Source of the DNA: Enterobacteria phage vB_EcoS_Rogue1
Reading direction: 5' to 3' (one strand)
DNA: 45,805 bases
Sequence record: NC_019718.1
In this document: positions 1-45,805 of the stretch, piece by piece
How positions within the stretch are numbered: the first letter of the stretch is position 1
How the letters are laid out: every line of letters begins with the position of its first letter
Notes under the pieces: generated by a model
The model's database searches: none
Told to the model about the DNA's origin: nothing
The model's input: only the letters and a program-made list of their open reading frames with translations
Translations under genes and position numbers: made by a program

Positions 1-114
1 ATTTCATCGAGTGCAACAGGTTTATTGATTGTTGCCAGTTTGGCAATGATGGATGGATGGATTGAATGAAAGGAGGTTTGGATCAAATGGTTGGTTGGTT
101 TTATCGCTCGCGGA

Positions 115-275
115 GAGACTTCTTTTATATACGCGTAGTCCGCCGTCTACCGATTGTCGACCGTATCCACATTTACAATTTATACGCCTTTATACAATCC
201 ATATACATTAAAATATCATTATATATAAAGGACTTAGACTATTATTATTATTATATATAGTATTATGTATATATA
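115..275. repeat. AT-rich imperfect direct repeat, copy A (core 217-273 with (TTA)4 microsatellite); paralogue at 26513-26672
   Basis: By-eye alignment: about 85% identity over the ~55-bp core (TTATATA..AAGG..TTAGA..TATTATTATTATTATATAT..TATGTATA), weaker similarity extending ~100 bp upstream (ATATACGCGTA, CGATTGTCGAC/CGATGTA, TTTATACGCC). Confidence 0.6.
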
Positions 276-329
276 GCGTATCCTATGTACGCCGCTATCT
301 GTGATGGGTTGCTTAATTTTCTATTTTTA

Positions 330-346
330 TTCCTACATTGTAGGAA
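330..346. repeat. perfect 8-bp-arm palindrome TTCCTACA-T-TGTAGGAA, with a partial second copy CCTTGTAGGAA at 355-365
   Basis: Read directly from sequence; lies in the noncoding leader region 1-554. Confidence 0.5.
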
Positions 347-492
347 TTGGACTACCTTGTAGGAAAATATAGGGGTATAGGCAGGAATGCACTAATAATT
401 TGGATACGGCGGGTACGCCATGACTACACCCAGCAATGACGCGGCATGCAGAGGAGAGAATGTAATTATTTATCGAATACATAAAAAATACC

Positions 493-521
493 TTGATATA
501 CACGTATCTACTTGCTATAGT
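493..521 (+). promoter_or_regulatory. sigma70-like promoter (TTGATA, 17-bp spacer, TATAGT) followed by conserved leader CATCGAAACG
   Basis: -35 TTGATA at 493-498, 17-bp spacer, -10 TATAGT at 516-521; RBS GAGAGG upstream of the ATG at 555/561. Confidence 0.6.
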
Positions 522-554
522 CATTCCATCGAAACGCGATAAACAACGAGAGGA

Positions 555-1103
555 ATGAAAATGAGCAAATCAACACTTGGCGAAGTAATTCGATTCATGG
601 CTAAAAAAGCACTCCAGTCAGAGAGCAAGGAGTGCATGGTTCCAGTTCGGTCGATATTTAAAGAGGTTCGTGGAGAGGATTACCCAGAGGTTGACGTTAA
701 CGAGAAGGATGGATTAACGAAAACAATTAAAAGTAGATCAATGAATGAGTTAAAAAACTCATATATTTACAATACTGTTTCACGGATGAATGAGCTGAGA
801 GAGGCAAATGTTAGAGCTAGATATAAATTCATCTGGCTTGATGAAGACAAAGAGGAAACAACCCCAGCTGCGTATGACGGTGACGGCGCAGATAAATACC
901 TGGTAATCTATATCGAAAATGGCTCAGTCGAACCTAGGGCGAAGCAAAAGGAGAAAGCTAAGCAGGAGCAGGCCGCAATCGATAGGTTTAAGGCTCGCTT
1001 GCTTAAGTTATCACCTAACGTACTGGATTTTGAAGGCGATGAGCTGAACGGCGCAGTTAAAGCTATCCGTATGTATCAAGAGATGATCAAGGAGTTTAAC
1101 TAA
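555..1103 (+). CDS. hypothetical early protein (182 aa; start may be ATG 561)
   Basis: Long ORF following the promoter and GAGAGG RBS; no motif recognised. Confidence 0.6.
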   Translation: MKMSKSTLGEVIRFMAKKALQSESKECMVPVRSIFKEVRGEDYPEVDVNEKDGLTKTIKSRSMNELKNSYIYNTVSRMNELREANVRARYKFIWLDEDKEETTPAAYDGDGADKYLVIYIENGSVEPRAKQKEKAKQEQAAIDRFKARLLKLSPNVLDFEGDELNGAVKAIRMYQEMIKEFN

Positions 1104-1189
1104 TGTTTGATTTCAGCGAAGATAAATTGACTGATGAGCAGATTGAGAAGCTAAAGCGGAAGAAAAAATATCTCCTGACCGGTAAATAG
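1103..1189 (+). CDS. small ORF (28 aa) whose N-terminus MFDFSEDKLTDEQ resembles that of the 530-aa protein at 41856-43448
   Basis: ATG overlaps the upstream stop (TAATG); the stop TAG is the first triplet of the palindromic box. Confidence 0.25.
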   Translation: MFDFSEDKLTDEQIEKLKRKKKYLLTGK

Positions 1190-1229
1190 CACTAATTGCT
1201 AAACAATAAATTGGGTAGTCAGCTATGAT
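1187..1229 (+). promoter_or_regulatory. palindromic box TAGCA-CTAAT-TGCTA (1187-1201), 22-bp spacer, -10-like TATGAT (1224-1229)
   Basis: Member of the repeated box family; downstream leader CAACCAAACGAGAGG precedes the ATG at 1261. Confidence 0.5.
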
Positions 1230-1260
1230 TGCCTTATCAACCAAACGAGAGGAATTAAAT

Positions 1261-1500
1261 ATGATTACCATCAACCTGTCAGAAGAGCACGCTGCCGAAA
1301 TTAAAACCGTGTTAATGCACTGCCTCAATCGCAAGTTGTTTAGTGCGTCAGAGTCGCTTACAGAGGTCGTGACCCAGATTCGCAATCAAGAGTTCGACGA
1401 TAAAGACGATCTTCCGTGGGATACAGATACCGCATGGAGCCGATACGAGCAGGTTTGCACGGCGCTATCAGGTTGCCAACTGGCTAGCCAATACAAGTGA
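1261..1500 (+). CDS. hypothetical protein (79 aa)
   Basis: Start refined to the ATG preceded by GAGAGG RBS; the ORF track start at 1225 lies inside the -10 element. Confidence 0.5.
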   Translation: MITINLSEEHAAEIKTVLMHCLNRKLFSASESLTEVVTQIRNQEFDDKDDLPWDTDTAWSRYEQVCTALSGCQLASQYK

Positions 1501-1726
1501 CAATCTACGAACACAAATTCAGCAGCAGGGGTATCGATATGCTCCTGCATTACGTAGACGAACAATACGCCATGTTGATGCAGAAGACGCATGGCGGCAC
1601 TATAACGAGGGTTGAAATATGTACTACTATATGATTCCTGTTGAAGATTTGATTCTTGATTACAATCACGGCTACATTGCTGTATGCGACGCTGATACAA
1701 TGACTGCATATGTTGACTTTGAATTT

Positions 1727-1754
1727 GAGGATTGAGATATGAGGATTGAGATAT
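1727..1754 (+). repeat. exact 14-bp tandem duplication GAGGATTGAGATAT x2, duplicating the RBS and start region
   Basis: 1727-1740 and 1741-1754 are identical; the second copy supplies the ATG at 1753. Confidence 0.7.
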
Positions 1755-2052
1755 GAGTAAGTACGAAAAAGAGATTATTGGCCTGGACGGCACCAAGACT
1801 ACGGTTGATGTATATCGCGTCATCGCAGCATTTGGCGTAACGGACCCGGCACTACAGCATGCCATCAAAAAGGTACTGTGCAGCGGCATTCGAACACGAC
1901 ATAAGGATTACCCTACCGACATCAATGAGGCCATTGTATCGCTTCAGAAGGCCATAGAATTCCATGATCAAAGGGGCGCACATGTCCAGGAACTTATAGA
2001 CAAGTATCGCAACGGACCTAAACATTATCTTGATAGCTGGAGCAACAAATAG
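1753..2052 (+). CDS. hypothetical protein (99 aa)
   Basis: ORF with GAGG RBS supplied by the tandem duplication; stop overlaps the next palindromic box. Confidence 0.55.
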   Translation: MSKYEKEIIGLDGTKTTVDVYRVIAAFGVTDPALQHAIKKVLCSGIRTRHKDYPTDINEAIVSLQKAIEFHDQRGAHVQELIDKYRNGPKHYLDSWSNK

Positions 2053-2092
2053 CACAAATTGCTAAACATCCATCGCAAGGATGCGTTACCAT
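2050..2092 (+). promoter_or_regulatory. palindromic box TAGCA-CAAAT-TGCTA (2050-2064) plus -10-like TACCAT
   Basis: Box begins on the stop codon of the upstream gene; leader TTTATCGAAATGAGACGAGG precedes the ATG at 2125. Confidence 0.45.
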
Positions 2093-2124
2093 TACTTTAT
2101 CGAAATGAGACGAGGAAAGATTAA

Positions 2125-2253
2125 ATGTGTGGATATGATGAGTTGCCAAGTGAATGGTGTAAAAAGATGATGGATAAGGCTAAAGATGGGGATGAAGTAA
2201 TGGCGTACTTTGAGTTGATGAACATGTGGCATGAGCGCGAGGAGAAGAAATGA
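2125..2253 (+). CDS. small Cys-containing hypothetical protein (42 aa)
   Basis: ATG after GAGG RBS; stop overlaps the next start (ATGA). Confidence 0.35.
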   Translation: MCGYDELPSEWCKKMMDKAKDGDEVMAYFELMNMWHEREEKK

Positions 2254-2543
2254 AGATTAACGTATTCACTGGCAACTTATTGGCAGCCAACGATTCTGAA
2301 GGTGGTGACGGCAAGCGAGCAATTCACATGGGGAGTAAGAAACAAAAAATGAGGCGCATATCTATTGATGAAGCAATTAAAATTGGTAGCTTCGTTTGCT
2401 TGTGGGTATGTGATGGTGAGCTTCAAGCGGAACAGGTTAGGAATGGTTACGTATATACTGGATATGATGAATATGACGATGAGAGAGAATTGTTTCAGCC
2501 TGCATTTTATCTCGACGCTGAATTTTACATCGCTGGAGAATAA
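2250..2543 (+). CDS. hypothetical protein (97 aa)
   Basis: ORF coupled to the upstream gene by ATGA overlap. Confidence 0.5.
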   Translation: MKINVFTGNLLAANDSEGGDGKRAIHMGSKKQKMRRISIDEAIKIGSFVCLWVCDGELQAEQVRNGYVYTGYDEYDDERELFQPAFYLDAEFYIAGE

Positions 2544-2546
2544 CCC

Positions 2547-2924
2547 ATGATATGGATTCACACGTACTACACTGGCAAGTTCAATAGCGTAATGCACAAA
2601 CGAATGTATGACAGCTATGAATCAGCAAAGGCACAGCAGGCAGTCCTAGGTGGCGATATTTCAATCTTACAAGAAGGCTTAATCATGTTCGGACTTACTC
2701 AACCACAATTTAATGCAGTTCGCGCCCAAGCTAAGAAACTTAACGAGGCAGTGGATAAGCTGACAAGCAAGCAGAAGCAGGATAATGACATCATGAAGGC
2801 GATTATCTGTGAGTTTCATAGCCCAGTCAGTACAATCATCGAGAAGATGAAGTTTGTTTGGGTTGCAGGCTATCTTGCTGGTCGCGTAGGTAAGCGTGAA
2901 GATGGGGAGCAGATTTATGACTAA
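2547..2924 (+). CDS. hypothetical protein (125 aa)
   Basis: ORF in the same early cluster; start uncertain. Confidence 0.45.
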   Translation: MIWIHTYYTGKFNSVMHKRMYDSYESAKAQQAVLGGDISILQEGLIMFGLTQPQFNAVRAQAKKLNEAVDKLTSKQKQDNDIMKAIICEFHSPVSTIIEKMKFVWVAGYLAGRVGKREDGEQIYD

Positions 2925-3111
2925 ATCACTAGGGAAAGTCAGATGTATTGTGTCTTACAATGATAAGAAGTTCAAAACTGGTAAATCTTACAGCATTTTG
3001 TCATCACCCGCATATGGTTGGGTTAAATGTGAGTCAGAAGATGGGTGTATAGAGATGGTTAAAGATGGCAATGACATTGAGTTTGGTTACTTTGAGGTAT
3101 TTTATGACTGA
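2917..3111 (+). CDS. hypothetical protein (64 aa)
   Basis: Start refined to an ATG overlapping the upstream stop (ATGA). Confidence 0.4.
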   Translation: MTKSLGKVRCIVSYNDKKFKTGKSYSILSSPAYGWVKCESEDGCIEMVKDGNDIEFGYFEVFYD

Positions 3112-3308
3112 GCTATCAATCTGGTTCCTGGCTGGCATGTTGACGTGGATTTATTTCGTCGTCATGGCTTGACGAAAATGTTAAAAGTGGTTAGTATTAA
3201 CCACGTAGACGGCAATGACCGTAACGCGCATCGCGGAGATGCAAGCCGATAGCCGGGCTGGATAAAGATACGAGGCAAATACCACTACACCAGCGCAAAT
3301 GGTGTATG

Positions 3309-3348
3309 CCGGACCTTTCCGAGGATTGGCCGGACCTTCCGAGGATTG
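3309..3348. repeat. tandem direct repeat CCGGACCTT(T)CCGAGGATTG x2
   Basis: Copies at 3309-3328 (20 nt) and 3330-3348 (19 nt) differ by one T; about 40 bp upstream of the tRNA. Confidence 0.7.
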
Positions 3349-3386
3349 TGAAACCTCCCCGCATTCGGTAAGCGGGACTCATTCTA

Positions 3387-3462
3387 GTTCTGCTGGCGTA
3401 ACAGGATAACGCAGAGACCTCCTAAGTCTCAGTTGCTGGTTCGAGTCCAGTGCGGAACACCA
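3387..3462 (+). tRNA. tRNA-Arg, anticodon CCU (reads AGG)
   Basis: Hand-folded cloverleaf: acceptor GTTCTGC/GCGGAAC (one G-U pair), D-stem GCGT/ACGC, anticodon stem GAGAC/GTCTC, loop CTCCTAA with U33 and A37, 4-nt variable loop, T-stem GCTGG/CCAGT, T-loop TTCGAGT, discriminator A, encoded CCA; 76 nt. Confidence 0.85.
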
Positions 3463-3478
3463 AACATGGAGCATCCTA

Positions 3479-3664
3479 GTGAATAACTACGAAGTCCGTT
3501 TAACTTCCCGCCTAATGGGTCGGCAATGCAAATCTTGCCAGCAATCCTACGAAGGTAGGTTCATTGCTAAAAGCCCTGAAGAAGCAGTTGCAGCCGCAAA
3601 GGCAGCATTTAAGATTGACCTGACAGTCCACAAAGTCAGCGTTGATAAAGTATCCCTCGTTTGA
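3479..3664 (+). CDS. hypothetical small protein (61 aa, GTG start)
   Basis: ORF with GGAG RBS, followed by a rho-independent terminator; weak. Confidence 0.3.
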   Translation: MNNYEVRLTSRLMGRQCKSCQQSYEGRFIAKSPEEAVAAAKAAFKIDLTVHKVSVDKVSLV

Positions 3665-3692
3665 GATTGGTCATCTCGCAATGCAGTACTTT

Positions 3693-3716
3693 GCCCTCCT
3701 TGTGAGGGCTTTTTTT
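3693..3716 (+). terminator. rho-independent terminator
   Basis: GCCCTC-CTTGT-GAGGGC hairpin followed by TTTTTTT. Confidence 0.7.
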
Positions 3717-3763
3717 CGTCCATAGTCATGGTACAATGACTTTTAAAACAGGAGGAATATCAA

Positions 3764-4279
3764 ATGTCAGAAGAGAAAAAAATTCACCAGAAGATTGGTA
3801 ACTTCAAGGAGCTTTACAATAAGAAGTATGGCGACATTGCCAATCTTAAGATTAACCACAGATACACTCCCGAGCAGGTATTCGACATGGCTGTAAGGTA
3901 TTTCAGCTGGGCTGAAGAGCAGGCAATTAAAGCTATCGAGACAGCAAGCTTTCAGGGTGTCGTAACGGAAAACCTTGTTCACAAGCCGAGGGTATTTACG
4001 ATAACTGGATTCCAGCTTTTCTGCGGCGTTGGTCATAATGCTATTAGCAAATGGCGCTCATCACCAGGATTCGATGAAGTTATGGAGTTCGTCGACTCAG
4101 TTATCTTTGAACAGAAGTACCAGTTGGGTGTTAACAACATCGTCAACCCTGGACTTATTGGCAAAGACCTTGGTATTGATAAGCCGCAAGAGGTTAACAT
4201 CAATAACGCTTCAAATGCCGTAGTAAACGATGAGGAAGCAATGAAGGCTGCTCTGGCTTCTGTAATGGATAAACTATGA
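3764..4279 (+). CDS. putative terminase small subunit
   Basis: 171-aa ORF with strong AGGAGG RBS directly upstream of, and overlapping (ATGA), the large terminase gene; assignment by position only. Confidence 0.45.
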   Translation: MSEEKKIHQKIGNFKELYNKKYGDIANLKINHRYTPEQVFDMAVRYFSWAEEQAIKAIETASFQGVVTENLVHKPRVFTITGFQLFCGVGHNAISKWRSSPGFDEVMEFVDSVIFEQKYQLGVNNIVNPGLIGKDLGIDKPQEVNINNASNAVVNDEEAMKAALASVMDKL

Positions 4280-5844
4280 AGACATTAGTTTGGGAAGAAA
4301 TGACGCCAGCCGAAAAGCTGGCAGTTAAAGCGCTGTCCACTCACAGCTTCGAGGCATTCCTTCGCGTGTGGTTTCAGCTAAGCCAGGGAGAGCGATACAT
4401 CCCTAACTGGCATCACAAGTACCTTTGCCGAATAATTGACGAGGTTATTAGTGGCGAGCGTAGGGATACCATCATTAACGTGGCTCCTGGGGCCGGGAAG
4501 ACCGAGATTACTTCAATACACTTCCCTGTATACTCAATGCTTAAGCTAAAGAAGGTGCGAAATCTGAGCCTCTCATTCTCTGACAGTCTGGTGAAGCGCA
4601 ACTCTAAGCGTGTTCGCGACCTTATAAAGTCAGCTGAGTTTCAGGAACTATGGCCCTGTAAGTTCGGCACGTGCAAGGATGACGAGATTCAGGTTCTTGA
4701 CGAGAGTGGAAAGGTTAGGTTCGAAGCGATATCTAAGGCAATTGGCGGTCAGATTACCGGCGCTCGTGGCGGTTATATTACTGAAACCTATAGCGGTTGC
4801 TTGATGCTTGATGACCCAGACAAGCCAGACGATATGCTCAGCAAGGTAAGGCGAGAAGCTGTCCACGTTTTACTTAAAAATACCATTCGCTCACGTAGGG
4901 CGAGTAGCGTTAAAGGTAAAGCTACGCCAATTCTGTCAATTCAGCAAAGGCTTCATACTCAGGATTCAACGTGGTTCATGACTTCTGGTGGTATGGGTAT
5001 CGACTTTGATGTGGTTAAAATACCAGCACTGGTCACTGAAGAATATGTGAATGAACTCCCTGACTGGATTCGTGAGCAGTTCGAGAAGGACGTGCTTTCA
5101 TCCGAGTACGTCGAGCGAGATGGTGTTAAGTATTACAGCTACTTCCCGCAGAAGGAATCTGTGCATGACTTGATGGCAATGTGGGACTCAGATCCGTACA
5201 CGTTCCTAAGCCAGTACCAACAATCTCCAGTAGCCTTAGGTGGAAACCTGATTAACGTAGATTGGTTCGTGAGGCTTGACGAGAACAACAGGCCGCCAGT
5301 CAAGTATGACTACCGCTTCATTACAGCTGATACTGCCATGACTACGAAGAGTTACAGCGATTATTCTGTGTTCCAGCTTTGGGGTAGAAAGGATAACAAG
5401 ATTTATCTTCTGGATATGGTTAGGGGTAAATGGGAGGCTCCAGAGCTTGAGCAAAACATTCTGGAATTTGAGAGTAAGCACCGAGCAACTAGTAAAACAG
5501 ATGGTATCTTACGTAAGGTTATTATCGAGAAGAAAGCATCTGGCATAGGGCTTATCCAGTCAGCAGGTCGAACGATGCGGACTCCTATCGAGCCTTTCGT
5601 TCCCGATACAGATAAGTTAACCAGGGTGATGAGCGCATTACCACAGATTAAGGCTGGTAACGTAGTTCTGCCAGACTCAGCGCCATGGCTTACATCTCTG
5701 CTAACTGAGTTCTCGGCGTTTACTGCGGACGATTCACACCCCCATGATGACATTGTAGATACAACAACGATGGCAATAAACTGTGAATTGAACTTGAGTG
5801 ACGACCCAAGAGCTAGGTTAATGCGACTAGCTGGAGTTAAGTAA
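4276..5844 (+). CDS. terminase large subunit
   Basis: 522 aa with an N-terminal ATPase-like region (VAPGAGKTE, acidic LMLDDPD) and an acidic C-terminal nuclease-like region; sits immediately before the portal gene. Confidence 0.8.
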   Translation: MKTLVWEEMTPAEKLAVKALSTHSFEAFLRVWFQLSQGERYIPNWHHKYLCRIIDEVISGERRDTIINVAPGAGKTEITSIHFPVYSMLKLKKVRNLSLSFSDSLVKRNSKRVRDLIKSAEFQELWPCKFGTCKDDEIQVLDESGKVRFEAISKAIGGQITGARGGYITETYSGCLMLDDPDKPDDMLSKVRREAVHVLLKNTIRSRRASSVKGKATPILSIQQRLHTQDSTWFMTSGGMGIDFDVVKIPALVTEEYVNELPDWIREQFEKDVLSSEYVERDGVKYYSYFPQKESVHDLMAMWDSDPYTFLSQYQQSPVALGGNLINVDWFVRLDENNRPPVKYDYRFITADTAMTTKSYSDYSVFQLWGRKDNKIYLLDMVRGKWEAPELEQNILEFESKHRATSKTDGILRKVIIEKKASGIGLIQSAGRTMRTPIEPFVPDTDKLTRVMSALPQIKAGNVVLPDSAPWLTSLLTEFSAFTADDSHPHDDIVDTTTMAINCELNLSDDPRARLMRLAGVK

Positions 5845-5856
5845 TCATGATAAACT

Positions 5857-5879
5857 GCCCCTTACTCAGGGGCTTTTTT
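5857..5879 (+). terminator. rho-independent terminator
   Basis: GCCCCT hairpin with AGGGGC, followed by TTTTTT. Confidence 0.65.
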
Positions 5880-5893
5880 ATTGGAGAAATTAC

Positions 5894-7168
5894 ATGGTAA
5901 AAGCAGACAGCTACGCAAACATCTTTCTTAGCGGTAGTGATGGTAGTGAGGTTTACGGAAAGTTTGGCAGCCTTGGCCTAACAGATCCAGCGCAGCTTGA
6001 GCAACTTTACGTCAGCAGCGCTCTAGTTCGTCGAATTATTGATATCGTTCCAGAGGTCGCACTTGGCGCAGGCTTTAGCATTGAAGGTATCGACGACGAA
6101 GGTGCTTTCTGGTCGCGATGGGATGATTTAGGCCTTTCAGATAACGTAATCGACGCACTAGCCTGGGCGAGACTATACGGTGGCGCTGCTGTAGTGGCAA
6201 TTGTGAAGGATGGAAGGGCGCTAACCAGCCCAGCTCGTGAAGGTGCGGAGCTTGAAACGGTTCGTGTGTACGACCGGCAGCAAATTAAGGTCCAGACTCG
6301 CGAGGAGAATCCACGTAACGCGCGTTTTGGTAAGCCATTAACTTACCGCATCACACCAAACGGGTCGGCAACGTTCTACGATGTGCACTATACACGCTGT
6401 CACATCATTGATGGCGAGCGAGTACCTAACAACCTACGTCGTAATAACGATGGCTGGGGCGCAAGCGTACTAACTGGTGACTTAATTGACGCGATTGACG
6501 ACTATCAGAACTGTGAGCGACTGGCTACTCAGTTACTTCGTCGTAAACAGCAGGCGGTGTGGAAAGCAAAAGGCCTTGCTGACTTATGTGATGATTCAGA
6601 TGGATTTGGAGCAGCTCGTTTACGTCTGGCTCAGGTGGATAATAACAGTGGCGTTGGTCAGGCTATCGGGATTGACGCGGATAGTGAAGAGTACAACGTT
6701 CTCAACTCAGATATTGGCGGTATTGATACATTTCTGAGTCAGAAGTTCGATCGAATCGTTGCTCTGAGCGGTATTCATGAGATTATCCTTAAGGGTAAGA
6801 ATGTTGGTGGTGTGTCAGCAAGCCAGAACACTGCTCTAGAGACTTTCTACGGTTATGTTGACCGTAAGCGCAAGGCTGAATTATTGCCTCTGCTTGAGTT
6901 CCTGCTGCCGTTCATCGTAACCGAGCAGGAGTGGTCAGTAGAATTTAACCCTCTATCGCAGGTTAGTGACAAGGATAAATCTGAGATTCTTGAGAAGAAT
7001 GTTAACTCAGTTGCTGCATTGATTGCAGCTGGAATCATTGACGCAGACGAAGCAAGAGATACGTTGCGCGCAATTTCAACTGAGGTTAAGATTGGTGAAG
7101 GCTCAATTCAAACGGAGGTTGTAATTAATGAATCAGAAGACCCGCTGGATGTATCCGCAAATAATTGA
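5894..7168 (+). CDS. portal protein
   Basis: 424 aa; GGAG RBS; position between the terminase and head-morphogenesis genes. Confidence 0.7.
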   Translation: MVKADSYANIFLSGSDGSEVYGKFGSLGLTDPAQLEQLYVSSALVRRIIDIVPEVALGAGFSIEGIDDEGAFWSRWDDLGLSDNVIDALAWARLYGGAAVVAIVKDGRALTSPAREGAELETVRVYDRQQIKVQTREENPRNARFGKPLTYRITPNGSATFYDVHYTRCHIIDGERVPNNLRRNNDGWGASVLTGDLIDAIDDYQNCERLATQLLRRKQQAVWKAKGLADLCDDSDGFGAARLRLAQVDNNSGVGQAIGIDADSEEYNVLNSDIGGIDTFLSQKFDRIVALSGIHEIILKGKNVGGVSASQNTALETFYGYVDRKRKAELLPLLEFLLPFIVTEQEWSVEFNPLSQVSDKDKSEILEKNVNSVAALIAAGIIDADEARDTLRAISTEVKIGEGSIQTEVVINESEDPLDVSANN

Positions 7169-7892
7169 GAGCCAGATTAATCGCAGCCTTTTGGTTGCGG
7201 TATCTGAACTTATTGAGCAAATGAAGTTATCTGCAAAGAGGCTAAAAATTGACACAGCGCAGGAGATTGAAGAGGAAGATTCAGACCTTTCAGATGTAAT
7301 CTCAGCGCTGCTATCTGGTTTTGTTTCCACTCTGCCTGCGCTGGCACTAGCAATATATCGTTATAACTCGGCGCAATTCCTTAAGGTGGCCAACAACTCC
7401 GGAGGTAAGAATAATCCTGTAGTTCTTGCGCTAGGATTGTATGGTATTAACGCGGATGAACCATGGTGGCTCGACACCAGGAACTCCTGGATTGTTGGCA
7501 CGCAGTTAAGTGCATCAAAGCTGCTAAACAACATCAAGGATGATTTCATAAACAACGCCATTACTGCGCAGGCTGGTAACACTGTTGACCTTGATGATAG
7601 ATACCGAATCTACAGAAAGAGAACAGCAAATATCGCTGCTGGAATTACAGGGTCTCTAAACTCAAACCTTATGCGGAGAAGGCTTGAAGATGCCGGTGTA
7701 TCTCAGTATGTTTGGCGTGGTAGACTTGACGACAAAGAGCGACCATCTCACGTTTTGCGTGAGGGGGTTAGCTTTAAATCAGATGGTTCAGACGCTGGAA
7801 AACTTGACGGCCTTGCGATATTCCCCGGTCAGCAATACGGGTGTCGTTGCTGGGCTGTTCCTAAATGGGAGAATTTAATTAATGAAGAGTAA
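7128..7892 (+). CDS. head morphogenesis protein (Mu F / SPP1 gp7-like minor head protein)
   Basis: Position after portal; C-terminal GQQYGCRCW motif resembles the conserved motif of F-like head proteins (from memory). Confidence 0.6.
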   Translation: MNQKTRWMYPQIIESQINRSLLVAVSELIEQMKLSAKRLKIDTAQEIEEEDSDLSDVISALLSGFVSTLPALALAIYRYNSAQFLKVANNSGGKNNPVVLALGLYGINADEPWWLDTRNSWIVGTQLSASKLLNNIKDDFINNAITAQAGNTVDLDDRYRIYRKRTANIAAGITGSLNSNLMRRRLEDAGVSQYVWRGRLDDKERPSHVLREGVSFKSDGSDAGKLDGLAIFPGQQYGCRCWAVPKWENLINEE

Positions 7893-8991
7893 AATGCGTT
7901 ATGATAGCGCCAAGGTAAAAGCCCGTTTCGATGAGAACGGTTTTCTCGTGGACACCCCAGTGGTTGCTCGCGTAGGTGTACAAACCTACTATATGCCAGA
8001 TGGTTCAGAGCGCCGAGAGTTCCGTCCGGCTTCAGAGGTTTTTAAAGCCGATTCGCTGCAAAGTTACCAGGGTAAGCCGCTTACTCTTGGTCACGTGGTT
8101 GTAAACTCTGAAAATGCTAAAGAGGTGGTTGTTGGTTCTGTATCTGGGTCAGCAATGCGTCAGGACTCGGCAGTGATTGTTCCTCTTACCGTTTACGACA
8201 AGGAAGCAATTGAGAAGGCCAAGTCTGGCGTTGCTGGTGAGCTCTCTGTTGGCTACAACACTGTTGACATTGAGTCTCCTGGCTGGGGTAGTAATGAAAC
8301 GGGTGAGTACAAGCTTGATGGAGAGTACGCAAGCCAGGATGAGATTCCTGCTGATTGGGTACGCTTTGATGCGCTACAGACGAATATCGTTGTTAATCAT
8401 ATCGCACTCGTATATAAAGGTCGCGCAGGTATTGCTAAACTCAATCTGGACGCGGAACAGGAAAACCCGTATACTGATACCGTTCAATCAAATAAAGAGG
8501 ATAAATTGATGATTAAGATTAAACTCGATGGCGAACAGGAGTTCGAAATCGCCCCGGAAGTTGCTAAGCATATCGAAGCTGTTAAGGCTGATGCGGAGCA
8601 GGCTAAAGCTAAAGCTGACACTCTGGAAGCTGAGCGCGACGCACTGAAAGCTAAAGTTGATGGCATCCCCGCTGAAATCGAAGCTGCTTTAGCCAAAGCT
8701 AAGACTGATGCTGACGAAATGGCTGCCCTGGTCGCAGTTGCCGCAGAAGCTGGCGTTAAATGTGATGGCCTGGATGCTAAAGCAATCAAAGTTGCTTACG
8801 TTAAAGAAGTGTCTGGTATTGAAGTTGCTGAGAAATCTGACGCATACATCGATGCAGCCTTTGATATCGCTAAAGATAGTGATAAAATGGCCGAAGCCCG
8901 CAAAGCAGTTGCTGCTGCGGATAAATCTGACGCAGCCGACGCGCCTAAGAAATTAGACCCGCGCGCTCGCCTCGCTAAATTGAAAAAATAA
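7882..8991 (+). CDS. scaffolding-like protein (Ala/Lys/Glu-rich coiled-coil C-terminal half)
   Basis: C-terminal half is low-complexity AKAKAD/AEAE-rich, typical of scaffolds; lies between the head-morphogenesis and capsid genes. Confidence 0.55.
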   Translation: MKSKMRYDSAKVKARFDENGFLVDTPVVARVGVQTYYMPDGSERREFRPASEVFKADSLQSYQGKPLTLGHVVVNSENAKEVVVGSVSGSAMRQDSAVIVPLTVYDKEAIEKAKSGVAGELSVGYNTVDIESPGWGSNETGEYKLDGEYASQDEIPADWVRFDALQTNIVVNHIALVYKGRAGIAKLNLDAEQENPYTDTVQSNKEDKLMIKIKLDGEQEFEIAPEVAKHIEAVKADAEQAKAKADTLEAERDALKAKVDGIPAEIEAALAKAKTDADEMAALVAVAAEAGVKCDGLDAKAIKVAYVKEVSGIEVAEKSDAYIDAAFDIAKDSDKMAEARKAVAAADKSDAADAPKKLDPRARLAKLKK

Positions 8992-9002
8992 GGAGTCTTA
9001 AT

Positions 9003-9470
9003 ATGGCAATTCGTCGTCAAGCTACTGCTGGTATGGTTGCAGATACCTCTCTGTACAATATTGATGGTGCCTGTGTAACATCTTCGGCTCTCGTGCGCAA
9101 TGTTGGCACTGCTGTTGGAGTTGATTCTGTTGTTGATGGTCACAAGGTGCTGGTAGCTCCGGCACCTGGTAATGTTTACGGCGTTCTGGTAAGGTCGCAT
9201 TACGAGTCTCCTAAAGGAACTTATGGCGGTTCTGCTGGTGATGTTGACAACTTCTCCGTGTCTAACGTAATGACTCACGGTCGAATCTGGATGGCAACTA
9301 GCCTTTCAGCAGCTCCTGCATTTGGTAGCGCCGTTACCGTTGATGCCAATGGATTAGCAACAAGCGGCGGCACCTTAACTACTAACTGGACATTCGCAGG
9401 TGGATTCCAGGCAGCTGATGCCGCATCTGGAGAGCCAGCACTGGTTGAGGTTCAGGTTATCCAAAAATAA
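9003..9470 (+). CDS. head decoration or other abundant capsid-associated protein
   Basis: 155 aa, Gly/Ala/Val/Thr-rich; strong terminator immediately downstream suggests high expression; position inside the head module. Confidence 0.45.
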   Translation: MAIRRQATAGMVADTSLYNIDGACVTSSALVRNVGTAVGVDSVVDGHKVLVAPAPGNVYGVLVRSHYESPKGTYGGSAGDVDNFSVSNVMTHGRIWMATSLSAAPAFGSAVTVDANGLATSGGTLTTNWTFAGGFQAADAASGEPALVEVQVIQK

Positions 9471-9488
9471 CTATAAACGCTTAATCAA

Positions 9489-9510
9489 ACCTCCTTCGGG
9501 AGGTTTTTTA
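9489..9510 (+). terminator. rho-independent terminator
   Basis: ACCTCC-TTCG-GGAGGT hairpin followed by TTTTTT. Confidence 0.75.
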
Positions 9511-9563
9511 TTGCTCTTTTTCTGTTAGACTGTCAATGATTATTAACCAATCAGGAGATAAAG

Positions 9564-11009
9564 ATGGCTTACACAGAAATTGCTATGGCAGTAGGTAATT
9601 CACCTGAAACCTTAGCCAGAAACGTAAAAATGATGATTTCATCAGGATTCCAGCCATATGGCGACGTGCAGATGCTGAGCGGTACCCTATTTGGCATGAA
9701 GATGGCAAAAGGAACAGCAAACAACGTTGAAGACTTCATGGTTACATCAGACACCACAATTCAGGGTTTAGTTAACAGGGTTAACCGATATCTAGCACAG
9801 GGCTGGCGAAGGTTTGGTAATGCCCACTTCGAGGATGGCGCTTATATTTCAGCTCTGGCGAAAGGTGATTTTGTAAGTGATGAGGGCGGAGGTTCAGGTG
9901 AAGCAGGTCCACAAGGTCCGGTTGGTCCAGCTGGCCCCGCAGGCGTAGCTGGTCCGCAAGGTCCGCAAGGTCCACAAGGCCCAGCTGGTGCTACCGGCCC
10001 GGCAGGCGCGGCTGGCGCTAAAGGTGACACTGGCCCCGCAGGCGTAGCTGGTCCGCAAGGTCCACAAGGTGAGACTGGAGAAGCTGGTCCACAGGGTTCT
10101 ATCGGCCCAACAGGCGCCACAGGTCCATCCGGACCAAAAGGTGATAAAGGTGATGCAGGTCCAGTTGGCCCTGCGGGATTGACTTTCCGCGGGATGTACG
10201 ACGCAGCGACAGCTTACGTTAAAGATGATGTTGTTACATTCAATAGCTCCAGCTGGTTTGCTACCACCGCTGTGACCGGAGAGAATCCAGATATTAGCGA
10301 TTCCTGGGAGTTGCTGGCCGCACAGGGCGCCCCGGGTCCGCAAGGCGCAACTGGTCCAACAGGTCCAACTGGCCCGGCAGGTCCGGCAGGTATTCAAGGG
10401 GCTCAGGGAGAGAGAGGGATTCAGGGTGAGCAAGGTCCGTCAGGCCCGCAAGGCTTGCAAGGTGCAGCTGGTCCAGTTGGACCTCAAGGCCCAGCAGGTC
10501 CGCAGGGTGAGCGAGGAATACAGGGTCCGGTTGGCCCTCAAGGTCCAATTGGCCCTAAAGGCGATAAAGGTGACGCAGGGATGTCAAGATCATTCCTTAA
10601 AGTTAGAACATCACCAAATACAGGCACTAATCACATGATTAGGCTTCCAGCACCTTTAAGCAATATTTCTATAGGGATAAGACTGGATTCAAACATTCGT
10701 TTTAGTATTAGGGCTTGGATTGATGATGGCACTACAGCTAGAACTATAAGGGGTAATATTGAAGCGTTCAATGAAACTGGAGTTTACACTAACACAACAG
10801 TAAGAACTTCGATATCTACATCAACAGAAACTGGCACAGTACTTCTTGGTGATATTGGAGAGTTCCAAGGTATCAGGCCATACACTCTTAGTTTTTATGA
10901 AACCACAACAGACACAATGTGGAGAGCAACCATAAATCTATTTACAGCTGGATACATTGTGAATGGAAACCAAGCCCTATGCATAGAGCTAGTAAGGCTT
11001 GATGCATAA
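9564..11009 (+). CDS. collagen-like (Gly-X-Y repeat) protein with non-collagenous N- and C-terminal domains
   Basis: Two long runs of [12 protein letters not shown] triplets (about 9880-10180 and 10320-10580); opposite-strand ORFs here are repeat artefacts. Confidence 0.8.
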
Positions 11010-11012
11010 AAT

Positions 11013-11037
11013 CAATAGAGAAATGATTACTCTATTG
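11013..11037 (+). other. perfect 8-bp stem hairpin (CAATAGAG, 9-nt loop, CTCTATTG) just after the collagen-like gene stop
   Basis: Inverted repeat read directly; no T-run follows, so a processing site or protein-binding site is as likely as a terminator. Confidence 0.4.
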
Positions 11038-11062
11038 TCCCAATCAAAATCTCGTGTATAAT
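11035..11062 (+). promoter_or_regulatory. sigma70-like promoter (TTGTCC, 16-bp spacer, TATAAT) upstream of the capsid gene
   Basis: Perfect -10 TATAAT at 11057-11062 with a 4/6 -35 hexamer. Confidence 0.4.
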
Positions 11063-11100
11063 TGACACGTAAACTCATAAACAAAAGGATGCATCTTAAT

Positions 11101-12048
11101 ATGACTATCAAACTTGACGCTTTCGAGCAAGAAAAGATTACTAACCACCTGCGAGCTATGGGCGTTGATAAGGCTGATGCGGCTGGTATCTGGACCGTGA
11201 AGCAGCTAACTGCAAGCCTGAATAAAGCTTACGAAACTGAGTACGACCAGAACTCCGTAGTAAACCTGTTCCCTGTAAGCAATGAAATTCCCGGCTATGC
11301 TAAGTACTTCGAGTATCCGGTATTTGATGGCGTTGGTATTGCTCAGATCGTAGCTGACTACACTGATGACCTGCCACTTGTTGACGCTTTAGCAACTGAA
11401 CGTCAGGGTAAAGTTTTCCGTTTTGGTAATGCTTTCTTGATTTCCATCGATGAAATTAAAGTTGGTCAAGCTACCGGTCAGTCACTATCTACTCGCAAGC
11501 AATCTCTTGCTTTCGAAGCTCACGATAAGCTGCTTGATAAACTGGTATGGTCAGGCTCTACTGCTCACGGTATCCCGAGTGTGTTCGACTATCCAAATAT
11601 CAACAACGTTGTTAGCGGTGGCTCATGGTCTCAACCAACTACAGCAGTAAGCGATATTACAAGTCTGCTGGATATTATCGAGACTTCAACCAATGGTCAG
11701 CACCGTGCAACTCACCTGCTTCTGCCTACTACCGCTCGTCGTATCATGCAGAACCTGGTTCCTGGTACCTCTGTTAGCTACGGTGAGTTCTTCCGCCAGA
11801 ACAACAGCGGAGTAACTGTTGAGTTCGTTCAGTACCTGAATGATTACAATGGCACTGGCACCTCTGCTGCTATTGCTTATGAGAAAGACCCTAACAACAT
11901 GGCCATCGAGATTCCTGAAGCGACTAACGCACTGCCAGCTCAGCCGAAGGATTTGCACTTCCGTGTTCCGGTAACTTCTAAAGCAACTGGTTTGATCGTG
12001 TTTAGGCCTTTAACGATGGCTGTAATGAAAGGCATTACTTTCGCGTAA
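11101..12048 (+). CDS. putative major capsid protein
   Basis: 315 aa (start refined to the ATG after AAAGGA RBS), flanked by strong terminators, positioned after the scaffold and before the neck genes. Confidence 0.65.
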   Translation: MTIKLDAFEQEKITNHLRAMGVDKADAAGIWTVKQLTASLNKAYETEYDQNSVVNLFPVSNEIPGYAKYFEYPVFDGVGIAQIVADYTDDLPLVDALATERQGKVFRFGNAFLISIDEIKVGQATGQSLSTRKQSLAFEAHDKLLDKLVWSGSTAHGIPSVFDYPNINNVVSGGSWSQPTTAVSDITSLLDIIETSTNGQHRATHLLLPTTARRIMQNLVPGTSVSYGEFFRQNNSGVTVEFVQYLNDYNGTGTSAAIAYEKDPNNMAIEIPEATNALPAQPKDLHFRVPVTSKATGLIVFRPLTMAVMKGITFA

Positions 12049-12063
12049 TAGCACTTTTTGATA
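12049..12063 (+). promoter_or_regulatory. palindromic box TAGCA-CTTTT-TGATA directly abutting the capsid stop, followed by a terminator hairpin
   Basis: Member of the repeated box family. Confidence 0.45.
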
Positions 12064-12069
12064 AGACAT

Positions 12070-12096
12070 AGCACCCTTCGGGGTGCTATTTTTGTT
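12070..12096 (+). terminator. rho-independent terminator
   Basis: AGCACCC-TTCG-GGGTGCT hairpin followed by ATTTTTGTTT. Confidence 0.75.
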
Positions 12097-12111
12097 TAAG
12101 GAGGAGCAAAC

Positions 12112-12597
12112 ATGAACTACAACGACTATTTCGCTTATGATGACGGAAAGATATTCTGGACTTCAAAAACAACAGATATGGCGCACAACATAAGACTTGG
12201 GGATGAGGCCGGGACTTGCAATGGTCTTGGTTACAAAAGGGTTATGTTGTTTGGTAAGCACACCATGGTTCATCACATAGTTTGGATCATGCATGGCAAT
12301 GAGATACCAAAGGGCATGGAGGTTGACCACTTGGATCATGATAGGCGCAACAACAGGATAGAGAATCTAAGGCTGGTAGACAGGGGTGTAAACATGAGGA
12401 ATAAGTCTACGTACAGGAACAGCAAGACCGGTCACCATGGAGTTACTATCAGGCCGGACAGTGGAAAGTATCGAGCTAAGATAACGATTAATAAGAAGGT
12501 TATCAACTTGGGTACTTTTGATTCAATAGATGACGCAATATCAGCCAGAAAGGATGCGGAAGTAAAGTATGGATTCCATGCCAACCACGGGGTATAA
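12112..12597 (+). CDS. HNH homing endonuclease with C-terminal AP2-like DNA-binding domain
   Basis: HNH core VDHLDHDRRNNRIENLRLV..N; C-terminal GVTIRPDSGKYRAKI...LGTFDSIDDAISARKDAEVKYGF resembles an AP2 domain; AGGAGG RBS. Confidence 0.85.
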   Translation: MNYNDYFAYDDGKIFWTSKTTDMAHNIRLGDEAGTCNGLGYKRVMLFGKHTMVHHIVWIMHGNEIPKGMEVDHLDHDRRNNRIENLRLVDRGVNMRNKSTYRNSKTGHHGVTIRPDSGKYRAKITINKKVINLGTFDSIDDAISARKDAEVKYGFHANHGV

Positions 12598-12625
12598 TCA
12601 AACAATCGAAACAAAGGAGGAAAGA

Positions 12626-12871
12626 ATGAAACTGTTACATAAAGGTGCTTGTGTTATCCGTCTTGGCGCAAAAGATTATCTTCCAGGCGACACTATCGAG
12701 GTTGAAGAGTTATCAGTTGGATTAAAGATTTTGGTAGCTGAAGGCAAGCTTGAGGTTGAGGATGACCATAAGGCAACTAAAGAAATCGAGCAGGAAGTTA
12801 AAGCCAAGGCTAAGCCTAAGAAGCAACCAAAGACTATTGATGAAGCTGAGAATGGCGGCGACTACAAATAA
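12626..12871 (+). CDS. hypothetical protein (81 aa, Lys/Glu-rich C-terminus)
   Basis: Start refined to the ATG after AAGGAGG RBS; followed by a terminator. Confidence 0.5.
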   Translation: MKLLHKGACVIRLGAKDYLPGDTIEVEELSVGLKILVAEGKLEVEDDHKATKEIEQEVKAKAKPKKQPKTIDEAENGGDYK

Positions 12872-12877
12872 ACCAAA

Positions 12878-12900
12878 AGGGCGCTTCGGCGTCCTTTATT
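12878..12900 (+). terminator. rho-independent terminator
   Basis: GGGCGC-TTCG-GCGTCC hairpin (one G-U pair) followed by TTTATT. Confidence 0.6.
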
Positions 12901-12915
12901 GTATGGAGATATCAA

Positions 12916-13317
12916 ATGAATGAAGAAGTAATTGCGTACATGCGCACGCTTTACCCGCCTCTTAAGAGTCAGCCTGATGATGTTCTTAACGCATGGATTG
13001 AGGTGGCCAGGCTATTTATCTGCTTAGATAAGTTTGGCGACAAGCAGGTTCAGGCATTGGCATTCTACACGCTTCACTTGCTTAGCCAGGATATCGCGCT
13101 TAAGACTGAGAATGATTCAAGCCAGACATCCTCTGAACGGGTCAAGTCCTACTCCCTTTCCGGTGAGTACACGATTAGCTACGATACAAGCACTGCCGCA
13201 GCGAGTTCATCTAACCTTGAAGCATCCTCGTGGGGTAAGCTTTACATTGATTTGATGCGTCGCAAGGTTGGTCGTTGGGGACTGATTACGGCTGGCGGCG
13301 CGAGGTGCTGCCGATGA
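12916..13317 (+). CDS. putative head-tail connector (gp6-like)
   Basis: 133 aa; first of four translationally coupled ORFs between the capsid and major tail genes; assignment by position. Confidence 0.45.
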   Translation: MNEEVIAYMRTLYPPLKSQPDDVLNAWIEVARLFICLDKFGDKQVQALAFYTLHLLSQDIALKTENDSSQTSSERVKSYSLSGEYTISYDTSTAAASSSNLEASSWGKLYIDLMRRKVGRWGLITAGGARCCR

Positions 13318-13682
13318 ATCATGCACTTTTGCAGCAGCAAATTAAAGCTGGTATCAATCTCCTGTCAGATGGTGATGGCGTTTTCGAAGCTACAACTCAA
13401 CCAACCATCTCGATCGTAAATGGCTACGAAGTGCGCACGCCTGGCACTTCATACACAGTGCGAGGTGTTATCCGTGAGTTTAAAGCGCGAGACATTGACG
13501 GTGAAATCATCAAATTTGGTGACCGTCGCGGAATTTTTACTGCTGATTCAGTTGTATCGGAAGGCGACCGCATCTACATTGACCGGGAAGCATATACAGT
13601 AATAGACCCGCGACCAGTGAAGCCAACAGGTACGGTAATCGCGTACAGGCCAGTGCTTAGGAGGGCTGCAACTTATGGCTAA
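13314..13682 (+). CDS. putative head-tail adaptor / head closure protein
   Basis: Start refined to an ATG overlapping the upstream stop (ATGA); position. Confidence 0.4.
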   Translation: MNHALLQQQIKAGINLLSDGDGVFEATTQPTISIVNGYEVRTPGTSYTVRGVIREFKARDIDGEIIKFGDRRGIFTADSVVSEGDRIYIDREAYTVIDPRPVKPTGTVIAYRPVLRRAATYG

Positions 13683-14103
13683 TGACGTTGTTATTTTCAG
13701 GAACTCAATTAACGCATGGATTGATGGCGTGACAGAGGGCGTAGAATTGATTGTGGAAGGCACGCTAACCAAGGCTACCAACGACATCGTTAAGCTATCT
13801 CCGGTTGATACGGGTCGATTCAGGGGCAACTGGCAGGCAACTGGCAACTCACCTGCCGCGCAGTCGCTGAATAATTACGACCCTGACGGCAATGAGACTC
13901 GTAACTCTCTTCGCAGGCAAATCTACGCACTGGCCAGGGATAACAATACGAAAGTAATTTACATTACCAACCGTCTTGATTATGCGCAATTTCTTGAGTT
14001 TGGTTCATCCAATCAGGCACCTTCTGGTGTTCTTGGAGTTGTCCAAAAGAGGCTTGGCCGTTACTTTGCTGAGGCGGTACAGGAGGCTAAACGTGCACTA
14101 TGA
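13675..14103 (+). CDS. putative neck protein (HK97 gp10-like)
   Basis: Contains DTGRFRGNW, resembling the conserved motif of gp10-like proteins (from memory); position. Confidence 0.5.
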   Translation: MANDVVIFRNSINAWIDGVTEGVELIVEGTLTKATNDIVKLSPVDTGRFRGNWQATGNSPAAQSLNNYDPDGNETRNSLRRQIYALARDNNTKVIYITNRLDYAQFLEFGSSNQAPSGVLGVVQKRLGRYFAEAVQEAKRAL

Positions 14104-14491
14104 AATGATGGTTGCAGCAAGGAAACTGGTTAGTGATGCGGCAGTTGATATTGCTGGCAGTCTACCAGTTGCTTACGAGAACTGCGGATTCACGCCACCC
14201 AAAAACGGAAGTTCATGGTTGAAGTTTGATTACACGGAGGTTGATAGTGTGACATGGGGATTGCAGCGAACATGCAGGTATTACGTAGGCATGGTTCAGG
14301 TCTCTATATTCTTTTCACCAGGTGAGGGGACTGATAGACCTCGCCAATTGGCTGGGCGATTGTCAGAAGCTTTCGCCGATGGTACAATGCTTGACAGCGG
14401 ATACATTTATGAAGGCGGATCCGTATTTCCTCCAGTGAAATCGCAATCCGGCTGGTTCATTCCTGTCCGATTCTACGTACGTATGGATTAA
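14093..14491 (+). CDS. putative tail completion / tail terminator protein
   Basis: GTG start 8 nt after AGGAGG (an ATG alternative is at 14105); position just before the major tail gene. Confidence 0.4.
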   Translation: MHYEMMVAARKLVSDAAVDIAGSLPVAYENCGFTPPKNGSSWLKFDYTEVDSVTWGLQRTCRYYVGMVQVSIFFSPGEGTDRPRQLAGRLSEAFADGTMLDSGYIYEGGSVFPPVKSQSGWFIPVRFYVRMD

Positions 14492-14505
14492 TTAAGGAGA
14501 TTTAC

Positions 14506-15156
14506 ATGGCCCATCTCAGCAATGGCACACAAATTTTTTTGCAAGGCTCTAAATCTGAATCGGTAGCCGTAACGGCTATCACTAACGCAGCTCAGCCAGT
14601 TATGACGGTAGCTGACGCTTCAACTTTCGCAGCTGGTGACTTCATTGTTGTTGAGTCATCTTCATGGTCTAAACTTTCAGAGAAACAGTTGCGAGTAGTT
14701 ACATCAACGGCTACAACAATTACCGTTGAAGGCATTGACACTACTGACCCGCTTCAGTTCCCAGCTGGCGGAACGGCATCGATCTACAAGGTTCTTACCT
14801 GGTATGAAATGCCTTGTGTTCAAGACGTTTCAACTGATGGCGGAGAGCAGCAGTTCGTTACTTATCAGTGCCTGGCTGATGACCGTGAGCAGCAGATTCC
14901 AACCTATAAGTCAGCGGTAAACACGACCTATACGTTTGCTCACGAGTTCACCAACCCGATCTACCCGGTACTCCGTAACTACGACGAGTCTGGCGCGCTG
15001 ATTGCGATTCGTGCATACGTTCCTAAAGCTGGCGAAGTTCGACTTTGGACTGGCACTATCGCGTTTAACGAAACTCCAAACGTTTCCGTTAACGAGATCG
15101 AAACTGTATCCGTAGCAATTACGGTACGTGGACGCTATAGCTTCCTGGCTGCATAA
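14506..15156 (+). CDS. putative major tail tube protein
   Basis: 216 aa; followed by a strong terminator; upstream of the chaperone pair and tape measure. Confidence 0.6.
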   Translation: MAHLSNGTQIFLQGSKSESVAVTAITNAAQPVMTVADASTFAAGDFIVVESSSWSKLSEKQLRVVTSTATTITVEGIDTTDPLQFPAGGTASIYKVLTWYEMPCVQDVSTDGGEQQFVTYQCLADDREQQIPTYKSAVNTTYTFAHEFTNPIYPVLRNYDESGALIAIRAYVPKAGEVRLWTGTIAFNETPNVSVNEIETVSVAITVRGRYSFLAA

Positions 15157-15162
15157 CAATCA

Positions 15163-15187
15163 AGCCCCTTCACAGGGGCTTTTTTTA
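15163..15187 (+). terminator. rho-independent terminator
   Basis: AGCCCCT-TCACA-AGGGGCT hairpin followed by TTTTTTT. Confidence 0.75.
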
Positions 15188-15229
15188 TGTTATAATTTCA
15201 ACTCAAACAAACACGAGAGGATTATTTAA

Positions 15230-15544
15230 ATGGCGAAATTCAAATTAAAATTAGGCGCGCTCCCTGATTTCAAGCTTCCGGTTAAGTTCCAGATGATCAA
15301 CGGCGAGGAAGCTGAGGTTATCTTCAATGCCAAGCACCGTAAGGCTAAGGAGATTCAGGAAGTATTCCAGACCGAAGGCCTTAAGGATTTTGACTTTGTT
15401 AAAGAGATTTGCAGCGGCTGGAACCTTGAAGAAGAATTTAACGACGAGAACATCGAAGAGCTGGTATCTCTGTTCCCCGCATCCGTTCTGGCACTGACTA
15501 ATGCTTACATGCAAGCTCTGGCGGGCCAGCGCGCAAAGGTCTAA
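15230..15544 (+). CDS. tail assembly chaperone (G-like)
   Basis: 104-aa acidic protein immediately upstream of the tape measure; canonical position. Confidence 0.6.
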   Translation: MAKFKLKLGALPDFKLPVKFQMINGEEAEVIFNAKHRKAKEIQEVFQTEGLKDFDFVKEICSGWNLEEEFNDENIEELVSLFPASVLALTNAYMQALAGQRAKV

Positions 15545-15861
15545 AGCGCGCAGTATATCTACAGTATCAAAGAGAGCCAACGGACGCCGAACTTGAAGCT
15601 ATTGGAATGCGGCGTTCCGATTACGAAGATGAGGATCCAGAGGAGTTACACTTCGATGATGACATGATGCTGGCATGGACTATTTATCAGGCGACCTCAA
15701 CTCAATGGCGTGTAGGTATGAACGGCGCTACCGGAATAGATTATTCAGTACTCCCTTTCCTCTTTGATGTGTATAATGTCAAGGACAAAGAGATGACTTT
15801 AAATGACTTGCGAATACTAGAGTGCAAAGCACTTGAGATGATGCAAGTAAGGCAAAAATAA
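15502..15861 (+). CDS. -1 frame extension of the tail assembly chaperone (GT-like frameshift product); downstream ORF lacks its own RBS
   Basis: The -1 frame is open from 15502 (after TAA at 15499-15501) through the chaperone stop (15542-15544) to 15861; the ATG at 15607 has no RBS. Confidence 0.4.
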   Translation, partial: CLHASSGGPARKGLKRAVYLQYQREPTDAELEAIGMRRSDYEDEDPEELHFDDDMMLAWTIYQATSTQWRVGMNGATGIDYSVLPFLFDVYNVKDKEMTLNDLRILECKALEMMQVRQK

Positions 15862-15862
15862 C

Positions 15863-15884
15863 CTCCCTTTGTGGAGGTTTTTTT
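15863..15884 (+). terminator. hairpin plus T-run (attenuator-like) immediately before the tape measure start
   Basis: CCTCC-CTTTGTG-GGAGG followed by TTTTTTT; the tape-measure RBS GGAGG lies just downstream. Confidence 0.45.
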
Positions 15885-15895
15885 ATGGAGGTTAC

Positions 15896-34429: not shown

Positions 34430-36373
34430 ATGGAAAACCGATTGAAAACAATACAAAAACAGATTGAAGAATTGGGCGAAGATAAGATTAAAGAGATTCA
34501 AACTAAATTCACCTCTTCTAACGGTATGGTTCCGTATAGCTATCAGTGTGTTATGTACAATGAGATTGCAAAGCGCATTAGTCGCTATGAGCATCCATTT
34601 ATCGCAATGGCTTCAGTTTCTGCTGGTAAGACTCTGGTTTTTGGTATGGTTGCTAAGCGTTGCTCTGAGCTTGGCTTGCCTATGCTTGTTCTTGCTCGTC
34701 AGGCAGAGCTGGTTAGCCAGAATGCTTCTGAGATTTCTGATTACGGGGTTCCTAACTCCATTTATTGCTCTGGGCTTGGAATAAAATCATCTTATTTCCC
34801 TGTGGTGGTTGGCTCTGAGGGCACAGTAGTTGGCGGGCTTAAGAAGTCACTTGGCGATTTCTGTCCTGCGGTAGTTGCTATTGATGAGTGTCACCATATT
34901 GATGACCAGGACATAGCGGAGGCAATTGATAACAATGAGACTGCGCAACAGGCATCAGATAAGGGGCGTAGCCAGTATACGGTCATCATCCTGACTTTAA
35001 TGGAGCGCTGCCGTGCTAAGTATGGCAAGAATCTTCGTATCTTTGGACTGACTGGTTCTCCTTTCCGTGGAACTACGCCAATAGTTGTTGAAAACAAAAA
35101 GGAGTTGGGATTTTGGCGTGAGACGGTCACAAATATCGATACAAACTACCTGGTCGAGTTCGGTTCCGTGGTTCCGACAAACTTTGGTGCTACTGATGGC
35201 GTTGGTTACGACCTCTCAGAGTTTGATGCATCATCTGAAGATGGTGTTCAGGATTACACTAAAGCCCAGCTTGAAGCCATGGATAAAAAGATTCAGGCAT
35301 CTGGAACAATGACAGCGGAGATAATGAAGAAAGTATGGCTTGCCGCGAAAAACAGGAATGGAGTTCTGGTAACATGCGCAGGTGAGCGCCATTGCCACGA
35401 AGCCGCAAGTTACCTTCCTGAAGGTGAAAAGTTCTGCATTATAACTGGAAAGACTGGCGAGAAGCAGCGCAAGGAGTTGCTTGATAAGTGCTTTAGCGGG
35501 GAGATTAAATATTGCTTTCAGGTTCAGGCGCTAACCACTGGCGTAAATGTGCCTACATGGGATACAAGCGTTATTCTGCGTAAGATTGGTAGCCTTACGC
35601 TCCTGGTTCAGCTACTTGGTCGAGGAATGCGTAAGCTTAAGAAGCTCCATGAAGATAAAGGAATGGTCAAGAATGACCATTTGGTACTGGACTTCGCAGG
35701 AACGATGGACTCTATGGCATCATTGTACTTCAATCCAATTCTTGAGCAGGCTCAATATCAGCTACGAAAGAGTAATGGCAAGGAGACTAAGCAGTGTCCA
35801 GTATGCGGAACAGAGAACAGCTTCTTTGCTCGACGTTGCATGCATATTGATGAGAATAATAATCGCTGCGAATATTTCTGGGTTAGTCGCACATGTGAAG
35901 ACCAGAAAGACCCACGAACCGGAAAGGTTATCGTTAAAGGCTGCGGAGTTCAGAATGACGTTGCAGCTAAGATTTGTAGGGGTTGCGATTGCACTTTGCT
36001 TGATCCAAATCTCAACTTAAGCGGCAAACATTACCGCAAGAACGACTGGTTTGATGTTGTTGACTTTAAGGTTGGGCTAACAAAGAACCAATCAGGAATC
36101 ATCTACAACTACATCCTTGATGATGGCATGGGTGGGACATTCAAAGCTCATGAGGTTTTCTTTGTAGAGTCTGACCATCGAGTATGTAAAACGCTCTGGT
36201 TGAACAATGGAATTAAAGGTCACGTAGTCGACATGAACGCTAAGCGATATATGGCTGCATATCGCAATGCTCGCAAGATTATGGAGTATGCGCAGTACAT
36301 CCATGCCCCTAAGAGGGTAACTCACCGCAAGACCGCTAAAGGTGGCGATAATATTGCTAATAAGGAGTTCTAA
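34430..36373 (+). CDS. superfamily-2 DNA helicase with C-terminal zinc ribbon
   Basis: Walker A SAGKTLV, DECHH box, QLLGRGMR arginine-finger motif, C-terminal CPVCG...C..C; start refined to the ATG at 34430. Confidence 0.75.
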   Translation: MENRLKTIQKQIEELGEDKIKEIQTKFTSSNGMVPYSYQCVMYNEIAKRISRYEHPFIAMASVSAGKTLVFGMVAKRCSELGLPMLVLARQAELVSQNASEISDYGVPNSIYCSGLGIKSSYFPVVVGSEGTVVGGLKKSLGDFCPAVVAIDECHHIDDQDIAEAIDNNETAQQASDKGRSQYTVIILTLMERCRAKYGKNLRIFGLTGSPFRGTTPIVVENKKELGFWRETVTNIDTNYLVEFGSVVPTNFGATDGVGYDLSEFDASSEDGVQDYTKAQLEAMDKKIQASGTMTAEIMKKVWLAAKNRNGVLVTCAGERHCHEAASYLPEGEKFCIITGKTGEKQRKELLDKCFSGEIKYCFQVQALTTGVNVPTWDTSVILRKIGSLTLLVQLLGRGMRKLKKLHEDKGMVKNDHLVLDFAGTMDSMASLYFNPILEQAQYQLRKSNGKETKQCPVCGTENSFFARRCMHIDENNNRCEYFWVSRTCEDQKDPRTGKVIVKGCGVQNDVAAKICRGCDCTLLDPNLNLSGKHYRKNDWFDVVDFKVGLTKNQSGIIYNYILDDGMGGTFKAHEVFFVESDHRVCKTLWLNNGIKGHVVDMNAKRYMAAYRNARKIMEYAQYIHAPKRVTHRKTAKGGDNIANKEF

Positions 36374-36762
36374 TGGTTAAGGTTTTTCACGACAAAACAA
36401 GCACGGACAAGGCTAAAGAGGTTGTTCACCAAATAAATTCAATAGCTTGGGTTCGCCACAACCATCCAGAGATATTTGCTTTTCACGTGAAGAATGAAGG
36501 TCTCAAGTCTATCGGCACAGCAATGAAGGACAAGCAGGAGGGAGTAATTAAGGGTGTATCAGATATTCTACTGATTGGACCAAATGGCTTTGCCGCAATA
36601 GAGCTTAAGCGAGCAATAAAATCAGATAGCAAGGTTTCAAAGGAGCAAAAGGAGTTCCTGGAAAAGGTATCAGAAACAGGAGGTTACGCGGCAATCTGTT
36701 ATGGGTTTGAAATGTTTAAGTTGGCAATTACAGATTATCTATCAAATAGCACGAATTGCTAA
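36373..36762 (+). CDS. VRR-NUC domain nuclease
   Basis: 129 aa with D-x(n)-IELK core (ISDILLIGPNGFAAIELKRA) typical of VRR-NUC/PD-(D/E)XK minimal nucleases. Confidence 0.6.
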   Translation: MVKVFHDKTSTDKAKEVVHQINSIAWVRHNHPEIFAFHVKNEGLKSIGTAMKDKQEGVIKGVSDILLIGPNGFAAIELKRAIKSDSKVSKEQKEFLEKVSETGGYAAICYGFEMFKLAITDYLSNSTNC

Positions 36763-36789
36763 AGAGATTTCGCAAGGATGCGATATAGT
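36747..36789 (+). promoter_or_regulatory. palindromic box TAGCA-CGAAT-TGCTA, 22-bp spacer, -10 TATAGT (36784-36789), leader CATCGAAACGAAGAGAGAGA
   Basis: Box overlaps the last codons of the VRR-NUC gene. Confidence 0.55.
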
Positions 36790-36820
36790 TACTTCATCGA
36801 AACGAAGAGAGAGAAACAAA

Positions 36821-37015
36821 ATGAATACTATCTACACTGAAAAGCTGTACAAGTCACGCAAAACTGGTTATGAATATGAATTAGCAATCACCCCTGAGGG
36901 TTATATTCTTGATGATGGAGACGGTTACTCATTCGAAGTTAGCCCAACATACAAAGATGATTTAGAGACTGTTAAAAACGCATTCGGCGAAAAATTTGAT
37001 GAGGTGTCAGAATAA
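36821..37015 (+). CDS. hypothetical protein (64 aa)
   Basis: Start refined to the ATG downstream of the promoter and leader. Confidence 0.5.
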   Translation: MNTIYTEKLYKSRKTGYEYELAITPEGYILDDGDGYSFEVSPTYKDDLETVKNAFGEKFDEVSE

Positions 37016-37233
37016 TGAAATTAACCTTTGATAAGCAATGGGAACTCTTTCAGGCAATGGTGGCGCAGGAGTTGAGTAAGGCTGGATATAAAAATGATGT
37101 TTGGGATTTAGCTTGGTGTCTTGATTATAGTTTCGAAGAGGATTATCTGAACACTGATATCGAAACATGGCGCGACCGAATGATTGCTGATATCGAAGAA
37201 ATGAAGAAAGATTGCCCGGAGGATTTTTCATGA
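37015..37233 (+). CDS. hypothetical acidic protein (72 aa)
   Basis: Translationally coupled (TAATG overlap). Confidence 0.5.
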   Translation: MKLTFDKQWELFQAMVAQELSKAGYKNDVWDLAWCLDYSFEEDYLNTDIETWRDRMIADIEEMKKDCPEDFS

Positions 37234-37430
37234 TTACTGCGACTTGCGTAATGACGAACGGCTCATTCACCCTGCTCAATGAGTATGAATTCAAACTTGA
37301 CCCGATTAATGACCAGGTTGAAATAGTTAGCGATGACGGATTTGCATGGAAGTTACATAATGAATTTGATGGGTACTACGGGTGTAATGATGCGAAAGGT
37401 AAGCATGTAAGTTTTCTTGTTTATGAGTAA
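37230..37430 (+). CDS. hypothetical protein (66 aa)
   Basis: Start refined to the ATGA overlap with the upstream stop. Confidence 0.45.
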   Translation: MITATCVMTNGSFTLLNEYEFKLDPINDQVEIVSDDGFAWKLHNEFDGYYGCNDAKGKHVSFLVYE

Positions 37431-37431
37431 A

Positions 37432-37474
37432 TAGCACTTTTTGTTAAAACTAAAATACAAGGATGGATTATATT
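37432..37474 (+). promoter_or_regulatory. palindromic box TAGCA-CTTTT-TGTTA, 22-bp spacer, -10 TATATT
   Basis: Box family member; leader with GAGAGGG RBS precedes the ATG at 37505. Confidence 0.5.
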
Positions 37475-37504
37475 AATTACATCAGCAAATGAGAGGGTTA
37501 AGAG

Positions 37505-37630
37505 ATGAAAATTATAGACAAAGAGATGTTCGAGATTGCGCAGTCTTTCGCAAATGACGCAGTTAAGACTGGATCTGAATATTGCTGGATGTGCGCTCGA
37601 GAATATTTAAAAATGGCTTACGGCCTATGA
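37505..37630 (+). CDS. small hypothetical protein (41 aa, Cys-x-x-Cys)
   Basis: ATG after RBS; stop overlaps the next start (ATGA). Confidence 0.4.
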   Translation: MKIIDKEMFEIAQSFANDAVKTGSEYCWMCAREYLKMAYGL

Positions 37631-37866
37631 TAGTTGAAACAGGACGCGCCGCTGTATGGGCGCATTGTGGAGAGGCGGGATTGCAGGATGACATCAAGAT
37701 GATAGGTAAATACTTTGATATTGATGACATATCTGTAGTTTTCAATGGGAAGTTTAGTTATATGAACCAGCGGCCACGCAAGTATGTAAGAGTTCCAGCA
37801 ACGCCTAGCCTCGCAATGTATCGTGAGGAAGGTAAGAAGATATTTAAGAAAGGTGCGAAGAAATGA
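37627..37866 (+). CDS. hypothetical protein (79 aa)
   Basis: Start refined to the ATGA overlap. Confidence 0.45.
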   Translation: MIVETGRAAVWAHCGEAGLQDDIKMIGKYFDIDDISVVFNGKFSYMNQRPRKYVRVPATPSLAMYREEGKKIFKKGAKK

Positions 37867-38120
37867 ATTTACCTGGTCTAGATTTTGATGAGAGTAAGTA
37901 TCAGGTTGTGTTTTTTGGTGAGAAGCCTTATCGGAAGATTCCTTTCTCTGAGTGGATTCCTCCGGACTACCTCGATGTACTGGTGCAAATTGAGATTGGT
38001 AAAGCTGAGTTGATGTACTATTCGCCAGGTTGCAATATGATGATGCCTAGTGAGTATTCACCAGCAATTTCTTCTCTAGAAACTGAGTTTCTTGATTACT
38101 GGCTAAAAGAAGTAAAATAG
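37863..38120 (+). CDS. hypothetical protein (85 aa)
   Basis: Coupled ORF (ATGA overlap); stop overlaps the next palindromic box. Confidence 0.5.
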   Translation: MNLPGLDFDESKYQVVFFGEKPYRKIPFSEWIPPDYLDVLVQIEIGKAELMYYSPGCNMMMPSEYSPAISSLETEFLDYWLKEVK

Positions 38121-38160
38121 CACTTTTTGTTAAAACACATCGCCATGGATGGCGTATAGT
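38118..38160 (+). promoter_or_regulatory. palindromic box TAGCA-CTTTT-TGTTA, 22-bp spacer, -10 TATAGT (38155-38160), leader CATCGAAACGAGAGA
   Basis: Box family member; a 22-codon hydrophobic mini-ORF (38188-38256) lies in the leader before the phosphoesterase gene. Confidence 0.55.
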
Positions 38161-38271
38161 GTGTTCATCGAAACGAGAGACGATTCAGATGAAAACATTA
38201 CTACCGTTGATGGCTATGCCATTAACCTTTATAATCATGTACTTCATAATCTGCTAACAGGAAATTAAATA

Positions 38272-39405
38272 ATGGCTATAGCTAAAATCACCAACGAAGA
38301 GTTAAAGCAAGAACTGGCTAACGGTATGACTAACAAGGCAATCGCAGAGAAGTACGGTATGAATATTCGTAACGTAGAGCTGCGTCGCAGCAAGTTGGCT
38401 AAGGCTGGGGATGGTCACGGTCGCGATGTGAGTAACCTAATTCCTCAGGGCTACATGGTTAAAGGTGTATCTAGCCTTGTTGATAATGATGGCAATGTGA
38501 AGTTGCAATGGGTTAAGTCCTCTATTGATGCAGAGAAGCTTGAGGAGATGATGAATCAAGCGCGAGAGGCATTCTCTAGCGAGCTACCAAAAGAAAAAGC
38601 AGTTAAATCTGAAGGTCTGAATTTTGATGAAGATACTTTAGCTATGTATCCAGTATTTGACCTTCACATTGGCGCAATGGCCCACAAGCATGAGTGCGGA
38701 GAAAACTACGACACAGCAACGGCAGAGAAAGTAATGAACGATTATTTTGACTACGCCGTACAGAAATCTCCAAATTCAAAGAATGCTGTACTAGTGCTAG
38801 GAGGTGATCTGCTTCATTATGATTCTTTGGAAGCCAAAACTCCAGCCAGTGGTCACATCCTGGACAGTGACAGTCGCTACGCCAAGATTGTTTATGTTTG
38901 CATTCGAGCGGTTCGCCGCGCAATTCGAAACATGCTTAGCAAACATGAAAACGTAGAGGTTAAAGTTATATCTGGTAATCATGATGAAAGTGGTATGGTT
39001 TGGTTGCGGGCTGCGCTTGCTGCATTTTATGAGGAAGAGCCACGCGTTAGTATTGATGTTAGTCCCGCGGCAATGATGGTAACTAAGTTTGGTTCTACAA
39101 TGCTTGGTTTCACTCACGGGCATCAAATGCGTAAAGCTGATACTCGCCTTTCGGTTATGGCTACTGACTGGCGACGTGACTTTGGTTTAAGTGATTATGT
39201 ATACACCCACTCAGGCCACTGGCATTCACAGAAGATTACAGAGACAAATCTTGGTATTGATGAGGTTCATGGTCAGCTTGGTTCACCAGATGCATATAGT
39301 GCGAATGGTGGATGGCGCTCACAAAGGCAGGCCGCGGTAATCATCTATCATAAAGAGTTTGGTGAGGTTGGTCGCTTTATCTGCCGTCCAGAAATGTTCA
39401 AATAA
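38272..39405 (+). CDS. calcineurin-like metallophosphoesterase with N-terminal HTH-like region
   Basis: Motifs FDLHIG (D-x-H), GGDLLHYD (GD-x-x-D), GNHDE and GHWH in canonical order; N-terminal LKQELANGMTNKAIAEKYGMNIRNVELRR resembles an HTH. Confidence 0.7.
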   Translation: MAIAKITNEELKQELANGMTNKAIAEKYGMNIRNVELRRSKLAKAGDGHGRDVSNLIPQGYMVKGVSSLVDNDGNVKLQWVKSSIDAEKLEEMMNQAREAFSSELPKEKAVKSEGLNFDEDTLAMYPVFDLHIGAMAHKHECGENYDTATAEKVMNDYFDYAVQKSPNSKNAVLVLGGDLLHYDSLEAKTPASGHILDSDSRYAKIVYVCIRAVRRAIRNMLSKHENVEVKVISGNHDESGMVWLRAALAAFYEEEPRVSIDVSPAAMMVTKFGSTMLGFTHGHQMRKADTRLSVMATDWRRDFGLSDYVYTHSGHWHSQKITETNLGIDEVHGQLGSPDAYSANGGWRSQRQAAVIIYHKEFGEVGRFICRPEMFK

Positions 39406-39420
39406 TATCACTTTTTGTTA
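39406..39420 (+). promoter_or_regulatory. degenerate palindromic box TATCA-CTTTT-TGTTA followed by a GC hairpin
   Basis: Abuts the phosphoesterase stop; downstream -10 unclear. Confidence 0.3.
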
Positions 39421-39470
39421 AAGCCCTTCGAGGCTTTTGAGATGCGTCAGCTACAGATATAGGAATCAAA

Positions 39471-39668
39471 ATGATTACAGAGATGATTTTAGTTGCAAGC
39501 CTTTCATCTCCATTGGTATCTCAACAGTATTGTGAACTTGGAAAAGAGATTTACCATGAAGGAGTGGAATTAAGAACGGTTGTTGATTGGCTTAATCACA
39601 GCACGATGAATATTGATGATAAAAAGATTGTCCTTGAGTGCTATATAGTGGAGTCAAATAAAGTCTAA
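39471..39668 (+). CDS. hypothetical protein (65 aa)
   Basis: ATG after AGGAA RBS. Confidence 0.45.
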   Translation: MITEMILVASLSSPLVSQQYCELGKEIYHEGVELRTVVDWLNHSTMNIDDKKIVLECYIVESNKV

Positions 39669-39711
39669 ATAGCACGAATTGCTAAAACGAAAATCAAAAG
39701 ATGGGGTATAG
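39669..39711 (+). promoter_or_regulatory. palindromic box TAGCA-CGAAT-TGCTA, 22-bp spacer, -10 TATAGT embedded in inverted repeat GATGGGG/CCCCATC
   Basis: Box centre is about 42 bp upstream of the predicted transcription start. Confidence 0.55.
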
Positions 39712-39744
39712 TTACCCCATCTAAACAAACGAGAGGATACAAAG

Positions 39745-39930
39745 ATGGCTAAATTCACACAATCAGATGCACAAATCGAAGTTAAAGATGTTGGTTTTGG
39801 TAAGACCTTTAAGATTGCGCAGGCATACGGCTCTAGCGAAGAAGATGTAAAAGTTGACACTATCAATCTTACTGCTAAGAATGCTCGTGAAATTGCCTAC
39901 GCAATCCTAGATGCACTTGGAGAGCGCTAA
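39745..39930 (+). CDS. hypothetical acidic protein (61 aa)
   Basis: ATG after GAGAGGA RBS. Confidence 0.5.
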   Translation: MAKFTQSDAQIEVKDVGFGKTFKIAQAYGSSEEDVKVDTINLTAKNAREIAYAILDALGER

Positions 39931-40118
39931 TGCTTCAAACAATTAAAGCCGACATGGTTAAGGTGGGTGATGAAGTTTTGTTCTTAAACTGCCCACCGCA
40001 GGTAGTTAAGGCTACAAGCCTTGAGTATTACCCTGGCTGTATTTTCGTAATGATTAAGACCATTGGTGGTAACTGCTTCCCAATTAATGTAAACACACTT
40101 ATTTGCGTAAACCGTTAA
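39930..40118 (+). CDS. hypothetical protein (62 aa)
   Basis: Coupled ORF (TAATG overlap). Confidence 0.45.
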   Translation: MLQTIKADMVKVGDEVLFLNCPPQVVKATSLEYYPGCIFVMIKTIGGNCFPINVNTLICVNR

Positions 40119-40130
40119 GAGATTATCAAA

Positions 40131-40304
40131 ATGACTAAATTATTCTGCGTTAGCAACAAATCAAAATCACTGCCTTTCACTGTAAACAACCCTTACAGTG
40201 GTGAGTACCAGGGGGATGGTAATTATAAGATTTATGGCGATGACATGACTTGGATCTTCGCTCCCATTGATGGAGAACTGGTGGAATTCATTATCGCAGA
40301 CTAA
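40131..40304 (+). CDS. hypothetical protein (57 aa)
   Basis: ORF below the track cutoff, found by manual translation; followed by a terminator. Confidence 0.35.
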   Translation: MTKLFCVSNKSKSLPFTVNNPYSGEYQGDGNYKIYGDDMTWIFAPIDGELVEFIIAD

Positions 40305-40331
40305 CTTATAAGAAACATCAACTTGCAAACA

Positions 40332-40356
40332 GGCGGCCTTTATGGCTGCCTTTTTT
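40332..40356 (+). terminator. rho-independent terminator
   Basis: GGCGGCC-TTTAT-GGCTGCC hairpin (one G-U pair) followed by TTTTTT. Confidence 0.6.
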
Positions 40357-40418
40357 CTTTTATGTCAAAGTTTAATATCTGGTATTATTTAATCAAATCA
40401 ACTTAAAGAGGCCGCAAC

Positions 40419-40634
40419 ATGAAGCATTTCTATGACGCAGCCGCCTTGTCCGGTAGCGGAGTAGCTATGGGTGGCGGTTTATCTGACAACACAATCATCG
40501 GCATTATTGGCTTAGTTATCGCCGTATGCTTTGGTATTTTTGGCGCATGGCTGCGCTGGCGTGACAGTAAGGCGCTCCATAAAGCACTTGAAGATGGGGA
40601 TATTCGAGAGGCAATGAGAATCAGGAGTAAATAA
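40419..40634 (+). CDS. holin (probable pinholin)
   Basis: 71 aa; Gly-rich weak TMD then strong TMD IIGIIGLVIAVCFGIFGAWL; charged C-terminus; directly upstream of a SAR endolysin. Confidence 0.55.
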   Translation: MKHFYDAAALSGSGVAMGGGLSDNTIIGIIGLVIAVCFGIFGAWLRWRDSKALHKALEDGDIREAMRIRSK

Positions 40635-41116
40635 TGAGCATTAAAAATAAGGTAATTGGTTCTGCTGTGGCTGGTGCCATGGCTCTGGCGGTTCCGTTCC
40701 TTAATGAGCATGAAGGCGTTGAGTGCAAGCCTTACAAGGATGTTGCTGGGGTATGGACTATTTGCGCAGGAATCACTGGTCCTGACGTTATTCTGGGCAA
40801 GGTTTACACACAGCGAGAGTGTGATGCACTACTTATGAAGCACTTGTCAATTCATCGTGCCGCTGTTGATAAAGCGTTAAAGGTTGATGTTCCAGTTAGC
40901 ACCAGGGCTGCCTTGTATAGTTTCTCATTCAACGTGGGAACTAATGCGATGCGCAAATCAACGGCAATGAGGAAGATTAATTCCGGAGATATCTATGGCG
41001 GTTGCAATGCCTTAAGGCTATTTAACAAGATTACAATTAATGGTAAAAAGGTTGTATCTAAGGGTTTGGATAATAGACGTGACGCGGAGGTGAAGCTATG
41101 CGTTTCGGAGTTGTAG
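40634..41116 (+). CDS. SAR endolysin (phage lysozyme, GH24-like)
   Basis: N-terminal signal-anchor-release segment (VIGSAVAGAMALAVPFL) followed by EGVECKPYKDVAGVWTICAG, resembling the catalytic E-x8-D-x5-T region of P21-type lysozymes. Confidence 0.75.
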   Translation: MSIKNKVIGSAVAGAMALAVPFLNEHEGVECKPYKDVAGVWTICAGITGPDVILGKVYTQRECDALLMKHLSIHRAAVDKALKVDVPVSTRAALYSFSFNVGTNAMRKSTAMRKINSGDIYGGCNALRLFNKITINGKKVVSKGLDNRRDAEVKLCVSEL

Positions 41117-41502
41117 TTCTGGCAATTATCTTGCTGACAGGGTGCTCTGCTATGTCAGCCATTTCTGATTTCTTACCAGCAAAGGATGGCGTAGAGGCAA
41201 CCGCGCAGGTTGGTGAGTCCAACCAGAAAACAGGAGTTGGATTGTCAAATCAAACAGACAAATCTAGCTCAACAGAAAGCGACATGCGCAACTCAACTAA
41301 CAGAGACGTAGATTCATCAAGCCAGAAAAAGACAGCCGCTACAGGACTATCAGCCAACACAATAACAGCTGAAAAGATTGAAATTCATAGCACTGAAAAT
41401 TCTGGCTTTGACTCTTTAGTCTGGGGTATTCTGGCTGGATTAGTTTCAGGTTTGCTAACTTACTTCGCTTTAAGATTCGCAGGAAACAAAAAAGGAGCCT
41501 AA
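41098..41502 (+). CDS. unimolecular spanin (N-terminal lipoprotein signal, C-terminal TMD)
   Basis: Lipobox LLTGC at the N-terminus; C-terminal TMD LVWGILAGLVSGLLTYFAL; overlaps the endolysin gene; architecture as in T1 gp11. Confidence 0.65.
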   Translation: MRFGVVVLAIILLTGCSAMSAISDFLPAKDGVEATAQVGESNQKTGVGLSNQTDKSSSTESDMRNSTNRDVDSSSQKKTAATGLSANTITAEKIEIHSTENSGFDSLVWGILAGLVSGLLTYFALRFAGNKKGA

Positions 41503-41517
41503 TGGCTCCTTTATTTT
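41494..41517. terminator. bidirectional rho-independent terminator at convergent junction
   Basis: GGAGCC-TAAT-GGCTCC hairpin flanked by AAAAAAA and TTTATTTT. Confidence 0.7.
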
Positions 41518-41851
41518 ACGCGAACAGTTGGTCGTCTGTCATTTCTTTTATGGTCATCATCTCATTGGTGTACTTATCACTCTCACCTCCGAGGCACCTA
41601 AAGCTAAAACCGAATGGTCGCTTCGTGCTTCCTTTGCTCCAGTAACTGCCATTAACTCCATCGATGTAACCTTCAGTCATGCATCTTGCCAGAAACTCCT
41701 TTGACGCAGATGATGCAAAGTAACGCGCATTAACTCCAGCTGCCTTAGCCATTCTTTCACATTCTTTGTGGCGGTAAATGAATACCGCCAGGTGCTGCCT
41801 GTTAAACTTTTCGTAGCTCTCGCAGAACTTGAACACATCAAGGATGAACAT
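41516..41851 (-). CDS. hypothetical protein (111 aa)
   Basis: ORF immediately downstream of the 530-aa gene on the minus strand. Confidence 0.5.
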   Translation of the reverse strand: MFILDVFKFCESYEKFNRQHLAVFIYRHKECERMAKAAGVNARYFASSASKEFLARCMTEGYIDGVNGSYWSKGSTKRPFGFSFRCLGGESDKYTNEMMTIKEMTDDQLFA

Positions 41852-41855
41852 TTAA

Positions 41856-43448
41856 TTACCCCAGCAGCCGTGGATTGATATATACCTTGTCACCAATCAG
41901 GCAGGTATAGTTTTTATCATCAAGCATCGGGAGTAAGTGGTCTTTAATTTTAGCCATAACACCAGCCTGTGACTCGAAAGGTCGAACCTTACGCGCAGCT
42001 TCATAAAGTGAACGCAAACCCACAACTCCTTTACTGTTCTTGCCTTGCTTGATAAGGATATCAATTAACTTGTTCATCTCAGCGTTATCGCCAGCATGAC
42101 CAGCTGCGTTAGCTGAGGATAAGTAAGTCTTACTAAGTTCTCCAAACATCAACAAAGCCTCTTGCATGGTTTCCAGTTCAATCTCCCTGGACTTCTGCGG
42201 ACTACCGCCATTGGGGTTAAACCAGTTACGGATAGTGTGAAGAACGGCAGCAAGGCGAATTACCTGTTTATCCATTTTACCTAACGCGCCGCGCAGCATT
42301 GTGTGTGAATACTTACCGCCATCTGCAAGGTGTGGCTCCATTTCCTGTCGAGCACGGTTAAGGTGCTTCATTGCTGAGTTACTAATAGTCAACTTCACAT
42401 CTTGCTCACTCATAATTTCATGAACAAGACGGAAGTAATCAGCCTTCAACGATCCGTCAATCGGCTCATATGTTGACTCGCCATTATCATCGACGAAAAC
42501 ACGCTCACCAAGGAATGACTTTTCACGCACAAGCAAGAAACGTTCGGATACACCAATACCGCGAGCACCAGCATTCATGATTGCGACTATTGTTTCATCC
42601 TGCGCAATTACAGAAATACACCCCAGAGCAATAAAGCTCATGTTGTTCTCTGCGTTCGCACGCGCGATAGATACGTTACCAGCATCCCAGGCCTTAAGTA
42701 CCAGTTCGCTGTTTGTTTTCTTTGTTCCATCACCATAGGTCATGCCCAGCAGTGAGTTGACGCTCGTCGCCTCATCCGAGATGACAGCGAAGCTACCCTG
42801 ACGATGGTTAATGCGTGCCAGACCTTCAGGAGTAGTATCAGATACAGGGAATACGATGTCGCAAAGTTTCTCGAGCTTATCTTCCAGCTCCTCCTTCTCC
42901 TCAAACAAACCAGCCATCTCAGAAGGCGACTTCTCCTGCTTCATTTCTTTAGCCAGAGCCGACAGCTTGGCCATGATCTTTTTACGGTCACGCTTACGCA
43001 GATCGTTTAGTCGCTCAGTCTCTGCAATCATTGGAGCCAGAGACAGCGAGTTAATGGCAGATTTACCAGTTGATGGAGGCTGGCTGGTCACTACATACAG
43101 TGATGTTGGTTGTTGAGTTCCGTGATACTCAACCGTAAAGCGACCCAACATAGCTGCCGAGATGCAACCAAGGAAGTGCATATAAGCAGATGATTCAGGA
43201 AACTGAACAGAACGAGCAATGTTGCTTGATAGTTTGCCAACTACATCATAGTCGTTACCAAGCGAGATAACAGGATACTTGTCGCCAGTAGAATCAATCT
43301 CAACCGGAGCTTTCCAGAATGATGCGCTCTGGCGATAACCGTTCGCATTAATAGCAACACGTAAAGGAGGTAATCCATCCTGAGCGGCAATAGTCATTAC
43401 TTGTTCAACAGTCAATTTGTCATCATTAAAATCAAACATTATTATCAT
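41856..43448 (-). CDS. hypothetical protein (530 aa) with P-loop-like motif PPSTGKS
   Basis: Long ORF; Walker A-like SQPPSTGKSAINS about 120 aa from the N-terminus; function not recognised. Confidence 0.55.
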   Translation of the reverse strand: MIIMFDFNDDKLTVEQVMTIAAQDGLPPLRVAINANGYRQSASFWKAPVEIDSTGDKYPVISLGNDYDVVGKLSSNIARSVQFPESSAYMHFLGCISAAMLGRFTVEYHGTQQPTSLYVVTSQPPSTGKSAINSLSLAPMIAETERLNDLRKRDRKKIMAKLSALAKEMKQEKSPSEMAGLFEEKEELEDKLEKLCDIVFPVSDTTPEGLARINHRQGSFAVISDEATSVNSLLGMTYGDGTKKTNSELVLKAWDAGNVSIARANAENNMSFIALGCISVIAQDETIVAIMNAGARGIGVSERFLLVREKSFLGERVFVDDNGESTYEPIDGSLKADYFRLVHEIMSEQDVKLTISNSAMKHLNRARQEMEPHLADGGKYSHTMLRGALGKMDKQVIRLAAVLHTIRNWFNPNGGSPQKSREIELETMQEALLMFGELSKTYLSSANAAGHAGDNAEMNKLIDILIKQGKNSKGVVGLRSLYEAARKVRPFESQAGVMAKIKDHLLPMLDDKNYTCLIGDKVYINPRLLG

Positions 43449-43460
43449 CTCTCTCTAAAT

Positions 43461-43474
43461 GCCCCCGAAGGGGC
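43461..43474 (-). other. GC hairpin GCCCC-CGAA-GGGGC between two minus-strand genes
   Basis: Read directly; weak T-run, possible attenuator. Confidence 0.35.
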
Positions 43475-43482
43475 TTGACTAT

Positions 43483-43662
43483 TTACTTGATACGAACTTC
43501 AATCATCTGACCTTTATGAGGAAGATACAGCTTTGCGCGACCTCTAATCATTACGGTGATGATATTCTCCTTAAGGTCAACGTGAAGTACTTTGCGGAAC
43601 AGCGGCCCCATTTTTACCATCATGCCAGGTTTGATGTTTTCGATAGTAGTCATGATATCCAT
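43483..43662 (-). CDS. hypothetical protein (59 aa)
   Basis: Found by manual translation downstream of a box-type promoter; below the track cutoff. Confidence 0.4.
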   Translation of the reverse strand: MDIMTTIENIKPGMMVKMGPLFRKVLHVDLKENIITVMIRGRAKLYLPHKGQMIEVRIK

Positions 43663-43700
43663 TTTTTAGCCCTTTTAATGTATTTCGTTTCGATGAAGAG

Positions 43701-43744
43701 AATATATCAATTTTTGTTGTTAAGTTCTTTAGCAAAAAGTGCTA
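43701..43744 (-). promoter_or_regulatory. palindromic box (43730-43744) plus -10 TATATT (complement of 43701-43706) and leader CATCGAAACGAAA
   Basis: Box family member in minus orientation. Confidence 0.5.
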
Positions 43745-43861
43745 TTAAAGACCAACCAGACATTTGCCAACTACAACAGCGATTGCGCCCATGAAGCCAA
43801 AGAAACCAAACTTAATTACTTGTTCCATTACCGCATCAACTGCTTTAGAGATGTTTTTCAT
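43745..43861 (-). CDS. small membrane peptide (38 aa; TMD FGFFGFMGAIAVVVG)
   Basis: Start refined to the internal ATG with AAGGTGA RBS; the longer track ORF starts inside the promoter box. Confidence 0.4.
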   Translation of the reverse strand: MKNISKAVDAVMEQVIKFGFFGFMGAIAVVVGKCLVGL

Positions 43862-43898
43862 TTTGTTCACCTTAGTTTTTGTCTTCTTGATGGAAACA

Positions 43899-43942
43899 AA
43901 TATACCCGCCGAAGCGGGTACTGTCATTAGCAAAAAGTGCTA
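43899..43942 (-). promoter_or_regulatory. palindromic box (43928-43942), terminator hairpin (43903-43920) in the spacer, -10 TATATT
   Basis: Composite terminator/promoter unit; hairpin TACCCGC-TTCG-GCGGGTA followed by a T-rich run on the minus strand. Confidence 0.5.
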
Positions 43943-44149
43943 TTTTTTTAAGTGCCCTGGCGCATAGCATTTTCCATCCTTCTTATGCAAAACCCACCCA
44001 GCATATTTAAGTTGCCTTGCACAATCAGAAAAGTTCTCGCCCGCAGCGTCCGTATAGTGTGGCATAAAATAAGAACCATCATCATTTGACTCAGTTGAGC
44101 ACTTCTTACAGTCGCAATAAACAGCGATGGAATAACCTGAAACAATCAT
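43940..44149 (-). CDS. hypothetical Cys-rich protein (69 aa)
   Basis: ORF with CDCKKC...C...C pattern; coupled to the upstream ORF. Confidence 0.45.
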   Translation of the reverse strand: MIVSGYSIAVYCDCKKCSTESNDDGSYFMPHYTDAAGENFSDCARQLKYAGWVLHKKDGKCYAPGHLKK

Positions 44150-44499
44150 TTGTAAGCCGCCTCAAACTTATACATCCCATAACCCACATCAAAGCCAACT
44201 TCTTCATCACGCGTCAACTGCCAGCCCTCGCCGTCTTCATCATAAATATACCCAGCGTTACGACCAAGTGATGCAGTCATTGATACCTGGTAACGCTTAC
44301 CCTTACTGAAACTCTTCTTGAGTGGTGACTTGTGGTTCACGAAAGTGCAAAGCAAAGTCTTTGTCTTGACGTAACGACCCCGGCCAGTGAGATTTTGCCA
44401 TTTACCATGAATCTTGATTTGCTCAATACCATCTTTAACGCGAGCTTTAAACAGATTGTTATCTGAGCTGATCCAGTTTTTAGTGATAGTGGTAGCCAT
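44146..44499 (-). CDS. hypothetical protein (117 aa)
   Basis: ORF with RBS on the minus strand. Confidence 0.5.
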   Translation of the reverse strand: MATTITKNWISSDNNLFKARVKDGIEQIKIHGKWQNLTGRGRYVKTKTLLCTFVNHKSPLKKSFSKGKRYQVSMTASLGRNAGYIYDEDGEGWQLTRDEEVGFDVGYGMYKFEAAYK

Positions 44500-44524
44500 T
44501 ACTATTTTCCTTTTTGGTTTGTTA

Positions 44525-44827
44525 TTAGTTAGCGTTATGACGTTCGATATAGTCGCGGATTGTTTCGCCTACGCTTTTAGCGGCACCAAAAGTGCCCTTT
44601 GCGTGGCGTGAATCGCGGTACGTCTGGAAGAATTTACGAGCGATGTTTGCGAACATTGAACCAGTCACGCGAGCATCACCGAAATTTGTTTCGATAGCGT
44701 TGCTAATGCCATCCTTGAACTCATTTTCAGTCATGAACATCTCTGCCATGCCAGCAGTCTCGAAAAGGTTAGCTAATTCATTCATGTTGTTATGGTCTTC
44801 GGCTGTAAACAGGTTCATGTTAATCAT
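44525..44827 (-). CDS. hypothetical protein (100 aa)
   Basis: ORF following a box-type promoter and conserved leader. Confidence 0.5.
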   Translation of the reverse strand: MINMNLFTAEDHNNMNELANLFETAGMAEMFMTENEFKDGISNAIETNFGDARVTGSMFANIARKFFQTYRDSRHAKGTFGAAKSVGETIRDYIERHNAN

Positions 44828-44861
44828 CTTCGTGATTCCTTAGTTTCGTTTCGATGAGATG

Positions 44862-44903
44862 AATATACAATAAAAGCCCCGAAGGGCTTTAGCAATTCGT
44901 GCT
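44862..44903 (-). promoter_or_regulatory. palindromic box (44889-44903, TAGCA-ATTCG-TGCTA), terminator hairpin (44875-44888) in the spacer, -10 TATATT, leader CATCGAAACGAAAC
   Basis: Composite terminator/promoter unit in minus orientation. Confidence 0.5.
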
Positions 44904-45054
44904 ATTTCTTTGCTGCTTTTGCAATTGCCTTCTGGACGATGTTGAAGCTCTCAATCAAATCTTCTTTGAAGTAGTCACCAACAGGCCAACCCTTACCGCT
45001 GTACTTTGCTATAGTTTCTAGATCGTAATAGTTCAAATCAGATGGTTTAAGCAT

Positions 45055-45294
45055 TTACCTCACCTCATCAAAAGTTGCGACACCAGGGATAAACATTCCG
45101 ACCTTCCAACCTGCGATAGCAATCCATCCAGAATCGTGCTTGTGCGGTCGCTCGGCGCCATTAATCACCCACTCGTTCGGGATTGTCTTGCCGTTAATGA
45201 TTAGCAGCTCAGCTTCGTATACAGAGCCTTTTACAAATGGCGTCAAAACCTTTTTGTCTGTACTGTTAATAACGTTTGTGCAGCGAATTTTCAT
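45055..45294 (-). CDS. hypothetical protein (79 aa)
   Basis: ORF with GAGG RBS. Confidence 0.5.
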   Translation of the reverse strand: MKIRCTNVINSTDKKVLTPFVKGSVYEAELLIINGKTIPNEWVINGAERPHKHDSGWIAIAGWKVGMFIPGVATFDEVR

Positions 45295-45306
45295 ATCTCA
45301 ATCCTC

Positions 45307-45483
45307 AAATAAATGGTAAACATTCGACGCAGCCAAGTCCATCGCAGCACAGAAATCCATCTTCTGACTGGAATTGCTTAGCCAAATCAATGTCCAGCTT
45401 TCCGCGCAGCACAAGGTTGGTGTAAACTTCGTTAAGTCCAATCAGTGCGCATTCGTGGCGCAAATCGTCTTTATCAATCTTCA
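45307..45483 (-). CDS. hypothetical Cys-rich protein (58 aa, CCDGLGCVEC)
   Basis: Found by manual translation; GAGGTAGAG RBS. Confidence 0.4.
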
Positions 45484-45668
45484 TAACGCTCTACCTCGAA
45501 GTTGTATACCATTACGTTTCTATCATGCTTGTTCTTTATCACCATTGACTCAAGCTCTTCGTATACAGCCACTACATTGTAAACACCACCAGGCTCAAGG
45601 CCGTAGAATTCGTATTCTTCATCGTCAAAACCATCCGTTTTACTTAGTGCTGTTATTTTTACCTTCAT
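45474..45668 (-). CDS. hypothetical acidic protein (64 aa)
   Basis: First ORF downstream of the promoter at 45696-45739. Confidence 0.5.
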   Translation of the reverse strand: MKVKITALSKTDGFDDEEYEFYGLEPGGVYNVVAVYEELESMVIKNKHDRNVMVYNFEVERYED

Positions 45669-45695
45669 ATCTATCTCCTCGTTGTTGATGAGTTT

Positions 45696-45739
45696 ACTAT
45701 AGCCTTGCCATCCCCATTTGTCTTTAGCAAAAAGTGCTA
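45696..45739 (-). promoter_or_regulatory. palindromic box (45725-45739) plus -10 TATAGT (complement of 45696-45701)
   Basis: Box family member in minus orientation with 23-bp spacer. Confidence 0.5.
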
Positions 45740-45805
45740 TTCGTCAGATTTATGGATTGTTGCAGGCATTGCGATGATTAGCATGACTATTACACATAAA
45801 GCAAT

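Follow-up and report, generated by a model that had tools for sequence, protein, structure and literature searches.

T1 is a founding model phage, and the T1-like phages are common laboratory contaminants as well as candidates for therapy. Two-locus systems are known from P4, where ori and crr are bound by the alpha protein, and from SPP1, where oriL and oriR are bound by G38P; the SaPI ori consists of two iteron sets that flank an AT-rich region. In the origins of E. coli PICIs, an AT-rich segment that is thought to melt has short repeats on either side (PMC6092414). For T1-like phages themselves, an origin has been reported as not found (TLS in 2024 and SU57 in 2020; PMC11447400, PMC7718038). 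Their packaging starts have been placed by several groups: for TLS, a submolar restriction fragment served to map pac, and the site was assigned to AGATTT, base 1 of the TLS record (PMC11447400); PhageTerm was used to re-organise the UDF157lw record, whose authors describe headful packaging with a preferred pac site (PMC10838988); and PhageTerm gave a forward start at 36,862 for MSK (p = 1.6e-9; PMC8421802).

The window analysed here is the whole 45,805-nt sequence of Enterobacteria phage vB_EcoS_Rogue1 (NC_019718.1), a complete and circularly closed Rogunavirus genome of the T1/Rtp-like Drexlerviridae. Because the alignments of relatives run unbroken through the junction 45805|1, the intergenic region does not start at base 1; it comprises 45671-45805 together with 1-554. 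This divergent intergenic region of 689 bp contains four modules, and on balance we favour its explanation as the control region at the left end of a T1-like (Rogunavirus) genome, made up of a pac module, an iteron element (E_A), an operator-like palindrome and a sigma-70 promoter. A sequence-only reading of 1-554 had listed repeats, a palindrome and a promoter, all of which were present when the motifs were relocated in the sequence, and had offered an origin of replication, a pac site or a regulatory hub as the explanation. The results support this in part and suggest three adjacent modules (pac at 45746-110, the origin-like element at 121-470, and the promoter with the palindrome) instead of competing options. 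The continuation of the region past the end of the window had been missed in that reading, as had the roughly 350-nt size and the family-wide conservation of the repeat shared with a second locus.

The pac-proximal module lies across the junction on the plus strand. Its left half (45746-45805) carries the first of two 24-nt direct repeats, GATTGTTGCAGGCATTGCGATGAT at 45755-45778, and is conserved in e4/1c, Jk06, AHP42, AHP24 and Rtp. Its right half (1-110) carries the second unit, GATTGTTGCCAGTTTGGCAATGAT at 27-50, at a distance of 77 nt, together with a C-free GAT-rich tract (45-83), GAATGAAAGG (64-73) and (GGTT)3 (89-100). The short tandem runs claimed for 48-100 are indeed found there, as GGATGGATGGATT (51-63), (GATG)3.8 as called by TRF (48-62) and GGTTGGTTGGTT (89-100). 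The word GATTGTTGC occurs twice in 45.8 kb, at 45755 and 27, both within the pac module, and each copy is followed by (T/G)GC(G/A)ATGAT. In addition, top-strand GATTG is enriched at the pac junction in all four genomes compared (Rogue1, T1, TLS and KP36).

Homology to the mapped sites of relatives gives good support to a packaging start of Rogue1 within 45746-110, a placement that draws on two PhageTerm reports and one restriction map, all from relatives. Base 1 of the UDF157lw record aligns to Rogue1 position 79, the PhageTerm start of MSK aligns to position ~86, and the AGATTT of TLS sits inside the longest C-free tract of the TLS genome, which is homologous to the GAT tract of Rogue1. In the T1 record, where a repeat_region is annotated at 1..2800 (2800 bp), base 1, the left end of the T1 terminal redundancy, aligns to Rogue1 position 1 and bases 10-58 align with Rogue1 11-56, so that the T1 pac is homologous in both position and sequence; the blocks GTGCAAC, GATTGTTGC and GCAATGAT are conserved between the left end of T1 and Rogue1. 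By homology to the UDF157lw and MSK starts, we infer a pac cleavage zone at 79-86 (about +/-20 nt, plus strand) as the beginning of rightward headful packaging. The small terminase would recognise the same-strand GATTG/GCAATGAT array formed by the two 24-nt direct repeats and the C-free GATG tract, the concatemer would first be cut at ~79-86, and headful packaging would then proceed rightward.

The pac sites of T1 and TLS resemble this module in lying in an untranslated stretch ahead of small rightward early genes, in their C-free GAT-rich tract and in their rightward packaging. They differ in that the reported or deposited starts vary, falling at Rogue1 1 for T1 and at 79-86 for UDF157lw and MSK, so that the deposited T1 start and the PhageTerm starts are ~80 nt apart. 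The repeat layout differs as well, since T1 has two copies of GATGTGATTGTTGC about 36 nt apart (counted by hand) where Rogue1 has two 24-nt units at the wider spacing given above.

The second module, E_A, occupies 121-470 on the plus strand, as delimited by pairwise alignment with its paralogue, by a 25-copy alignment and by nhmmer. Four direct iterons, TTTACAAT, TATACGCC, TATACAAT and TATACATT (TAC at 174, 183, 193 and 204; span 174-211, plus strand), emerge from the iteron map, the periodicity and the k-mer enrichment; they are spaced by one helical turn and the array runs up to an AT-rich core with (TAT)n at 207-266. This core is 88% A+T and is a candidate DNA-unwinding element: a nearest-neighbour scan puts it at -54.8 kcal/mol, the least stable of all 60-nt duplexes in a genome whose mean is -79.5 (sd 4.9). 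According to the iteron map, three inverted iterons on the minus strand face the core from its other side (TAC at 266, 277 and 286; 266-292), a second phased cluster of three on the plus strand, GATACGGC, GGTACGCC and ACTACACC, follows at 405-432 (TAC at 405, 414 and 425), and a further iteron pair lies at 499-510, in the spacer of the early promoter.

The paralogous element E_B is found at 26509-26870 on the plus strand, between a cor-like lipoprotein gene and the Rha/recE-erf-ssb operon. Its AT-rich core, located at 26606-26665 by the stability scan, is the second least stable 60-mer of Rogue1, the third-ranked segment reaching only -63.5 kcal/mol. Inverted iterons at 26665 and 26674 are arranged as in E_A, and a second cluster at 26783-26808 is the equivalent of 405-432. 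The two elements together contain TATAC nine times against 0.41 expected, TACGC eight times against 0.57 and ATACGC five times against 0.08. Across 12 copies, same-strand TAC[AG] pairs at 9-11, 19-21 and 30-31 nt number 46, 26 and 11, against an expectation of ~1.3 per band.

The sequence-only reading had seen this repeat as one shared with 26513-26672. The repeat exists but is far longer, about 350 nt in the pairwise alignment of 120-470 with 26516-26870. A search of the genome with nhmmer returned exactly two significant matches, at 121-278 and 26509-26682; the E-value of 1.4e-25 for E_A is that of a copy which was itself in the training set of the profile. For E_B, 133 phage records match, and two copies per genome are present in eight IMG/VR contigs. 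The two copies occupy the same syntenic spots in Rogunavirinae, Rtp-like phages, T1, TLS and the Klebsiella phage KP36, and 25 A and B copies, taken from ~13 phages, show invariant iteron and (ATT)n blocks when aligned. The iteron sequence itself differs by lineage (TACGC/GTTACA in Rogue1, GTTCAC/GAACA in TLS and TCTTACC/GGTAAGA in KP36), and within one genome the A and B copies share it, which points to a single co-evolving trans-factor. In each of the four genomes scanned (Rogue1, T1, TLS and KP36) the two AT cores rank lowest in stability among all 60-mers, at a distance of about 5 sd from the mean; the result for KP36 had been predicted beforehand and was then confirmed. Plasmids searched with E_A and E_B gave no match for either, and the only matches to ATTATTATTATTATATA in a scan of the collection were AT-rich viral contigs without relation to the phage.

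The 25-copy alignment bears on two readings in which the region would act through a product. The first, that small protein genes such as the ORF at 66-260 or the ORFs annotated in relatives are hidden here, can point to the ORFs of 30-64 aa that are present and to short CDSs annotated in the equivalent region of the AHP24, OzMSK and KP36 records. No frame across the core stays open among the 25 copies, however, and we consider this reading very improbable; the absence of a convincing gene in 1-554 had been recognised before, and the poly-Tyr ORF (66-260) is, as was then proposed, a (TAT)n artefact that is not conserved in the 25 copies. The second holds that 1-554 is a structured noncoding RNA or an mRNA leader, as the earlier label of a structured noncoding leader had implied. 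Folding z-scores are mildly negative (-1.4 to -2.3), but the two strands give similar values, which is what inverted repeats at the DNA level would produce, and Rfam 15 has no match in 1-554 or 26500-27000 even at E <= 1, the sole match above threshold in the genome being a tRNA at 3387-3459. What is conserved are short motifs that recur and an AT tract of low complexity, and the one strong promoter is found at the 3' end of the region, facing outward. Nearly the whole region is upstream of the promoter, and only ~528-554 could be a 5' UTR, so the label has to be given up; an RNA function is scarcely credible.

From the duplicated iteron/AT-rich architecture we read E as a probable replication origin. 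As in iteron-type origins, many short direct and inverted repeats are set at helical spacing, and an AT-rich candidate unwinding element, judged by its computed stability, adjoins them. One feature of such origins is missing, as neither E copy lies in or beside the genes for the phage's own primase (32888-33811) or its two helicases (34379-36373 and 41856-43448, all by gene annotation): E_A is upstream of gene 1 (DUF7174) and E_B is upstream of the Rha/recE-erf-ssb operon. The features of a DnaA-dependent oriC, a cluster of DnaA boxes with GATC sites, are not seen in these regions. DnaA boxes are not clustered (one 8/9 match, at 163-171, among 16 genome-wide), and neither is GATC, with one site in region A and none in region B. 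A phage-encoded iteron-binding protein would coat the iterons and open the AT-rich core, and the opened core would let the phage primase and helicases begin replication, so that E_A and E_B would be replication origins or a pair of the ori/crr kind. We tentatively extend this proposal, with less confidence than we place in the module structure, to the whole Drexlerviridae (T1, TLS, Rtp, Rogue1-like phages and Klebsiella Weberviruses): a two-locus system whose origins would lie beside pac and upstream of the recE operon. A fast-evolving phage protein would read the lineage-specific iterons and melt the (TAT)n core, and the last iterons might also switch off the first early promoter.

The position of E_A next to pac allows another interpretation. 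E_A begins ~40 nt from the inferred cut and abuts pac, a neighbourhood that is conserved in T1, TLS, KP36 and Rtp, and known pac sites (P1, SPP1) typically have repeat sets on either side of the cut. E_A might in that case be the right part of pac, a binding array for the small terminase comparable to SPP1 pacR or the hexamer sets of P1 pac, and E_B a secondary or vestigial terminase site. Against this, E_B lacks the pac-specific GATTGTTGC/GCAATGAT repeats, and no packaging role suggests itself for a full second copy of conserved anatomy that lies at a distance of 26 kb and in every case upstream of recE. The terminase gene is conserved while the iterons differ sharply between subfamilies, by qualitative comparison, and the single PhageTerm start quoted for MSK is located in the A region (PMC8421802). 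We therefore regard a packaging function of E as quite improbable.

Downstream of E_A, the sigma-70 promoter claimed for 493-521 on the plus strand is borne out by its match to the consensus: TTGATA-N17-TATAGT has 10 of 12 consensus positions, with a TG ahead of the -10 hexamer (a predicted extended -10 promoter), and ends 33 nt before the first ATG. Upstream of gene 1, Rtp, KP36 (annotated at 500-528) and others likewise have a strong promoter at the corresponding position; promoter-like hits as such show no excess, as there are 3 of them and shuffled sequences give 5.0 +/- 2.2. Weak promoter-like sites on the minus strand lie at 271-244 and 26670-26643. Right after injection, host RNA polymerase would use 493-521 for the rightward early genes, and since the last iteron pair lies in the promoter spacer, occupancy of the iterons could also shut the promoter off. 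A short 5' UTR (526-555, plus strand) contains the motif CCATCGAAACG, common to other promoters of the phage, and the Shine-Dalgarno sequence GAGAGGAA (548-555). The first early gene, gene 1 (DUF7174, PHROG 4841), is annotated at 555-1103 on the plus strand; translation probably starts at the ATG at 561, because the e4/1c homologue begins MSKSTLGE and the Shine-Dalgarno sequence already extends into the first base of the ATG at 555.

On the other side of the region, a leftward promoter of the small genes of the right arm (45687-45745, minus strand) carries a 21-nt repeat, ATAGCACnnnTTGnTAA at 45724-45740, and a -10 TATAGT at 45696-45702. This repeat, which has 16 copies in the Rogue1 genome and belongs neither to pac nor to E, corresponds to the TLS/T1 repeat aaATAGCACnnnTTGnTAAAA; in TLS it was described as intergenic and given no assigned function (PMC11447400). 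The early promoter at 493-521 has the -10 and the downstream TATAGT..CCATCGAAACG in common with the aaATAGCACnnnTTGnTAAAA promoters, and it has a canonical -35 at 17 nt in place of the repeat. Our literature search found no transcriptome study of any Drexlerviridae phage.

Promoters next to both E copies raise the question of transcriptional control. E_A and E_B could be multi-site arrays to which a transcription factor of the phage or the host binds, and could serve the early operons downstream (gene 1 onward, and Rha/recE-erf-ssb) as an enhancer, silencer or insulator, with the AT core as a bendable or H-NS/IHF-type architectural segment. Both copies are in divergent-promoter regions and upstream of an operon, and their orientation relative to that operon is kept even in KP36, where the recE operon is inverted, an arrangement that fits a transcriptional control element equally well. 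The iteron pair within the early-promoter spacer counts in the same direction, as does a consensus IHF site, TATCAACCTTTTA, read by eye from the sequences of the Rtp-type copies; the Rogue1 copies contain no IHF consensus. Other observations weigh against regulation. The AT core is ~230-290 nt upstream of the promoter, beyond the reach of an UP element, and the downstream promoters differ in type, one being a consensus sigma-70 promoter and the other a 21-nt-repeat promoter. Moreover, at least 10 phased sites and two genome stability minima, kept in four subfamilies despite changed iterons, exceed what a regulator usually needs. Regulation as the main function of E is in our view unlikely, and a replication origin is the preferred reading.

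Between the inverted iterons and the second iteron cluster lies an operator-like site (330-365, located by sequence match), consisting of TTCCTACA-T-TGTAGGAA and a third half-site, TGTAGGAA, at 358-365. What had been called a perfect palindrome, TTCCTACATTGTAGGAA at 330-346, is present but is more exactly an 8+8 inverted repeat whose arms match perfectly and are separated by a single unpaired T. The second half-site copy is also there, TTGTAGGAA recurring at 357-365, and GGGGTATAGG is found at 372-381 instead of 376-385. The half-sites are invariant and the spacers variable in e4/1c, OzMSK/MSK and one IMG/VR contig, and the A copies of the AHS24 type and of Rtp lack the site. We estimate that a genome should contain several 8+8 inverted repeats with short spacers by chance; it is conservation, and not statistics, that supports the palindrome. 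Some factor would bind the palindrome and the third half-site. A link between the palindrome and the gene-1 allele was tested, and no linkage was seen.

Which protein would read the iterons was approached through their change between lineages. The candidates are gene 1 (DUF7174), a Cro-like regulator (33864-34337), the DUF3987 helicase, the primase and the small terminase. The DUF3987 helicase is 53-86% identical between Rogue1 and TLS across alignment blocks, and it cannot explain the change in specificity because it is too conserved between lineages with different iterons. Neither this helicase nor the primase, the HTH regulator or the SF2 helicase has a domain that diverges in step with the iterons, and the PDB holds no sequence relative of the phage helicase. 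Gene 1 is highly divergent between lineages, which proves nothing about iteron binding. Its predicted structure has a pLDDT of 54.6 from the single sequence and 76.5 with 23 homologues, and comparison of the model with PDB folds gave helical-hairpin noise and a weak CtsR match, with no informative fold.

These results narrow the packaging start of this phage group to a module of ~170 bp with defined repeats, and they place three independent published mappings on one spot, where pac had previously been defined only approximately. They also offer a family-wide origin candidate, in the form of two paralogous iteron/AT-rich elements that are the two most meltable sites in four of four genomes. If E is an origin, it would account for the conserved large intergenic regions and would allow origin-based engineering, such as replicons or conditional phages; if it is not, the E elements stay a conserved and unexplained cis-acting feature.

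Among known systems, the PICI origins resemble E in that iteron sets flank AT-rich DNA, and Rogue1, too, encodes its own primase and helicases. The PICI origins, however, lie directly beside the pri-rep gene and were proven by plasmid maintenance, whereas the Rogue1 elements are known from sequence, are present in two copies per genome and have neither copy beside the primase or helicase genes. The systems of P4 and SPP1 have no sequence homology to E in their elements. They are alike in having two distant loci in a small phage genome, with the same repeats beside AT-rich DNA at each. The TLS iteron GTTCAC resembles what we take to be the P4 type I iteron, TGTTCACC. There is a likeness in the replication proteins as well: the Rogue1 primase contains Pfam Zn_Ribbon_Prim, the Zn-ribbon domain of primase-helicase proteins, and the annotation of its homologue in T1 notes a similarity to alpha-type replication proteins of prophages.

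The first 554 nucleotides of the Rogue1 genome, which a sequence-only reading had described as a structured noncoding leader, belong to a single 689-bp intergenic region (45671-45805 plus 1-554), bordered by leftward small genes that end at 45670 and by the first rightward early gene (gene 1), which starts at 555. This stretch is the left-end control region of the genome. Window 1-1200 matches Escherichia phages e4/1c (92%), Jk06, AHP42, BECP10 and UDF157lw, all of them Rogunavirus (Rogunavirinae, Drexlerviridae). The relatives' alignments continue unbroken across the junction 45805|1; the window therefore represents a whole genome, circularly closed, with its start set at an arbitrary or conventional point. 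The motifs listed in the sequence-only reading are all present, and no ORF of the region is conserved, the poly-Tyr ORF that it had dismissed included. Iteron (short TAC-type repeat) k-mers, iteron spacing and the genome-unique GATTGTTGC pair are above chance in the region, and the count of promoter-like matches there shows no excess over chance.

The probable packaging site spans 45746-110, across 45805|1. GATTGTTGC occurs in the genome at 45755 and 27 only; with the (T/G)GC(G/A)ATGAT that comes after it at both places, it forms a pair of 24-nt direct repeats at a distance of 77 nt. Then, from 45 to 83, comes a C-free tract of 39 nt, which contains a (GATG)n run and GAATGAAAGG and is followed by (GGTT)3. 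This module is conserved in the Rogunavirinae and Rtp, and in part in T1. Base 1 of the T1 GenBank record, in which a repeat region is annotated at 1..2800, coincides exactly with window 1 in the alignment. The authors of the UDF157lw genome re-organised it after PhageTerm had predicted a headful mechanism with a preferred pac site (PMC10838988); base 1 of that record aligns to window 79, and the surrounding stretch is nearly identical to the window. In MSK, an Rtp-like phage, the PhageTerm forward start at 36,862 (p = 1.6e-9; PMC8421802) aligns to window 86. The TLS pac site was assigned to AGATTT, mapped from the submolar pac fragment (PMC11447400); this AGATTT is base 1 of the TLS record and lies within the longest C-free GAT-repeat tract of the TLS genome, a tract that corresponds to window 45-83. 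The window, T1, TLS and KP36 all show top-strand enrichment of GATTG at this junction. Together, these starts and the GATTG enrichment suggest by homology that 45746-110 is the pac region (the headful packaging start site), with the first cut probably near 79-86. The protein that binds it is presumably the small terminase, and this part of the control region is an orthologue of a known, only roughly defined site.

Next to pac lies one copy of a duplicated iteron/AT-rich element (element E), with copies at 121-470 (E_A) and 26509-26870 (E_B). The sequence-only reading had noticed a repeat in common with the DNA near 26,600 and made it far too short: pairwise alignment extends the paralogy to 120-470 versus 26516-26870, and a profile search finds exactly two significant copies of the core in the genome. 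In E_A, four direct iterons (174, 183, 193 and 204) run into an AT-rich core (207-266; 88% A+T), after which come three inverted iterons (266, 277 and 286) and a further cluster at 405, 414 and 425; E_B is laid out in the same way. Same-strand iterons are spaced at 9-11, 19-21 and 30-31 nt, far above expectation, which places them on one face of the helix. In a nearest-neighbour scan no other 60-nt segment of the whole genome is as unstable as these two cores, which score -54.8 and -57.3 kcal/mol; the next segment is at -63.5 and the genome mean at -79.5 (sd 4.9). The two stability minima of T1 (215; 30014) and of TLS (217; 28823) likewise fall at the syntenic sites, and the same prediction, made beforehand for the distant Klebsiella phage KP36, held, at 301 and 34789 (mean -84.7). 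A scan of IMG/VR with a degenerate pattern returned 22 genuine copies, and eight contigs, including Rtp, AHS24, phiEB49, IME542 and phiKP26, have two each. The consensus of a 25-copy alignment is tACgCGTaA..tGT.a..TGTatA..cc.c..TaTACGc..ttACGC..TACGCa.T.GTTACA..TATATA..AA...TTTA...ATTATTATTATTA..TAT..TgTa.TAt..tGTA.Ac, with a second TAC-type repeat array 100-150 nt downstream. E_A abuts pac and might itself be its right arm; against this, the pac-specific repeats are missing from E_B, and the single PhageTerm start position quoted in the MSK paper is located in the A region, that near pac (PMC8421802).

Within each lineage copies A and B are paralogues of one another, and their iterons are lineage-specific and common to both: TACGC/GTTACA in the window phage and Rtp, ATTACGCC/GTGTAACAG in T1, GTTCAC/GAACA in TLS and TCTTACC/GGTAAGAT in KP36. 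In every case copy B is upstream of the recE-erf-ssb operon and in constant orientation relative to it, KP36 included. In KP36 (34514-35008) the operon is inverted compared with its orientation in the E. coli phages, and E_B has changed place and direction with it; thus E_B behaves as a unit with the operon's upstream region. The fixed position of the copies upstream of two early operons would fit a transcriptional control array for these operons equally well as it would a replication origin. The region is also mosaic at about 103: its left side (45301-103) is 96% identical to AHP24, and right of about 103-136 the window follows e4/1c, Jk06 and AHP42, where AHP24 has an Rtp-like version of E_A. 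This alignment pattern marks about 103-136 as a recombination breakpoint. The circular Jk06 GenBank record is opened exactly at window 26527, inside E_B and right after the ACGCGT of the first iteron; the phiJLA23 record matches the stretch around this position in two places, possibly because it too was opened nearby. The Jk06 opening may be an arbitrary break of the assembly, or it may mark a real end or a discontinuity in coverage. Both copies carry, at the same position, a weak promoter-like site, TATACA-N16-AATAAT (271-244 and 26670-26643, minus strand), which is built from an inverted iteron and an (ATA)n tract and points into the AT core. Such sites are not above chance for DNA this AT-rich; they could matter if the core were opened or primed by transcription.

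The palindrome noted at 330-346 is an inverted repeat, not a perfect palindrome, of 8+8 nt around one central T (TTCCTACA-T-TGTAGGAA), and a third TGTAGGAA 11 nt downstream extends the module to 330-365; GGGGTATAGG is present too, at 372-381 rather than 376-385. Alone, the palindrome is statistically unremarkable. Its half-sites are invariant and its spacers variable in e4/1c, in MSK/OzMSK (a different subfamily) and in one IMG/VR contig, which suggests a protein-binding operator. It is missing from other A copies and shows no linkage to the gene-1 allele. The promoter recognized at 493-521 is a near-consensus sigma-70 promoter, TTGATA-N17-TATAGT with an extended -10, and is ordinary: it has the -10 and downstream motif TATAGT..CCATCGAAACG in common with the phage's other promoters, and a canonical -35 where these have a 21-nt repeat. 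Rtp, KP36 and others have a strong sigma-70 promoter at the corresponding place ahead of gene 1, and in A copies its spacer holds the last iteron pair. The possible 5' UTR is limited to about 528-554. Since the Shine-Dalgarno sequence (548-555) overlaps the first base of ATG 555, gene 1 probably starts at ATG 561, the equivalent of the start annotated for its e4/1c homologue. Gene 1 (555-1103; DUF7174, PHROG 4841) is very divergent, with 8-28% identity between subfamilies. Its AlphaFold model (pLDDT 76.5) has an alpha/beta amino-terminal domain and a long carboxy-terminal helical hairpin, and its only fold resemblance, weak and non-significant, is to the DNA-binding repressor CtsR.

The 21-nt repeat, ATAGCACnnnTTGnTAA, has sixteen copies in the window, always oriented with the downstream genes: at 1186, 2049, 12048, 19332, 28870, 34350, 36746, 37431, 38117, 39405 and 39669, and on the minus strand at 26513, 43745, 43943, 44905 and 45740. 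Many lie in a module of about 65 nt consisting of the repeat, about 22 nt ending GGATG.., TATAGT and then ..TCATCGAAACGA; in this module TTGnTA stands 21-23 nt from the -10 (manual count), a non-canonical distance for a -35. What the repeat does is listed as an open question in the TLS paper (PMC11447400). Two inverted repeats of 38-40 nt, 82-83% complementary (1101-1140 versus 43402-43441; 1710-1747 versus 45286-45323), connect boundaries between genes in the small-gene clusters of the left and right arms, suggesting paralogous small genes or common translational start regions on divergent arms. A long array of 9-nt GGN-CCN-NNN units (9897-10570), in a structural-gene region, encodes collagen-like Gly-X-Y repeats, and a tRNA-Arg (anticodon CCT; 3387-3462) lies amid the early genes, where related phages are reported to have one too. 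A sub-threshold Rfam match to Trp_leader at 21668-21754 (31.1 bits, where 41 is the gathering score; E = 0.017) overlaps a hairpin repeat that resembles a terminator (family D11); it is probably nothing more than a terminator.

Element E matches no Rfam family. Neither a structured RNA (the folding z-scores are weak and the two strands score equally) nor a coding role (no reading frame is conserved) was retained. DnaA boxes and GATC sites form no cluster in E, its copies in the window phage lack an IHF consensus, and no relative was found in plasmids. As judged from its sequence, E has the architecture of iteron-type replication origins, with inverted phased iterons on either side of the genome's most easily melted DNA; this architecture is conserved even as the iteron sequence changes in step in both copies of a genome. 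Among the phage's own proteins are a primase, two helicases, SSB and recombination proteins, and in T1-like phages the replication origin was explicitly reported as not found (PMC11447400, PMC7718038). Because of this architecture, these replication genes and this missing origin, we favour E as a candidate replication origin, with a confidence that falls just short of even. An origin is what we infer, no more, since no initiator protein was identified by comparison of candidate proteins or by fold searches with gene 1, neither copy adjoins the primase and helicase genes, and the control array fits too. The duplicated element appears to be previously undescribed in the accessible literature; as a concrete origin candidate (one origin or two) for the Drexlerviridae, it opens a long-standing gap to direct tests. 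P4 (ori and crr) and SPP1 (oriL and oriR) each use a pair of distant loci that have their initiator-binding repeats in common.

Follow-up and report, generated by a model that had tools for sequence, protein, structure and literature searches.

Marboxes are read by monomers that carry two helix-turn-helix motifs, and the consensus that we take them to follow, AYnGCACnnWnnRYYAAAYn, was checked against the marbox of E. coli mar (ATGCCACGTTTTGCTAAATC). According to published rules for class II promoters, the marbox lies in forward orientation, overlaps the -35, clusters near -41 and comes without a recognisable -35. For TLS, T1, Rtp and Rogue1, a 21-nt direct repeat has been published without an assigned function; the TLS authors raised stoperator, enhancer and UP-element ideas for it and found no RNA polymerase or sigma gene (PMC11447400). 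We analysed a stretch of 45,805 nucleotides (the window) from Enterobacteria phage vB_EcoS_Rogue1 (NC_019718.1), a JK06/Rogue1-like Rogunavirus (Drexlerviridae) and T1-like coliphage. The repeat itself is known; what is new is the reading of the box with its flanks as a mar/sox/rob marbox and not as a palindromic operator. The original prediction, made from the sequence of the window, mentioned neither the earlier publication nor the extended -10 elements and the hairpins around -10 described below.

When we searched the window with TAGCANNNNNTGYTA, we found 23 strand-matches that represent 13 sites, as compared to 0.27 expected (100 shuffles, maximum 3), and there are 4-5 near copies besides, which bears out the original prediction of a genome-wide family. 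Exact TAGCA-N5-TG(C/T)TA sites are found at 1187, 2050, 19333, 26498, 34351, 36747, 37432, 38118, 39670, 43730, 43928, 44890 and 45725. The list first given contained all 13, two of them off by one (39669 and 44889); its entries 12049 (TGATA), 28871 (AGCTA), 39406 (TATCA...) and 26872 (right half degenerate, TAATCA) are near matches only. As had been predicted, boxes lie on both strands and the stop codon of the upstream gene abuts or falls within them; when ORF ends are set against box positions, the in-box TAG or TAA is itself the stop codon at 2050, 28871, 36747, 38118, 43942 (-) and 44904 (-). The downstream gene runs in the direction of the box in all copies, and the five minus-strand copies precede minus-strand genes. 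These downstream genes include helicase, Erf, exonuclease, primase-helicase and lysis-region genes, so that a host-takeover regulon of small ORFs, as first proposed, is too narrow a description. With its flanks, the box reads ATAGCACnWWTTGYTAAA. Across the family (367 instances), the conserved positions are asymmetric (A0 94%, C6 96%, Y13 93%, and an AAA tail), and in one third of copies the palindrome is broken at Y13. Judged by this conservation, the box is not functionally palindromic, contrary to what had been claimed; the asymmetry fits the asymmetric marbox.

We built a marbox weight matrix only from 87 Salmonella MarA/SoxS/Rob/RamA ChIP-seq sites (PMC10268841, Table 1). The consensus of this matrix is GCACTAATTGCTAAA, which the boxes at 1187 and 19333 match verbatim. 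The 13 best matrix matches in the window are the 13 exact boxes, with 15.3-17.9 bits, above 84-100% of the ChIP sites, and matches of at least 14 bits number 18 as compared to 0.5 in shuffles. A scan of the window and its relatives, proposed earlier as a check, gave 19 matches of at least 15 bits in T1, 13 in Rtp, 14 in JK06 and 15 in the window, as compared to about 0.3 in shuffles and 0 in a phage lambda control with the same matrix. Even the most distant relatives, Vibrio phage Vc1 among them, have the box in unaltered form. Of the 13 positions that the marbox consensus specifies, the box agrees with 12, the asymmetric ones included; the fit is poor at positions 18-19 of the 20-mer (Y18 only 26%), which counts against the marbox reading.

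In most window copies, the first base of a -10-like hexamer is box position 38 (22 bp past the 15-bp box), the fixed distance that had been predicted; of the 367 family instances, 241 also have the hexamer start at 38, 16 at 37 and 38 at 39. The family pattern over these instances is a box, then sigma70 signals at fixed distance, with an extended -10 (TGnTATAGT; T35 45% and G36 71% in the TG, A39 75% and T43 78% in the hexamer), and then a CA start 7 nt on (C49 59%, A50 71%), with no -35. When we looked 17 bp upstream of the -10 for a -35, the hexamer there read AAAACN, in agreement with the predicted lack of a sigma70 -35. The box centre lies at -40 to -42 relative to the predicted start, which is the class II activator position, as proposed, and the conserved leader CATCGAAACGA is exact in 5 window copies and has at most 2 mismatches in about 10. 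The two canonical promoters are as originally described: one at 27661 (TTGATA-17-CATAGT) and one at 493 (TTGATA-17-TGcTATAGT), which has a true -35, no box, and the -10 and leader common to the box promoters, indicating that the box substitutes for the -35. These data support the view that the box copies are promoter modules that lack a -35 and hold the box at the class II activator position.

On the plus strand, the first module (1186..1236) has the marbox ATAGCACTAATTGCTAAACA at 1186-1205, identical to the ChIP consensus (17.9 bits), a hairpin (MFE -11.0, z -3.2) around the -10 TATGAT at 1224-1229, a predicted start at 1236 and an ATG at 1261 (79 aa). The same marbox recurs at 19332-19351 (19332..19382; 17.9 bits) with the -10 TACAAT at 19370-19375, and folding gave no hairpin in this module. 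The second module (2049..2099; marbox ATAGCACAAATTGCTAAACA at 2049-2068, 17.8 bits) has a weak -10, TACCAT at 2087-2092, and an ATG at 2125; its box TAG is the stop of the ORF 1753-2052, and its 15-mer (box 2050) equals the Salmonella pSLT SoxS site GCACAAATTGCTAAA. Within the 3' end of an exonuclease gene, the module at 28870..28920 (ATAGCACGAATAGCTAAAAC, 15.6 bits) has a stop codon as its box TAA, an 11-bp hairpin that encloses TATAGT at 28908-28913 (MFE -16.5, z -4.9), a start at 28920 and the Erf ATG at 28943. The helicase promoter module (34350..34399; marbox ATAGCACTTTTTGTTAAACA at 34350-34369, 15.3 bits) has the extended -10 TGtTATTAT with its hexamer at 34387-34392, a start at 34399 and an ATG at 34430; its marbox is 13 nt from the ATG (34337) of the divergent HTH gene, and this divergent arrangement with a box recurs in T1, Rtp, Vc1, L125 and L127. 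At 36746..36796 (ATAGCACGAATTGCTAAAGA, 17.1 bits), the box TAA is the stop of the ORF 36373-36762 and is followed by TATAGT at 36784-36789, a CA start at 36796, the leader CATCGAAACGA and an ATG at 36821. The marbox ATAGCACTTTTTGTTAAAAC (15.3 bits) occurs both at 37431..37481 (TATATT 37469-37474, start 37481, ATG 37505) and at 38117..38167 (TATAGT 38155-38160, CA start 38167, leader CATCGAAACGA, hairpin MFE -12.1), where the box TAG is the stop of the ORF 37863-38120 and a short ORF and then an exonuclease gene (38272-39405) follow. The best example is 39669..39719 (ATAGCACGAATTGCTAAAAC, 17.1 bits; CA start 39719, ATG 39745), in which a perfect hairpin, GATGGGGTA-TAGT-TACCCCATC, encloses TATAGT at 39707-39712 (MFE -17.2, z -8.2). 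Degenerate plus-strand modules lie after the major capsid gene at 12048..12111 (variant marbox TTGATAAG, 11.1 bits; spacer terminator hairpin with MFE -15.7, T-rich TATTTT 12087-12092, ATG 12112) and at 39405..39470 (ATATCACTTTTTGTTAAAGC, 10.2 bits; spacer terminator hairpin AGCCCTTCGAGGCTTTT, no good -10, ATG 39471), and a half-degenerate one at 26871..26921 (ATAGCACGAATAATCAAAAC, 10.5 bits; TATAGT 26909-26914) is upstream of the Rha-like gene (27017-27646).

On the minus strand, the module at 26462..26513 (marbox 26513-26494, 16.7 bits) has the extended -10 TGcTATAGT (hexamer 26474-26469), a CA start at 26462, the leader CATCGAAACGA and an ATG at 26428, and the module at 43694..43745 (marbox 43745-43726, 17.0 bits) has the extended -10 TGaTATATT (hexamer 43706-43701), a CA start at 43694, the leader CATCGAAACGA, an ATG at 43662 and a primase-helicase gene downstream. 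Two modules with terminators have a stop codon as their box TAG: 43892..43943 (marbox 43943-43924, ATG 43861), where the hairpin TACCCGCttcgGCGGGTA (MFE -14.1) is followed by a U tract that overlaps TATATT at 43904-43899, and 44855..44905 (marbox 44905-44886, 17.1 bits), with the spacer hairpin AAAGCCCttcgGGGCTTT, TATATT at 44867-44862, a CA start at 44855, the leader CATCGAAACGA and an ATG at 44827. The module at 45689..45740 (marbox 45740-45721, 17.0 bits) has TATAGT at 45701-45696, a CA start at 45689 and an ATG at 45668. A probable degenerate module (GAAGCACGAAAAGCTAAAGA, 14.4 bits; 33811..33887) lies at the end of the HTH gene before the primase gene, where a terminator hairpin (33858-33831) encloses CATAAT and is followed by a U tract and the ATG at 33811; its counterpart is clearer in a distant relative (L127, 4289).

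About 85% of family modules carry a hairpin, which is either a spacer terminator or a covarying stem that encloses the -10. Spacer terminators are present in the four window copies for which they had been predicted, 12049, 39406, 43942 (-) and 44904 (-), and the T1 record annotates spacer stems as terminators. Among 116 clusters (<72% identical), we found a stem enclosing the -10 in 60, with 59 distinct 5' arms, a spacer stem in 39 and none in 15. Mean MFE is -9.7 as compared to -4.8 in shuffles (p 2e-15), and boxes at which a co-directional ORF ends have the stronger stems (-11.8 vs -8.3, p 3e-4). The stems around the -10 lack a U tract, so that termination does not account for them; after clustering, the advantage in stability of sense over antisense folds is modest (p 0.015). 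The 18-bp spacer is free of sequence constraint and houses a hairpin that would act on transcripts from the upstream gene, either as a true terminator, with a U tract that serves also as -10 and discriminator, or as a stem in which spacer and discriminator pair and the -10 is looped out. This explains the role of the hairpin only in part.

Because the box matches the MarA/SoxS/Rob marbox and sits at the activating position of these proteins, the phage probably uses the host regulators. On this sequence evidence, we consider it likely that the copies are class II promoters activated by host MarA/SoxS/Rob, so that host antibiotic and oxidative-stress regulators probably drive about 17 phage promoters. 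Each copy would be a compact intergenic class II mar/sox/rob-type promoter module in which the 20-bp ATAGCACnWWTTGYTAAAnn is a consensus marbox in forward orientation at about -50 to -31 and, by this position, replaces the -35 hexamer. The -10 hexamer, which is TATAGT or TATATT and is often preceded by an extended-10 TG, lies 18 bp past the 20-mer, the predicted start is the A of CATC, 7 nt past the hexamer, and the short conserved leader AUCGAAACGAGAGG bears the ribosome-binding site. A monomeric host MarA/SoxS/Rob-family activator (RamA in Klebsiella, Salmonella and Enterobacter) would bind the box via its two helix-turn-helix motifs and recruit RNA polymerase via sigma70 region 4 and the alpha C-terminal domain, in the manner solved for micF. 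Counting against activation by these host proteins, unstressed cells contain little MarA and SoxS and keep most of their Rob sequestered (PMC10268841), the many copies with an extended -10 could fire without an activator, and the same sequence could be read by a phage protein that has no relation to AraC/XylS. In the literature that we searched, we found no binding, activation or start-site results on any T1-like phage.

The original prediction of a trans-acting regulator, with a host factor allowed, rather than plain sigma70 promoters remains the best reading; a phage regulator fares less well. No AraC/MarA-type protein was found in the phage, and a search with E. coli MarA (tblastn and phmmer) of six T1-like genomes or genome parts gave no homologue (best E 1.3). 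It is unlikely that the promoters are activated by a phage-encoded protein bound as a dimer to the TAGCA/TGCTA half sites, in the way that T4 MotA acts at middle promoters. Candidates would be an unrecognised small protein or the conserved Cro/YdaS-like HTH protein (33864-34337; weak Pfam Cro/YdaS matches), which is found in 829 phage records of the family and whose start codon is 13-14 nt from a box in the window, T1, Rtp, Vc1, L125 and L127. The HTH gene appears to have its own sigma70-like promoter (TTTAAT-17-TATAAT, minus strand), and thus its product could be made first. However, its recognition helix differs widely across the family (TRQAVEEW, SNSLLTTW, SFGTVNEW and PYVTVRNAY are among the variants) whereas the box does not change, the box beside its gene is simply the divergent helicase promoter, and the asymmetric conservation and broken palindrome do not suit a dimer. 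A dedicated phage factor would also not need identity to the host marbox consensus. The HTH protein is thus a poor candidate for the regulator, as is the Rha-like protein, which was also proposed and is encoded downstream of a degenerate copy.

Slightly less likely again, the boxes could be mainly decoys that titrate MarA/SoxS/Rob, with some 15-20 marboxes of consensus strength in each genome, their number raised by replication, blunting a host stress or efflux response, or repressor sites (stoperators). That the boxes are many per genome and outscore nearly all host ChIP sites would suit a decoy, but a decoy would need neither the fixed 20-nt distance to the -10 nor an orientation matched to the gene, and both are strict. 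We know of no repressor in these virulent phages, which speaks against stoperators, and the box is not A/T-rich as an UP element would be. Titration of MarA/SoxS/Rob could still accompany the main function as a side effect.

It is improbable that the box acts as RNA, with UAGCA-CNNNU-UGCUA forming a 5-bp hairpin in read-through transcripts that an antiterminator or processing factor recognises, acting on the following hairpin or terminator like a nut or RAT site. At position 13, 93% of copies have C or U, both of which pair with G3, but marbox identity explains this equally well; about 85% of modules have a hairpin or terminator after the box and sense-strand folds are somewhat more stable, but it is from the -10 hexamer that the box keeps a fixed distance, not from the hairpin, whose position varies. 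The box stem never covaries, and Rfam gave no family matches. Least probable of all is a site for another host factor: Lrp (yAGhAwATTwTdCTr; HTH domain 96% identical between Vibrio and E. coli) fits the outer AG-A...T-CT positions but mismatches C6 (96%) and the centre and leaves the A0 flank, AAA tail and directionality unexplained, and a sigma54-type -24/-12 promoter (TGGCAC-N5-TTGC) resembles the box in TAGCAC and TTGC but has an essential GG where the box has AG and a spacing that the box falls 2 bp short of, and the box also has a sigma70 extended -10 at a fixed distance.

Activation by host MarA/SoxS/Rob is also in keeping with the geometry of the model class II promoter, that of micF in E. 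coli. There, GCACTGAATGTCAAA is followed after 20 nt by TAGAAT, and the centre of the 15-mer lies at -41 from the annotated 5' end. The phage modules have the same orientation as micF and the same spacing of 15-mer, 20 nt and -10 hexamer.

The box, a 15-bp element with the pattern TAGCA-N5-TG(C/T)TA, had been proposed to form a repeated family, and we found that it does. In the window, TAGCANNNNNTGYTA is present at 13 sites, where 0.27 would be expected and none of 100 shuffled sequences had more than 3. All 13 exact sites of the original prediction stand; however, two of its coordinates were off by one and four near matches had been given as matches. When one mismatch is allowed, 12049, 28871 and 39406 are gained as box sites, and site 26872 has the left half of the box only. 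The longer form TAGCAC-N3-TTGYTAA is directional, and all copies, on either strand, face the downstream gene. As predicted, the box lies on or adjoins the upstream stop codon (six boxes supply this stop themselves, through the TAG or TAA that they contain), and a -10-like hexamer is found 22 bp past the box, followed by CATCGAAACGAGAG and a ribosome-binding site. At 1187, 36747, 39670 and other sites, about 74-76 nt separate the start of the box from the ATG. The first 20 kb of the window match Escherichia phage JK06, a T1-like virulent siphophage of the genus Rogunavirus (Drexlerviridae), at 96% identity over 93% of the length, and are also similar to phiKP26, phiJLA23 and related phages; the window as a whole is roughly as long as one such genome. 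The sole Rfam match is a tRNA, the tRNA-Arg (anticodon CCU) at 3387-3462 (+), and no known family in that search covers the module (box, spacer, -10 hexamer, predicted start and leader); one arginyl-tRNA is reported for related phages. Between 26513 and 27016 there is a 500-bp non-coding, A+T-rich stretch with short tandem repeats (attattattattatatatg) and divergent box promoters on either side, which could be an origin or control region.

For the anatomy of the module across the phage family, we used 367 distinct instances from 124 loci (the complete T1, Rtp and JK06 genomes and IMG/VR contigs), numbered so that the T of TAGCAC is position 1. The conserved block reads A(-1) A0 T1 A2 G3 C4 A5 C6 [G/T]7 W8 W9 T10 T11 G12 Y13 T14 A15 A16 A17. 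Although this block is partly forced by the harvesting pattern, the free positions are strongly biased nonetheless: A0 is present in 94%, Y13 in 93% (C 61%, T 32%) and A17 in 91% of the 367 instances. Past an unconstrained stretch comes T35 (45%) G36 (71%) n T38 A39 (75%) T40 A41 R42 T43 (78%), which is an extended -10 whose most conserved positions are the two most informative for sigma70. The best -10-like hexamer begins at position 38 in 241 of the 367 instances, at 37 in 16 and at 39 in 38; a pyrimidine-purine predicted start, C49 (59%) and A50 (71%), lies 7 nt beyond it. The claim that no -35 accompanies this hexamer also holds, as the sequence 17 bp upstream (positions 15-20) is AAAACN. 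The promoter at 493 (TTGATA-17-TGcTATAGT-cattcCATCGAAACG) shares the -10 and leader of the box promoters, yet it has a real -35 and lacks the box; the box thus stands in for the -35.

The original prediction described the box as a palindrome; however, A0, C6, Y13 and the AAA tail are conserved asymmetrically, which argues against a palindromic operator. The marbox, the binding site of the host stress activators MarA, SoxS and Rob (and of RamA in Klebsiella, Salmonella and Enterobacter), has the consensus AYnGCACnnWnnRYYAAAYn, composed of a GCAC element and a YAAA element. Of its 13 specified positions, 12 are matched by the phage family consensus, ATAGCACnWWTTGYTAAA; the comparison of layout was with the E. 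coli mar marbox ATGCCACGTTTTGCTAAATC only. We also built an independent weight matrix from 87 Salmonella ChIP-seq sites alone (MarA, SoxS, Rob or RamA; Table 1, PMC10268841). Its consensus, GCACTAATTGCTAAA, is found verbatim in boxes 1187 and 19333, and box 2050 is identical to a SoxS site on plasmid pSLT, GCACAAATTGCTAAA. When we scanned the window with this matrix, the top 13 matches were the 13 exact boxes (15.3-17.9 bits), which score above 84-100% of the ChIP sites that built the matrix. At a threshold of at least 14 bits, the window has 18 matches as compared to 0.5 in shuffled sequences. At least 15 bits are reached by 19 matches in T1, 13 in Rtp, 14 in JK06 and 15 in the window, as compared to about 0.3 in shuffles and none in phage lambda. 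The phage boxes are higher than the E. coli micF marbox (14.9 bits) and the mar marbox (12.9 bits). At the level of sequence, we regard the identification of the boxes as marboxes as near certain. Elsewhere in the window, a marbox-like 15-mer (GCACAAATGGTTAAA, 15.3 bits) lies at 21764-21785 (+), in the first codons of the large tail-tip (J-like) gene; the A0-T1 flank is absent, there is no -10 at the right distance, and the match is probably due to chance or a relic. The Salmonella ChIP table also has several MarA, SoxS, Rob and RamA peaks at prophage-looking gene names (gpP, cIIa<>2594, 2584), so phage-derived DNA beyond the T1 family may use these activators as well.

The original prediction placed the box at a class II activator position, that is, overlapping the position of the -35, and comparison with E. 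coli micF agrees with this placement in orientation and, to the base pair, in spacing. Class II marboxes in the literature have the forward orientation and their promoters have no recognisable -35; micF, with its box centred at -41.5, is the structural model (PMC9638938). The micF region of E. coli K-12 reads GCACTGAATGTCAAA, 20 nt, TAGAAT, and the same gap of 20 nt from marbox 15-mer to hexamer is found in 241 of the 367 phage instances. The micF 15-mer is centred 41 bp upstream of the annotated micF 5' end and the phage boxes are centred at -40 from the predicted start. All copies are oriented as in micF, with GCAC distal and AAA proximal to the -10. We considered inaA as a second host example and set it aside; a 15-mer 20 nt before TATAGT can be read there, but it scores only 0.6 bits.

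A reader of the box encoded by the phage is possible, and the original prediction put forward, among other factors, the HTH protein at 33864-34337 (-), which has weak Cro/YdaS matches in Pfam and is conserved across the phage family. This proposal is weakened by our comparison, because the recognition helix varies widely among phages with identical boxes. Searches with tblastn and phmmer (best E >1) of the window, JK06, T1, Rtp and three distant relatives gave no MarA-like protein and left a phage-encoded reader without a candidate, and the authors of the TLS re-annotation found no RNA polymerase or sigma gene (PMC11447400). In Vibrio phage Vc1 and other distant relatives, the box is unchanged and the HTH proteins are 48-54% identical to that of the window; the constancy of the box fits a very conserved reader. 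As no phage MarA-like protein or sigma gene was found, and with a variable HTH helix and an unchanged box, a host activator of the MarA/SoxS/Rob type (RamA in Klebsiella, Salmonella and Enterobacter) would be the most economical candidate for the reader. Of the 829 phage records matched by a family marker protein, 392 carry the name of a Klebsiella phage. Among the ChIP sites most like the phage boxes, SoxS is among the bound factors in all and several are also bound by MarA, RamA or Rob (Table 1), and the motifs of the four are nearly indistinguishable according to the authors of that work (PMC10268841). We judge it likely that host MarA, SoxS or Rob would bind the box promoters and activate them. 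Our literature search returned no report of MarA, SoxS or Rob binding, or raising transcription, at T1-like phage boxes, and no transcription start-site or RNA-seq results for Drexlerviridae.

The HTH gene itself has a constant position, with the primase and helicase genes on either side, and in its protein the motif DKRxxNGNNGTxRxxDxxxRK at the N terminus is invariant and the block GFRAxFCRPDLxFDxNGK is conserved; the predicted recognition helix is variable, and the invariant parts lie outside it. As for the box that adjoins the start codon of this gene, it is just the marbox belonging to the divergent promoter of the helicase gene. The likely promoter of the HTH gene (within 34337-34440, minus strand) is TTTAAT-17-TATAAT, where TATAAT is the reverse complement of 34384-34389; it overlaps the helicase -10 (34387-34392) face to face, and marbox 34351 would fall in the 5' UTR of the HTH transcript. 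The T1 minus strand has TTGAAT-17-TATAAT at the corresponding place. If an activator occupied the box, transcription could thus shift away from the HTH gene and towards the helicase gene.

The repeat itself is already known. The re-annotation of TLS published in 2024 reported aaATAGCACnnnTTGnTAAAA as a 21-nt direct repeat in this phage and also in T1, Rtp and Rogue1, and its function was left open among stoperators, enhancer sites and UP elements (PMC11447400). The window box is this repeat: consensus, intergenic placing and orientation with transcription all agree, both lie about 74-76 nt upstream of start codons, and both have the centre types TTT, GAA and AAA/TAA. By our count, T1 has 21 copies and Rtp has 19. 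That paper (PMC11447400) does not identify the repeat as a marbox, nor does it describe the fixed extended -10 or the hairpins around the -10. A role as stoperators or as decoys leaves the strict spacing and orientation of the boxes unexplained. The three unconstrained centre bases of the box are of a few types only (TTT, GAA, TAA/AAA), for which there is no marbox requirement, and this may be a trace of module duplication or a sign that a bendable A/T centre is favoured. The idea that the box works as an RNA hairpin is rejected, since there is no covariation and the spacing is locked to the -10 and not to the hairpin.

Three other readings of the box were also discarded. An Lrp site (verified consensus yAGhAwATTwTdCTr) fits at the outer positions; C6 (96%) and positions 7-9 mismatch and the conserved flanks are unexplained. 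The fit is worse than that of the marbox, and we found no link of Lrp to these boxes in the literature. A sigma54 promoter has GG and GC elements 10 bp apart (TGGCAC-N5-TTGC), and the box, TAGCAC-N3-TTGC, has AG for GG and a spacing 2 bp short. If TTGCTA were a -35, its spacer would be 22 bp, and there is nothing -10-like 17 bp on.

The modules, now read as class II marbox promoters, also contain hairpins. The original prediction described a terminator hairpin within the spacer in four copies, which we confirm; stems that enclose the -10 were absent from it. The inverted repeats on either side of the -10 in T1 and Rtp vary greatly in sequence (GGGGTA/TACCCC, AGGCCA/TGGCCT, AGGGCA/TGCCCT, GCGGTC/GGCCGC and others), and a pair in the window is GATGGGGTA/TACCCCATC. 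When we folded 236 distinct modules, the -10 was enclosed by a stem in 141, 70 had a stem in the spacer only, and 25 had neither (21 without a stem, 4 with another fold); the mean MFE was -11.0 as compared to -5.0 for shuffles. A signal at i+j = 75-76 emerged when pair statistics in a fixed register were computed for all instances; it is inflated by relatedness, and we used a clustered analysis instead. Among 116 clusters (<72% identical), 60 have enclosing stems, 39 spacer stems, 15 none and 2 other folds, and the 60 enclosing stems have 59 different 5' arms. In the enclosing stems listed, the 3' arm mostly starts from position 44, directly past the hexamer. The spacer stems are terminators with a tetraloop, in which the -10 and discriminator form the U tract, and they are annotated as terminators in the T1 record. 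In the window, a G+C-rich stem-loop with a U tract is found at 12049, 39406, 43942 and 44904 and at 33858-33831, where the terminator encloses CATAAT before the primase gene. The enclosing stems lack a U tract, and those at 28871 and 39670 continue into CATCGA/CATCTA. Where the box marks the end of a co-directional ORF of 60 codons or more, the stems are stronger (-11.8 vs -8.3, p 3e-4; p 0.03 among cluster representatives), and they are slightly stronger on the sense strand; strong stems in the window are at 1187, 28871, 38118 and 39670. We read the stems as elements that would act on the 3' ends of upstream transcripts and that are made from the only unconstrained DNA of a highly compact module between genes. 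Alternatively, they may have a role at the DNA level, such as extrusion exposing the -10. At 39699-39722 (-), the hairpin around the -10 of 39670, read on the opposite strand and followed by TTTGATTTTC, was detected as a terminator-like site, which could stop antisense transcription; such an opposite-strand reading is not general across the phage family.

Taken together, these data lead us to lean slightly towards the view that most early and middle promoters of T1-like phages (Drexlerviridae) have come under the control of host MarA/SoxS/Rob/RamA through consensus-strength class II marboxes. If so, phage expression, and perhaps burst size, would rise during the host response to antibiotics, bile or oxidative stress and in clinical marR, soxR and ramR multidrug-resistant mutants, and replicating phage DNA would soak up the activators; the hairpin that loops out the -10 may then provide an additional level of control. 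A very common group of coliphages and Klebsiella phages would then sense the signal behind efflux-mediated multidrug resistance, and there would be an explanation for the repeat, a puzzle to annotators of the T1 family ever since the T1 genome was published. This view predicts phage-antibiotic or phage-bile synergy and more permissive mar, sox or ram up-mutants, which would be relevant to phage therapy and phage 'steering', and the modules would offer strong, compact, activator-responsive promoter-terminator cassettes for engineering. In the literature searched, we found no paper linking marboxes to T1-like phage promoters, nor any that identifies the repeat as a class II marbox of consensus type. 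Promoters of this kind are well known; what is new is the phage setting, the number of copies, their consensus strength and the nested hairpins.

Other phages have comparable systems. In T4-type phages, PeSL (promoter-early stem-loop) cassettes have a stem-loop that precedes a complete -35/-10 promoter. Like the box modules, they are repeated intergenic cassettes of stem-loop or terminator plus early promoter that flank small ORFs and are probably a substrate for modular shuffling; in contrast, the stem here lies inside the promoter, where it either separates the activator box from the -10 or encloses the -10. The middle promoters of T4 have a MotA box centred near -30 that is read by phage-encoded MotA with AsiA (sigma appropriation). 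In both systems an activator box replaces the -35 before a sigma70 -10 in a phage-wide promoter class; however, the box here is centred near -41 and equals a host activator site, and we found no MarA homologue in the T1-like phages searched. The box modules also resemble the class II MarA/SoxS/Rob/RamA promoters of enterobacteria, which in addition to micF include lpxC P2, lpxL P1 and rfaY P1. These share with the predicted phage promoters a forward, 20-bp asymmetric marbox that overlaps the -35 position with its centre near -41, and a sigma70 -10 without a recognisable -35. In contrast to the host sites, which are mostly degenerate, the phage boxes are of consensus strength (15-18 bits), are present in 15-20 copies in about 46 kb of a virulent phage genome, and have the spacer or -10 within a hairpin and a common phage leader downstream.

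Follow-up and report, generated by a model that had tools for sequence, protein, structure and literature searches.

A tRNA-Arg(CCU) gene upstream of the terminase genes

The window analysed here, the whole 45,805-bp stretch (44.2% GC) of Enterobacteria phage vB_EcoS_Rogue1, holds exactly one tRNA gene according to ARAGORN, a tRNA-Arg with anticodon cct at 3387..3462 on the plus strand. The Rfam covariance model RF00005 gives 3387-3462 a score of 56.2 bits (E = 1.4e-9), above its gathering score of 29. The two tools agree with each other and with the original prediction, which had placed a tRNA-Arg(CCU) with an encoded CCA at these coordinates. The gene, its position and its link to AGG have been known since 2012, when the genome (45.8 kb, 44.2 mol% G+C) was published with an arginyl-tRNA at 3387-3462 recognising "the rare codon AGG" (Kropinski et al. 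2012, Virol J 9:207; PMC3496638). That study describes the same tRNA gene, but without codon counts or a comparison across the family; the JK06-aligned version whose start it quotes opens with other bases than the window does. Genomes of related phages are routinely annotated with a tRNA, and a single arginyl-tRNA is reported for this phage group by Niu et al. 2014 (PMC4070988) and later genome papers, none of which analyses codon use. What we add is modest: the distribution of CCU, UCU or no tRNA with matching use of AGG and AGA, and a description of the slot that the tRNA occupies.

The tRNA gene lies within a stretch of ~650 bp. On its 5' side are small early-type ORFs, which belong to PHROG families of unknown function, and on its 3' side is the small terminase subunit TerS (3764-4279; phrog_606), next to which comes the large subunit TerL (4276-5844). 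This is the location, between the early genes and the packaging module, that had been read from the sequence at the outset. Over 2800-4200, the window matches Escherichia phage Jk06 at 99.7% identity and other Rogunavirus phages (Drexlerviridae, T1-like siphoviruses) at 94-97%.

The 76-nt gene folds into a cloverleaf that is also its minimum-free-energy structure. The stems of 7/4/5/5 bp are all paired, including a U.G pair in the acceptor stem and a G.U pair in the T stem. G18 G19 A20 are found in the D-loop and GTTCGA in the T-loop, the discriminator is A73, and the 3' end reads ...GGAACACCA, with the CCA encoded. The anticodon CCT (3421..3423, plus strand), placed by ARAGORN (position 35) and by comparison with homologues, is that of an AGG-only reader. 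We compared the stem pairs of the window tRNA with those of 14 phage homologues and of the host argW using a structure-anchored script, from which all pair counts are taken, as MAFFT misaligned the 76-nt and 78-nt tRNAs around the variable loop; D-stem pair 4 was left out of the reading because its anchor fails in the 78-nt tRNAs. Across the 15 phage sequences, double compensatory changes are found at six stem pairs: one in the acceptor stem (pair 2, U-A/C-G), two each in the D stem (pairs 2 and 3) and the anticodon stem (pairs 1 and 2), and one in the T stem (pair 1). The sole difference between the window tRNA and that of Jk06 is G49, which turns the first T-stem pair into G.U; the resulting G49.U65 is intermediate between the A-U of Jk06 and phiKP26 and the G-C of Sd1, Sf12 and phiEB49. 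Invariant in the phage homologues are G18, G19, A20, C35, U36, T54-T55-C56 with the T-loop, and the CCA, and position 73 is always A or G. The identity set of the E. coli arginyl-tRNA synthetase (ArgRS) consists of A20, C35, U36 or G36, and a purine at 73. As far as the aligned sequences tell, A20, C35, U36 and the purine at 73 are present in every homologue. The presence of homologues at this site in 107 phage records, together with the six compensated pairs, indicates that the gene call is far beyond chance, and the compensatory changes and invariant identity bases indicate that the cloverleaf is under selection as a working tRNA.

The K-12 region examined contains one annotated argW, the only known tRNA-Arg(CCU) gene of the E. 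coli genome. It resembles the phage tRNA in its CCU anticodon, the identical loop CUCCUAA, G18 G19 A20, A73 and the encoded CCA, but all four stems differ in sequence and argW has 75 nt rather than 76. A blastn search with the phage tRNA against 5,426 complete E. coli genomes gave no match. We rejected a recent copy of argW on the grounds of this search and of the differences in every stem, and a relation of the attP/attB type because the tRNA showed no similarity to any of the 5,426 genomes; related phages are reported to lack integration genes. The tRNA thus appears to be a gene of the phage lineage rather than a recent host copy.

The tRNA as part of a compact putative transcription unit

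Alignment of the window with four relatives (phiKP26, Sd1, Sf12 and phiEB49), combined with signal scans, delimits a compact unit around the tRNA. About 190 nt upstream of the gene lies a sigma-70-type promoter-like site, TTGACG-17-TAGTAT (3169..3197, plus strand), whose hexamers are invariant and whose spacer is variable in the four relatives. The site also occurs in Opt-719, and TTGAC(G/T)-17-TAGTAT was found in all Rogunavirinae examined. It is likely to be the promoter of the tRNA unit. Next to it, a near-invariant segment (3200..3275, plus strand) would form the leader of the putative tRNA transcript. It holds a 16-codon ORF (3215-3265) that translates as MTVTRIAEMQADSRAG, with two Arg codons, and such an invariant leader might regulate the unit. 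When 3100-3800 was scanned with Rfam at E<=1, only the tRNA and a chance-level minus-strand hit over the terminator came up; the leader matched no family at this threshold, and we therefore rejected the presence of a known RNA family in it.

The leader and the tRNA are separated by a stretch of variable sequence, in which the window and Jk06 have a tandem duplication of 21/20 bp in common (3308-3348), and by a 5-bp hairpin, CCCGC / GCGGG (3358..3376, plus strand), which ends 10 nt upstream of the 5' end of the tRNA. Two pairs of this hairpin are doubly changed in Sd1, Sf12 and phiEB49 (GCCGG / CCGGC), but its stability does not exceed that of shuffled sequence (z = -0.75), and a role in pre-tRNA processing or a structural one is only a guess. 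A conserved small ORF (3479..3664, plus strand) starts 16 nt past the tRNA, with GGAG 7 nt upstream of it; it encodes 61 aa if it starts at a GTG and 49 aa if it starts at an internal ATG (3515), matches phrog_2919 (E = 7.8e-29; function unknown) and is 96% identical to gp80 of Opt-719. It is probably on the same transcript as the tRNA. The tRNA/small-ORF unit would end at an intrinsic-terminator-like hairpin, GCCCTCCTTGTGAGGGC followed by T7 (3693..3716, plus strand), whose stem is kept and whose loop is variable in the relatives. This hairpin precedes the promoter of TerS, which lies downstream of the unit and has an extended -10 element of its own. From these signals we infer the transcription of the unit, which would start near 3204 and end near 3716, and its timing.

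AGG is common throughout the phage genome and avoided in the host

To compare codon use, we took greedy non-overlapping ORFs as the gene set in all genomes, the host included, so that the figures rest on ORF heuristics rather than on curated annotation. The RefSeq genes of Jk06 are fragmented and overlapping (sequence errors are noted in the 2012 Rogue1 paper), and hence unfit as a gene set. The main codon figures come from ORFs of at least 100 aa, and some of the short minus-strand ORFs in 1113-2597 are probably false. The host was represented by two 50-kb pieces of E. coli K-12, one including the CPS-53 prophage (L004) and one rich in ribosomal protein genes (L092).

AGG is the commonest Arg codon of the phage: it accounts for 172 of 732 Arg codons in the greedy ORFs (11.9 per 1000 codons) and for 24.5% of Arg codons in the ORFs of at least 100 aa (12.4 per 1000). 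No Arg codon is rarer in either K-12 sample, where AGG stands at 2.1 and 2.8 per 1000 (4.5% of Arg), in line with the rarity for which it had been singled out. With the same ORF procedure the phage thus uses AGG four to six times as often as the host, and its AGG frequency lies well above the host average. Relative to an expectation from position-specific composition, the phage has 12.4 per 1000 observed and 11.7 expected (a ratio of ~1.06), and the host ratio is 0.20. We rejected a positive preference for AGG as the source of the excess, because the window holds the codon at the level expected from composition. AGG is merely unavoided under this null, which points to relaxed selection rather than to preference. 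Tandem AGG-AGG pairs, which are prone to stalling, number three in the window (in the ORFs at 13275-13682, 13976-14491 and 25221-26192); T1 and the host samples have none.

The gene labels of the original prediction were confirmed by Pfam, and the genes that it had named as heavy users of AGG are indeed rich in the codon. The largest consumer is the tape measure (15869..18949, plus strand), in which AGG fills 32 of the 63 Arg positions (31 per 1000). Its heavy use was anticipated correctly; the emphasis on the central part was not, as the codons fall 16/11/5 in successive thirds and are thus N-terminal and central. The highest density is that of the HNH endonuclease (12112..12597, plus strand; 8 of 12 Arg codons, 50 per 1000). 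The J-like tail tip (21764..25189, plus strand) has AGG at 22 of 54 Arg codons, the tail spike (30092-32809, minus strand) at 11 of 37, and Rha (27017-27646) at 5 of 10; of the seven AGG in the collagen-repeat gene (9564-11009), five lie in the C-terminal third.

These genes had been described as AT-rich and probably acquired horizontally, an association that we did not recover. AGG is present in 31 of the 39 genes of at least 100 aa, its share of Arg codons is uncorrelated with the GC3 (rho 0.09) or the GC (rho -0.10) of the gene, and it is high in the core gene TerL (4276..5844, plus strand), with 10 AGG, five of them at 13 Arg sites conserved across the family. We therefore rejected the idea of AT-rich acquired genes in favour of a genome-wide shift, confirmed at the conserved TerL sites (see below). 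The highest-copy virion proteins avoid the codon (major capsid 2 of 12 Arg codons, tail tube 0 of 7, the ORF at 7882-8991 0 of 13), which suggests that AGG is suboptimal even when the tRNA is present.

By module, AGG reaches 20.5 per 1000 (37% of Arg) in the neck and tail genes, 9.6 per 1000 in the packaging and head genes, and its lowest value, 7.2, in the replication and recombination genes. This distribution bears on a model described in the literature, host shut-off or "all-destructive" supply, under which early degradation of host DNA stops tRNA synthesis and a phage tRNA keeps up the limiting isoacceptor for the late genes. The density of AGG in the late neck and tail genes, its minimum in the replication and recombination genes, and the location of the tRNA directly before the late genes all fit such a model. 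Against it, the sequence gives no sign of host DNA degradation or tRNA decay, most T1-like phages lack any tRNA, and a single tRNA for the least-used Arg codon of the host looks like a specific fix rather than the maintenance of a pool. We regard the model as unlikely; it is largely a variant, in timing, of the added AGG decoding capacity that we favour below.

Codon use follows the anticodon across the Drexlerviridae

In AHP24, AHS24, AHP42, AKS96, BECP10, UDF157lw, Sd1, Sf12 and phiEB49, the tRNA-Arg, its slot upstream of TerS and its anticodon are as in the window, and the record of UDF157lw labels the gene explicitly tRNA-Arg(cct). Sd1 has an extra tRNA-Trp and phiEB49 an extra tRNA-Val. 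These Rogunavirus tRNAs are 96-99% identical to that of the window, with A-U or G-C where the latter has the G.U pair of G49. The Braunvirinae Rtp, DTL, IME253, CEB_EC3a and Veterinaerplatzvirus carry, in the same slot, a homologous tRNA-Arg(UCU) that is 74-80% identical to the window tRNA. The two have the T arm and the 3' half of the acceptor in common, but the Rtp-like tRNA has U34 for C34, and is thus expected to decode AGA, with AGG read by wobble. It is also longer (77-78 nt), has a 5-nt variable loop, and is preceded by other DNA without the promoter of the Rogunavirinae. The tRNA is present but unannotated in the records of Jk06, phiJLA23, C119, phiKP26, Rtp and DTL, and the claim in one paper that it is absent from Rtp and DTL is incorrect.

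We retrieved 80 loci around TerL from viral contigs and scanned them for tRNAs. The slot upstream of the terminase varies widely: it may hold Arg(CCU) alone, Arg(CCU) with Trp or Val, Arg(UCU), sets of Asn/Ser/Asp, Ser alone, or, in one locus (L085), an array of six tRNAs including Arg(CCU). The commonest state is empty. The tRNAs seen in the slot across lineages are those for Arg, Trp, Val, Ser, Asn, Asp and Met. T1, TH30 and a Hanrivervirus have no tRNA.

The codon comparison, made on about 50 Drexlerviridae loci, separates the anticodon states. In the five loci of the CCU class, AGG occurs at 10.6-14.2 per 1000 codons, with an observed/expected ratio of 1.09 (0.99-1.23) and a ratio of 0.63 for AGA; in the six of the UCU class it occurs at 6.0-9.0 per 1000, with ratios of 0.66 for AGG and 0.85 for AGA, the highest AGA value; and in the 33 tRNA-less loci it occurs at 2.2-8.8 per 1000, with ratios of 0.36 (0.18-0.63) for AGG and 0.49 for AGA, these classes being phylogenetically clumped into effectively two CCU and two UCU lineages (one UCU lineage having probably gained its cassette recently), so that Mann-Whitney p-values between them ignore kinship and overstate independence. 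Carriers of UCU favour AGA over AGG. At the 13 conserved Arg sites of TerL, the share of AGG is 38% in the CCU class, 21% in the UCU class and 3% in the tRNA-less one. This is a synonymous shift, AGG replacing CGN, in a vertically inherited core gene. The comparative data thus support a link between tRNA anticodon and codon use.

Two cases are informative about independence and turnover. The locus with the six-tRNA array is 59% identical to the window in TerL and 72% in the tRNA; it uses AGG at 12.7 per 1000 and has 11 AGG in TerL, against 1-4 in TerL of its nearest tRNA-less relatives, and by its sequence it is an independent CCU lineage. The other case is a UCU locus (L051) whose TerL is 95% identical to that of TH30, in which a cassette of ~190 bp is cleanly missing; AGR usage is the same in the two. 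The tRNA of this locus is 95-96% identical to those of Braunvirinae, yet its TerL is <75% identical to theirs, which suggests that the cassette was recently transferred. The pair and the transfer together indicate that the tRNA is accessory and that codon use lags behind the gain or loss of the cassette.

A rapidly changing accessory slot, with different tRNAs in each lineage, would also suit arms-race cargo. Phage tRNAs may serve as spare parts that replace a host tRNA-Arg destroyed by an anticodon nuclease or a similar immune effector, a role that is established as a hypothesis in the literature, with colicin D-type enzymes among the nucleases named, and that has been proposed for the tRNAs of T5 against PARIS and retron Eco7 and for those of mycobacteriophages. 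Relatives of the window phage encode polynucleotide kinase, Rtp is annotated with a Stp-like peptide linked to PrrC biology, and the stems of the phage tRNA are entirely unlike those of argW. Such a counter-defence, however, predicts changes in the anticodon loop, at the cleavage site or close to it, and the loop is identical to that of argW. We rejected a tRNA-repair context, since tblastn with the polynucleotide kinases of T1, Rtp and Jk06 and the Stp-like peptide of Rtp found no Pnk or Stp-like homologue in the window. Nor does counter-defence alone predict that genome-wide use of AGG or AGA follows the anticodon, and we know of no nuclease specific to tRNA-Arg(CCU) in O157:H7. As the main role of the gene it seems to us quite improbable; it is compatible with codon supply, the two not being mutually exclusive.

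The cassette might instead be a neutral hitch-hiker, mobile within a permissive intergenic slot and of no benefit, the high AGG reflecting the mutational equilibrium of the lineage. Its behaviour as a discrete indel between TH30 and its close relative, its apparent movement between lineages (tRNAs 95-96% identical where TerL is <75%) and the nearness of AGG to the composition-expected level in the window (12.4 vs 11.7) are all in keeping with this. Neutrality is nevertheless hard to reconcile with the compensatory substitutions and invariant identity bases, which point to purifying selection over the divergence of Rogunavirinae and Braunvirinae, or with the conserved promoter and terminator. 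Moreover, tRNA-less relatives of similar GC hold AGG at about one third of the expected level; hence selection against AGG exists, and is lifted only in the presence of the tRNA. We consider a neutral cassette very unlikely. Least tenable of all is a non-decoding role, as an RNA processing or boundary signal (RNase P/E entry) for the small ORF or the early/late boundary, or as a target of attP type: the structured, conserved leader and hairpin context and the small conserved ORF directly 3' would suit it, but a processing signal needs neither a conserved anticodon, nor ArgRS identity bases, nor an encoded CCA, the 5,426 E. coli genomes without a match offer no attB-like partner, the relatives are reported without integration genes, and codon use tracks the anticodon.

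A phage tRNA that would relax selection against AGG

The explanation that we favour, and hold to be probable, is that the phage gene encodes a functional elongator tRNA-Arg(CCU) which adds AGG decoding capacity and thereby relaxes selection against this codon. The short unit (leader, tRNA, small ORF and terminator), which lies immediately before the packaging and late genes, would probably be transcribed by host RNA polymerase from a conserved promoter of its own. The tRNA, whose CCA is already encoded, would be matured by RNase P and exonucleases of the host and charged by host ArgRS. The product would then supplement AGG decoding, which in the host is served by one minor tRNA gene, argW. With selection against AGG relaxed in the phage lineage, the codon would rise genome-wide to its composition-neutral frequency, and would accumulate above all in the low-copy late genes, those of the tail included.

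Within this scheme we infer that the gene is expressed, that its product is charged and that it benefits the phage, as well as the direction of causality: the tRNA may permit AGG to drift upwards, or AGG-rich genomes may retain the tRNA. Most Drexlerviridae have no tRNA, yet use AGG at 2-9 per 1000, and the tRNA is in principle dispensable. The translational bottleneck that the original prediction had the tRNA plausibly relieving is likewise a putative one, and close relatives without the cassette exist.

A broader reading takes the tRNA as the cargo of a dedicated transcription unit, complete in itself, that occupies a recombination-prone slot before the terminase genes, with the anticodon of the tRNA setting codon selection genome-wide. 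We put this forward tentatively, as a possibility that may well not hold. Cassettes would be gained, lost and exchanged between distant lineages of Drexlerviridae; a single C34/U34 transition would separate the versions of the gene in Rogunavirinae (CCU) and Braunvirinae (UCU); and AGG would be neutral only with CCU, AGA nearly so with UCU.

Implications

The tRNA cluster of T4 is the classical example of codon-compensating phage tRNAs. Like it, the window tRNA is carried by a virulent coliphage and matches a codon that the phage uses often and its host seldom. The window has a single tRNA in a 46-kb siphovirus, whereas T4 has a cluster in a large myovirus. Unlike the T4 cluster, the homologous gene of the window type comes with either of two anticodons, each accompanied by the corresponding codon preference.

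The tRNA by itself matters little, since the gene is published and codon compensation is its textbook interpretation. The value lies in the family pattern, with CCU, UCU or no tRNA in similar coliphages that have a common host species. With small genomes and a simple host, with natural knock-outs (TH30, for example) and an anticodon switch of a single base, these phages offer a tractable system for testing whether one tRNA alters translation and codon evolution. If the reading of the tRNA as cargo of a recombination-prone slot is true, these phages would constitute a clean natural experiment, in which one tRNA gene sets the strength of codon selection genome-wide, including at the conserved sites of core genes, and which would bear directly on the contested codon-compensation hypothesis.

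A variable tRNA slot upstream of the terminase genes

The comparison of Drexlerviridae loci reveals a variable tRNA slot upstream of the genes for the small and large terminase subunits (TerS/TerL). In an independent CCU lineage (L085, 8322-8969) it holds an array of six tRNAs (Arg-CCU, Ser, Ser, Asn, Trp, Met); other lineages carry Asn/Ser/Asp sets, or Ser alone. A tRNA-Trp adjoins tRNA-Arg in the slot of Sd1, that of phiEB49 holds a tRNA-Val whose anticodon, AAC, is unusual, and in that of Opt-719 the call is tRNA-like but odd, having an anticodon of 2 bases. Besides L085, the loci behind this picture are L053, L054 and L056 (about 2.1-7.3 kb), L061 (8858-8945), L013 (8633-8706), L016 (3275-3351) and L008 (47837-47929).

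A cassette of ~190 bp with tRNA-Arg(UCU) shows a clean presence/absence polymorphism between two Nouzillyvirus-like genomes whose TerL proteins are 95% identical: it is present in L051 (about 7280-7470) and absent from TH30 (L006, 22143-22146). The tRNA in the cassette shares 95-96% identity with its counterparts in the distant Rtp group, which suggests that L051 acquired it by horizontal transfer.

Several of these genes are missing from public annotations. We found tRNA-Arg, present yet unannotated, in the records of Rtp (L009/L018, 4893-4969), DTL (L020, 9076-9153), Jk06 (L001, 22138-22213), phiJLA23, C119 and phiKP26. The paper on MSK describes Rtp and DTL as being without a tRNA-Arg gene (PMC8421802), a statement contradicted by the ARAGORN calls in both.

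The family also differs in genes related to tRNA damage. In Rtp, a peptide of 30 aa (L009, 2432-2524) bears the annotation "similar to T4 Stp, activator of PrrC anticodon nuclease", and a polynucleotide kinase is annotated in Rtp (L009, 1444-1983), T1 (L005, 4948-5478) and Jk06 (L001, 32538-33011). Homologues of the Rtp Stp-like peptide or of these three kinases were not detected in the window. Hence, this set of genes is not constant across the family.

Conserved and variable elements around the tRNA gene

The tRNA leader (3200-3275), between the promoter-like site and tRNA-Arg, is near-invariant in the alignment of five phages with up to 16% divergence between their TerL proteins. It contains a 16-codon ORF (3215-3265, MTVTRIAEMQADSRAG) with two Arg codons. 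The only two internal substitutions in the leader, CGG to AGG and GGA to GGG, are both synonymous in this ORF. The stretch may encode a leader peptide or act as a small RNA; a search against Rfam gave no match. Just upstream, a conserved 22-codon ORF (3104-3172, MTELSIWFLAGMLTWIYFVVMA) encodes a very hydrophobic peptide and ends in a stop codon that overlaps the -35 hexamer of the putative tRNA promoter. This ORF is under the length cut-off and thus absent from the ORF list used for counts.

The variable part of the leader includes a tandem duplication (3308-3348), GCCGGACCTTTCCGAGGATTG followed by GCCGGACCTTCCGAGGATTG, which is 100% common to the window and Jk06; phiKP26, Sd1, Sf12 and phiEB49 have at this site a single partial copy or a different sequence. 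A 5-bp hairpin (3358-3376) lies 10 nt upstream of tRNA-Arg. Both of its sides are altered at two pairs in Sd1, Sf12 and phiEB49, and its stability is no higher than that of shuffled sequence. The additional tRNA-Trp of Sd1 is inserted between tRNA-Arg and the counterpart of this hairpin.

Directly 3' of the terminator of the tRNA unit is an extended -10 element, TGgTACAAT (3729-3737), followed by AGGAGG and the TerS start codon. The element, which is kept in Sd1, Sf12 and phiKP26, points to a separate promoter for the packaging and late genes.

AGG-rich and AGG-poor genes

AGG density in the genome peaks in the HNH endonuclease gene (12112-12597, Pfam HNH_3; 8 of 12 Arg codons), which has the major capsid gene on one side and the neck genes on the other. 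Since the T1 and Opt-719 annotations have no HNH gene at the matching position, this gene looks like an inserted homing endonuclease. A gene for a 481-aa collagen-repeat protein (9564-11009; PF01391, four stretches of triple-helix repeats) occupies the interval that separates the head genes from the major capsid gene; its counterpart in Opt-719 is annotated as a collagen-like possible fibre protein.

The phage tRNA notwithstanding, AGG is almost missing from the highest-copy virion and assembly proteins: the major capsid (11062-12048; 2/12 Arg codons), the tail tube (14506-15156; 0/7), the 369-aa head protein (7882-8991; 0/13) and the portal (5894-7168; 1/26). This scarcity points to codon selection within the phage that is linked to expression.

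Follow-up and report, generated by a model that had tools for sequence, protein, structure and literature searches.

A gene for a collagen-like protein lies among the head genes of Enterobacteria phage vB_EcoS_Rogue1 (NC_019718.1; the window analysed is the whole stretch of 45,805 nucleotides), and this raises the question of where on the virion such a protein belongs. We consider that its product, gp21, is probably a capsid head fibre docked on the hexons through a tandem DUF1737 domain, rather than a tail fibre. The presence of gp21 in virions is already known from the earlier study of Rogue1 (PMC3496638), and the DUF1737 duplication, the synteny and the co-variation described below are new here.

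Gene 21 and its product in the virion

The neighbourhood of the gene contains the following features.

9003..9470, plus strand: gene 20, cement/decoration protein of the beta-tulip family, 155 aa (Phage_cement PF22758, E=2.8e-23)
9487..9506, plus strand: intrinsic terminator separating gene 20 from gene 21 (8-bp stem, dG -11.5 kcal/mol, z -4.1, then TTTTTTATT)
9564..11009, plus strand: gene 21, collagen-like virion protein, proposed head fibre (open reading frame with ATG start)
11013..11037, plus strand: AT-rich 8-bp hairpin 3' of the gene 21 stop, no canonical terminator (dG -7.4, no U-run)
11101..12048, plus strand: gene 22, major capsid protein of the HK97 fold (PF09950, E=8.7e-41; true start at 11101; MS)
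12068..12089, plus strand: strong intrinsic terminator 3' of gene 22, the end of the gene 21-gene 22 unit (dG -18.3, z -5.8)

The initial annotation had placed the gene between a putative decoration gene and the major capsid gene, and the matches to PF22758 upstream and PF09950 downstream confirm this order. The upstream terminator that it described is present, with its 8-bp stem and a U-run, and T1 has an annotated terminator at the equivalent position. The 8-bp hairpin downstream is also found, but it is weak, lacks a U-run and overlaps a promoter-like site (TTGTCC-16-TATAAT at 11035-11062). Cryo-EM has located the gene 20 homologues T1 gp49 (PMC11945409) and Sf11 gp40 at three-fold sites. 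The canonical tail fibres of Rogue1 are encoded elsewhere, as gpJ (21764-25189) and a 904-aa lateral fibre (30092-32809).

Gene 21 is preceded by an AGGAG Shine-Dalgarno sequence (9553-9557, 6 nt 5' of the ATG) and encodes a protein of 481 aa and 48.5 kDa, and its coordinates, length and mass are identical to those in Table S1 of PMC3496638. The match to phrog_5073 is end-to-end (E=1.3e-158). As first described, the protein combines two long Gly-X-Y runs with globular ends; we count 33 and 29 uninterrupted triplets. The globular parts comprise residues 1-108, 205-253 and 345-481, and the collagen match (Pfam Collagen, PF01391, E=3.3e-27, with about 18% Pro in the Gly-X-Y runs) is far above chance. 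The GGN/CCN codon periodicity accounts for two artefactual minus-strand open reading frames opposite the collagen runs (9842-10120 and 9894-10433). Within the gene we distinguish the following parts.

9564..9716, plus strand: DUF1737-like repeat 1 (aa 1-51), beta-alpha-beta-beta, proposed capsid-docking unit (AF2, Pfam, hhalign)
9717..9878, plus strand: DUF1737-like repeat 2 (aa 52-105), with the fold of repeat 1 and its tandem duplicate (AF2, hhalign)
9888..10184, plus strand: collagen-like run 1 (aa 109-207), 33 uninterrupted Gly-X-Y triplets (sequence, Pfam Collagen, MS peptides)
9915..9925, plus strand: left copy of the 11-nt direct repeat GGTCCGGTTGG, inside a GPVGP codon block
10176..10322, plus strand: middle globular insert (aa 205-253), CBM_5_12-like, sub-threshold (PF02839 scan)
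10326..10586, plus strand: collagen-like run 2 (aa 255-341), 29 uninterrupted Gly-X-Y triplets (sequence, MS peptides)
10524..10534, plus strand: right copy of the 11-nt direct repeat GGTCCGGTTGG
10596..11006, plus strand: C-terminal all-beta head domain (aa 345-481), exchangeable distal module

From these runs, gp21 would form a triple-helical trimer, in which run 1 would measure about 28 nm and run 2 about 25 nm. Scanned alone, the middle insert matches PF02839 below the cut-off (19.6 bits against 26.2, E=9e-4), and PF02839 is present at the same place in many collagen-containing homologues. The C-terminal domain recurs, with 69% identity, in a Vequintavirinae protein with another kind of N-terminus, which points to real module exchange at this end of the protein. 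When the terminal domains were compared with solved tail-fibre receptor-binding folds, no match was obtained.

The C-terminal domain had also been described as AGG-rich and consistent with a foreign origin. On the one hand, it is rich in AGR codons (5 AGG and 5 AGA among 11 Arg codons) and low in GC (38% vs about 44-45% in the genome). On the other hand, AGG alone is not enriched in this domain relative to the genome (p=0.16); it is the commonest Arg codon of Rogue1 (25%), the phage has its own tRNA-Arg(CCU) at 3387-3462, and equally AGR-rich Rogue1 genes exist, such as those for the lateral tail fibre (0.89) and an HNH protein (0.83). AGG-richness is thus a weak argument for a foreign origin.

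Mass spectrometry of virions, which the initial annotation had proposed as a check, was available in published form. In CsCl-purified Rogue1 virions gp21 is a visible 52.7-kDa band identified by MS (Kropinski et al. 2012, PMC3496638), one of three analysed among about six visible, the other two being the capsid and major tail proteins; the 30.5-kDa capsid band gave peptides from residue 43 onward only. Peptide coverage of gp21 was 59.5% and spans the N-terminal domain, both collagen runs and the C-terminal domain. Run 1 is represented by the unmodified tryptic peptides 101-153, 154-192 and 193-209, and run 2 by peptides 285-317 and 318-332 (PMC3496638). Since the Pro-rich peptides are unmodified, gp21 has no hydroxyproline, like other bacterial and phage collagens. 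The same study had noted the GPVGP repeats and labelled gp21 collagen-like in its supplementary table, and our literature search for collagen-like proteins in Drexlerviridae or Rogunavirus found nothing. Collagen helices of 1.5 nm are hard to see by negative stain. The 2012 negative-stain description of Rogue1 mentions no head fibres and notes a "constriction at the neck". A short gp21 homologue was not detected among seven excised bands by Niu et al. (2014), a result that carries no information, since at about 30 kDa the homologue would run together with the capsid protein.

Earlier names of the protein are diverse. In phrog_5073 and RefSeq the automated name is "tail fiber protein", and homologues in JK06 (JK_26P), C119 and phiKP26 carry the legacy name "DNA polymerase I", which the authors of PMC3496638 flagged as incorrect; gp21 has no polymerase or exonuclease Pfam domain. 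Nor does it have an intein Pfam domain, an idea that the same authors considered and then rejected; the difference from JK06 is a repeat-mediated in-frame deletion.

A tandem DUF1737 domain at the N-terminus

Profile and hhalign comparison identified the N-terminal 105 aa of gp21 as a tandem duplication of DUF1737 (PF08410). When homologues of this domain were collected, a word-indexed search gave only one fragment, and tblastn, a full-length search and a profile search of a representative library were used instead. The N-terminal domain scanned alone reached 27.9 bits (E=2e-6) against the Pfam DUF1737 cut-off of 24, the full-length protein scored just under it (22.2 bits), repeat 1 alone gave 17.4 bits, and repeat 2 gave 13.7 bits, weak but in register. 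The Pfam model matched 9 of the 12 members of the gp21 family, and the remote matches of the N-domain profile were bona fide DUF1737 proteins (28-44 bits). The profiles of the two repeats also match each other (hhalign 98%, E=1.9e-13).

The role of DUF1737 is structurally defined in one case. A cryo-EM preprint on the Stx phage phi24B (bioRxiv 10.64898/2026.04.10.717836) shows a DUF1737 hexamer docked in the central pore of the capsid hexons, where Tyr42, on a beta-hairpin loop, inserts into the pore as an anchoring "tooth"; hexon binding is the sole structurally defined role of the domain. We compared the gp21 repeats with residues 1-60 of the phi24B protein gp84, which include the structurally characterised residues 2-57; Tyr42, Gly54 and the SISSP motif confirmed the identity of the gp84 sequence. 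We obtained hhalign values of 97.6% (E=4.4e-12) for repeat 1 and 91.6% (E=8e-7) for repeat 2. In the AF2 model (pLDDT 88.6), repeat 1 has the order E5-11, H14-26, E29-39, E42-49 and repeat 2 the order E54-63, H66-78, E82-90, E93-102, so that each half is predicted to consist of one helix and three strands, matching the description of the phi24B domain. The match is remote (15-28% identity), and in both gp21 repeats the hairpin loop that holds Tyr42 in phi24B has 4 residues fewer. Repeat 2 has an aromatic residue after the shortened loop, conserved in 10 of 12 sequences, which repeat 1 lacks. Judged by these comparisons, the N-terminal end of gp21 is a homologue of the hexon-binding DUF1737 domain in doubled form, and this evidence is new.

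Considering that a collagen triple helix forces a trimer, the base of a gp21 fibre would carry 3 x 2 = 6 DUF1737 units. Two units per chain on a collagen trimer would therefore match a hexon, and the resulting pseudo-hexameric ring may dock on the central pore of the major-capsid-protein hexamer.

Relatives and the site of attachment

A check for relatives, also proposed in the initial annotation, showed that gp21 homologues are present, in each case as the immediate upstream neighbour of the capsid gene: in phiKP26, BECP10, Sf12, JK06, Bas01, e4/1c, Phagiculus, RobRod40 and three metagenomic relatives. Each of the 12 genomes or contigs examined has it flanked by the cement and capsid genes, and none has it in the tail module. 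A non-collagen protein with the gp21-type anchor domain (P0126) is also encoded directly 5' of the capsid gene, and in BUCT-XGG-1 the slot is empty. The SGNH esterases and small hypothetical proteins also encoded in the slot showed no significant DUF1737 (9.1 bits for the Sf12 esterase); among the slot proteins tested, only a 280-aa protein of contig L012 did. The shafts joined to the gp21-type anchor include collagen with a beta-sandwich, tail-fibre-type VTGKPATF repeats, and coiled coil.

By sequence identity, the anchor domain follows the capsid shell genes and not the tail genes. BECP10 and e4/1c have portal, protease, connector and tail proteins that are 93-100% identical to those of Rogue1, and differ from it in a swapped block in which identities are 51-53% for cement, 30-37% for the fibre N-domain, 66-72% for capsid and 51-60% for gp24. 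N-domain identity correlates with that of capsid, cement and gp24 (r=0.95-0.98), and with that of the major tail protein at only 0.32. This co-variation with shell genes could also be mere physical linkage of adjacent genes.

The strongest competing explanation, which we nevertheless regard as unlikely, is that gp21 is a tail-associated side fibre or a neck or collar whisker, whose N-domain binds a tail, connector or neck protein and whose distal domain is a receptor-binding or host-range determinant. The "tail fiber" label of phrog_5073 and RefSeq would suit this, but it is an automated name with no experiment behind it. Phage tail fibres often have collagen repeats, CBM5/12-like inserts and beta-sandwich tips, the C-terminal domain is shared with the Vequintavirinae protein of different N-terminus, some relatives of the N-domain carry the tail-fibre-type VTGKPATF repeats, and a weak DUF1737-like domain is joined to an EPS depolymerase in a non-head context (P0161). 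A pseudo-hexameric trimer base could suit a six-fold tail or neck ring too, and the constriction at the neck seen in Rogue1 would be in keeping with a collar structure. Against these points stand the anchor itself, a DUF1737 domain for which hexon binding is the one structurally defined role, and the invariant position of the gene beside the capsid gene. Moreover, phages with only 30-37% identity in the anchor still share their tail and connector proteins at 93-100%, and the genome already encodes gpJ and the lateral fibre.

A capsid fibre might also sit on cement-protein trimers at three-fold or quasi-three-fold sites, not at hexon centres. A collagen trimer would fit three-fold sites directly, the T1 protein encoded in the same slot, gp48, joins cement trimers, and N-domain identity also tracks cement identity (r=0.95). 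However, the gp21 N-domain is alpha/beta, with no beta-tulip, no cement paralogue and no PF22758 match, and Sf12, with a cement protein only 75% identical to that of Rogue1, has an N-domain of 98% and a capsid protein of 99% identity. Together with the six units that follow from the tandem duplication and the phi24B precedent, which point to a six-fold site, this makes docking on cement trimers improbable.

That gp21 has no function in the virion and is a chance passenger, either a moron or a collagen mimic directed at the host, or a mis-annotated DNA polymerase, or a protein with an intein, is hardly credible in spite of the legacy name, the flanking terminator of its own, the atypical composition, the empty slot in BUCT-XGG-1, the 203 codons absent from JK06 and the intein once considered, because the published MS of full-length gp21 in purified virions already refutes it and excludes the moron offered as an alternative in the initial annotation, polymerase and intein domains are absent, and the JK06 deletion left both terminal domains intact. 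Unless the JK06 assembly has collapsed here, JK06 gene 26 equals Rogue1 gene 21 minus 609 nt, removed precisely between the GGTCCGGTTGG copies, with the reading frame kept and the terminal domains 100% intact.

Accordingly, the suggestion of a capsid-attached fibre made in the initial annotation is supported by the DUF1737 homology, the invariant gene position, the T1 gp48 slot and the co-variation with the shell, and gp21 would most plausibly be located at the capsid. Docking at the hexon centre is suggested by the arithmetic of three chains with two repeats each, together with synteny and co-variation.

The proposed head fibre and known systems

We propose that gp21 is a homotrimeric collagen-like fibre anchored on the capsid exterior. 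From the DUF1737 ring outwards, it would consist of a triple helix of about 28 nm, a small CBM5/12-like knob, a second triple helix of about 25 nm and a trimeric beta-sandwich head, with a total length of about 55-60 nm, similar to the head diameter of 53 nm. A T=7 head has 60 hexamers, and therefore up to 60 fibres (180 chains) would be possible per head. The exchangeable distal modules probably bind surface glycans, such as host LPS or capsule, or mucus. In this case, weak and reversible adhesion by gp21 could raise the chance of productive tail contact.

A wider reading, which joins a modular "capsid display slot" in T1-like phages to heads of Rogue1 bearing as many as 60 collagen fibres, each about 55 nm long, seems to us evenly balanced between being right and wrong. 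A tandem-DUF1737 adaptor in the slot may solve the mismatch between three-fold and six-fold symmetry, such that any trimeric fibre could plug into hexon centres, with enzymes possibly as further cargo. Sixty fibres would roughly triple the reach of the particle, repeat-mediated in-frame deletions like that of JK06 would make it possible to tune their length, and some phages would show two different fibres at once, as in contig L012.

If the proposal is true, the DUF1737 principle of capsid binding extends from Stx podoviruses to T1-like siphoviruses, and tandem duplication is a simple way of mounting trimeric fibres on six-fold capsid sites. It would also do away with a widespread mis-annotation, "DNA polymerase I" or "tail fiber protein", that affects dozens of genomes of therapeutic-candidate coliphages, and bear on the adhesion of O157-targeting phages such as Rogue1 in the gut or on cells before tail engagement. 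Considering that the stalk is already variable in length and the tip exchangeable, gp21 could serve as a natural, dispensable, high-copy capsid display scaffold.

The closest parallel is gp84 of phi24B, a NanS-p-type esterase. Like gp21, it has DUF1737 at the extreme N-terminus, with a shared "MA...SP..LA...GWQPYG" pattern and a fold of three strands and one helix. In both proteins a linker leads from the domain to a functional module that faces outwards, and six DUF1737 units are expected per docking site. They differ in that phi24B has one unit per chain in a true hexamer, whereas gp21 has two on an obligate trimer, and in the shorter Tyr42 loop of gp21. The SGNH esterase of phi24B is cleaved off, whereas the collagen fibre of gp21 stays attached, because MS peptides from all domains come from the single 52.7-kDa band. 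The capsid families also differ, phi24B being a T=9 podovirus and Rogue1 having a T=7 capsid of the PF09950 family. Collagen-like tail fibres (phrog_5073, phrog_1806, the E. coli prophage EPcl proteins, PMC3368898) share Gly-X-Y shafts, CBM5/12-like interruptions and exchangeable C-terminal tips with gp21, but have another N-terminal anchor and belong to the tail rather than the head module.

Among head proteins, T1 gp48 is encoded in the slot that gene 21 fills in Rogue1, with the same terminators on either side, and is an Ig-domain paralogue of the cement protein; by cryo-EM, 60 copies lie on the capsid surface with a flexible, protruding Ig-like domain of adhesin type (PMC11945409). Its anchor is a beta-tulip cement domain (PF22758 match) that replaces one gp49 in 60 heterotrimers, whereas gp21 lacks a cement domain, and the distal module of gp48 is Big_2 rather than collagen with a beta-sandwich. 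The head fibres T4 Hoc, T5 pb10 and phi29 gp8.5 are dispensable, outward-projecting capsid accessories thought to give weak adhesion, the first two at hexon centres; their folds are unrelated (Ig-like monomers or alpha-helical coiled coil), with no collagen or DUF1737. SPP1 gp12, compared here by description, is like the proposed gp21 a collagen-like trimer at the quasi-six-fold centres of capsid hexamers and an accessory protein thought to mediate adhesion. Its gene lies between the scaffold and capsid genes. At about 64 aa it is tiny and without DUF1737 or distal globular domains, whereas gp21, of 481 aa, has a CBM-like knob and a beta-sandwich head in addition to its two long helices. T4 Hoc, T5 pb10, the phi29 head fibres, SPP1 gp12 and T1 gp48 are all thought to aid adsorption in the way that we propose for gp21.

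Gene 21 and its product in the virion

Gene 21 begins with an ATG codon preceded by AGGAG at 9553-9557, and its 481-aa product, gp21, contains two unbroken Gly-X-Y runs (residues 109-207, 33 triplets; residues 255-341, 29 triplets) and matches Pfam Collagen (E=3.3e-27). The head region around it contains the following features.

5894-7168, portal, first of the listed head genes
7128-7892, MuF-like head morphogenesis protein, after the portal gene
7882-8991, DUF2213 protease/scaffold, after the MuF-like gene
9003-9470, Phage_cement protein (PF22758), directly 5' of gene 21
9487-9506, intrinsic terminator after the cement gene (dG -11.5)
9564-11009 (+), collagen-like gene 21, between the cement and capsid genes
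11013-11037, AT-rich 8-bp hairpin after gene 21 (dG -7.4), without a U-run, overlapping a promoter-like site
11101-12048, major capsid protein (PF09950) from its true start, 3' of gene 21
12068-12089, strong terminator after the capsid gene
12112-12597, HNH endonuclease, between the capsid gene and gp24
9003-12871, mosaic block of cement, fibre, capsid and gp24 (DUF7444) genes, diverged from the relatives BECP10 and e4/1c

The ORF, Pfam and hairpin checks agree with the initial annotation on the reading frame, Gly-X-Y runs, flanking genes, terminator and hairpin. Two minus-strand ORFs over the collagen region, 9842-10120 (-) and 9894-10433 (-), were rejected as by-products of GGN-CCN codon periodicity. 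The nearest database genomes are the T1-like Rogunavirus coliphages JK06 (97%) and phiKP26 (94.5%). The HNH gene is an insertion in Rogue1, being absent at this position from BECP10, JK06, T1 and metagenomic relatives, while phiKP26 has just a short, oppositely oriented HNH gene. The AGR fraction of the Rogue1 HNH gene is 0.83, and the gene probably represents a mobile homing element.

On SDS-PAGE of CsCl-purified Rogue1 virions, Kropinski et al. 2012 (Virol J 9:207, PMC3496638) saw about six bands, three of which they examined by MALDI-QqTOF. Mass spectrometry of virions, which had been proposed as a check, was thus already published and had found gp21 in the 52.7 kDa band (59.5% coverage), beside the capsid protein (30.5 kDa) and the major tail protein (25.9 kDa). 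The gp21 peptides fall in the N-terminal domain (2-19, 76-100), the first collagen run (101-209), the second (285-332) and the C-terminal domain (361-414); peptide 2-19 shows an intact N-terminus, and the proline-rich peptides have unmodified masses (PMC3496638). Accordingly, gp21 is a full-length, unprocessed and non-hydroxylated virion component, in an amount sufficient for a stained band.

The same authors pointed out GPVGP repeats and a stretch absent from JK06, weighed and rejected an intein reading of gene 21, called the JK06 label 'DNA polymerase I' wrong, and left the virion location of gp21 unstated. Their main text gives gp21 as 57.8 kDa and their tables 48.5 kDa, and the text sets the capsid band against the product of gene 19 (39.8 kDa), which is the DUF2213 protease/scaffold but is called 'major head subunit' there. 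Because capsid peptides were found from residue 43 onward only, and the 30.5 kDa band is smaller than the predicted 34.4 kDa, the data fit a maturation step that removes about 40 residues from the N-terminus.

The C-terminal domain (38% GC) had been described as AGG-rich, consistent with foreign origin. Ten of its 11 Arg codons are indeed AGA or AGG, but counting AGG by itself shows no enrichment (p=0.16). Among the Arg codons of the genome AGG is the commonest (133/523, 32 genes counted), the phage carries a tRNA-Arg(CCU) that decodes it (3387-3462), and other genes are equally AGR-rich, the fraction ranging from 0 (protease, major tail protein) to 0.89 (lateral tail fibre). Mosaicism is nevertheless seen in the homologues, which show it better than codon usage.

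A tandem DUF1737 domain as proposed anchor, with variable shaft and tip

Relatives of gp21 share an N-terminal domain of about 105 aa, collagen, usually an insert of about 48 aa, and an all-beta C-terminal domain of about 135 aa. The N-terminal domain was modelled (pLDDT 88.6) as a beta-alpha-beta-beta unit repeated in tandem, and comparison of the model with the PDB gave no convincing relative. Scanned alone, it matches Pfam DUF1737 with 27.9 bits (threshold 24), and nine of the 12 family members match the model; each half matches weakly and in register, and the two repeats are homologous (hhalign 98%, E=1.9e-13). A profile search of 1.84 billion proteins returned just 73 cluster representatives, and the distant matches are bona fide DUF1737 proteins, often tandem.

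In the Stx phage phi24B, cryo-EM of the esterase gp84 showed that residues 2-57 form a capsid-binding DUF1737 domain of one helix and three antiparallel strands, which assembles into a hexamer in the pore at the centre of capsid hexamers, its Tyr42 serving as a 'tooth' (bioRxiv 10.64898/2026.04.10.717836, 2026 preprint). We used vb_24B_21 as the gp84 sequence, whose Tyr42, Gly54 and SISSP motif confirmed its identity. It aligns with gp21 repeat 1 (hhalign 97.6%, E=4e-12) and repeat 2 (91.6%, E=8e-7), and the N-terminal pattern 'MA...SP..LA...GWQPYG' is common to both proteins. However, the loop that carries Tyr42 is shorter by four residues in gp21, where a conserved aromatic residue past this loop is retained in repeat 2 alone. 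A 912-aa EPS-depolymerase-like protein, P0161 (L015 2191-4929; phrog_4250, PF27114), has a weak tandem DUF1737-like start (E=4.6e-5), and its gene is surrounded by small unknown genes with no head module; it could be a counter-example to a capsid role for DUF1737, or else a capsid-displayed depolymerase.

Collagen length varies strongly, from 10 triplets in JK06 and 13 in BECP10 to 62 in Rogue1. JK06 gene 26 (L006 2501-3337; 278 aa) lacks exactly 609 nt of Rogue1 gene 21, the missing stretch lying between two copies of an 11-nt direct repeat, GGTCCGGTTGG (9915-9925 and 10524-10534), with both terminal domains 100% identical; this reflects either natural variation in stalk length or a collapsed assembly, the JK06 record being error-prone. 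The insert resembles CBM_5_12 below threshold (E=9e-4 when scanned alone). The C-terminal domain is exchangeable: the Sf12 homologue has an unrelated one, and the Rogue1 type recurs (69% identity) on a different N-terminus in a Vequintavirinae myovirus protein. The bearer is a 532-aa collagen protein of the rV5-like UPEC06, encoded together with a 1266-aa collagen-repeat protein just 3' of decoration and capsid genes (both within L004 3327-9438); the DUF1737 anchor is absent from both proteins.

Conservation of the slot and co-variation with the shell

The presence of the gene in relatives was another proposed check, and it was found directly 5' of the capsid gene in phiKP26, BECP10, Sf12, JK06, AugustePiccard (Bas01), e4/1c, Phagiculus, RobRod40 and three metagenomic contigs; in BUCT-XGG-1 the slot is empty. 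Zero to three variable genes (SGNH/GDSL esterase annotated 'head decoration', DUF1353, hypotheticals) separate it from the cement gene. The esterase (phrog_9703) often shares the slot (Sf12 5401-6693, Bas01 2584-3873, L012 1384-2670, L013 2835-3917) and recalls the capsid-bound NanS-p esterase of phi24B, with no significant DUF1737 in these four. Among related proteins, P0126 carries the same anchor on a non-collagen shaft and is also encoded directly upstream of a capsid gene, and the P0133 gene directly follows a portal gene. The metagenomic T1-like contig L012 has two distinct tandem-DUF1737 proteins in one slot, a 280-aa protein with VTGKPATF-type repeats (2759-3601) and a 525-aa collagen fibre (4001-5578), which would imply mixed decoration or rivalry for the same capsid sites.

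For portal, MuF, protease, DUF4054, gp26, tail terminator and major tail protein, identity of BECP10 and e4/1c to Rogue1 is 93-100%, whereas cement (51-53%), fibre N-terminal domain (30-37%), capsid (66-72%) and gp24 (51-60%) have diverged. Across seven phages, N-terminal domain identity follows that of capsid, cement and gp24 (r=0.95-0.98, gp24 being best at 0.98) and that of the major tail protein much less closely (r=0.32). Physical linkage may contribute to this co-variation, and the capsid shell appears to be swapped as a cassette among Rogunavirinae.

Probable location of the fibre and comparison with known systems

T1 has the Rogue1 order of cement gp49, terminator, slot gene gp48, capsid gp47 and terminator. 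Cryo-EM located its gp48, a cement-domain and Big_2 protein, in 60 heterotrimers of the capsid, from which a flexible domain protrudes, and a role in aiding adsorption was proposed (PMC11945409). Based on this precedent, the gene position, the anchor on another shaft, the co-variation and the encoding of tail fibres elsewhere (gpJ, 21764-25189; a 904-aa lateral fibre, 30092-32809), we consider that gp21 is probably a collagen-like capsid fibre docked at hexons through DUF1737. The same evidence makes a tail or neck fibre unlikely, and docking on cement trimers instead of hexons seems very improbable. A non-structural or mis-annotated protein is refuted by the published virion mass spectrometry.

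For the hexon-docked fibre, collagen would make gp21 a homotrimer, and three chains with two DUF1737 units each would place six units at its base, a pseudo-hexameric ring that could fit the six-fold hexon pore occupied by DUF1737 in phi24B. With a rise of 0.286 nm per residue, the lengths of the two helices come to about 28 nm and 25 nm, so the whole fibre would reach about 55-60 nm, against a 53-nm head. A T=7 head with 60 hexamers could hold up to 180 chains; the place of gp21 among the few stained bands is consistent with this estimate and does not prove it.

In summary, the collagen-like nature and virion presence of gp21 were published before. New are the tandem DUF1737 module proposed for capsid docking, the three-fold to six-fold adaptor logic that this module would entail, and a capsid display slot conserved in Drexlerviridae. 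This reading amends the 'DNA polymerase' and 'tail fiber' annotations and places gp21 with DUF1737-anchored or collagen-like capsid decoration. The nearest functional precedent is SPP1 gp12, whose collagen-like trimer sits at the quasi-six-fold centres of hexons. The CBM-like knob and the exchangeable beta-sandwich head of gp21 suggest that it adheres weakly to glycans; weak adhesion has likewise been proposed for Hoc, pb10, the phi29 fibres and T1 gp48.

Follow-up and report, generated by a model that had tools for sequence, protein, structure and literature searches.

What separates the major capsid protein gene of the coliphage vB_EcoS_Rogue1 (Rogunavirus, Drexlerviridae) from the genes of the connector module, and how much of the DNA in between is mobile? 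The window, i.e. the whole stretch of DNA analysed, was the 45,805-bp genome, of which the first 25 kb share about 96% nucleotide identity with phage Jk06, the closest relative in the genome comparison; this kinship of about 96% is also stated in the Rogue1 paper (PMC3496638). The original prediction placed a homing endonuclease cassette at 12049-12900, made up of a palindromic box, a terminator, an HNH-AP2 endonuclease gene, an 81-aa ORF and a second terminator. Our analysis places ORF 12112-12597, with a probability of about 0.8, among the free-standing homing endonuclease genes that combine an HNN-type HNH with an AP2 domain, a class common in T1-like phages; the gene is real and probably mobile. 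The inserted DNA is shorter than was predicted. The features of the region are listed in Table 1. The start codon of the capsid gene is ambiguous (TTG at 11062, ATG at 11089 or ATG at 11101), and the gene measures 960 nt as annotated in relatives.

Table 1. Features of the capsid-DUF7444 region of Rogue1, in coordinates of the window.
Feature	Position	Strand	Basis
Major capsid protein gene, resident left flank	11089..12048	+	PF09950 E 8.7e-41; phrog_264 E 3e-93
Divergent tract: capsid 3' tail and intergenic leader; candidate co-conversion/recombination tract	11916..12098	+	Rogue1-Jk06 comparison
AATAGCAC, direct repeat of terminator left arm	12047..12054	+	Inverted-repeat scan; conserved in all occupied alleles
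Rho-independent terminator of capsid transcript, ATAGCACCC-TTCG-GGGTGCTAT and T run	12068..12097	+	GCACCC variant, common to 10/10 occupied alleles
RBS AAGGAGGAG of endonuclease gene; GGAGG ends 7 nt before ATG	12098..12106	+	Read from sequence
Inserted DNA relative to Jk06-type empty allele (8 nt TATGGCTA there instead)	12099..12592	+	Alignment, junction listings
Putative HNH-AP2 endonuclease gene, 161 aa	12112..12597	+	HNH_3 E 1.9e-16; phrog_99 E 1.3e-59
Predicted HNH (His-Me finger) catalytic core, residues 52-96	12265..12399	+	Pfam match; I-HmuI 1U3E alignment; Foldseek 1U3E probability 1.00
Predicted AP2-like DNA-binding domain, approximately residues 107-153, three strands and helix	12430..12570	+	Family profile against PDB; model; Foldseek
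Conserved TATAAT box, right junction, resident; provides endonuclease TAA stop	12593..12598	+	Junction comparison
Resident 81-aa gene, DUF7444	12626..12871	+	PF24231 E 5.9e-26; phrog_2716
Resident terminator after DUF7444	12876..12897	+	Fold -14.4 kcal/mol, z = -3.2; annotated as terminator in AHP42
DUF4054 virion structural protein gene, first of connector module	12916..13317	+	PF13262 E 2.6e-18; phrog_302

The product of ORF 12112-12597 matched the Pfam family HNH_3 (PF13392) over residues 52-96 with 59.9 bits against a cut-off of 24.8 bits (E 1.9e-16). It also matched PHROG 99, 'HNH endonuclease', at E 1.3e-59, and the 161-aa sequence is 100% identical to a public record named 'HNH endonuclease [Enterobacteria phage vB_EcoS_Rogue1]'. 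I-HmuI (1U3E) was the sole solved relative found by sequence search (E 4.4e-4; E 4.8e-10 with the family profile), and the HNN motif DHlDhdrrNNrieNLRlvdrgvNmrN of the Rogue1 protein aligned with DHkDgnkdNNlstNLRwvtqkiNveN of I-HmuI. Residues D72-H73, N81, N85 and N94 are located within the HNH core and N97 just past it; among 25 homologues D72, H73, N85 and N97 are invariant, with N81 and N94 conserved to 90% or more. An AlphaFold model of the protein (pLDDT 88.9) contained a beta-beta-alpha metal fold, with strands at 69-73 and 86-90 followed by a helix at 91-95, and the top Foldseek match of the model was again 1U3E (E 5.9e-4, probability 1.00, 96 columns). As judged from these alignments, the Rogue1 endonuclease keeps the catalytic residues of I-HmuI. 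The protein is under purifying selection, as the dN/dS values given below show.

The Pfam AP2 profile (PF00847) did not reach its cut-off over residues 97-161 (18.2 against 33.3 bits, E 0.003), and the AP2 assignment therefore needed profile and fold searches. A profile built from the 25 homologues and compared with the PDB matched plant AP2 structures, namely WRI1 (7WQ5, E 3.4e-8) and TEM1 (7ET4, E 4.6e-4), as well as ERF096 and AtERF1, all at profile positions 112-159. The corresponding part of the model consists of three strands (111-113, 120-126 and 129-136) and a helix (139-153). Foldseek aligned it with 1GCC over 58 columns (rmsd 2.3, TM 0.71 normalised to the target), and 7ET4 and 7WQ5 were found with a probability of 1.00, yet with E-values of only 0.03-0.1. 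The PF00847 scores of two proteins of a second lineage, described below, were 33.2 bits for Sd1 gp42, which is borderline, and 25.3 bits for C119 gp05. Sequence, profile and model together identify the 161-aa product as a predicted HNH endonuclease with an AP2-like domain, in agreement with what had been read from the ORF at the outset.

The limits of the insertion were derived from the comparison with alleles that lack the gene. In Jk06 the capsid and DUF7444 genes are separated by a 92-nt gap composed of the terminator, a T run, the 8 nt TATGGCTA and TATAAT. In the alignment Rogue1 carries 12099-12592 in place of these 8 nt, confirming the predicted free-standing insertion after the capsid gene. 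TATAAT contains the TAA that terminates the endonuclease ORF. The RBS of the gene falls within the DNA that is missing from Jk06. The hexamer TATAAT was found in all empty and all occupied alleles except Sd1, where it reads TATCAT. The gene stands alone, outside any intron or intein. It is a compact single-gene intergenic insertion with its own RBS, flanked by the capsid terminator on the left and by the TATAAT upstream of the DUF7444 gene on the right. No sigma-70 promoter of the endonuclease gene's own was found, nor was a -35 element matching TATAAT at 12593-12598 or a full promoter around that hexamer.

Of the two ends given in the original prediction only the left one is defensible. The cassette ends on the right at 12592, just before the conserved TATAAT, and not at 12900. 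The 81-aa ORF (12626-12871) and the second terminator (hairpin 12876-12897, z = -3.2) do exist as described; as parts of the cassette they were ruled out, since both were present in every empty allele examined. The DUF7444 gene and its terminator were indeed found in every relative examined, with the slot occupied or empty (e.g. JK_24 of Jk06), and they are resident features of the head module.

On the left side, the terminator predicted after the capsid stop was recovered as a hairpin at 12068-12089 followed by a T run (fold -20.5 kcal/mol, z = -4.7). Empty alleles take two forms at this junction. Those of Jk06, Sf12, Opt-719 and phiJLA23 resemble the occupied alleles in having a box and a terminator, whereas those of Rtp, DTL, AHP42, BECP10, e4/1c and others have a GCCCTC...GAGGGC terminator straight after the capsid stop; relative to the Rtp/DTL/AHP42-type empty alleles the foreign stretch begins at about 12051. 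The ten occupied alleles have one and the same box, GCACCC terminator and leader, irrespective of the lineage of the capsid gene, which supports a left end near 12049. The capsid tail of L015 is 96% identical to that of Rtp, and the occupied form begins right after the L015 stop codon. Since the occupied alleles share the box and terminator (approximately 12051-12097) and the Rtp-type empty alleles differ from them after the stop codon, these elements move together with the gene. At its base, the terminator stem reads CCACCC...GGGTGG in Jk06, Sf12 and Opt-719, as against GCACCC...GGGTGC in all occupied alleles; the empty allele of phiJLA23 also has a GCACCC stem. The palindromic box of the original prediction could not be upheld, as Rogue1 has no self-contained one: AATAGCAC at 12047-12054 is complementary to 12083-12090 because it is a direct repeat of the left arm of the terminator. 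A true palindrome, GCAATTATTGC, occupies the box position in Jk06, Sf12 and Opt-719.

The junction was typed in approximately 26 distinct relatives. They were gathered partly by an IMG/VR scan with a capsid alignment; a DUF7444 query returned only three phages that were already known. The slot is empty, with a gap of 90-97 nt, in approximately 16 of the 26, namely Jk06, phiJLA23, Sf12, the Opt-719 group, BECP10, the AHP42 group, e4/1c, UDF157lw, Rtp, DTL and several viral contigs. A gene of one lineage is found in six (Rogue1, L013, L015, L016, L017 and L031); its copies are all 161 aa long, 61-81% identical in amino acid sequence and ended by TATAAT. Four others (C119, phiKP26, Sd1 and phiEB49) carry a second HNH-AP2 lineage that is 33-37% identical to the first. 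Its members are 38-53% identical to one another, and the phiKP26 copy is apparently degraded. Two HNH-AP2 lineages recur at one intergenic slot, each with precise placement.

Searches for a source of the Rogue1 gene were negative. In the Rogue1 genome, tblastn with five HNH-AP2 queries matched only 12112-12594, and no further HNH-AP2 gene was found. Among 50,697 phage records no donor was found at the DNA level, the best matches (about 70-75% identity over 90-150 nt) being endonuclease genes at other sites. The closest proteins in the annotated phage collection, Rtp rtp40 and a BEK7 protein (about 50%) and TLS endY (46%), are encoded at other genome positions. The empty allele of phiJLA23 was considered as a deletion scar of a second-lineage gene and this was judged unlikely. 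Its intergenic gap has the standard length of 92 nt, and the 21 nt in common more plausibly represent original target flank.

The codon usage of the endonuclease gene sets it apart from the rest of the genome. AGG accounts for 8 of its 12 arginine codons, compared with 25% over the 46 ORFs of the genome (Fisher p = 0.002), which bears out the earlier remark that the gene is AGG-rich, unlike its neighbours. ATA likewise accounts for 8 of the 12 isoleucine codons (20% over the 46 ORFs, p = 0.0005). The same bias was seen in 9/9 endonuclease genes tested at the slot, where AGG/AGA make up 83-100% of arginine codons and ATA 57-93% of isoleucine codons; in the five capsid genes tested AGG/AGA and ATA are nearly absent. 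The junction comparison among relatives and the codon counts revealed neither universal presence (the gene is absent from some 16 of some 26) nor flank-like codon usage, and patchy presence together with atypical codons fits the mobile homing element that had been predicted.

Pairwise comparison of genomes provided further signs of mobility and also their limits. Rogue1 and Jk06 differ by 7 mismatches in 9600-11915 (0.3%) and by 29 in the 171 nt of 11916-12086 (17%), where nearly all changes are synonymous and three alter an amino acid; the sliding identity drops from 1.00 to 0.83 next to the endonuclease gene. Divergence is lower again in 12592-12915, with 9 mismatches. A second Rogue1-Jk06 mosaic patch was found at 13005-13991, away from the endonuclease gene, and since it does not adjoin the gene, mosaicism alone is weak evidence. 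A general co-conversion of the capsid tail with occupancy was ruled out, as tails do not cluster by occupancy overall: capsid 3' tails are 71.3% identical in occupied pairs, against 71.7% in mixed ones. The capsid genes of C119 and phiJLA23 are 100% identical over the last 900 nt compared, and the two differ in occupancy. Between Rogue1 and L013 the HNH protein is 81% identical, compared with 72% for the capsid protein and 36% for the DUF7444 protein. In L031 and phiEB49 unrelated ORFs lie within flanks of 93-95% identity, which extend through the leader as far as the start codon; this pair is best described, from its sequences, as a clean ORF-for-ORF swap of the two lineages. On the other hand, dN/dS among the orthologues at the site is 0.05-0.14 and dS is saturated. 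No sampled copy represents a recent transfer. These values portray the endonuclease gene as apparently functional and anciently associated with the slot.

Among systems already described, I-HmuI of the Bacillus phage SPO1 gave the best sequence, profile and fold match of the Rogue1 protein (about 24% identity over 96 aligned positions). Both share a His-Me finger core of the HNH_3 type, which carries the D-H...N...N ('HNN') catalytic and metal residues and lacks a Cys4 zinc site, and in both a similar N-terminal beta-hairpin region precedes this core. I-HmuI is encoded within a group I intron, whereas the Rogue1 gene is free-standing and codes for 161 aa with an AP2-like end; the C-terminal DNA-binding part of I-HmuI is helical, not AP2.

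Free-standing HNN-AP2 genes have long been known in T1, Rtp, T5, Xp10 and other Xanthomonas phages (PMC2248197). Those of Rtp (rtp40), TLS (endY), T1, T5 and Xp10/OP1/Xop411 have the same two-domain layout, size and intergenic position as the Rogue1 gene. The T1-like and Xanthomonas-phage genes have the same patchy distribution among relatives as is seen at the Rogue1 slot (PMC2248197), although they are found at other positions, e.g. adjoining helicase or exonuclease genes. The insertion sites in Xanthomonas phages were concluded to look sequence-independent (PMC2248197), in contrast to the Rogue1-type slot, which two lineages have reused precisely. The nearest counterparts by location, C119 gp05, phiEB49 gp51 and Sd1 gp42, share with the Rogue1 gene the slot, the upstream box, the GCACCC terminator, the leader, the architecture and the rare-codon bias. 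They differ in being longer (174-196 aa) and only 33-37% identical in amino acid sequence, and the right junction of the second lineage lies 14 nt further left than that of Rogue1. The stop codon of C119 gp05 and phiEB49 gp51 is a TAG in sequence that is also present in the empty phiJLA23 allele, while that of Rogue1 is in TATAAT.

Homing endonuclease genes adjoining capsid genes or at recombination boundaries have been described (Barth, Dunham & Seed 2023, PMC10448857). The Rogue1 gene resembles these, and the seg and mob genes of T4: it lies beside an essential capsid gene and borders a mosaic block in a comparison of near-identical genomes, and its locus can hold alternative endonuclease genes. 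Homing of those genes is backed by experimental or population data; that of the Rogue1 gene is predicted from sequence. The 'IPA-HNH' genes of ICP1 are too divergent for the HNH_3 profile; the Rogue1 protein is a canonical HNH_3 match.

The age of the association raises an alternative to homing. The gene could be an accessory gene, resident for a long time and of benefit to the phage, whose product degrades or excludes co-infecting relatives or binds the capsid terminator region and regulates it. It would have been inherited vertically with repeated loss and would not be actively homing. The low dN/dS, the saturated dS and the fixation of the orthologues at one site are in line with such a history, and strong purifying selection would also fit a phage-beneficial gene. 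All copies have the same length of 161 aa, and within the group of L015, L016 and L017 the divergence of the HNH protein approximately tracks the capsid lineages. AP2 domains can also serve as pure DNA binders; a 2026 preprint on phage-encoded DNA-binding silencers reportedly mentions AP2 repeatedly. We nevertheless consider this explanation unlikely. Jk06, the closest relative, lacks the gene, as do some 16 of the roughly 26 relatives in all, and since the phages without it are viable isolates or assembled contigs, it is dispensable. The HNH proteins of Rogue1 and L013 are more alike than the products of both flanking genes, one ORF has been exchanged for another inside flanks of 93-95% identity, and the catalytic residues are intact. 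Moreover, if competitors were excluded through cleavage of their genomes, the mechanism would be that of homing.

Two further explanations were weighed against the same data. The location of the gene in the head morphogenesis block, adjoining the capsid gene, would be in keeping with a packaging-associated HNH nuclease that aids the terminase, like gp74 of HK97. Terminase-associated HNH proteins are of the cysteine-containing PF01844 type, whereas the Rogue1 protein is of the I-HmuI-like HNH_3 type and has an AP2 domain; its neighbours are the capsid and DUF7444 genes rather than terminase or portal genes, and it is missing from Jk06 and most close relatives with the same packaging module. A role in packaging is for these reasons, and because the gene is dispensable, highly improbable, to the point of being negligible. 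It is also very improbable that what remains is a decaying homing gene, now inactive and headed for loss. Homing endonuclease genes commonly degenerate once fixed (PMC2248197) and the second-lineage copy of phiKP26 looks degraded, yet the Rogue1 ORF and its five orthologues are intact, with conserved catalytic and DNA-binding residues and low dN/dS, and the structural model is confident (pLDDT 88.9).

If the gene is a homing endonuclease gene, as we favour, it may move as follows. As no promoter was detected for it, the gene would be expressed at a low level late in infection by read-through of the capsid terminator, and the rare AGG/AGA/ATA codons may keep its translation low. If a relative with an empty slot infects the same cell, the endonuclease would use its AP2 and N-terminal hairpin domains to bind in or near the interval between terminator and TATAAT, and the HNH domain would nick or cut the empty junction; I-HmuI, the closest solved relative, is a nickase. 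Recombinational repair off the occupied genome would then copy the gene into the empty slot. The homology arms would be the conserved 3' end of the capsid gene on the left and the region from TATAAT to the DUF7444 gene on the right; where the intergenic DNA between these arms is non-homologous, the box and terminator would be co-transferred, as would capsid 3'-end sequence of variable length. An occupied allele, with its recognition site split or altered, would be immune.

A broader proposal, which we offer as speculative and rather doubtful, is that the capsid-DUF7444 slot of Rogunavirinae is a contested landing pad, in which the two distantly related HNH-AP2 lineages displace one another, ORF for ORF, within a shared mobile frame composed of the box, a private GCACCC terminator and the leader. 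The unusually high nucleotide turnover in the last 150 nt or so of the capsid gene would result from their activity, and the exchange of G and C at the foot of the terminator stem could be the immunity polymorphism that a GC-preferring AP2 domain reads.

The Rogue1 endonuclease gene belongs to a known class of elements, the phage too is known, and the gene is ordinary for the phage family; the Rogue1 paper and the AHP24 genus paper contain no mention of endonucleases or homing. The present analysis corrects the boundaries of the cassette and assigns the DUF7444 gene to the conserved head module. The precise use of one 92-nt slot by two lineages is a mildly notable point. AP2-type endonucleases are, to our knowledge, a class with little biochemical characterisation, and the natural occupied/empty pairs in near-identical backgrounds (Rogue1/Jk06 and C119/phiJLA23) constitute a convenient system for the study of their homing and target recognition. 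For the phage itself, the results mean that a putative selfish nuclease gene at the head-gene junction distinguishes Rogue1 from its sister phage Jk06. Rogue1-like phages are under consideration as biocontrol agents against E. coli O157, a use in which recombination among phages applied together matters.

The difference between two related phages, phiEB49 and the carrier of an orthologue of the endonuclease gene (locus L031), was analyzed across the capsid-DUF7444 slot. The flanks, including the leader, are 93-95% identical, but the HNH-AP2 ORFs they enclose are in the same frame and unrelated (about 45% nucleotide identity). The difference is an ORF-for-ORF replacement that runs from the start codon to the TATAAT box. 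The box is kept across all capsid lineages and in both forms of the empty allele, Sd1 (TATCAT) being the sole exception among the alleles examined. It might serve as a -10 element or belong to a nuclease target; no recognisable -35 element was found beside it.

Features of the Rogue1 window and of related capsid-region loci (L003, phiKP26; L011, phiEB49; L031, orthologue carrier)
Feature	Locus	Coordinates	Remark
tRNA-Arg, anticodon CCU	window	3387-3462	
Collagen-repeat protein gene	window	9564-11009	upstream of capsid gene
Divergent capsid 3' end	window	11916-12048	equivalents in L001-L035
Terminator stem	window	12070-12087	junction listings for L001-L035
TATAAT box	window	12593-12598	about 27-33 nt upstream of DUF7444 start codon; compared across all related loci
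Second mosaic patch	window	13005-13991	DUF4054, head-closure and neck genes
Tail terminator-major tail protein junction	window	14491-14506	14 nt
Tape-measure gene	window	15896-18949	
HNH-AP2 ORF compared	L031	3013-3498	
HNH-AP2 ORF compared	L011	2215-2739	
gp45, further HNH-AP2 gene	L011	4720-5202	between tail terminator and major tail protein genes
Second-lineage HNH-AP2 gene	L003	2550-3127	
Annotated 'HNH endonuclease'	L003	2511-2756	minus strand; overlaps capsid end

On the left side of the slot, the final ~150 nt of the capsid gene are far more divergent than the gene body, even between otherwise close relatives. Identity falls from 99% in the body to 87% at the 3' end between Rogue1 and Jk06, from 94% to 69% between phiEB49 and DTL, and from 93% to 75% between phiEB49 and L031. 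Since the capsid protein stays near-constant despite this nucleotide divergence, the 3' end looks like a recombination hot zone adjoining the slot. Rogue1 and Jk06 also differ in a second mosaic patch, with about 85 mismatches in ~1 kb compared to 3 in 14000-15100.

The terminator stem is GCACCC...GGGTGC in all ten occupied alleles and in the empty allele of phiJLA23. In Jk06, Sf12 and Opt-719, whose slots are empty, the stem instead reads CCACCC...GGGTGG. This compensatory swap at the base of the stem may be a polymorphism in the target or in immunity, or may just reflect shared ancestry.

By codon counts, AGG is the top enriched codon in the endonuclease gene, where it accounts for 8 of 12 Arg codons; the tape-measure gene likewise uses it often (n=31). 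The sole tRNA gene of Rogue1, also remarked on in the Rogue1 paper (PMC3496638), encodes tRNA-Arg(CCU), the reader of AGG. In the collagen-repeat gene 15 of the 20 Arg codons are AGA or AGG, and ATA is used too. Relatives carry this gene under the name 'DNA polymerase' or 'tail fiber' and in varying lengths; an additional internal region relative to Jk06 was reported for Rogue1 (PMC3496638).

The second-lineage gene of phiKP26 contains Ns and broken frames and is 65 nt shorter than that of C119, indicating either real decay or poor sequence. The minus-strand 'HNH endonuclease' in the phiKP26 record looks spurious.

The gp45 gene of phiEB49 is 41% identical to the HNH-AP2 gene of the window. 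The corresponding tail junction is empty in Rogue1, because only 14 nt lie there. This junction is a second polymorphic slot.

Follow-up and report, generated by a model that had tools for sequence, protein, structure and literature searches.

The region 36746-40351 of the phage vB_EcoS_Rogue1 genome carries about eleven small genes in short cassettes, headed by a repeated promoter module whose box matches perfectly the binding site (marbox) of the host stress regulators MarA, SoxS and Rob. This suggests that the phage family may borrow a host activator to express its genes, although activator binding and dependence are inferred from sequence alone. The window, i.e. the whole stretch of 45,805 nucleotides analysed (NC_019718.1), is a Rogunavirus genome (Drexlerviridae, T1-like) and is 99.7% identical to a deposited phage.

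Gene and box content of the region

An earlier note, made from the sequence alone, had described about ten ORFs of 41-85 aa in translationally coupled groups headed by four box promoters, and this observation was confirmed. All ten ORFs start where the note placed them, have the sizes given and are annotated as genes in near-identical phages. Five junctions are overlapping stop and start codons (TAATG at 37013-37017 and 39928-39932, ATGA at 37230, 37627 and 37863), so the translational coupling is real in the sequence. The four boxes are present, one base off the numbers in the note. The sequence ATAGCACNNNTTGYTAAA with up to 3 mismatches occurs 18 times in the window against 3.6 expected, and 0 of 100 shuffled sequences reached 18. 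Several features had been overlooked, namely a metallophosphoesterase gene in the middle of the stretch of small ORFs, an unannotated hydrophobic micro-ORF conserved across the family, and a fifth, degenerate box with no -10 at the proper spacing. ORF o7 is therefore not headed by an intact box. The statement in the note that no ORF has a recognisable motif is nearly right, the exception being the DUF7244 match of o10. Features are collected in Table 1.

Table 1. Features of the region 36746-40351 (all on the + strand; o1-o10 are the ten small ORFs, P1-P4 the four intact boxes; start sites are inferred; pN/pS values are within the subfamily; hairpin z-scores are against shuffles).
Feature	Coordinates	Description	Supporting observations
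Box P1	36746..36763	Marbox ATAGCACGAATTGCTAAA; overlaps the stop codon of the VRR-NUC gene	Perfect match to both marbox consensi
-10 of P1	36784..36789	TATAGT, 20 nt after the box; inferred start site A at about 36796	Weak spacer hairpin at 36770-36783, z = -0.4
o1	36821..37015	64 aa, acidic (net charge -8.5); seen only in Rogunavirus so far	phrog_6031, E = 1.5e-36; only 97-98% identical homologues found, too close to measure selection
o2	37015..37233	72 aa, very acidic (-10.5), predicted four helices; homologues follow the Dam methylase gene in T1 (ST19) and TLS (gp62)	PHROG family member; pN/pS 0.20-0.39; AlphaFold pLDDT 70, no fold matches
o3	37230..37430	66 aa, acidic; ATGA-coupled to o2	phrog_3249; pN/pS 0.32-0.49
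Box P2	37431..37448	Marbox ATAGCACTTTTTGTTAAA; -10 TATATT at 37469-37474; inferred start site about 37481	Perfect match to both marbox consensi; hairpin z = -2.2
o4	37505..37630	41 aa, helical; present in Rtp and other T1-like contigs	phrog_2180; weak hit to the Kil family phrog_2055 (E = 8.6e-5), not confirmed against lambda Kil; pN/pS 0.12-0.20
o5	37627..37866	79 aa, basic (pI 9.6); found in every Drexlerviridae genome compared here (T1 40242-40457, unannotated there; TLS gp64; Rtp)	pN/pS 0.02-0.16; narrow family, 31 cluster representatives among 1.84 billion proteins; AlphaFold model poor, pLDDT 50
o6	37863..38120	85 aa, acidic; homologue of T1 ST17, also in Rtp	PHROG family member; pN/pS 0.06-0.09
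Box P3	38117..38134	Marbox; its TAG is the stop codon of o6; -10 TATAGT at 38155-38160; inferred start site about 38167	Perfect match to both marbox consensi; hairpin at 38141-38154, z = -2.0
Micro-ORF	38189..38257	Unannotated, 22 aa, MKTLLPLMAMPLTFIIMYFIIC; hydrophobic, probably one membrane helix	Equivalent 22-27 aa hydrophobic ORFs directly upstream of the phosphoesterase gene in T1, Rtp and four IMG/VR contigs, with diverged DNA but the C-terminal motif MY(F/W/A)(I/V)(I/V)M kept; nearly invariant within Rogunavirinae
Metallophosphoesterase	38272..39405	'DNA repair exonuclease', 377 aa, with an N-terminal LuxR/sigma-region-4-like helix-turn-helix; core gene of the family	phrog_704, E = 1.7e-155; Metallophos and GerE hits weak; 56-80% identical in T1, TLS and Rtp; KP36 record cites Sigma70_r4_2
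Degenerate box and hairpin	39405..39437	Box at 39405-39422 (ATATCAC, the G of GCAC lost) fused to hairpin AAAGCC-CTTCGA-GGCTTT; probably a terminator after the phosphoesterase gene and the left junction of a swappable cassette	Annotated as a terminator in AHP42; homology with AHP42 and e4/1c ends at 39411 and 39397
o7	39471..39668	65 aa; replaced by an HNH endonuclease gene in AHP42, Sf12 and T1	phrog_19819; pN/pS 0.22 against Opt-79
Box P4	39669..39686	Marbox ATAGCACGAATTGCTAAA; -10 TATAGT at 39707-39712; inferred start site about 39719; strong hairpin at 39699-39722 brackets the -10	Perfect match to both marbox consensi; hairpin -17.2 kcal/mol, z = -6.7; homology with AHP42, e4/1c, EB49 and Sf12 resumes at 39665-39667
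o8	39745..39930	61 aa	phrog_7411; pN/pS 0.03-0.16
o9	39930..40118	62 aa; cleanly absent from Opt-79 and EB49	Homology gap 39923 to 40129; pN/pS 0.26-0.45
o10	40131..40304	57 aa, DUF7244; present in Rtp	Pfam PF23896, 101 bits (cut-off 27); pN/pS 0-0.14
Terminator	40331..40351	Intrinsic terminator closing the cluster ahead of the holin gene (40419)	-15.5 kcal/mol, z = -4.0; annotated as a terminator in AHP42

Identity and geometry of the box

The box is the 21-nt Drexlerviridae repeat aaATAGCACnnnTTGnTAAAA, published in 2024 with its function unknown (PMC11447400); its match to the marbox is the new point here. The window contains 13 perfect matches to the literature marbox gcannwwntgnnaaa against 1.1 expected, and 15 perfect matches to AYNGCACNNWNNRYYAAA, the consensus reportedly given by Martin et al. 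(1999), against 0.05 expected. The same holds for T1 (15 against 0.09), TLS (17 against 0.10) and 19.8 kb of Klebsiella phage KP36 (5 against 0.01), while T7 has none. Phage boxes that depart from the phage consensus still fit the marbox because the changes fall on its degenerate positions. In 93 independent sites from T1-like contigs, free position 10 is A/T in 93 of 93 and position 14 is C/T. The box is 16/20 identical to the E. coli mar marbox. The fit is not complete, however, as position 19 is A rather than Y in 71 of 93 sites and the B site is TAAA rather than the CAAA of micF, although the mar marbox also has TAAA.

The spacing to the -10 hexamer was compared with that of the host micF promoter. 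In micF the G of GCAC lies 35 nt, and the AAA 20 nt, before the -10 hexamer and the phage spacing is identical. Of the 93 sites, 82 have a -10 hexamer exactly 20 nt after the box, and an A lies 7 nt downstream of the -10 in 71 of these 82. That places GCAC at -47 to -44, as in the Rob-micF cryo-EM complex. The best -35 match is only 2-3 of 6 in 76 of 82 sites; mapped class II promoters, in which a forward marbox near -41 overlaps the -35, average 1.9 matches.

A search for MarA homologues found none encoded in the window, T1 or TLS (best E about 0.5), and no AraC-family annotation appears in four annotated genome records, of which KP36 covered only the last 19.8 kb. Rob is constitutive and abundant and displaces sigma region 4.

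Given these results, the most likely mechanism is a host-activator-dependent promoter, a reading considered somewhat more likely than not. The anatomy of the module is visible in the sequence: a box of 18-20 bp, a 20-nt spacer that usually forms a hairpin, a -10 hexamer (TATAGT or TATATT), and a short A-rich leader (about 25-30 nt at P1, P2 and P4, longer at P3 where it carries the micro-ORF) followed by one to three translationally coupled small genes. The region consists of four such composite modules plus one decayed module. The start site, placed at an A 7 nt beyond the -10, is inferred, as are activator binding and activator dependence, nothing here being experimental. In this view a monomer of a host marbox-binding activator would occupy the box centred near -41, take the place of the sigma70 region 4/-35 contact and recruit E. 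coli RNA polymerase, with transcripts ending at the hairpin of the next module or at the 40331 terminator. Rob would be the most likely activator because it is constitutive and abundant, and MarA or SoxS would do the same under stress. Against this, most Rob is sequestered and inactive without inducers and MarA and SoxS are scarce in unstressed cells, yet T1-like phages grow fast in plain broth, and rob is not known to have been reported from a phage-resistance screen.

The growth of T1-like phages without any known inducer of Rob, MarA or SoxS would suit an alternative in which the modules are factor-independent sigma70 promoters, the polymerase using the strong, often extended, -10 and the A/T-rich, TTG-containing box acting as an UP-like element or displaced -35 that touches the polymerase directly. 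TG is present at -15/-14 in 37 of 82 sites, and G at -14 in 67 of 82; an extended -10 can make a promoter independent of the -35 and perhaps of an activator. The authors of the TLS study also noted a resemblance to UP elements (PMC11447400). However, the four promoters in this region have no TG, TTGYTA lies 22 nt from the -10, which is too far for sigma region 4, and the invariant half ATAGCAC is not A/T-rich and does not fit the UP-element consensus. Conservation of every marbox-specific position across four genera would also be unexplained. This alternative is thus thought unlikely.

A phage-encoded DNA-binding protein, acting as an activator or as a repressor in the manner of a 'stoperator', cannot be excluded either, the likeness to the marbox then being coincidental or convergent. 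Two candidates are encoded: a family-wide Cro/YdaS-like regulator of 157 aa (33864-34337, minus strand), conserved in every subfamily at 54-58% identity, and the helix-turn-helix at the N-terminus of the metallophosphoesterase. The box contains an imperfect palindrome, TAGCA-N5-TGCTA, which would suit a dimeric helix-turn-helix protein, and stoperators or enhancer-binding sites were proposed by the TLS authors. Boxes that abut start codons without a -10 (window 21764, T1 25021, TLS 24908) are not explained by a promoter role and fit an operator better. However, the symmetry fails exactly where the marbox is asymmetric: position 14 is C or T (56:37), C7 and T11 are not complementary, and the conserved right flank is AAAA rather than TT. 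A chance match to 8 fixed and 2-6 degenerate marbox positions, in the right orientation and at the exact micF spacing, is very unlikely. Furthermore, these are virulent phages and the annotated records show no integrase or immunity repressor. This explanation is also regarded as improbable, if slightly less so than the previous one.

Hairpins and cassette boundaries

Hairpins in the modules have a mean z of -3.2 against shuffles, with arms that covary. Homology breakpoints with five relatives fall at 36806-7, 38178-89, 39397-39422 and 39665-7, i.e. at the modules. This suggests a second role in which the repeated modules act as recombination junctions where gene cassettes are swapped between related phages, recombination being inferred from the breakpoints only.

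Conservation and possible roles of the small genes

The ORFs are real genes. All belong to PHROG families, and nine of ten show pN/pS of 0-0.5 within the subfamily. The earlier note proposed that a phage-specific promoter type drives a dedicated array of early host-takeover and anti-defence genes, and this interpretation is only partly supported. Coupled cassettes of real genes do lie behind a shared promoter type. Intact box promoters with strong -10 hexamers are concentrated in the non-structural 25-46 kb part of the genome (11 sites), the 21-kb structural block has none of that quality and the lysis genes lie behind a terminator without a box. An early or middle role is therefore plausible as an inference from position. 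The ORFs are also small, mostly acidic, of unknown function and partly lineage-specific, and the equivalent slot in T1, TLS and KP36 holds a Dam methylase.

However, the promoter is not phage-specific in sequence, being a perfect match to a host marbox in class II geometry. The boxes are genome-wide and also head the helicase, recombination and metallophosphoesterase genes, so the box does not mark a takeover cluster. Several ORFs are not fast-evolving accessory genes, since o2, o5, o6, o10 and the micro-ORF are conserved in T1, TLS and/or Rtp, and o5 and o6 are under strong purifying selection. No host-takeover or anti-defence function could be shown, and none of the ORFs received a function: Pfam, NCBIfam, PADLOC, PDB and fold searches were empty, with no similarity to any known takeover, anti-defence or defence protein. 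The one lead, the Kil-like hit of o4, failed direct comparison. A dedicated takeover cluster is thus doubtful on present evidence. The gene content is mixed, with a family-conserved set (o2, o5, o6, the micro-ORF, the metallophosphoesterase and o10) that probably serves DNA metabolism, and lineage-specific small acidic proteins (o1, o3, o7-o9) occupying slots that in T1 and TLS hold the Dam methylase or HNH endonucleases.

Comparison with known systems

The class II MarA/SoxS/Rob (RamA)-dependent promoters of Enterobacteria, such as micF, share with the phage modules an asymmetric 20-bp marbox with A site GCAC and B site YAAA 7 nt apart, the forward orientation centred near -41, the identical spacing to the -10 and the absence of a -35 hexamer alongside a canonical -10 and start site. 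The phage boxes differ in being found 15-20 times in the genome of a virulent phage rather than in host stress genes, in being far closer to consensus (zero mismatches, against one each for micF and mar), and in having an embedded hairpin between box and start site; activator binding is only inferred for them. The direct repeats of phage TLS, also noted in T1, Rtp and Rogue1 (German et al. 2024, PMC11447400), are the same element, with the same consensus, the same orientation with transcription, a position about 72-76 nt upstream of start codons and the same A/T/G subtypes. That paper left the function open (stoperator, enhancer site or UP element) and did not connect the repeat to the marbox, to a fixed -10 or to the hairpin.

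The PeSLs (promoter-early stem-loops) of T4-like phages (PMC2839356, PMC4122927) are composite promoter/terminator motifs that mediate modular shuffling. They are likewise short repeated promoter and stem-loop modules which flank small ORFs of unknown function in variable regions, and insertion, deletion and replacement boundaries between related phages coincide with them. Their sequence appears unrelated. T4 early promoters are strong canonical sigma70 promoters with a -35, whereas the modules here have a marbox instead. In T4 middle promoters the -35 contact is replaced by an activator box containing TGCT combined with a normal -10, but the MotA box is centred near -30 and needs the phage proteins MotA and AsiA, the latter for sigma appropriation; no homologues of these are annotated here and the box position differs (-50 to -33). 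The stoperators of mycobacteriophage L5, a comparison made by the TLS authors, are also many copies of an asymmetric site oriented with transcription and lying between genes. Stoperators are bound by a prophage repressor to silence a temperate genome, whereas these phages are virulent and the box sits at a fixed distance from a -10 hexamer.

Genomic context and verification of the small genes

The 4-kb region is 99.7% identical to Escherichia phage vB_EcoS-BECP10 and 97.5-99.5% identical to UDF157lw, AHP24, AHS24, C119 and phiKP26, which are all Rogunavirus, family Drexlerviridae, i.e. T1-like siphoviruses. The gene order is helicase, VRR-NUC, small ORFs, a metallophosphoesterase, more small ORFs, then holin, endolysin and spanin.

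The earlier note had described ten small early ORFs in translationally coupled groups headed by four box promoters, and had suggested that such arrays encode host-takeover and anti-defence proteins. What it observed is real: all ten ORF starts exist (here o1 to o10, in genome order), the ORFs are annotated genes in relatives and five junctions are overlapping stop/start codons, TAATG or ATGA. The four boxes, P1 to P4, were found, and the motif ATAGCACNNNTTGYTAAA with up to 3 mismatches occurs 18 times in the window against 3.6 expected. However, three features had been left out, namely the metallophosphoesterase, a 22-aa hydrophobic ORF and a fifth box whose GCAC has decayed to TCAC and which is fused to a terminator-like hairpin, with no -10 hexamer at the right distance. 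In the UDF157lw record o1 is annotated as a 104-aa protein starting inside the VRR-NUC gene, upstream of the inferred P1 start site, but AHP42 and e4/1c use a 64-aa version which fits the promoter. The positions of these and other features are collected in the table below.

Positions of the features discussed in Rogue1 and in related phages
Genome	Position	Strand	Feature
Rogue1	3387-3462	+	tRNA-Arg (CCT), as annotated in related Rogunaviruses
Rogue1	21764-21781		A-type marbox without a -10 hexamer; departs from the phage consensus
Rogue1	26871		Box departing from the phage consensus
Rogue1	28870		Box departing from the phage consensus
Rogue1	34350		Box promoter at the helicase gene
Rogue1	34379		Mechanical start of the helicase ORF
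Rogue1	about 34387-34392		-10 of the promoter at 34350
Rogue1	about 34430		ATG, probable real start of the helicase
Rogue1	36701-36820		Segment where records differ on the start of o1
Rogue1	36746		Box P1
Rogue1	36795-36806		Conserved first transcribed bases (inferred start site)
Rogue1	36806-7		Homology breakpoint, just after the inferred P1 start site
Rogue1	36821		Start of the 64-aa version of o1
Rogue1	37431		Box P2
Rogue1	37505		o4, 41 aa
Rogue1	38117		Box P3
Rogue1	38166-38177		Conserved first transcribed bases (inferred start site)
Rogue1	38178-38189		Homology breakpoint, after the inferred P3 start site
Rogue1	38189-38257	+	Unannotated 22-aa micro-ORF
Rogue1	38189-38272		Almost invariant 85-nt segment
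Rogue1	38206-38226		Hairpin within this segment
Rogue1	38207-38235		Sigma70-like promoter, TTGATG-17-TATAAT
Rogue1	38272-38400		N-terminus of the phosphoesterase
Rogue1	38272-39405		Metallophosphoesterase, 377 aa
Rogue1	39397-39422		Homology breakpoint at the decayed box
Rogue1	39405		Fifth, decayed box
Rogue1	39665-7		Homology breakpoint at the start of box P4
Rogue1	39669		Box P4
Rogue1	40131		o10
Rogue1	40331		Terminator
Rogue1	40352-40418		Stretch ahead of the lysis cassette with the extended -10 TGGTATTAT
T1	8362		A-type marbox without a -10 hexamer
T1	15086	-	Antisense box in an intergenic gap
T1	18850	-	Antisense box in an intergenic gap
T1	25021		A-type marbox without a -10 hexamer
T1	40242-40457		o5 homologue, not annotated in RefSeq
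T1	40308		'Box', a coding-sequence coincidence inside the o5 homologue
T1	about 40745-40816		Micro-ORF
TLS	15042	-	Antisense box in an intergenic gap
TLS	24908		A-type marbox without a -10 hexamer
Rtp (sequence L044)	upstream of 877		Micro-ORF

Anatomy of the repeated promoter module

The box itself is already known. German et al. 2024 described a 21-nt direct repeat, aaATAGCACnnnTTGnTAAAA, at 21 places in phage TLS, oriented with transcription and about 76 nt before start codons, and noted it in T1, Rtp and Rogue1 as well. Their conservative searches found only three sigma70-type promoters in TLS and they offered stoperators, enhancer sites or UP elements as guesses for the role of the repeat. 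The boxes examined here are the same element, with P1 to P4 lying 72-76 nt before start codons. In this window the boxes are spread over the whole genome on both strands, always pointing at the downstream gene.

Sixty sites were collected from the window, T1 and TLS, followed by 93 unique sites from these three genomes together with multi-box T1-like IMG/VR contigs. In 82 of the 93 sites a -10-like hexamer (CATAAT, TATAGT, TATTAT, TATAAT and similar) starts exactly 20 nt after the box. Position 7 after the hexamer is A in 71 of those 82 sites, usually preceded by C, which is a typical start site. The best match to TTGACA at a 16-18 nt spacer is only 2-3 of 6 in 76 of 82 sites, and there is thus no recognisable -35 hexamer. 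A plain sigma70 promoter with TTGCTA as the -35 was rejected since TTGYTA inside the box is 22 nt from the -10, too far to serve. A sigma-54 promoter was rejected by inspection: the box resembles TGGCAC-N5-TTGC but the spacing is 3 nt rather than 5 and it has AG rather than GG. TG at -15/-14 is present in 37 of 82 sites, and factor-independent extended -10 promoters therefore remain possible. The first transcribed bases, as placed by the inferred start sites, are conserved (CAUCGAAACGA) across promoters and subfamilies.

The -10 of the box promoter at the helicase gene lies inside the mechanical helicase ORF and, as relatives annotate a 647-aa protein, the real start is probably further downstream. 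A-type marboxes without a -10 hexamer sit on or right before the start codon of the tail-fibre J gene (and of terS in T1), a position conserved in three subfamilies. A promoter role does not explain them, though a roadblock or repression role is possible. In T1 and TLS some boxes lie antisense to the head and tail structural genes, and the position near the major head gene is shared by the two phages.

The box matches the MarA/SoxS/Rob marbox

The literature consensus for MarA/SoxS/Rob sites is the non-palindromic 5'-gcannwwntgnnaaa-3', and class II promoters carry it in forward orientation overlapping the -35 (PMC12052159; PMC10268841). The window has 13 perfect matches against 1.1 expected. 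The longer consensus AYnGCACnnWnnRYYAAA, also written AYnGCACnnWnnRYYAAAY and reportedly that of Martin et al. 1999, has 15 perfect matches against 0.05 expected. All four boxes of this region are perfect. T1 has 15 matches against 0.09 expected, TLS 17 against 0.10 and a 19.8-kb part of Klebsiella phage KP36 (Webervirus) 5 against 0.01, while T7 has none. Boxes that depart from the phage consensus, three in the window and ACGGCACAAATAGCTAAA in KP36, still satisfy the marbox because their changes fall on degenerate positions. The free position 10 is W in 93 of 93 sites and position 14 is C or T. The phage consensus is 16/20 identical to the E. coli mar marbox ATGCCACGTTTTGCTAAATC, read from MG1655.

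The geometry matches that of micF. In the MG1655 micF promoter the sequence is ACAGCACTGAATGTCAAAA, then 19 nt, then TAGAAT, so that the G of GCAC lies 35 nt, and the AAA 20 nt, before the hexamer. The phage modules have exactly the same spacing. With the inferred +1, GCAC occupies -47 to -44, which are the positions contacted by Rob in the cryo-EM complex (-47G, -45A; PMC9178005), and the site is centred at about -41, as stated for micF. Class II promoters mapped by ChIP-seq and Cappable-seq match the -35 at 1.9 positions on average (PMC10268841), in agreement with the phage promoters.

Rob is constitutive and abundant and displaces sigma70 region 4 from the -35 (PMC9178005). A phage-encoded MarA/AraC homologue was looked for and not found: tblastn and phmmer searches with E. 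coli MarA against the window, T1 and TLS gave nothing better than E = 0.5, and no AraC-family gene is annotated in the records examined. The one family-wide regulator, of 157 aa, is Cro/YdaS-like and the Rha-like protein is absent from T1 and TLS. It is therefore inferred that a host marbox-binding protein activates these promoters, though a phage-encoded binder remains possible. The palindrome-like core TAGCA-N5-TGCTA argues for a dimeric phage protein, but the symmetry breaks exactly where the marbox is asymmetric, at Y14, the non-complementary C7/T11 pair and the AAAA flank. Another possible phage-encoded DNA binder is the N-terminus of the phosphoesterase, where residues 9-43 resemble a LuxR/GerE or sigma70-region-4 helix-turn-helix (GerE E = 0.038; FixJ and TtrR hits; the KP36 record cites Sigma70_r4_2), an unusual fusion to a calcineurin-like phosphoesterase. 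As regards an L5-type stoperator, bound by a phage repressor in a temperate phage, no integrase or immunity repressor is annotated, although the Cro-like regulator exists.

Hairpins and cassette boundaries

The 40 nt from the box end to about +5 fold much better than shuffles, with a mean z = -3.2 over 82 sites and 82% of sites below -1.5. The arm sequences differ from promoter to promoter. Some hairpins lie wholly in the spacer, and these were annotated as rho-independent terminators by the T1 authors, whereas others bracket the -10. In some promoters the conserved first transcribed bases form the outer 3' arm of the hairpin. Locally, z is -0.4 for P1, -2.2 for P2, -2.0 for P3 and -6.7 for P4. 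The modules are thus composite terminator/promoters. Homology between this window and AHP42, e4/1c, Opt-79, EB49 and Sf12 breaks at the modules, at the four breakpoints listed in the table. o7 is replaced by an HNH endonuclease in AHP42 and o9 is cleanly missing from Opt-79 and EB49.

The encoded proteins

All ten ORFs hit PHROG families of unknown function, with E from 1e-21 to 1e-45. Pairwise pN/pS values against relatives within the subfamily are tabulated below; comparisons to T1 and TLS are saturated and run higher, up to 0.66.

Pairwise pN/pS of the small ORFs within the subfamily
ORF	pN/pS
o5	0.02-0.16
o6	0.06-0.09
o8	0.03-0.16
o10	0-0.14
o4	0.12-0.20
o2	0.20-0.39
o7	0.22
o9	0.26-0.45
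o3	0.32-0.49
o1	no diverged homologue available

o2, o5, o6 and o10 have homologues in T1, TLS and/or Rtp and the phosphoesterase is a core gene. The T1 RefSeq record does not annotate the o5 homologue, which is 57% identical over 72 aa and lies between ST18 and ST17. In T1, TLS and KP36 the slot after VRR-NUC holds a Dam methylase followed by the o2 homologue. The set o5, o6, micro-ORF and phosphoesterase is syntenic across the family. The cluster therefore mixes a conserved module, probably DNA-metabolic, with exchangeable accessory cassettes. o1-o3, o6, o7 and o10 are acidic, with net charges from -4.5 to -10.5.

The micro-ORF, of 22-27 aa, lies directly upstream of the metallophosphoesterase gene throughout Drexlerviridae and is ATGA-coupled to the o6 homologue in T1, Rtp and the related sequence L103. 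Its C-terminal motif MY(F/W/A)(I/V)(I/V)M is kept, and it is probably a tiny membrane peptide. The 85-nt segment containing it is almost invariant among Rogunavirinae, even where the upstream context differs (EB49, Sf12), while neighbouring genes show pS of 0.5-0.7. The segment contains a sigma70-like promoter and a hairpin with an A:T to C:G compensatory change in AHP42 and e4/1c, and may be a second promoter or an RNA element for the phosphoesterase gene.

No function could be assigned to the small ORFs. Pfam gave only DUF7244 for o10 (101.1 bits against a gathering threshold of 27, residues 1-57 of 57). Searches with NCBIfam and PADLOC gave no hits, PDB sequence searches with the o2 and o5 profiles, o8 and the phosphoesterase gave nothing significant, and Rfam over 36300-40500 gave nothing near threshold. 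Labels in the UDF157lw record (HEPN, NFACT-R_1, DUF771, signal peptidase I, transcriptional regulator) were not reproduced by Pfam or NCBIfam. A lambda Kil-like septation inhibitor was considered for o4 because of a PHROG family hit at E = 8.6e-5. However, BLASTP against lambda Kil found nothing, hhalign gave a probability of 1.2% and a homologue search found only close relatives, so this function is not supported. The homologue search for o6 returned a single protein. The o5 family is narrow, with 31 cluster representatives among 1.84 billion proteins, and its predicted structure from a 28-sequence alignment was unusable (pLDDT 50). The structure of o2 predicted from a single sequence (pLDDT 70) is a small helical bundle with no Foldseek match in the PDB or BFVD.

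Timing of expression

Searches on T1 early and late transcription found nothing relevant and no transcript data in the literature that was searchable, and a paper on toxic pre-early genes concerned T5-like phages rather than this family. Strong T- and G-type boxes (subtypes of the repeat) cluster in the non-structural 25-46 kb (11 sites), while the structural block has only A-type or decayed boxes. The lysis genes follow a terminator and have no box, their only promoter-like feature being an extended -10, and they therefore use a different promoter type from the small-ORF cassettes. 'Early or middle' expression of the cassettes is therefore plausible but unproven. The interpretation in the earlier note is only partly supported.

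Discussion

Small ORFs of unknown function behind a repeated promoter are already known, and the ORFs themselves remain ordinary genes. What is added here is the identification of the repeat as a near-consensus class II marbox with an embedded hairpin that also marks recombination junctions, as inferred from the homology breakpoints. The match to the marbox, its orientation and spacing to the -10, the hairpins and the breakpoints are found directly in the sequences, but the start sites, binding by MarA, SoxS or Rob and dependence of transcription on such an activator are inferred. Activation by host MarA/SoxS/Rob is considered slightly more likely than not to be the mechanism.

T1-like phages encode no RNA polymerase or sigma factor and how they are transcribed has been an open question, for which reading the repeat as a class II marbox gives a concrete mechanism that is directly testable. 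A broader reading, possible but rather less likely than not, is that Drexlerviridae have handed recognition of most of their non-structural (early/middle) promoters to the host MarA/SoxS/Rob regulon. Fifteen to twenty near-consensus class II marboxes per genome would then make phage gene expression depend on, or be tuned by, the regulators that control antibiotic efflux, porins and the TolC receptor. Hosts lacking rob, or rob, marA and soxS, would resist these phages, Mar-up antibiotic-resistant mutants and cues such as bile or salicylate would favour them, and replicating phage DNA would titrate the regulators away from host promoters. The same modules would serve as mobile promoter/terminator cassettes that shuffle small genes. 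If the reading of the repeat as a class II marbox is correct, a very common family of enteric and laboratory-contaminant phages is tied to the antibiotic-stress regulon of the host, which bears on phage therapy against mar/sox/ram-upregulated resistant strains, on phage-antibiotic and phage-bile interactions in the gut and on the engineering of T1-resistant production strains.

Full-text searches of the accessible literature found no paper linking marboxes to phage promoters and no report of a virulent phage relying on a host class II activator across its non-structural genes, as would be the case here. In sequence, orientation and spacing to the -10 the modules agree with class II promoters such as micF. 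As composite terminator/promoters they are like the PeSLs of T4-like phages (PMC4122927), in which homology between related phages likewise breaks at the modules. The comparison is one of apparent mode of action rather than of membership, and in this sense the cassette-junction behaviour extends the PeSL idea from T4-like myoviruses to a siphovirus family.

Follow-up and report, generated by a model that had tools for sequence, protein, structure and literature searches.

Small inner-membrane proteins of Escherichia coli, such as YohP (27 aa), KdpF (29 aa), MgtS (31 aa), CydX (37 aa) and AcrZ (49 aa), act by binding larger membrane proteins. The type I toxin peptides include Ibs (18–19 aa), ShoB (26 aa) and TisB (29 aa), and both bacterial small membrane proteins and type I toxins act through membrane-protein binding or membrane perturbation. 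Single-gene lysis peptides of the LysM type and superinfection-immunity proteins act on host envelope proteins.

Here, we describe three short hydrophobic ORFs, designated ORF1, ORF2 and ORF3, each of which encodes approximately one uncharged hydrophobic stretch of ~20 residues, in keeping with the ~18–20 residues needed to cross a bilayer. Like the small inner-membrane proteins (≤50 aa), the predicted products would amount to one hydrophobic helix each, with hardly any soluble portion, and share with them a tendency to be missed by gene callers and, often, to be operon-internal and translationally coupled. Unlike those proteins, ORF1 and ORF2 are encoded by a virulent phage, show no sequence similarity to them (no significant Pfam, NCBIfam or PHROGs family was found for either), and have, at 22 aa, about the minimum length for crossing a bilayer. 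Size and extreme hydrophobicity are also shared with the type I toxins, and a membrane-perturbing activity is plausible; however, type I toxins are tightly repressed stand-alone loci, whereas the ORFs described here are embedded in coupled operons, and no conserved antisense promoter or RNA partner was found. In a consensus scan, which is weak evidence either way, a minus-strand promoter near ORF1 was seen in T1 only and not in the sequence studied here. The ORFs resemble small phage membrane effectors such as LysM of phage M (37 aa) and Imm_superinfect in being phage-encoded putative single-helix peptides, but there is no homology and the positional analogy is only a hint. Comparative sequence analysis suggests that ORF1 and ORF2 are most likely real, translated and coupled cistrons for single-helix membrane microproteins in the Drexlerviridae.

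Three hydrophobic mini-ORFs in the genome of a T1-like phage

The window (the whole 45,805 nt stretch of DNA that was analysed) was compared with other phages by megablast of positions 36500–40500. This region is 99.7 % identical to Escherichia phage vB_EcoS-BECP10, 99.5 % identical to vB_EcoS-UDF157lw, and 97–98 % identical to AHP24, AHS24, AHP42 and related phages. All of these phages belong to the genus Rogunavirus (Drexlerviridae, Rogunavirinae), and we therefore read the window as essentially the entire genome of a virulent T1-like siphophage. A complete holin-endolysin-spanin cassette is encoded elsewhere in the same genome.

To list candidate hydrophobic peptides, all ATG-initiated ORFs of 18–45 codons with a mean Kyte-Doolittle hydropathy of at least 1.5 were collected from both strands. 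Twelve ORFs were obtained, nine of which are embedded in other frames of large genes; only ORF1, ORF2 and ORF3 lie outside larger ORFs (Table 1). Mean hydropathy is 1.86 for ORF1 and 1.57 for ORF2. A preliminary description of this DNA had singled out the same three ORFs, and all are present, with minor corrections: ORF1, which had been assigned to 38188–38256, lies one base further along, its TAA stop included in both coordinates of Table 1; ORF2 is at the position given, but overlaps the preceding gene by 8 nt (ATGACTGA) rather than by a 4 nt ATGA; and ORF3, correctly located and 38 aa in length, is on the minus strand, a point missing from that description. The placement of the ORFs at operon starts or ends was also borne out, as, downstream of a copy of a repeated intergenic element, ORF1 and ORF3 each take up the first ATG that has a Shine-Dalgarno (SD) sequence before it, and ORF2 ends a chain of small genes. 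The peptides of ORF1 and ORF2 have a common C-terminal Y-F-(I/V)-(I/V), but paralogy was set aside as unproven, since local alignment against position-shuffled ORF2 peptides gave a non-significant p of ~0.08.

Table 1. Positions of the small ORFs, their neighbouring genes and the associated sequence elements in the window
Feature	Position	Strand	Remarks
Gene preceding ORF2	2896..3111	+	phrog_10885
ORF2, 22-codon hydrophobic putative microprotein gene, MTELSIWFLAGMLTWIYFVVMA	3104..3172	+	8 nt overlap with upstream stop
85-aa gene upstream of ORF1	37863..38120	+	phrog_4596
Repeat copy AGCACTTTTTGYTAA (T1-like 'direct repeat')	38119..38133	+	Starts just after upstream gene stop
TATAGT, putative -10-like hexamer	38155..38160	+	By-eye alignment of 11 units
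Leader CATCGAAACGAGAGA, common to several repeat units	38166..38180	+	Unit alignment
GAGAGA, SD-like purine run 8 nt before ORF1 ATG	38175–38180	+	
ORF1, 22-codon hydrophobic putative microprotein gene, MKTLLPLMAMPLTFIIMYFIIC	38189..38257	+	Stop TAA; homologues, shuffles, substitutions
AGGAAA, phosphoesterase SD, begins 1 nt after ORF1 stop	38259..38264	+	
Phosphoesterase/'DNA repair exonuclease' gene, 377 aa	38272..39405	+	phrog_704, E = 1.7e-155
ORF3, 38-aa small membrane protein gene, MKNISKAVDAVMEQVIKFGFFGFMGAIAVVVGKCLVGL	43745..43861	-	AAGGTG SD
Repeat copy AGCACTTTTTGCTAA, 80 nt upstream of ORF3 ATG	43927..43941	-	

The repeated element AGCACTTTTTGYTAA occurs in 11 copies in the window, compared with 0.41 expected. 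In a by-eye alignment of the 11 units, the repeat is followed, 21–24 nt past its end, by TATAGT or TATATT and then by a CATCGAAACGA(G/A)A leader. The unit upstream of ORF1 conforms to this pattern, with TATAGT positioned 21 nt after the end of the 15 nt repeat (22 nt after TTGTTA). In all 11 units, the first SD-preceded ATG is found 62–83 nt downstream of the repeat. This spacing agrees with the published rule for phage TLS, in which the same element, described as a 21 nt direct repeat, aaATAGCACnnnTTGnTAAAA, is located ~76 nt upstream of start codons; the repeat is said to occur in T1, Rtp and Rogue1 too (PMC11447400). In the unit that starts at 38119, the first SD-preceded ATG is the ORF1 start (+70) and not the phosphoesterase start, which follows at +153; in the minus-strand unit at 43941, it is the start of ORF3 (+80). 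The occupation of the first-gene slot of repeat units by ORF1 and ORF3 provides independent positional support for both as genes.

ORF1 is attached to the phosphoesterase gene in several lineages of the Drexlerviridae

The constant downstream neighbour of ORF1 is the gene for a 377-aa phosphoesterase, for which the Metallophos match is weak. Loci encoding relatives of this protein were fetched from IMG/VR. Wherever the phosphoesterase is at least ~57 % identical, a hydrophobic ATG-initiated ORF of 22–26 codons is found immediately upstream, with few exceptions. Carriers include the Rogunavirinae, the Braunvirinae (Rtp and JeanPiccard), the Tunavirinae (T1 and LeonhardEuler), Vilniusvirus (NBD2), a TLS-related lineage (L059-61 and L067) and three more IMG/VR lineages. 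The peptide is MKTLLPLMAMPLTFIIMYFIIC in the window type, MKTLLPLLAVPVTFIIMYFITC in e4/1c, MKSLILVALVPLFSFTILYFIVMN in the Rtp type, MKLYFAVVLTPLISFSVMYFIIM in T1, MKLILAIVLPPVIGFILMYFIVM in NBD2, MFGYFGVVFTPVIAFTLIYLIVM in L044, MRYI(Y/S)VILLPPVIAWVIMY(A/S)VVMN in the TLS-related lineage, MWRLFALPFPVIIATAIMYKIIMLGA in L054 and MRYALIPLATLIAVVALFQTIMIYN in L056. Hydropathy across the family is 1.5–2.3, and the peptides contain 0–2 charged residues, mostly near the N-terminus. The three main types were found by tblastn in 27, 62 and 91 INPHARED records, nearly all of them named coliphages or Shigella phages, and every record inspected belonged to the Drexlerviridae.

The preliminary description placed ORF1 in the leader of the phosphoesterase gene, which is true for the window only. 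In the window, a 68 nt repeat-bearing spacer separates ORF1 from the phrog_4596 gene; in most relatives ORF1 is instead sandwiched between two genes. In T1, Rtp, NBD2, Sf12, phiEB49 and others, the stop of the upstream gene and the ORF1 ATG overlap or adjoin (ATGA, TAATG or TAGAATG), and in T1, Rtp, L044, L056 and NBD2, the ORF1 stop merges into the phosphoesterase SD as TAAGGA. The distance from the ORF1 stop to the phosphoesterase ATG is 14 nt in the window, 9–14 nt in most lineages and 1 nt in L054. These flanking junctions are the standard arrangement for translational coupling. The attachment to the phosphoesterase gene persists in Sf12 and phiEB49, where the upstream gene differs, and in the window despite the repeat unit inserted upstream.

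ORF1 has nevertheless been lost or replaced in several lineages, and is therefore dispensable over evolutionary time. In TLS and L064, the upstream neighbour of the phosphoesterase gene is an HNH gene instead; in L011/L039, the repeat unit drives the phosphoesterase gene directly; and ORF1 is also absent from AAS23-like phages and from a ~54 kb group. A single genome, L058, carries ORF1 with a stop at codon 3. Two further candidates were rejected as relatives: an 'IMYELIM' ORF in L011/L039, which has no start codon, lies inside the repeat/promoter unit and was attributed to chance, and Gp05 of TLS, a 27-codon gene from the TLS paper that proved unrelated. In a group of distant relatives, the exact ORF1 position upstream of the phosphoesterase gene is taken by a 68-aa Imm_superinfect membrane protein, a hint that the slot hosts membrane-acting accessory genes.

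ORF1 is conserved at the peptide level

The chance occurrence of such an ORF was assessed in seven lineages by 5000 dinucleotide shuffles per lineage of the 95 nt upstream of the phosphoesterase gene, scoring any ATG-initiated ORF of at least 20 codons that ended at most 20 nt from the downstream start and had a hydropathy at least as high as that observed. The frequency of ORF1-like ORFs was 0 to 0.0004 in six lineages and 0.0064 in the seventh. Between lineages, the DNA of ORF1 is 36–67 % identical (mostly 37–57 %), synonymous sites are near saturation (pS ~0.6–1.0) and pN is 0.27–0.67. The strongest constraint is seen in the nine C-terminal codons, which encode the motif F-x-(I/V/L)-(M/L/I)-Y-F-I-(I/V)-M, summarized as (I/V)(M/L)YF(I)(I/V)M; here, pooling gives a pS of 0.85 against a pN of 0.31, and codons for the conserved Y, F, I and V have been exchanged synonymously. 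In the N-terminal block (pS 0.69, pN 0.55) the sequence drifts and the hydrophobicity stays. Close clades show a mixed synonymous and non-synonymous pattern, with an uncorrected ratio of ~0.1–0.8, from which we conclude that selection on the N-terminal half is mostly for hydrophobicity and not for sequence. The placement of ORF1 is thus not due to chance, and ORF1 is conserved at the level of the peptide and not of the DNA alone.

These data bear on the proposal that ORF1 is not a gene, and that what is conserved is regulatory DNA or RNA, either a promoter or the initiation region of the phosphoesterase gene, within which an AT-rich sequence yields a hydrophobic ORF by chance. A σ70-like site with 10/12 matches (TTGATG-17-TATAAT) does lie inside ORF1 at 38207–38235, and the annotators of AHP42 called a promoter there. 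T-rich second codon positions give hydrophobic residues, and the within-clade changes in ORF1 are not strongly biased to synonymous sites. However, the σ70-like site has no counterpart at the equivalent place in T1 or Rtp, and a promoter was rejected as the cause of ORF1 conservation; the surrounding 4 kb contain fewer promoter-like hits than shuffled sequences do. Nor does composition account for the ORF, given that composition-preserving shuffles almost never produce one, that the amino acid motif is kept through synonymous changes, and that the ORF1 frame alone stays open across lineages, an alternative 39-aa frame being confined to the Rogunavirus type. We regard a non-coding origin of ORF1 as quite unlikely.

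The bias of conservation towards the C-terminus is, in itself, a feature of another class of short upstream ORF. A cis-acting arrest peptide in the style of TnaC or ErmCL could stall the ribosome at the ORF1 stop, over the phosphoesterase ribosome-binding site, and so tune translation. The last 9–10 residues carry most of the conservation, a peptide of 22–26 aa fits wholly inside the ribosome exit tunnel, and in most lineages the stop is 9–14 nt from the downstream ATG. It should be noted that the N-terminal half remains hydrophobic while drifting, which is needed by a transmembrane helix but not by an arrest peptide, and that ORF2, of like design, has no constant downstream gene. To our knowledge, the ORF1 motif also lacks Pro or any other residue typical of known arrest sequences. 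On balance, translational arrest by ORF1 appears very improbable.

Attenuation and ribosome relay as alternative explanations

The preliminary description suggested that the ORFs could be regulatory leader peptides or membrane-active microproteins. ORF1 does resemble leader peptides of the ilvL/pheL and TnaC/ErmCL types in being a short ORF immediately upstream of a gene and in its C-terminally biased conservation. It differs from them in being hydrophobic throughout, in lying inside an operon in most relatives, and in having no terminator/antiterminator, codon run or conserved RNA structure. In its classical form, the leader model would make the ORFs, like ilvL and pheL, sensors of the charging of tRNAs for hydrophobic amino acids; the peptides are indeed small, with Ile, Leu, Val, Phe and Met abundant in them, and ORF1 precedes a gene in the window. 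Against this, none of the three peptides or their homologues contains a tandem run of one residue. The 14 nt between the ORF1 stop and the phosphoesterase ATG leave no room for terminator or antiterminator hairpins (the interval is 1–14 nt across lineages), no U-tract terminator precedes the gene, and ORF2 is at an operon end. Rfam contains no family matching the window except tRNA-Arg, and the folds predicted for the ORF1 region are no more stable than those of shuffled sequences (z -1.6 to +2.4), on which grounds a conserved RNA structure or riboswitch at ORF1 was rejected. Attenuation is effectively refuted by this anatomy, and we consider it to have next to no likelihood, so that the leader-peptide suggestion, in the attenuation sense, is not supported.

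The coupled junctions raise the further possibility that the act of translating ORF1 matters and that its peptide is a by-product. Ribosomes crossing the 70–80 nt from the upstream gene to the phosphoesterase gene and terminating on the phosphoesterase SD would open or load the phosphoesterase start. Such a relay is compatible with the overlapping or abutting start (ATGA or TAATG) and the SD-fused stop (TAAGGA) seen in most lineages, and with the constant attachment of ORF1 to the phosphoesterase gene. Moreover, the minimum-free-energy fold of the window pairs ORF1 codons 8–12 with the region of the phosphoesterase start codon, and in T1 and L054 the predicted partner of the phosphoesterase start is the region around the ORF1 start. 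Pairings that mask the phosphoesterase start were predicted in three of six lineages, but they are not significant by the shuffle comparison above, are lineage-dependent rather than conserved, and are broken in e4/1c. A relay needs neither a conserved amino acid motif nor constant hydrophobicity, yet both are maintained where synonymous sites are saturated. Where ORF1 is missing, the spacer is simply shorter and contains an SD of its own, and ORF2 is even more conserved, yet its downstream partners are variable or absent. We therefore judge a relay function unlikely. A frameshift or read-through fusion of ORF1 with the phosphoesterase was excluded, because the offset from stop to ATG (10, 11, 12, 14 or 1 nt, depending on lineage) varies in frame. 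Overall, the peptide-level conservation of ORF1 is less well accounted for by a relay or nascent-peptide role than by a membrane microprotein.

ORF2 and ORF3

ORF2 closes the small-gene chain upstream of tRNA-Arg. Its ATG (3104–3106) precedes the TGA of the upstream gene (3109–3111), and a GAGG is found 6 nt upstream of the start. In relatives, the upstream phrog_10885 gene is annotated with 65 codons including the stop, corresponding to a 64-aa protein from the ATG at 2917. By tblastn, ORF2 was detected in 62 phage records, including Braunvirinae at 52–64 % identity, whilst no relatives were found in one genome each of 185,579 bacterial and archaeal species. The peptide is MTELSIW(F/L)LA(G/A)(M/I)LTWIYFVVMA in the Rogunavirinae and MSELTIWFIAGLI(T/A)W(A/G)YF… in Rtp, EC3a, JeanPiccard and DTL. 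A weak match of ORF2 to DUF6341 scored 18.5 bits against a cut-off of 26.4.

The pattern of substitution in ORF2 indicates strong purifying selection, as judged from the sequence comparisons, and ORF2 is the best supported of the three ORFs as a gene under such selection. In 14 of the 15 Rogunavirinae-type pairs, pN/pS was 0–0.15 (0.30 for Sf12 versus phiEB49), and across subfamilies it was 0.26–0.58. Variable columns number 12, 5 and 16 of 21 at the first, second and third codon positions, respectively. The upstream genes differ between phages, such that the 12 nt preceding ORF2 are wholly different, and ORF2 is kept; compared with Opt-79, which has an unrelated upstream flank, ORF2 shows five synonymous and no non-synonymous changes. 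In JeanPiccard, ORF2 is coupled on both sides, by ATGAGTGA upstream and by ATGA downstream.

Unlike the other two, ORF3 is a known hypothetical small membrane protein, already annotated as AHP42_56 and AKS96_55 with one transmembrane segment (Phobius and TMHMM in AHP42). It matches phrog_11986 (E = 1.3e-26), residues 1–38 aligning with profile positions 23–60 of 60. Some records contain versions of 60–62 aa; the 38-aa form is likelier, because the longer versions would run through the repeat element. ORF3 was found only in Rogunavirus and is 100 % identical in 19 records of that genus, which leaves no variation from which to gauge selection.

ORF1 and ORF2 are largely missing from phage annotations

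The ORF1 frame is annotated in none of the 11 records inspected (T1, BECP10, UDF157lw, AHP24, AHP42, AKS96, Sadiya, phiEB49, LeonhardEuler, JeanPiccard and NBD2). In AHP24, Sadiya and AKS96, an ORF of 39–46 aa that overlaps ORF1 in another frame is annotated instead. The start of this alternative frame lies before the -10-like hexamer, and the frame is probably spurious. ORF2 is annotated in one of six inspected records, as Ec3a_13, an N-terminally extended 44-aa 'putative membrane protein'. Exact-sequence look-up among ~15 billion predicted proteins recovered ORF3 and the wrong-frame 39-aa ORF, but neither ORF1 nor ORF2, nor the versions from T1 and Rtp. No report of these ORFs was found in the literature. 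Common gene callers apply a minimum gene length of ~90 nt (~30 codons), which is the likely reason that ORF1 and ORF2 have been missed.

Proposed function of the small membrane peptides

Taken as a set, ORF1, ORF2 and ORF3 are probably genuine coupled cistrons for putative single-transmembrane-helix peptides of 22, 22 and 38 aa that act in the membrane. The suggestion of membrane-active microproteins fits the conservation of peptide sequence across diverged phages and the uncharged hydrophobic stretch in each product. We propose that the three ORFs would be expressed like any gene in tightly packed operons. In the window, ORF1 would be translated from its weak SD-like GAGAGA after the repeat-element unit, whilst in T1, Rtp, NBD2 and other relatives ribosomes would re-initiate on ORF1 where the upstream gene ends, at an ATGA, TAATG or comparable junction. 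Because the ORF1 stop lies on or next to the phosphoesterase SD, ribosomes could pass on to the phosphoesterase gene. ORF2 would be coupled to its upstream gene via the ATGAsTGA overlap. Once released, each peptide may enter the host inner membrane post-translationally as a single helix, and could act there in trans, either through binding to a membrane protein of the host or the phage or through perturbation of the membrane itself.

The constant neighbour of ORF1 invites a more specific model, in which ORF1 is a dedicated partner of the Mre11/SbcD-like phosphoesterase, either as a 22-aa membrane anchor that tethers or regulates the nuclease at the inner membrane or as a cis-acting nascent-peptide gate on its translation. 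A membrane-associated DNase activity was reportedly described for T4 gp46/47 in older work. If this were correct, ORF1 would add a hitherto unrecognized regulatory subunit to a DNA-repair nuclease that is conserved in phages from T1 to Rogunavirus, but we consider such a dedicated partnership improbable.

The more general assignment of ORF1 and ORF2 as membrane microprotein genes bears on annotation. T1 and its relatives, a classical group of phages, have been sequenced extensively and also find use in therapy. Two conserved genes appear to be unannotated in well over 100 deposited genomes, and a spurious overlapping frame has been annotated and propagated in several records. The practical value of the finding is in better annotation and a testable pair of microprotein families, rather than in a new biological principle. 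Small membrane peptides of phages are candidates for roles in host takeover, superinfection exclusion and lysis timing, and the ORF1 and ORF2 families represent concrete, easily mutated targets.

A repeated intergenic element and the start codons downstream of it

The intergenic element AGCACTTTTTGYTAA was found in 11 copies in the window, against 0.41 expected. A stop codon lies within a few nucleotides of the start of every copy. In most units, a TATAGT or TATATT hexamer is located 21-24 nt past the end of the repeat, often followed by the leader CATCGAAACGA. In all 11 units, the first ATG preceded by a Shine-Dalgarno (SD) sequence is positioned 62-83 nt downstream. The element corresponds to a direct repeat of 21 nt that has been described in phage TLS (PMC11447400). 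A promoter/UP element, an enhancer site and a 'stoperator' are candidate roles for the repeat.

At its longest, the helicase ORF begins at 34379 (+ strand), within a repeat/promoter unit. We consider the SD-preceded ATG at 34430 (+ strand), 78 nt downstream of the repeat, to be the likelier start; this position agrees with the 647-aa helicase annotated in the related phage AHP24. A further ORF of 43 codons is located in a gap of ~320 nt, between an upstream gene ending at 19331 and a downstream gene starting at 19655, and may represent another small gene.

Repeat copies and short ORFs of the window
Feature	Position	Strand	Remark
AGCACTTTTTGYTAA copies	starts 1188, 12050, 19334, 34352, 37433, 38119, 39407	+	
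AGCACTTTTTGYTAA copies	26497-26511, 43729-43743, 43927-43941, 45724-45738	-	
Short ORF (...MLKVVSINHVDGNDRNAHRGDASR*)	3145-3252, especially 3179-3252	+	directly 3' of ORF2
43-codon ORF (MKINLLCTNAEV...)	19404-19535	+	first SD-preceded ATG, +70, after repeat at 19334
39-aa ORF (MAYSVFIETRDD...)	38149-38268	+	overlaps ORF1 in another frame

Annotation and genomic context of the micro-genes

ORF1, the 22-codon hydrophobic micro-gene directly upstream of the phosphoesterase gene, is overlapped by a 39-aa ORF. The records of AHP24, AHS24, Sadiya and Opt-79 list this ORF as a hypothetical protein, AKS96 has a 46-aa version of it, and UniRef and nr now include it. The 39-aa ORF starts upstream of the -10-like hexamer and is confined to the Rogunavirus type. 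The call is probably spurious and hides the real micro-gene.

The slot upstream of the phosphoesterase gene varies amongst relatives. In phage TLS and locus L064, ORF1 is absent from this position and an HNH endonuclease gene lies immediately upstream of the phosphoesterase (upstream of 1201 in both loci). The TLS-related locus L058 carries an ORF1 homologue with TAA at codon 3 (~1135-1210), and the homologue is intact in four close relatives of L058. In distant relatives (phosphoesterase identity of 47-48%; L099 and L102-L108), the gene next upstream of the phosphoesterase encodes a 68-aa Imm_superinfect membrane protein (PF14373, E = 3e-12; 956-1162 in L099), a positional analogue of ORF1.

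The short ORF following ORF2, the second 22-codon micro-gene, resembles a decayed HNH homing endonuclease fragment (H-x-D-G-N...N motif). Relatives have assorted 'fusion protein' or hypothetical fragments annotated at this position.

Predicted pairing, an antisense site and the phosphoesterase N-terminus

A long-range helix was predicted between ORF1 codons 8-12 (UGGCUAUGCCAUUA, 38211-38224) and the phosphoesterase start region (UAAUGGCUAUAGCUA, 38266-38284). The helix reflects the repeated ATGGCTAT and did not reach significance (z = -1.6); neither the e4/1c lineage, which carries an ORF1 variant, nor other lineages keep it. In phage T1, a 10/12 sigma-70-like site, GTGACA-17-GATAAT (1029-1001 of its locus, minus strand), lies at the phosphoesterase start and is directed antisense into the ORF1 homologue; the site has no counterpart in the window.

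Residues 1-50 of the phosphoesterase (38272-38420) gave weak helix-turn-helix-type matches, to GerE/LuxR (E = 0.038) and to several PHROG transcription-regulator families (E ~0.05-0.14). The nuclease-like phosphoesterase may carry a DNA-binding domain, and we speculate that this domain could be related to the repeated element.

Follow-up and report, generated by a model that had tools for sequence, protein, structure and literature searches.

We found three overlapping genes on the plus strand of the analysed window, the whole 45,805-nucleotide stretch of Enterobacteria phage vB_EcoS_Rogue1 (NC_019718.1), which represents a near-complete Rogunavirus genome (Drexlerviridae, T1-like). They encode a small holin, a lysozyme predicted to be a SAR endolysin, and a predicted unimolecular spanin (u-spanin). 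The locus very probably serves a T1-like siphophage (Drexlerviridae, Rogunavirus) as its late lysis cassette, each gene having its orthologue in T1 (genes 13, 12 and 11). All three open reading frames were recovered with exactly the limits given in the first-pass annotation, which was made from the sequence alone, and their PHROG and Pfam family matches indicate that they are real genes and not chance reading frames. The holin and endolysin genes overlap by 1 nt, the last base of the holin stop codon TAA (40632-40634) being the first base of the endolysin ATG (40634). The endolysin and spanin genes overlap by 19 nt: the spanin ATG at 41098 lies inside the endolysin reading frame, which ends with TAG at 41114-41116. 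Each of the three start codons is preceded by a Shine-Dalgarno sequence 6-7 nt on its 5' side. The genes appear to be translationally coupled as a single compact unit, with a terminator-like hairpin on either side (Table 1). The lysis region is 99.8% identical to those of phages BECP10 and UDF157lw.

Table 1. Lysis genes, protein segments and flanking elements, with positions in the window
Feature	Position	Strand	Evidence or remark
SH3-like DUF7244 protein, 57 aa, standalone, homologue of T1 gp14	40131-40304	+	PF23896, E 3.5e-29, full length
Terminator-like hairpin, then TTTTTTCTTTT	40331-40351	+	Terminator scan; between SH3-like gene and holin
Candidate extended -10 element TGGTATTAT	40380-40388	+	31 nt upstream of holin ATG; weak inference
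Holin Shine-Dalgarno AAGAGG	40406-40411	+	
Holin, 71 aa, orthologue of T1 gp13, putative pinholin	40419-40634	+	phrog_2877 (holin), E 2.7e-36
Holin N-terminal weakly hydrophobic segment, residues 7-22	40437-40484	+	Hydropathy
Holin strong TMD, residues 25-45	40491-40553	+	Hydropathy
Endolysin Shine-Dalgarno AGGAG	40623-40627	+	
Predicted SAR endolysin, 160 aa, GH24/T4-lysozyme fold, orthologue of T1 gp12, homologue of R21	40634-41116	+	PF00959, E 1.1e-34
Putative endolysin SAR segment, residues 7-23	40652-40702	+	Hydropathy
Predicted endolysin catalytic triad E27, D36, T42	40712-40714, 40739-40741, 40757-40759	+	R21 alignment
Spanin Shine-Dalgarno GGAGG	41086-41090	+	
Predicted u-spanin, 134 aa, T1gp11 family	41098-41502	+	phrog_1804 (Rz-like spanin), E 1e-46
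Predicted u-spanin lipoprotein signal, residues 1-15	41098-41142	+	
Predicted u-spanin lipobox LTGC, Cys16	41143-41145	+	Ser at +2
Predicted u-spanin periplasmic region, residues 17-106			
Predicted u-spanin C-terminal TMD LVWGILAGLVSGLLTYFAL, residues 107-125	41416-41472	+	KD 1.96; Wimley-White octanol -8.9
Bidirectional terminator hairpin AAAGGAGCC-TAAT-GGCTCCTTT	41491-41512	both	Terminator scan

The endolysin matches phrog_7 (E 9.6e-54) and shares 50% identity with T1 gp12. Among proteins of known structure, it matches RrrD (4ZPU, E 3.5e-36) and R21 (3HDE, E 1.5e-35; 3HDF, also about 1e-35), while its similarity to P1 Lyz (1XJT and 1XJU, E about 3e-5) falls far below that to R21. The residues E27, D36 and T42 are invariant in the endolysin alignment, and their spacing, E-x8-D-x5-T, matches the R21 triad. 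The N-terminus consists of MSIKNK, with two lysines in the n-region, followed by the weakly hydrophobic VIGSAVAGAMALAVPFL. The uncharged stretch of residues 7-24 (18 residues) has a mean KD of 1.76 (about 1.9 over 15 residues) and contains 44% Gly, Ala, Ser or Thr, and in hydropathy and composition this N-terminus resembles those of R21 and T1 gp12. No cysteine occurs in residues 1-30, unlike in the disulfide-caging type represented by P1 Lyz.

Alternatively, the N-terminus might be a cleavable Sec signal peptide, so that the enzyme would be secreted and soluble and would not be a SAR endolysin. The n-region MSIKNK, the short h-region and the sequence A17-L18-A19 before V20, which resembles an AXA signal-peptidase I site, are compatible with such a peptide. 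However, the AXA motif is not conserved, as T1 gp12 has LTLT-P at the aligned position, and the aligned N-terminal segment of R21 is present in the crystal structure 3HDE, to which the HMMER alignment begins inside the hydrophobic segment, at query residue 9. The segment is also Gly/Ala-rich and weakly hydrophobic, as in known SAR domains. Furthermore, a constitutively secreted active muramidase would kill the host before phage assembly is complete. We consider secretion by cleavage to be very unlikely. The similarity to R21, the triad and the weakly hydrophobic N-terminus instead make a strong case for a SAR endolysin whose N-terminal segment would stay uncleaved, in agreement with the first-pass annotation, which had proposed a signal-anchor-release segment in place of a cleavable signal.

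The third protein was earlier proposed to carry both an N-terminal lipobox and a C-terminal TMD, and both were found. Its N-terminus reads MRFGVVVLAIIL-LTGC-S, and the residue at +2 is Ser, not Asp, which predicts sorting to the outer membrane. L13, G15, C16 and S17 are invariant in 20 u-spanin homologues, in which the C-terminal TMD is conserved too. A short and basic cytoplasmic tail, RFAGNKKGA, follows the TMD. C16 is the only cysteine of the protein, leaving the periplasmic domain Cys-free. An AlphaFold2 model built from the 20-sequence alignment has a pLDDT of 56 and a pTM of 0.22, with a disordered periplasmic region; it contains a helix at residues 102-132 and only a 3-residue strand, and the pLDDT is below 50 for most of residues 29-92. 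The periplasmic domain of the T1gp11 family is reported to be Cys-free and predicted to be beta-rich (Kongari et al. 2018, PMC6139136).

The proposed likeness to T1 gp11 holds as well. Over its full length, the protein is homologous to T1 gp11 (36% identity, E 2e-16), in addition to its phrog_1804 match. Kongari et al. (2018) assign a protein to the T1gp11 family if it has at least 40% identity over at least 40% of its length to a family member, and they list AHS24 (in Table 5), Rogue1, JK06 and RTP as members (PMC6139136). Our protein belongs to the family through its 100% identity to the AHS24 protein, and the AHS24 u-spanin is itself reported to be identical to that of Rogue1 (PMC6139136). 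As AHS24 is a listed member, the likeness reflects orthology and not an independent case. The architecture had also been called rare, which is true only in a relative sense, since 969 of 50,697 phage records encode a u-spanin homologue.

GenBank labels for the orthologue vary among 'Rz1 protein', 'putative spanin' and 'Rz-like spanin'. The first of these, which appears in several records, could suggest that the gene hides or needs an embedded or overlapping Rz1-like lipoprotein; the 134-aa protein might otherwise be a lipoprotein with no relation to spanins, for instance a Cor-like exclusion factor. In a six-frame scan of 40300-41700, however, the u-spanin gene itself was the only ORF to combine a start codon with a hydrophobic signal and a lipobox, and the only ORF internal to that gene (41210-41311, 33 aa) has no lipobox. 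The gene occupies the last position of the cassette, and its full-length homologue, T1 gene 11, complements the lambda RzRz1 defect by itself (PMC6139136). Both of these readings are therefore exceedingly improbable, and the earlier statement that a two-component Rz/Rz1 pair is absent is borne out. The assignment of the third protein as a u-spanin with predicted lipidation is very well supported.

The holin shares 37% identity with T1 gp13 (E 2e-16). A search of a Pfam-A copy without PF27028, the family precomputed for this holin, returned no match. The holin was earlier described as a pinholin with a two-TMD-like layout. Pinholins of the S21-68 paradigm have two TMDs (N-in, C-in), a weakly hydrophobic TMD1 that can be released and a TMD2 that lines the pore, and their nanometre-scale pinholes depolarize the membrane without letting folded endolysin through. 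Residues 25-45, the TMD2 candidate, form a clear TMD and carry the motif G31xxxA35xxxG39, the C-terminal tail is charged, and the partner is a SAR endolysin, to which the holin is paired by the base shared between its stop codon and the endolysin ATG. On the other hand, the putative first TMD is less convincing, being short and weak: residues 7-22 are 16 uncharged residues with a mean KD of 1.03 and 75% Gly, Ala, Ser or Thr, flanked by Asp6 and Asp23. In most other members of the family, the family alignment shows an uncharged stretch of 42-44 contiguous residues.

Homology to S21 was not found. The S21 sequence used for comparison is validated by strong PHROG matches of its own (phrog_20, E 1.1e-32). 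BLASTP gave no alignment between the holin and the S21 pinholin, and the comparison of the holin family alignment with S21 by hhalign gave a probability of 0.2%. The sole link is a marginal match of the holin to phrog_20 (E 2.5e-4). In a word-indexed protein search, the holin matched nothing outside its own cluster. An exhaustive search of representatives yielded just 9 proteins; all were T1-type holins apart from one long protein aligned over the C-tail only, and there was no S21-like match and no bridge to the S21 family. We found no experimental data on any T1-type holin in the literature searched. Given that no S21 homology was found and that the first TMD candidate is both short and weak, 'pinholin' is an inference, drawn from the SAR-endolysin pairing and the two-segment hydropathy pattern, and it is the weakest part of our assignment.

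The holin may thus be something other than a pinholin, namely a large-lesion holin that is single-pass (N-out, C-in) or canonical in some other way, in which case depolarization would still activate the SAR endolysin. P1 Lyz and its holin offer an analogy for a large-lesion holin that activates a SAR endolysin. The single unambiguous TMD, the bounded and weakly hydrophobic N-terminal segment, and the lack of both a Pfam-A holin match and S21 homology are in line with this possibility, as is the T1 RefSeq record, which notes that the protein 'contains single transmembrane domain'. Against it, the 42-44 uncharged residues seen in most family members are long enough for a helical hairpin, and the N-terminal segment, which is shorter than TMD1 of S21, is at least as hydrophobic (KD 1.15 versus 0.63 on the same scales). 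The size, the charged C-tail and the SAR-endolysin pairing also fit the pinholin pattern, and class II pinholin is the label used in Young-lab and later annotations. We regard a holin that is not a pinholin, including one that acts in the manner of the P1 analogy, as a rather unlikely but serious alternative, and we keep the putative pinholin as our reading. In Rogunavirus, the holin segment may have shrunk to its 16 uncharged residues between two Asp residues and may never insert. If so, the protein would be a constitutively 'TMD1-out' single-pass pinholin, with its timing set in another way. A dual-start (holin/antiholin) motif was rejected on two grounds. The internal Met17 has GGAG 5 nt upstream, but it is not conserved, with Ile, Val, Phe or Leu in its place in family members, and 15 nt before the holin ATG there is an in-frame stop codon.

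Both flanking hairpins are positionally conserved with T1. The upstream one has an RNA fold of -15.5 kcal/mol (z = -3.6), and its T1 equivalent lies between gp14 and gp13, at 6782-6808 of the T1 sequence. The downstream one overlaps the final codons of the spanin gene, stop codon included, and is common to the convergent minus-strand gene at 41516-41851. It folds at -15.4 kcal/mol on the plus strand and -14.3 kcal/mol on the minus strand (z = -5.0 and -3.7, respectively), and its T1 counterpart is at 7971-7992. A standard sigma-70 -35/-10 scan of the region from the upstream hairpin to the holin (40352-40418) found no promoter. The extended -10 pattern has 5 matches in the window against 2.6 expected, with no enrichment over chance, and TGGTATTAT was rejected as a holin promoter because it is statistically indistinguishable from a chance match.

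Just upstream of the region delimited in the first-pass annotation, we observed the gene for a small SH3-like DUF7244 protein. The protein matches phrog_4788 (E 3e-35), and T1 gp14 matches PF23896 (DUF7244) at 8.8e-29. A role of the SH3-like DUF7244 protein in the lysis module of Drexlerviridae was put forward as a hypothesis in 2026 (PMC13164509). The protein is likewise for us a candidate accessory lysis component, purely as a hypothesis, and may, for instance, modulate the SAR endolysin or the timing of the holin, from either the cytoplasm or the periplasm. No signal sequence is present in the protein, and the terminator-like hairpin stands between its gene and the cassette. We consider it unlikely that either the T1-type holins are an independent pinholin lineage unrelated to S21 or the DUF7244 protein is a real fourth lysis factor.

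A stepwise lysis mechanism can be proposed by extrapolation from the phage 21 and T1 paradigms. The lysozyme would be exported by Sec and tethered, inactive, to the inner membrane by its SAR segment (residues 7-23). Meanwhile, the holin would build up in the inner membrane until its timed triggering produced small lesions and collapsed the proton-motive force. Depolarization would let the SAR segment exit the bilayer, and the enzyme would refold into an active muramidase (E27/D36/T42) and degrade the peptidoglycan. The u-spanin would be lipid-modified at Cys16 and sorted to the outer membrane, as predicted from Ser at +2, with its C-terminal TMD kept in the inner membrane. Loss of the peptidoglycan mesh would then release the u-spanin for disruption of the outer membrane, which it would probably fuse with the inner one, and lysis would be complete.

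This type of cassette is familiar. T1-like cassettes have been annotated as pinholin, SAR endolysin and u-spanin (PMC6139136, PMC4559738, PMC11447400, PMC13164509), in agreement with the assignments made for Rogue1, and those of Sushi, TLS and KanT1/T1 carry the same annotation (PMC4559738, PMC11447400, PMC13164509). All members of the T1gp11 family but two sit in cassettes with a pinholin and a SAR endolysin (PMC6139136), and the lysis cassette is near-universal in Drexlerviridae, occurring in 508 of 522 genomes (PMC13164509). The call of a T1-type cassette is correct but ordinary, because such cassettes are known from this group of phages, the published spanin catalogue already lists this exact u-spanin and near-identical annotated genomes are in GenBank. 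Its value is confirmatory, in that membrane-topology signatures are recognizable from the raw sequence, and the loose database label 'Rz1 protein' is corrected to 'u-spanin'. The questions that lie nearby concern the whole T1 family: the mechanism of the u-spanin, whether T1-type holins make pinholes, and the part of the SH3-like neighbour in lysis.

Among known systems, lambda Rz/Rz1 has the same inferred function as the u-spanin, namely linking the inner and outer membranes and disrupting the outer membrane after loss of the peptidoglycan. In Rogue1, however, one polypeptide carries both the lipid anchor and the TMD, with no embedded gene, no periplasmic cysteine and no sequence similarity to the lambda proteins. 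In phage 21, the R21 endolysin is 46% identical to the Rogue1 endolysin, which likewise has the E-x8-D-x5-T pattern, a Cys-free SAR segment and a small holin (71 aa) as its partner. The Rogue1 holin, however, has no detectable homology to S21, and phage 21 has a two-component Rz/Rz1 spanin, whereas the spanin here is one-piece. The T1 cassette 13-12-11 has the same gene order, with homologous proteins throughout (37%, 50% and 36% identity) and nearly the same sizes (71/162/133 aa in T1 and 71/160/134 aa here). In both T1 and the Rogue1 window, the cassette is preceded by an SH3-like DUF7244 gene and a hairpin, and its spanin stop codon is overlapped by a terminator hairpin. The two differ in the lipobox (LSGC in T1, LTGC here), in the endolysin-spanin overlap (1 nt in T1, 19 nt here) and in what lies upstream of the SH3-like gene, which is an HNH endonuclease gene in T1 and three small ORFs without assigned function here. 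In the Rogunavirus phages AHS24, AHP24, UDF157lw, BECP10, JK06 and Rogue1, the lysis region is essentially the same, with 92-99.8% DNA identity.

We found that the three plus-strand ORFs of the lysis cassette have the limits proposed in the first-pass annotation, and their overlaps can be read directly in the sequence: one base is common to the holin stop codon TAA (40632-40634) and the endolysin ATG, and the last 19 nt of the endolysin ORF are also the first 19 nt of the spanin ORF, from its ATG on. A Shine-Dalgarno sequence stands 6-7 nt 5' of each start (AAGAGG for the holin, AGGAG for the endolysin and GGAGG for the spanin), and the PHROG and Pfam scores indicate that all three are real genes. 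In pairwise protein comparison with the T1 lysis region (NC_005833, locus L003), the holin is 37% identical to the T1 holin gp13 over all 71 residues without a gap (E 2e-16), the endolysin is 50% identical to the signal-anchor-release (SAR) endolysin gp12 (E 3e-55), and the third protein is 36% identical to the unimolecular spanin (u-spanin) gp11 (E 2e-16). The likeness to gp11 had been anticipated, and the alignment marks it as common descent, not an independent case of the architecture.

Features of the lysis region and its surroundings (window coordinates)
Feature	Position	Strand	Length	Matches and remarks
tRNA-Arg	3387-3462	+		anticodon CCT
DNA-repair exonuclease	38272-39405			conserved module boundary marker
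Three small ORFs	39471-40118	+	65/61/62 aa	phrog_19819, 7411, 10052; unknown-function PHROGs only
SH3-like protein	40131-40304	+	57 aa	Pfam DUF7244 (SH3 clan), E 3.5e-29
Terminator-like hairpin	40331-40351			between SH3-like gene and holin; -15.5 kcal/mol, z = -3.6
Holin	40419-40634	+	71 aa	phrog_2877, E 2.7e-36
Endolysin	40634-41116	+	160 aa	phrog_7, 9.6e-54; PF00959, 1.1e-34
u-Spanin	41098-41502	+	134 aa	phrog_1804 'Rz-like spanin', 1e-46
Second hairpin	41491-41512			overlaps last spanin codons and stop codon; both strands possible
Convergent gene	41516-41851	-	111 aa	phrog_2794, unknown function; 'YdbL' in relatives

The u-spanin N-terminus, MRFGVVVLAIILLTGC-S, reads as a standard lipoprotein signal, with Arg2, then a hydrophobic core, then LTGC as the lipobox. 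As a rule, Ser at +2 of a lipoprotein means Lol sorting to the outer membrane, and its presence here implies that predicted destination. By hydropathy, residues 107-125 are the sole hydrophobic segment besides the signal and are followed by a basic tail, so that a lipobox and a C-terminal TMD do occur in one protein, as had been claimed. An alignment of 20 homologues shows conservation of L13, G15, C16 and S17, of the motif TAQxG and of the C-terminal TMD. Cys16 is the only cysteine, in agreement with published u-spanins, which lack periplasmic cysteines (PMC6139136). The choice of a one-piece spanin over an Rz/Rz1 pair also holds: in a six-frame scan of 40300-41700, the u-spanin ORF alone combined a start codon with a hydrophobic signal and a lipobox, and a hidden Rz1 is absent from this interval. 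Phage AHS24 encodes the same protein, at 100% identity. Kongari et al. 2018 (PMC6139136) reported the AHS24 and Rogue1 u-spanins as identical, placed both with JK06, RTP and T1 in a T1gp11 family of 28 members, and gave T1 gene 11 as sufficient by itself to complement an RzRz1 defect in lambda. In an AlphaFold2 model, the periplasmic part has a pLDDT below 50 and is uninformative on the beta-rich prediction reported for the family.

The solved structures closest to the endolysin are RrrD (4ZPU, E 3.5e-36) and the phage 21 endolysin R21 (3HDE, 1.5e-35; 3HDF, 1.4e-34). Its E-x8-D-x5-T triad (E27, D36, T42) is shared without change by T1 gp12 and R21 when the three are aligned. The N-terminus, MSIKNK and then 18 uncharged Gly/Ala-rich residues (mean KD 1.76), is similar to the SAR segment of R21 and to that of T1 gp12, and the HMMER alignment to 3HDE, which we take to be R21 in its membrane-tethered, inactive conformation, begins at residue 9, within this hydrophobic segment; the SAR segment of the first-pass annotation is supported. 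A17-L18-A19 could be read as a signal-peptidase site, but T1 gp12 does not share it, having LTLT-P there, and a cleavable signal is unlikely. Since the N-terminus contains no Cys, the SAR endolysin is more likely of the refolding R21 type than of the disulfide-caging type of P1 Lyz, which is a far weaker match (E ~3e-5) than R21.

Of the three assignments, that of the holin is the weakest. It had been described as a two-TMD-like pinholin, whereas hydropathy gives a single clear TMD at residues 25-45, after which comes a tail rich in charged residues; residues 7-22, between Asp6 and Asp23, are weakly hydrophobic (mean KD 1.03, 75% Gly/Ala/Ser/Thr), and the T1 RefSeq record states a 'single transmembrane domain'. 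Homology to the phage 21 pinholin S21 did not emerge with an S21 sequence whose PHROG matches validate it: there was no BLASTP match, and hhalign gave the holin family a probability of 0.2%. The sole link is a marginal co-linear match to phrog_20 (E 2.5e-4), which S21 matches at 1.1e-32. On the other hand, the N-terminal segment is at least as hydrophobic as TMD1 of this S21 sequence on the same scales, and TMD1 of the S21 pinholin leaves the membrane. Most family members also have 42-44 contiguous uncharged residues, in which a hairpin would fit. Several papers name the T1-type holin a class II pinholin (PMC6139136, PMC4559738, PMC11447400, PMC13164509). 'Pinholin' is thus a reasonable working annotation, probably correct, that architecture and the partner gene suggest. 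A dual start at the ATG at 40467 (Met17) is unlikely, Met17 not being kept in the family; GGAG lies 5 nt upstream of this ATG, and a 55-aa product without the weakly hydrophobic segment would be possible. About 20 'Campylobacter phage' records of roughly 48-50 kb each (such as MG065649.1 and MG065670.1) encode a T1-type holin with 48-50% identity to the one here. They appear to be T1-like Drexlerviridae genomes deposited with Campylobacter as the host; contamination or an unusual host range may be the reason.

From the anatomy and homologies shown here, and with every dynamic step modelled on the phage 21 and T1 paradigms, we infer the following course. Sec would export the endolysin, and the SAR segment would keep it inactive in the inner membrane, where the holin would build up and trigger, causing depolarisation. 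The SAR segment would then leave the bilayer, and the endolysin would refold and degrade the peptidoglycan. The u-spanin would by then connect the two membranes, its lipid anchored in the outer one and its C-terminal TMD in the inner one; once the peptidoglycan mesh is gone, it would be free to disrupt the outer membrane, with membrane fusion as the probable route.

The proposed cassette limits cover the three ORFs and leave out the DUF7244 gene just upstream. Its SH3-like product lacks a signal sequence; T1 gp14 is a homologue and also matches DUF7244. According to a 2026 paper, 188 of 522 Drexlerviridae genomes, most Rogunavirinae among them, have such a standalone gene beside the cassette, and an accessory role in lysis is proposed for it there (PMC13164509). 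The three small ORFs lie between it and the exonuclease; the UDF157lw labels for the last two, 'transcriptional regulator' and 'signal peptidase I', are backed by no Pfam match. T1 has a hairpin at the same place between the SH3-like gene and the holin. The second hairpin is made from the last u-spanin codons, AAA AAA GGA GCC (KKGA), with the stop codon in its loop, and T1 shows the same arrangement (L003 7971-7992). RNA structure, besides topology, may thus constrain the C-terminal KKG(A/Q) that the family conserves. This hairpin could also end the convergent gene, which abuts the cassette, has no Pfam match for its product, and would share a bidirectional terminator with the spanin gene. With hairpins on both sides, the lysis genes look like a self-contained unit; a promoter scan and pattern search upstream of the holin gave no convincing promoter.

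In the lysis region, identity is 99.8% to the Escherichia phages vB_EcoS-BECP10 and UDF157lw, 98.9% to AHP24 and AHS24, and 92% to JK06; the remainder of the window is 96-98% identical to the same group. These identities, the classification of UDF157lw (Drexlerviridae; Rogunavirinae; Rogunavirus) and the single tRNA-Arg, usual for the group, mark the window as the near-complete genome of a T1-like coliphage from a known lineage. AHP24, AHS24 and UDF157lw are likewise reported to have a single tRNA-Arg. Bases 1-24000 are closest to JK06 (96.3% identity, 94% covered), and bases 24001-45805 to UDF157lw (98.2%), then AHP24/AHS24 (96.9%). The window looks like a mosaic Rogunavirus genome.

The first-pass reading of the cassette is supported, and the pinholin label is what we infer. 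The cassette is already known, since the combination of pinholin, SAR endolysin and u-spanin was stated explicitly for the T1gp11 family (PMC6139136), this exact u-spanin was catalogued, and near-identical genomes carry holin, lysozyme and spanin annotations. We found a u-spanin homologue in 969 of 50,697 phage records. The architecture, first called rare, is indeed uncommon relative to two-component spanins (58 versus 528 in the 2018 survey; PMC6139136), but it is routine in the Drexlerviridae, with the core lysis module in 508 of 522 genomes (PMC13164509).
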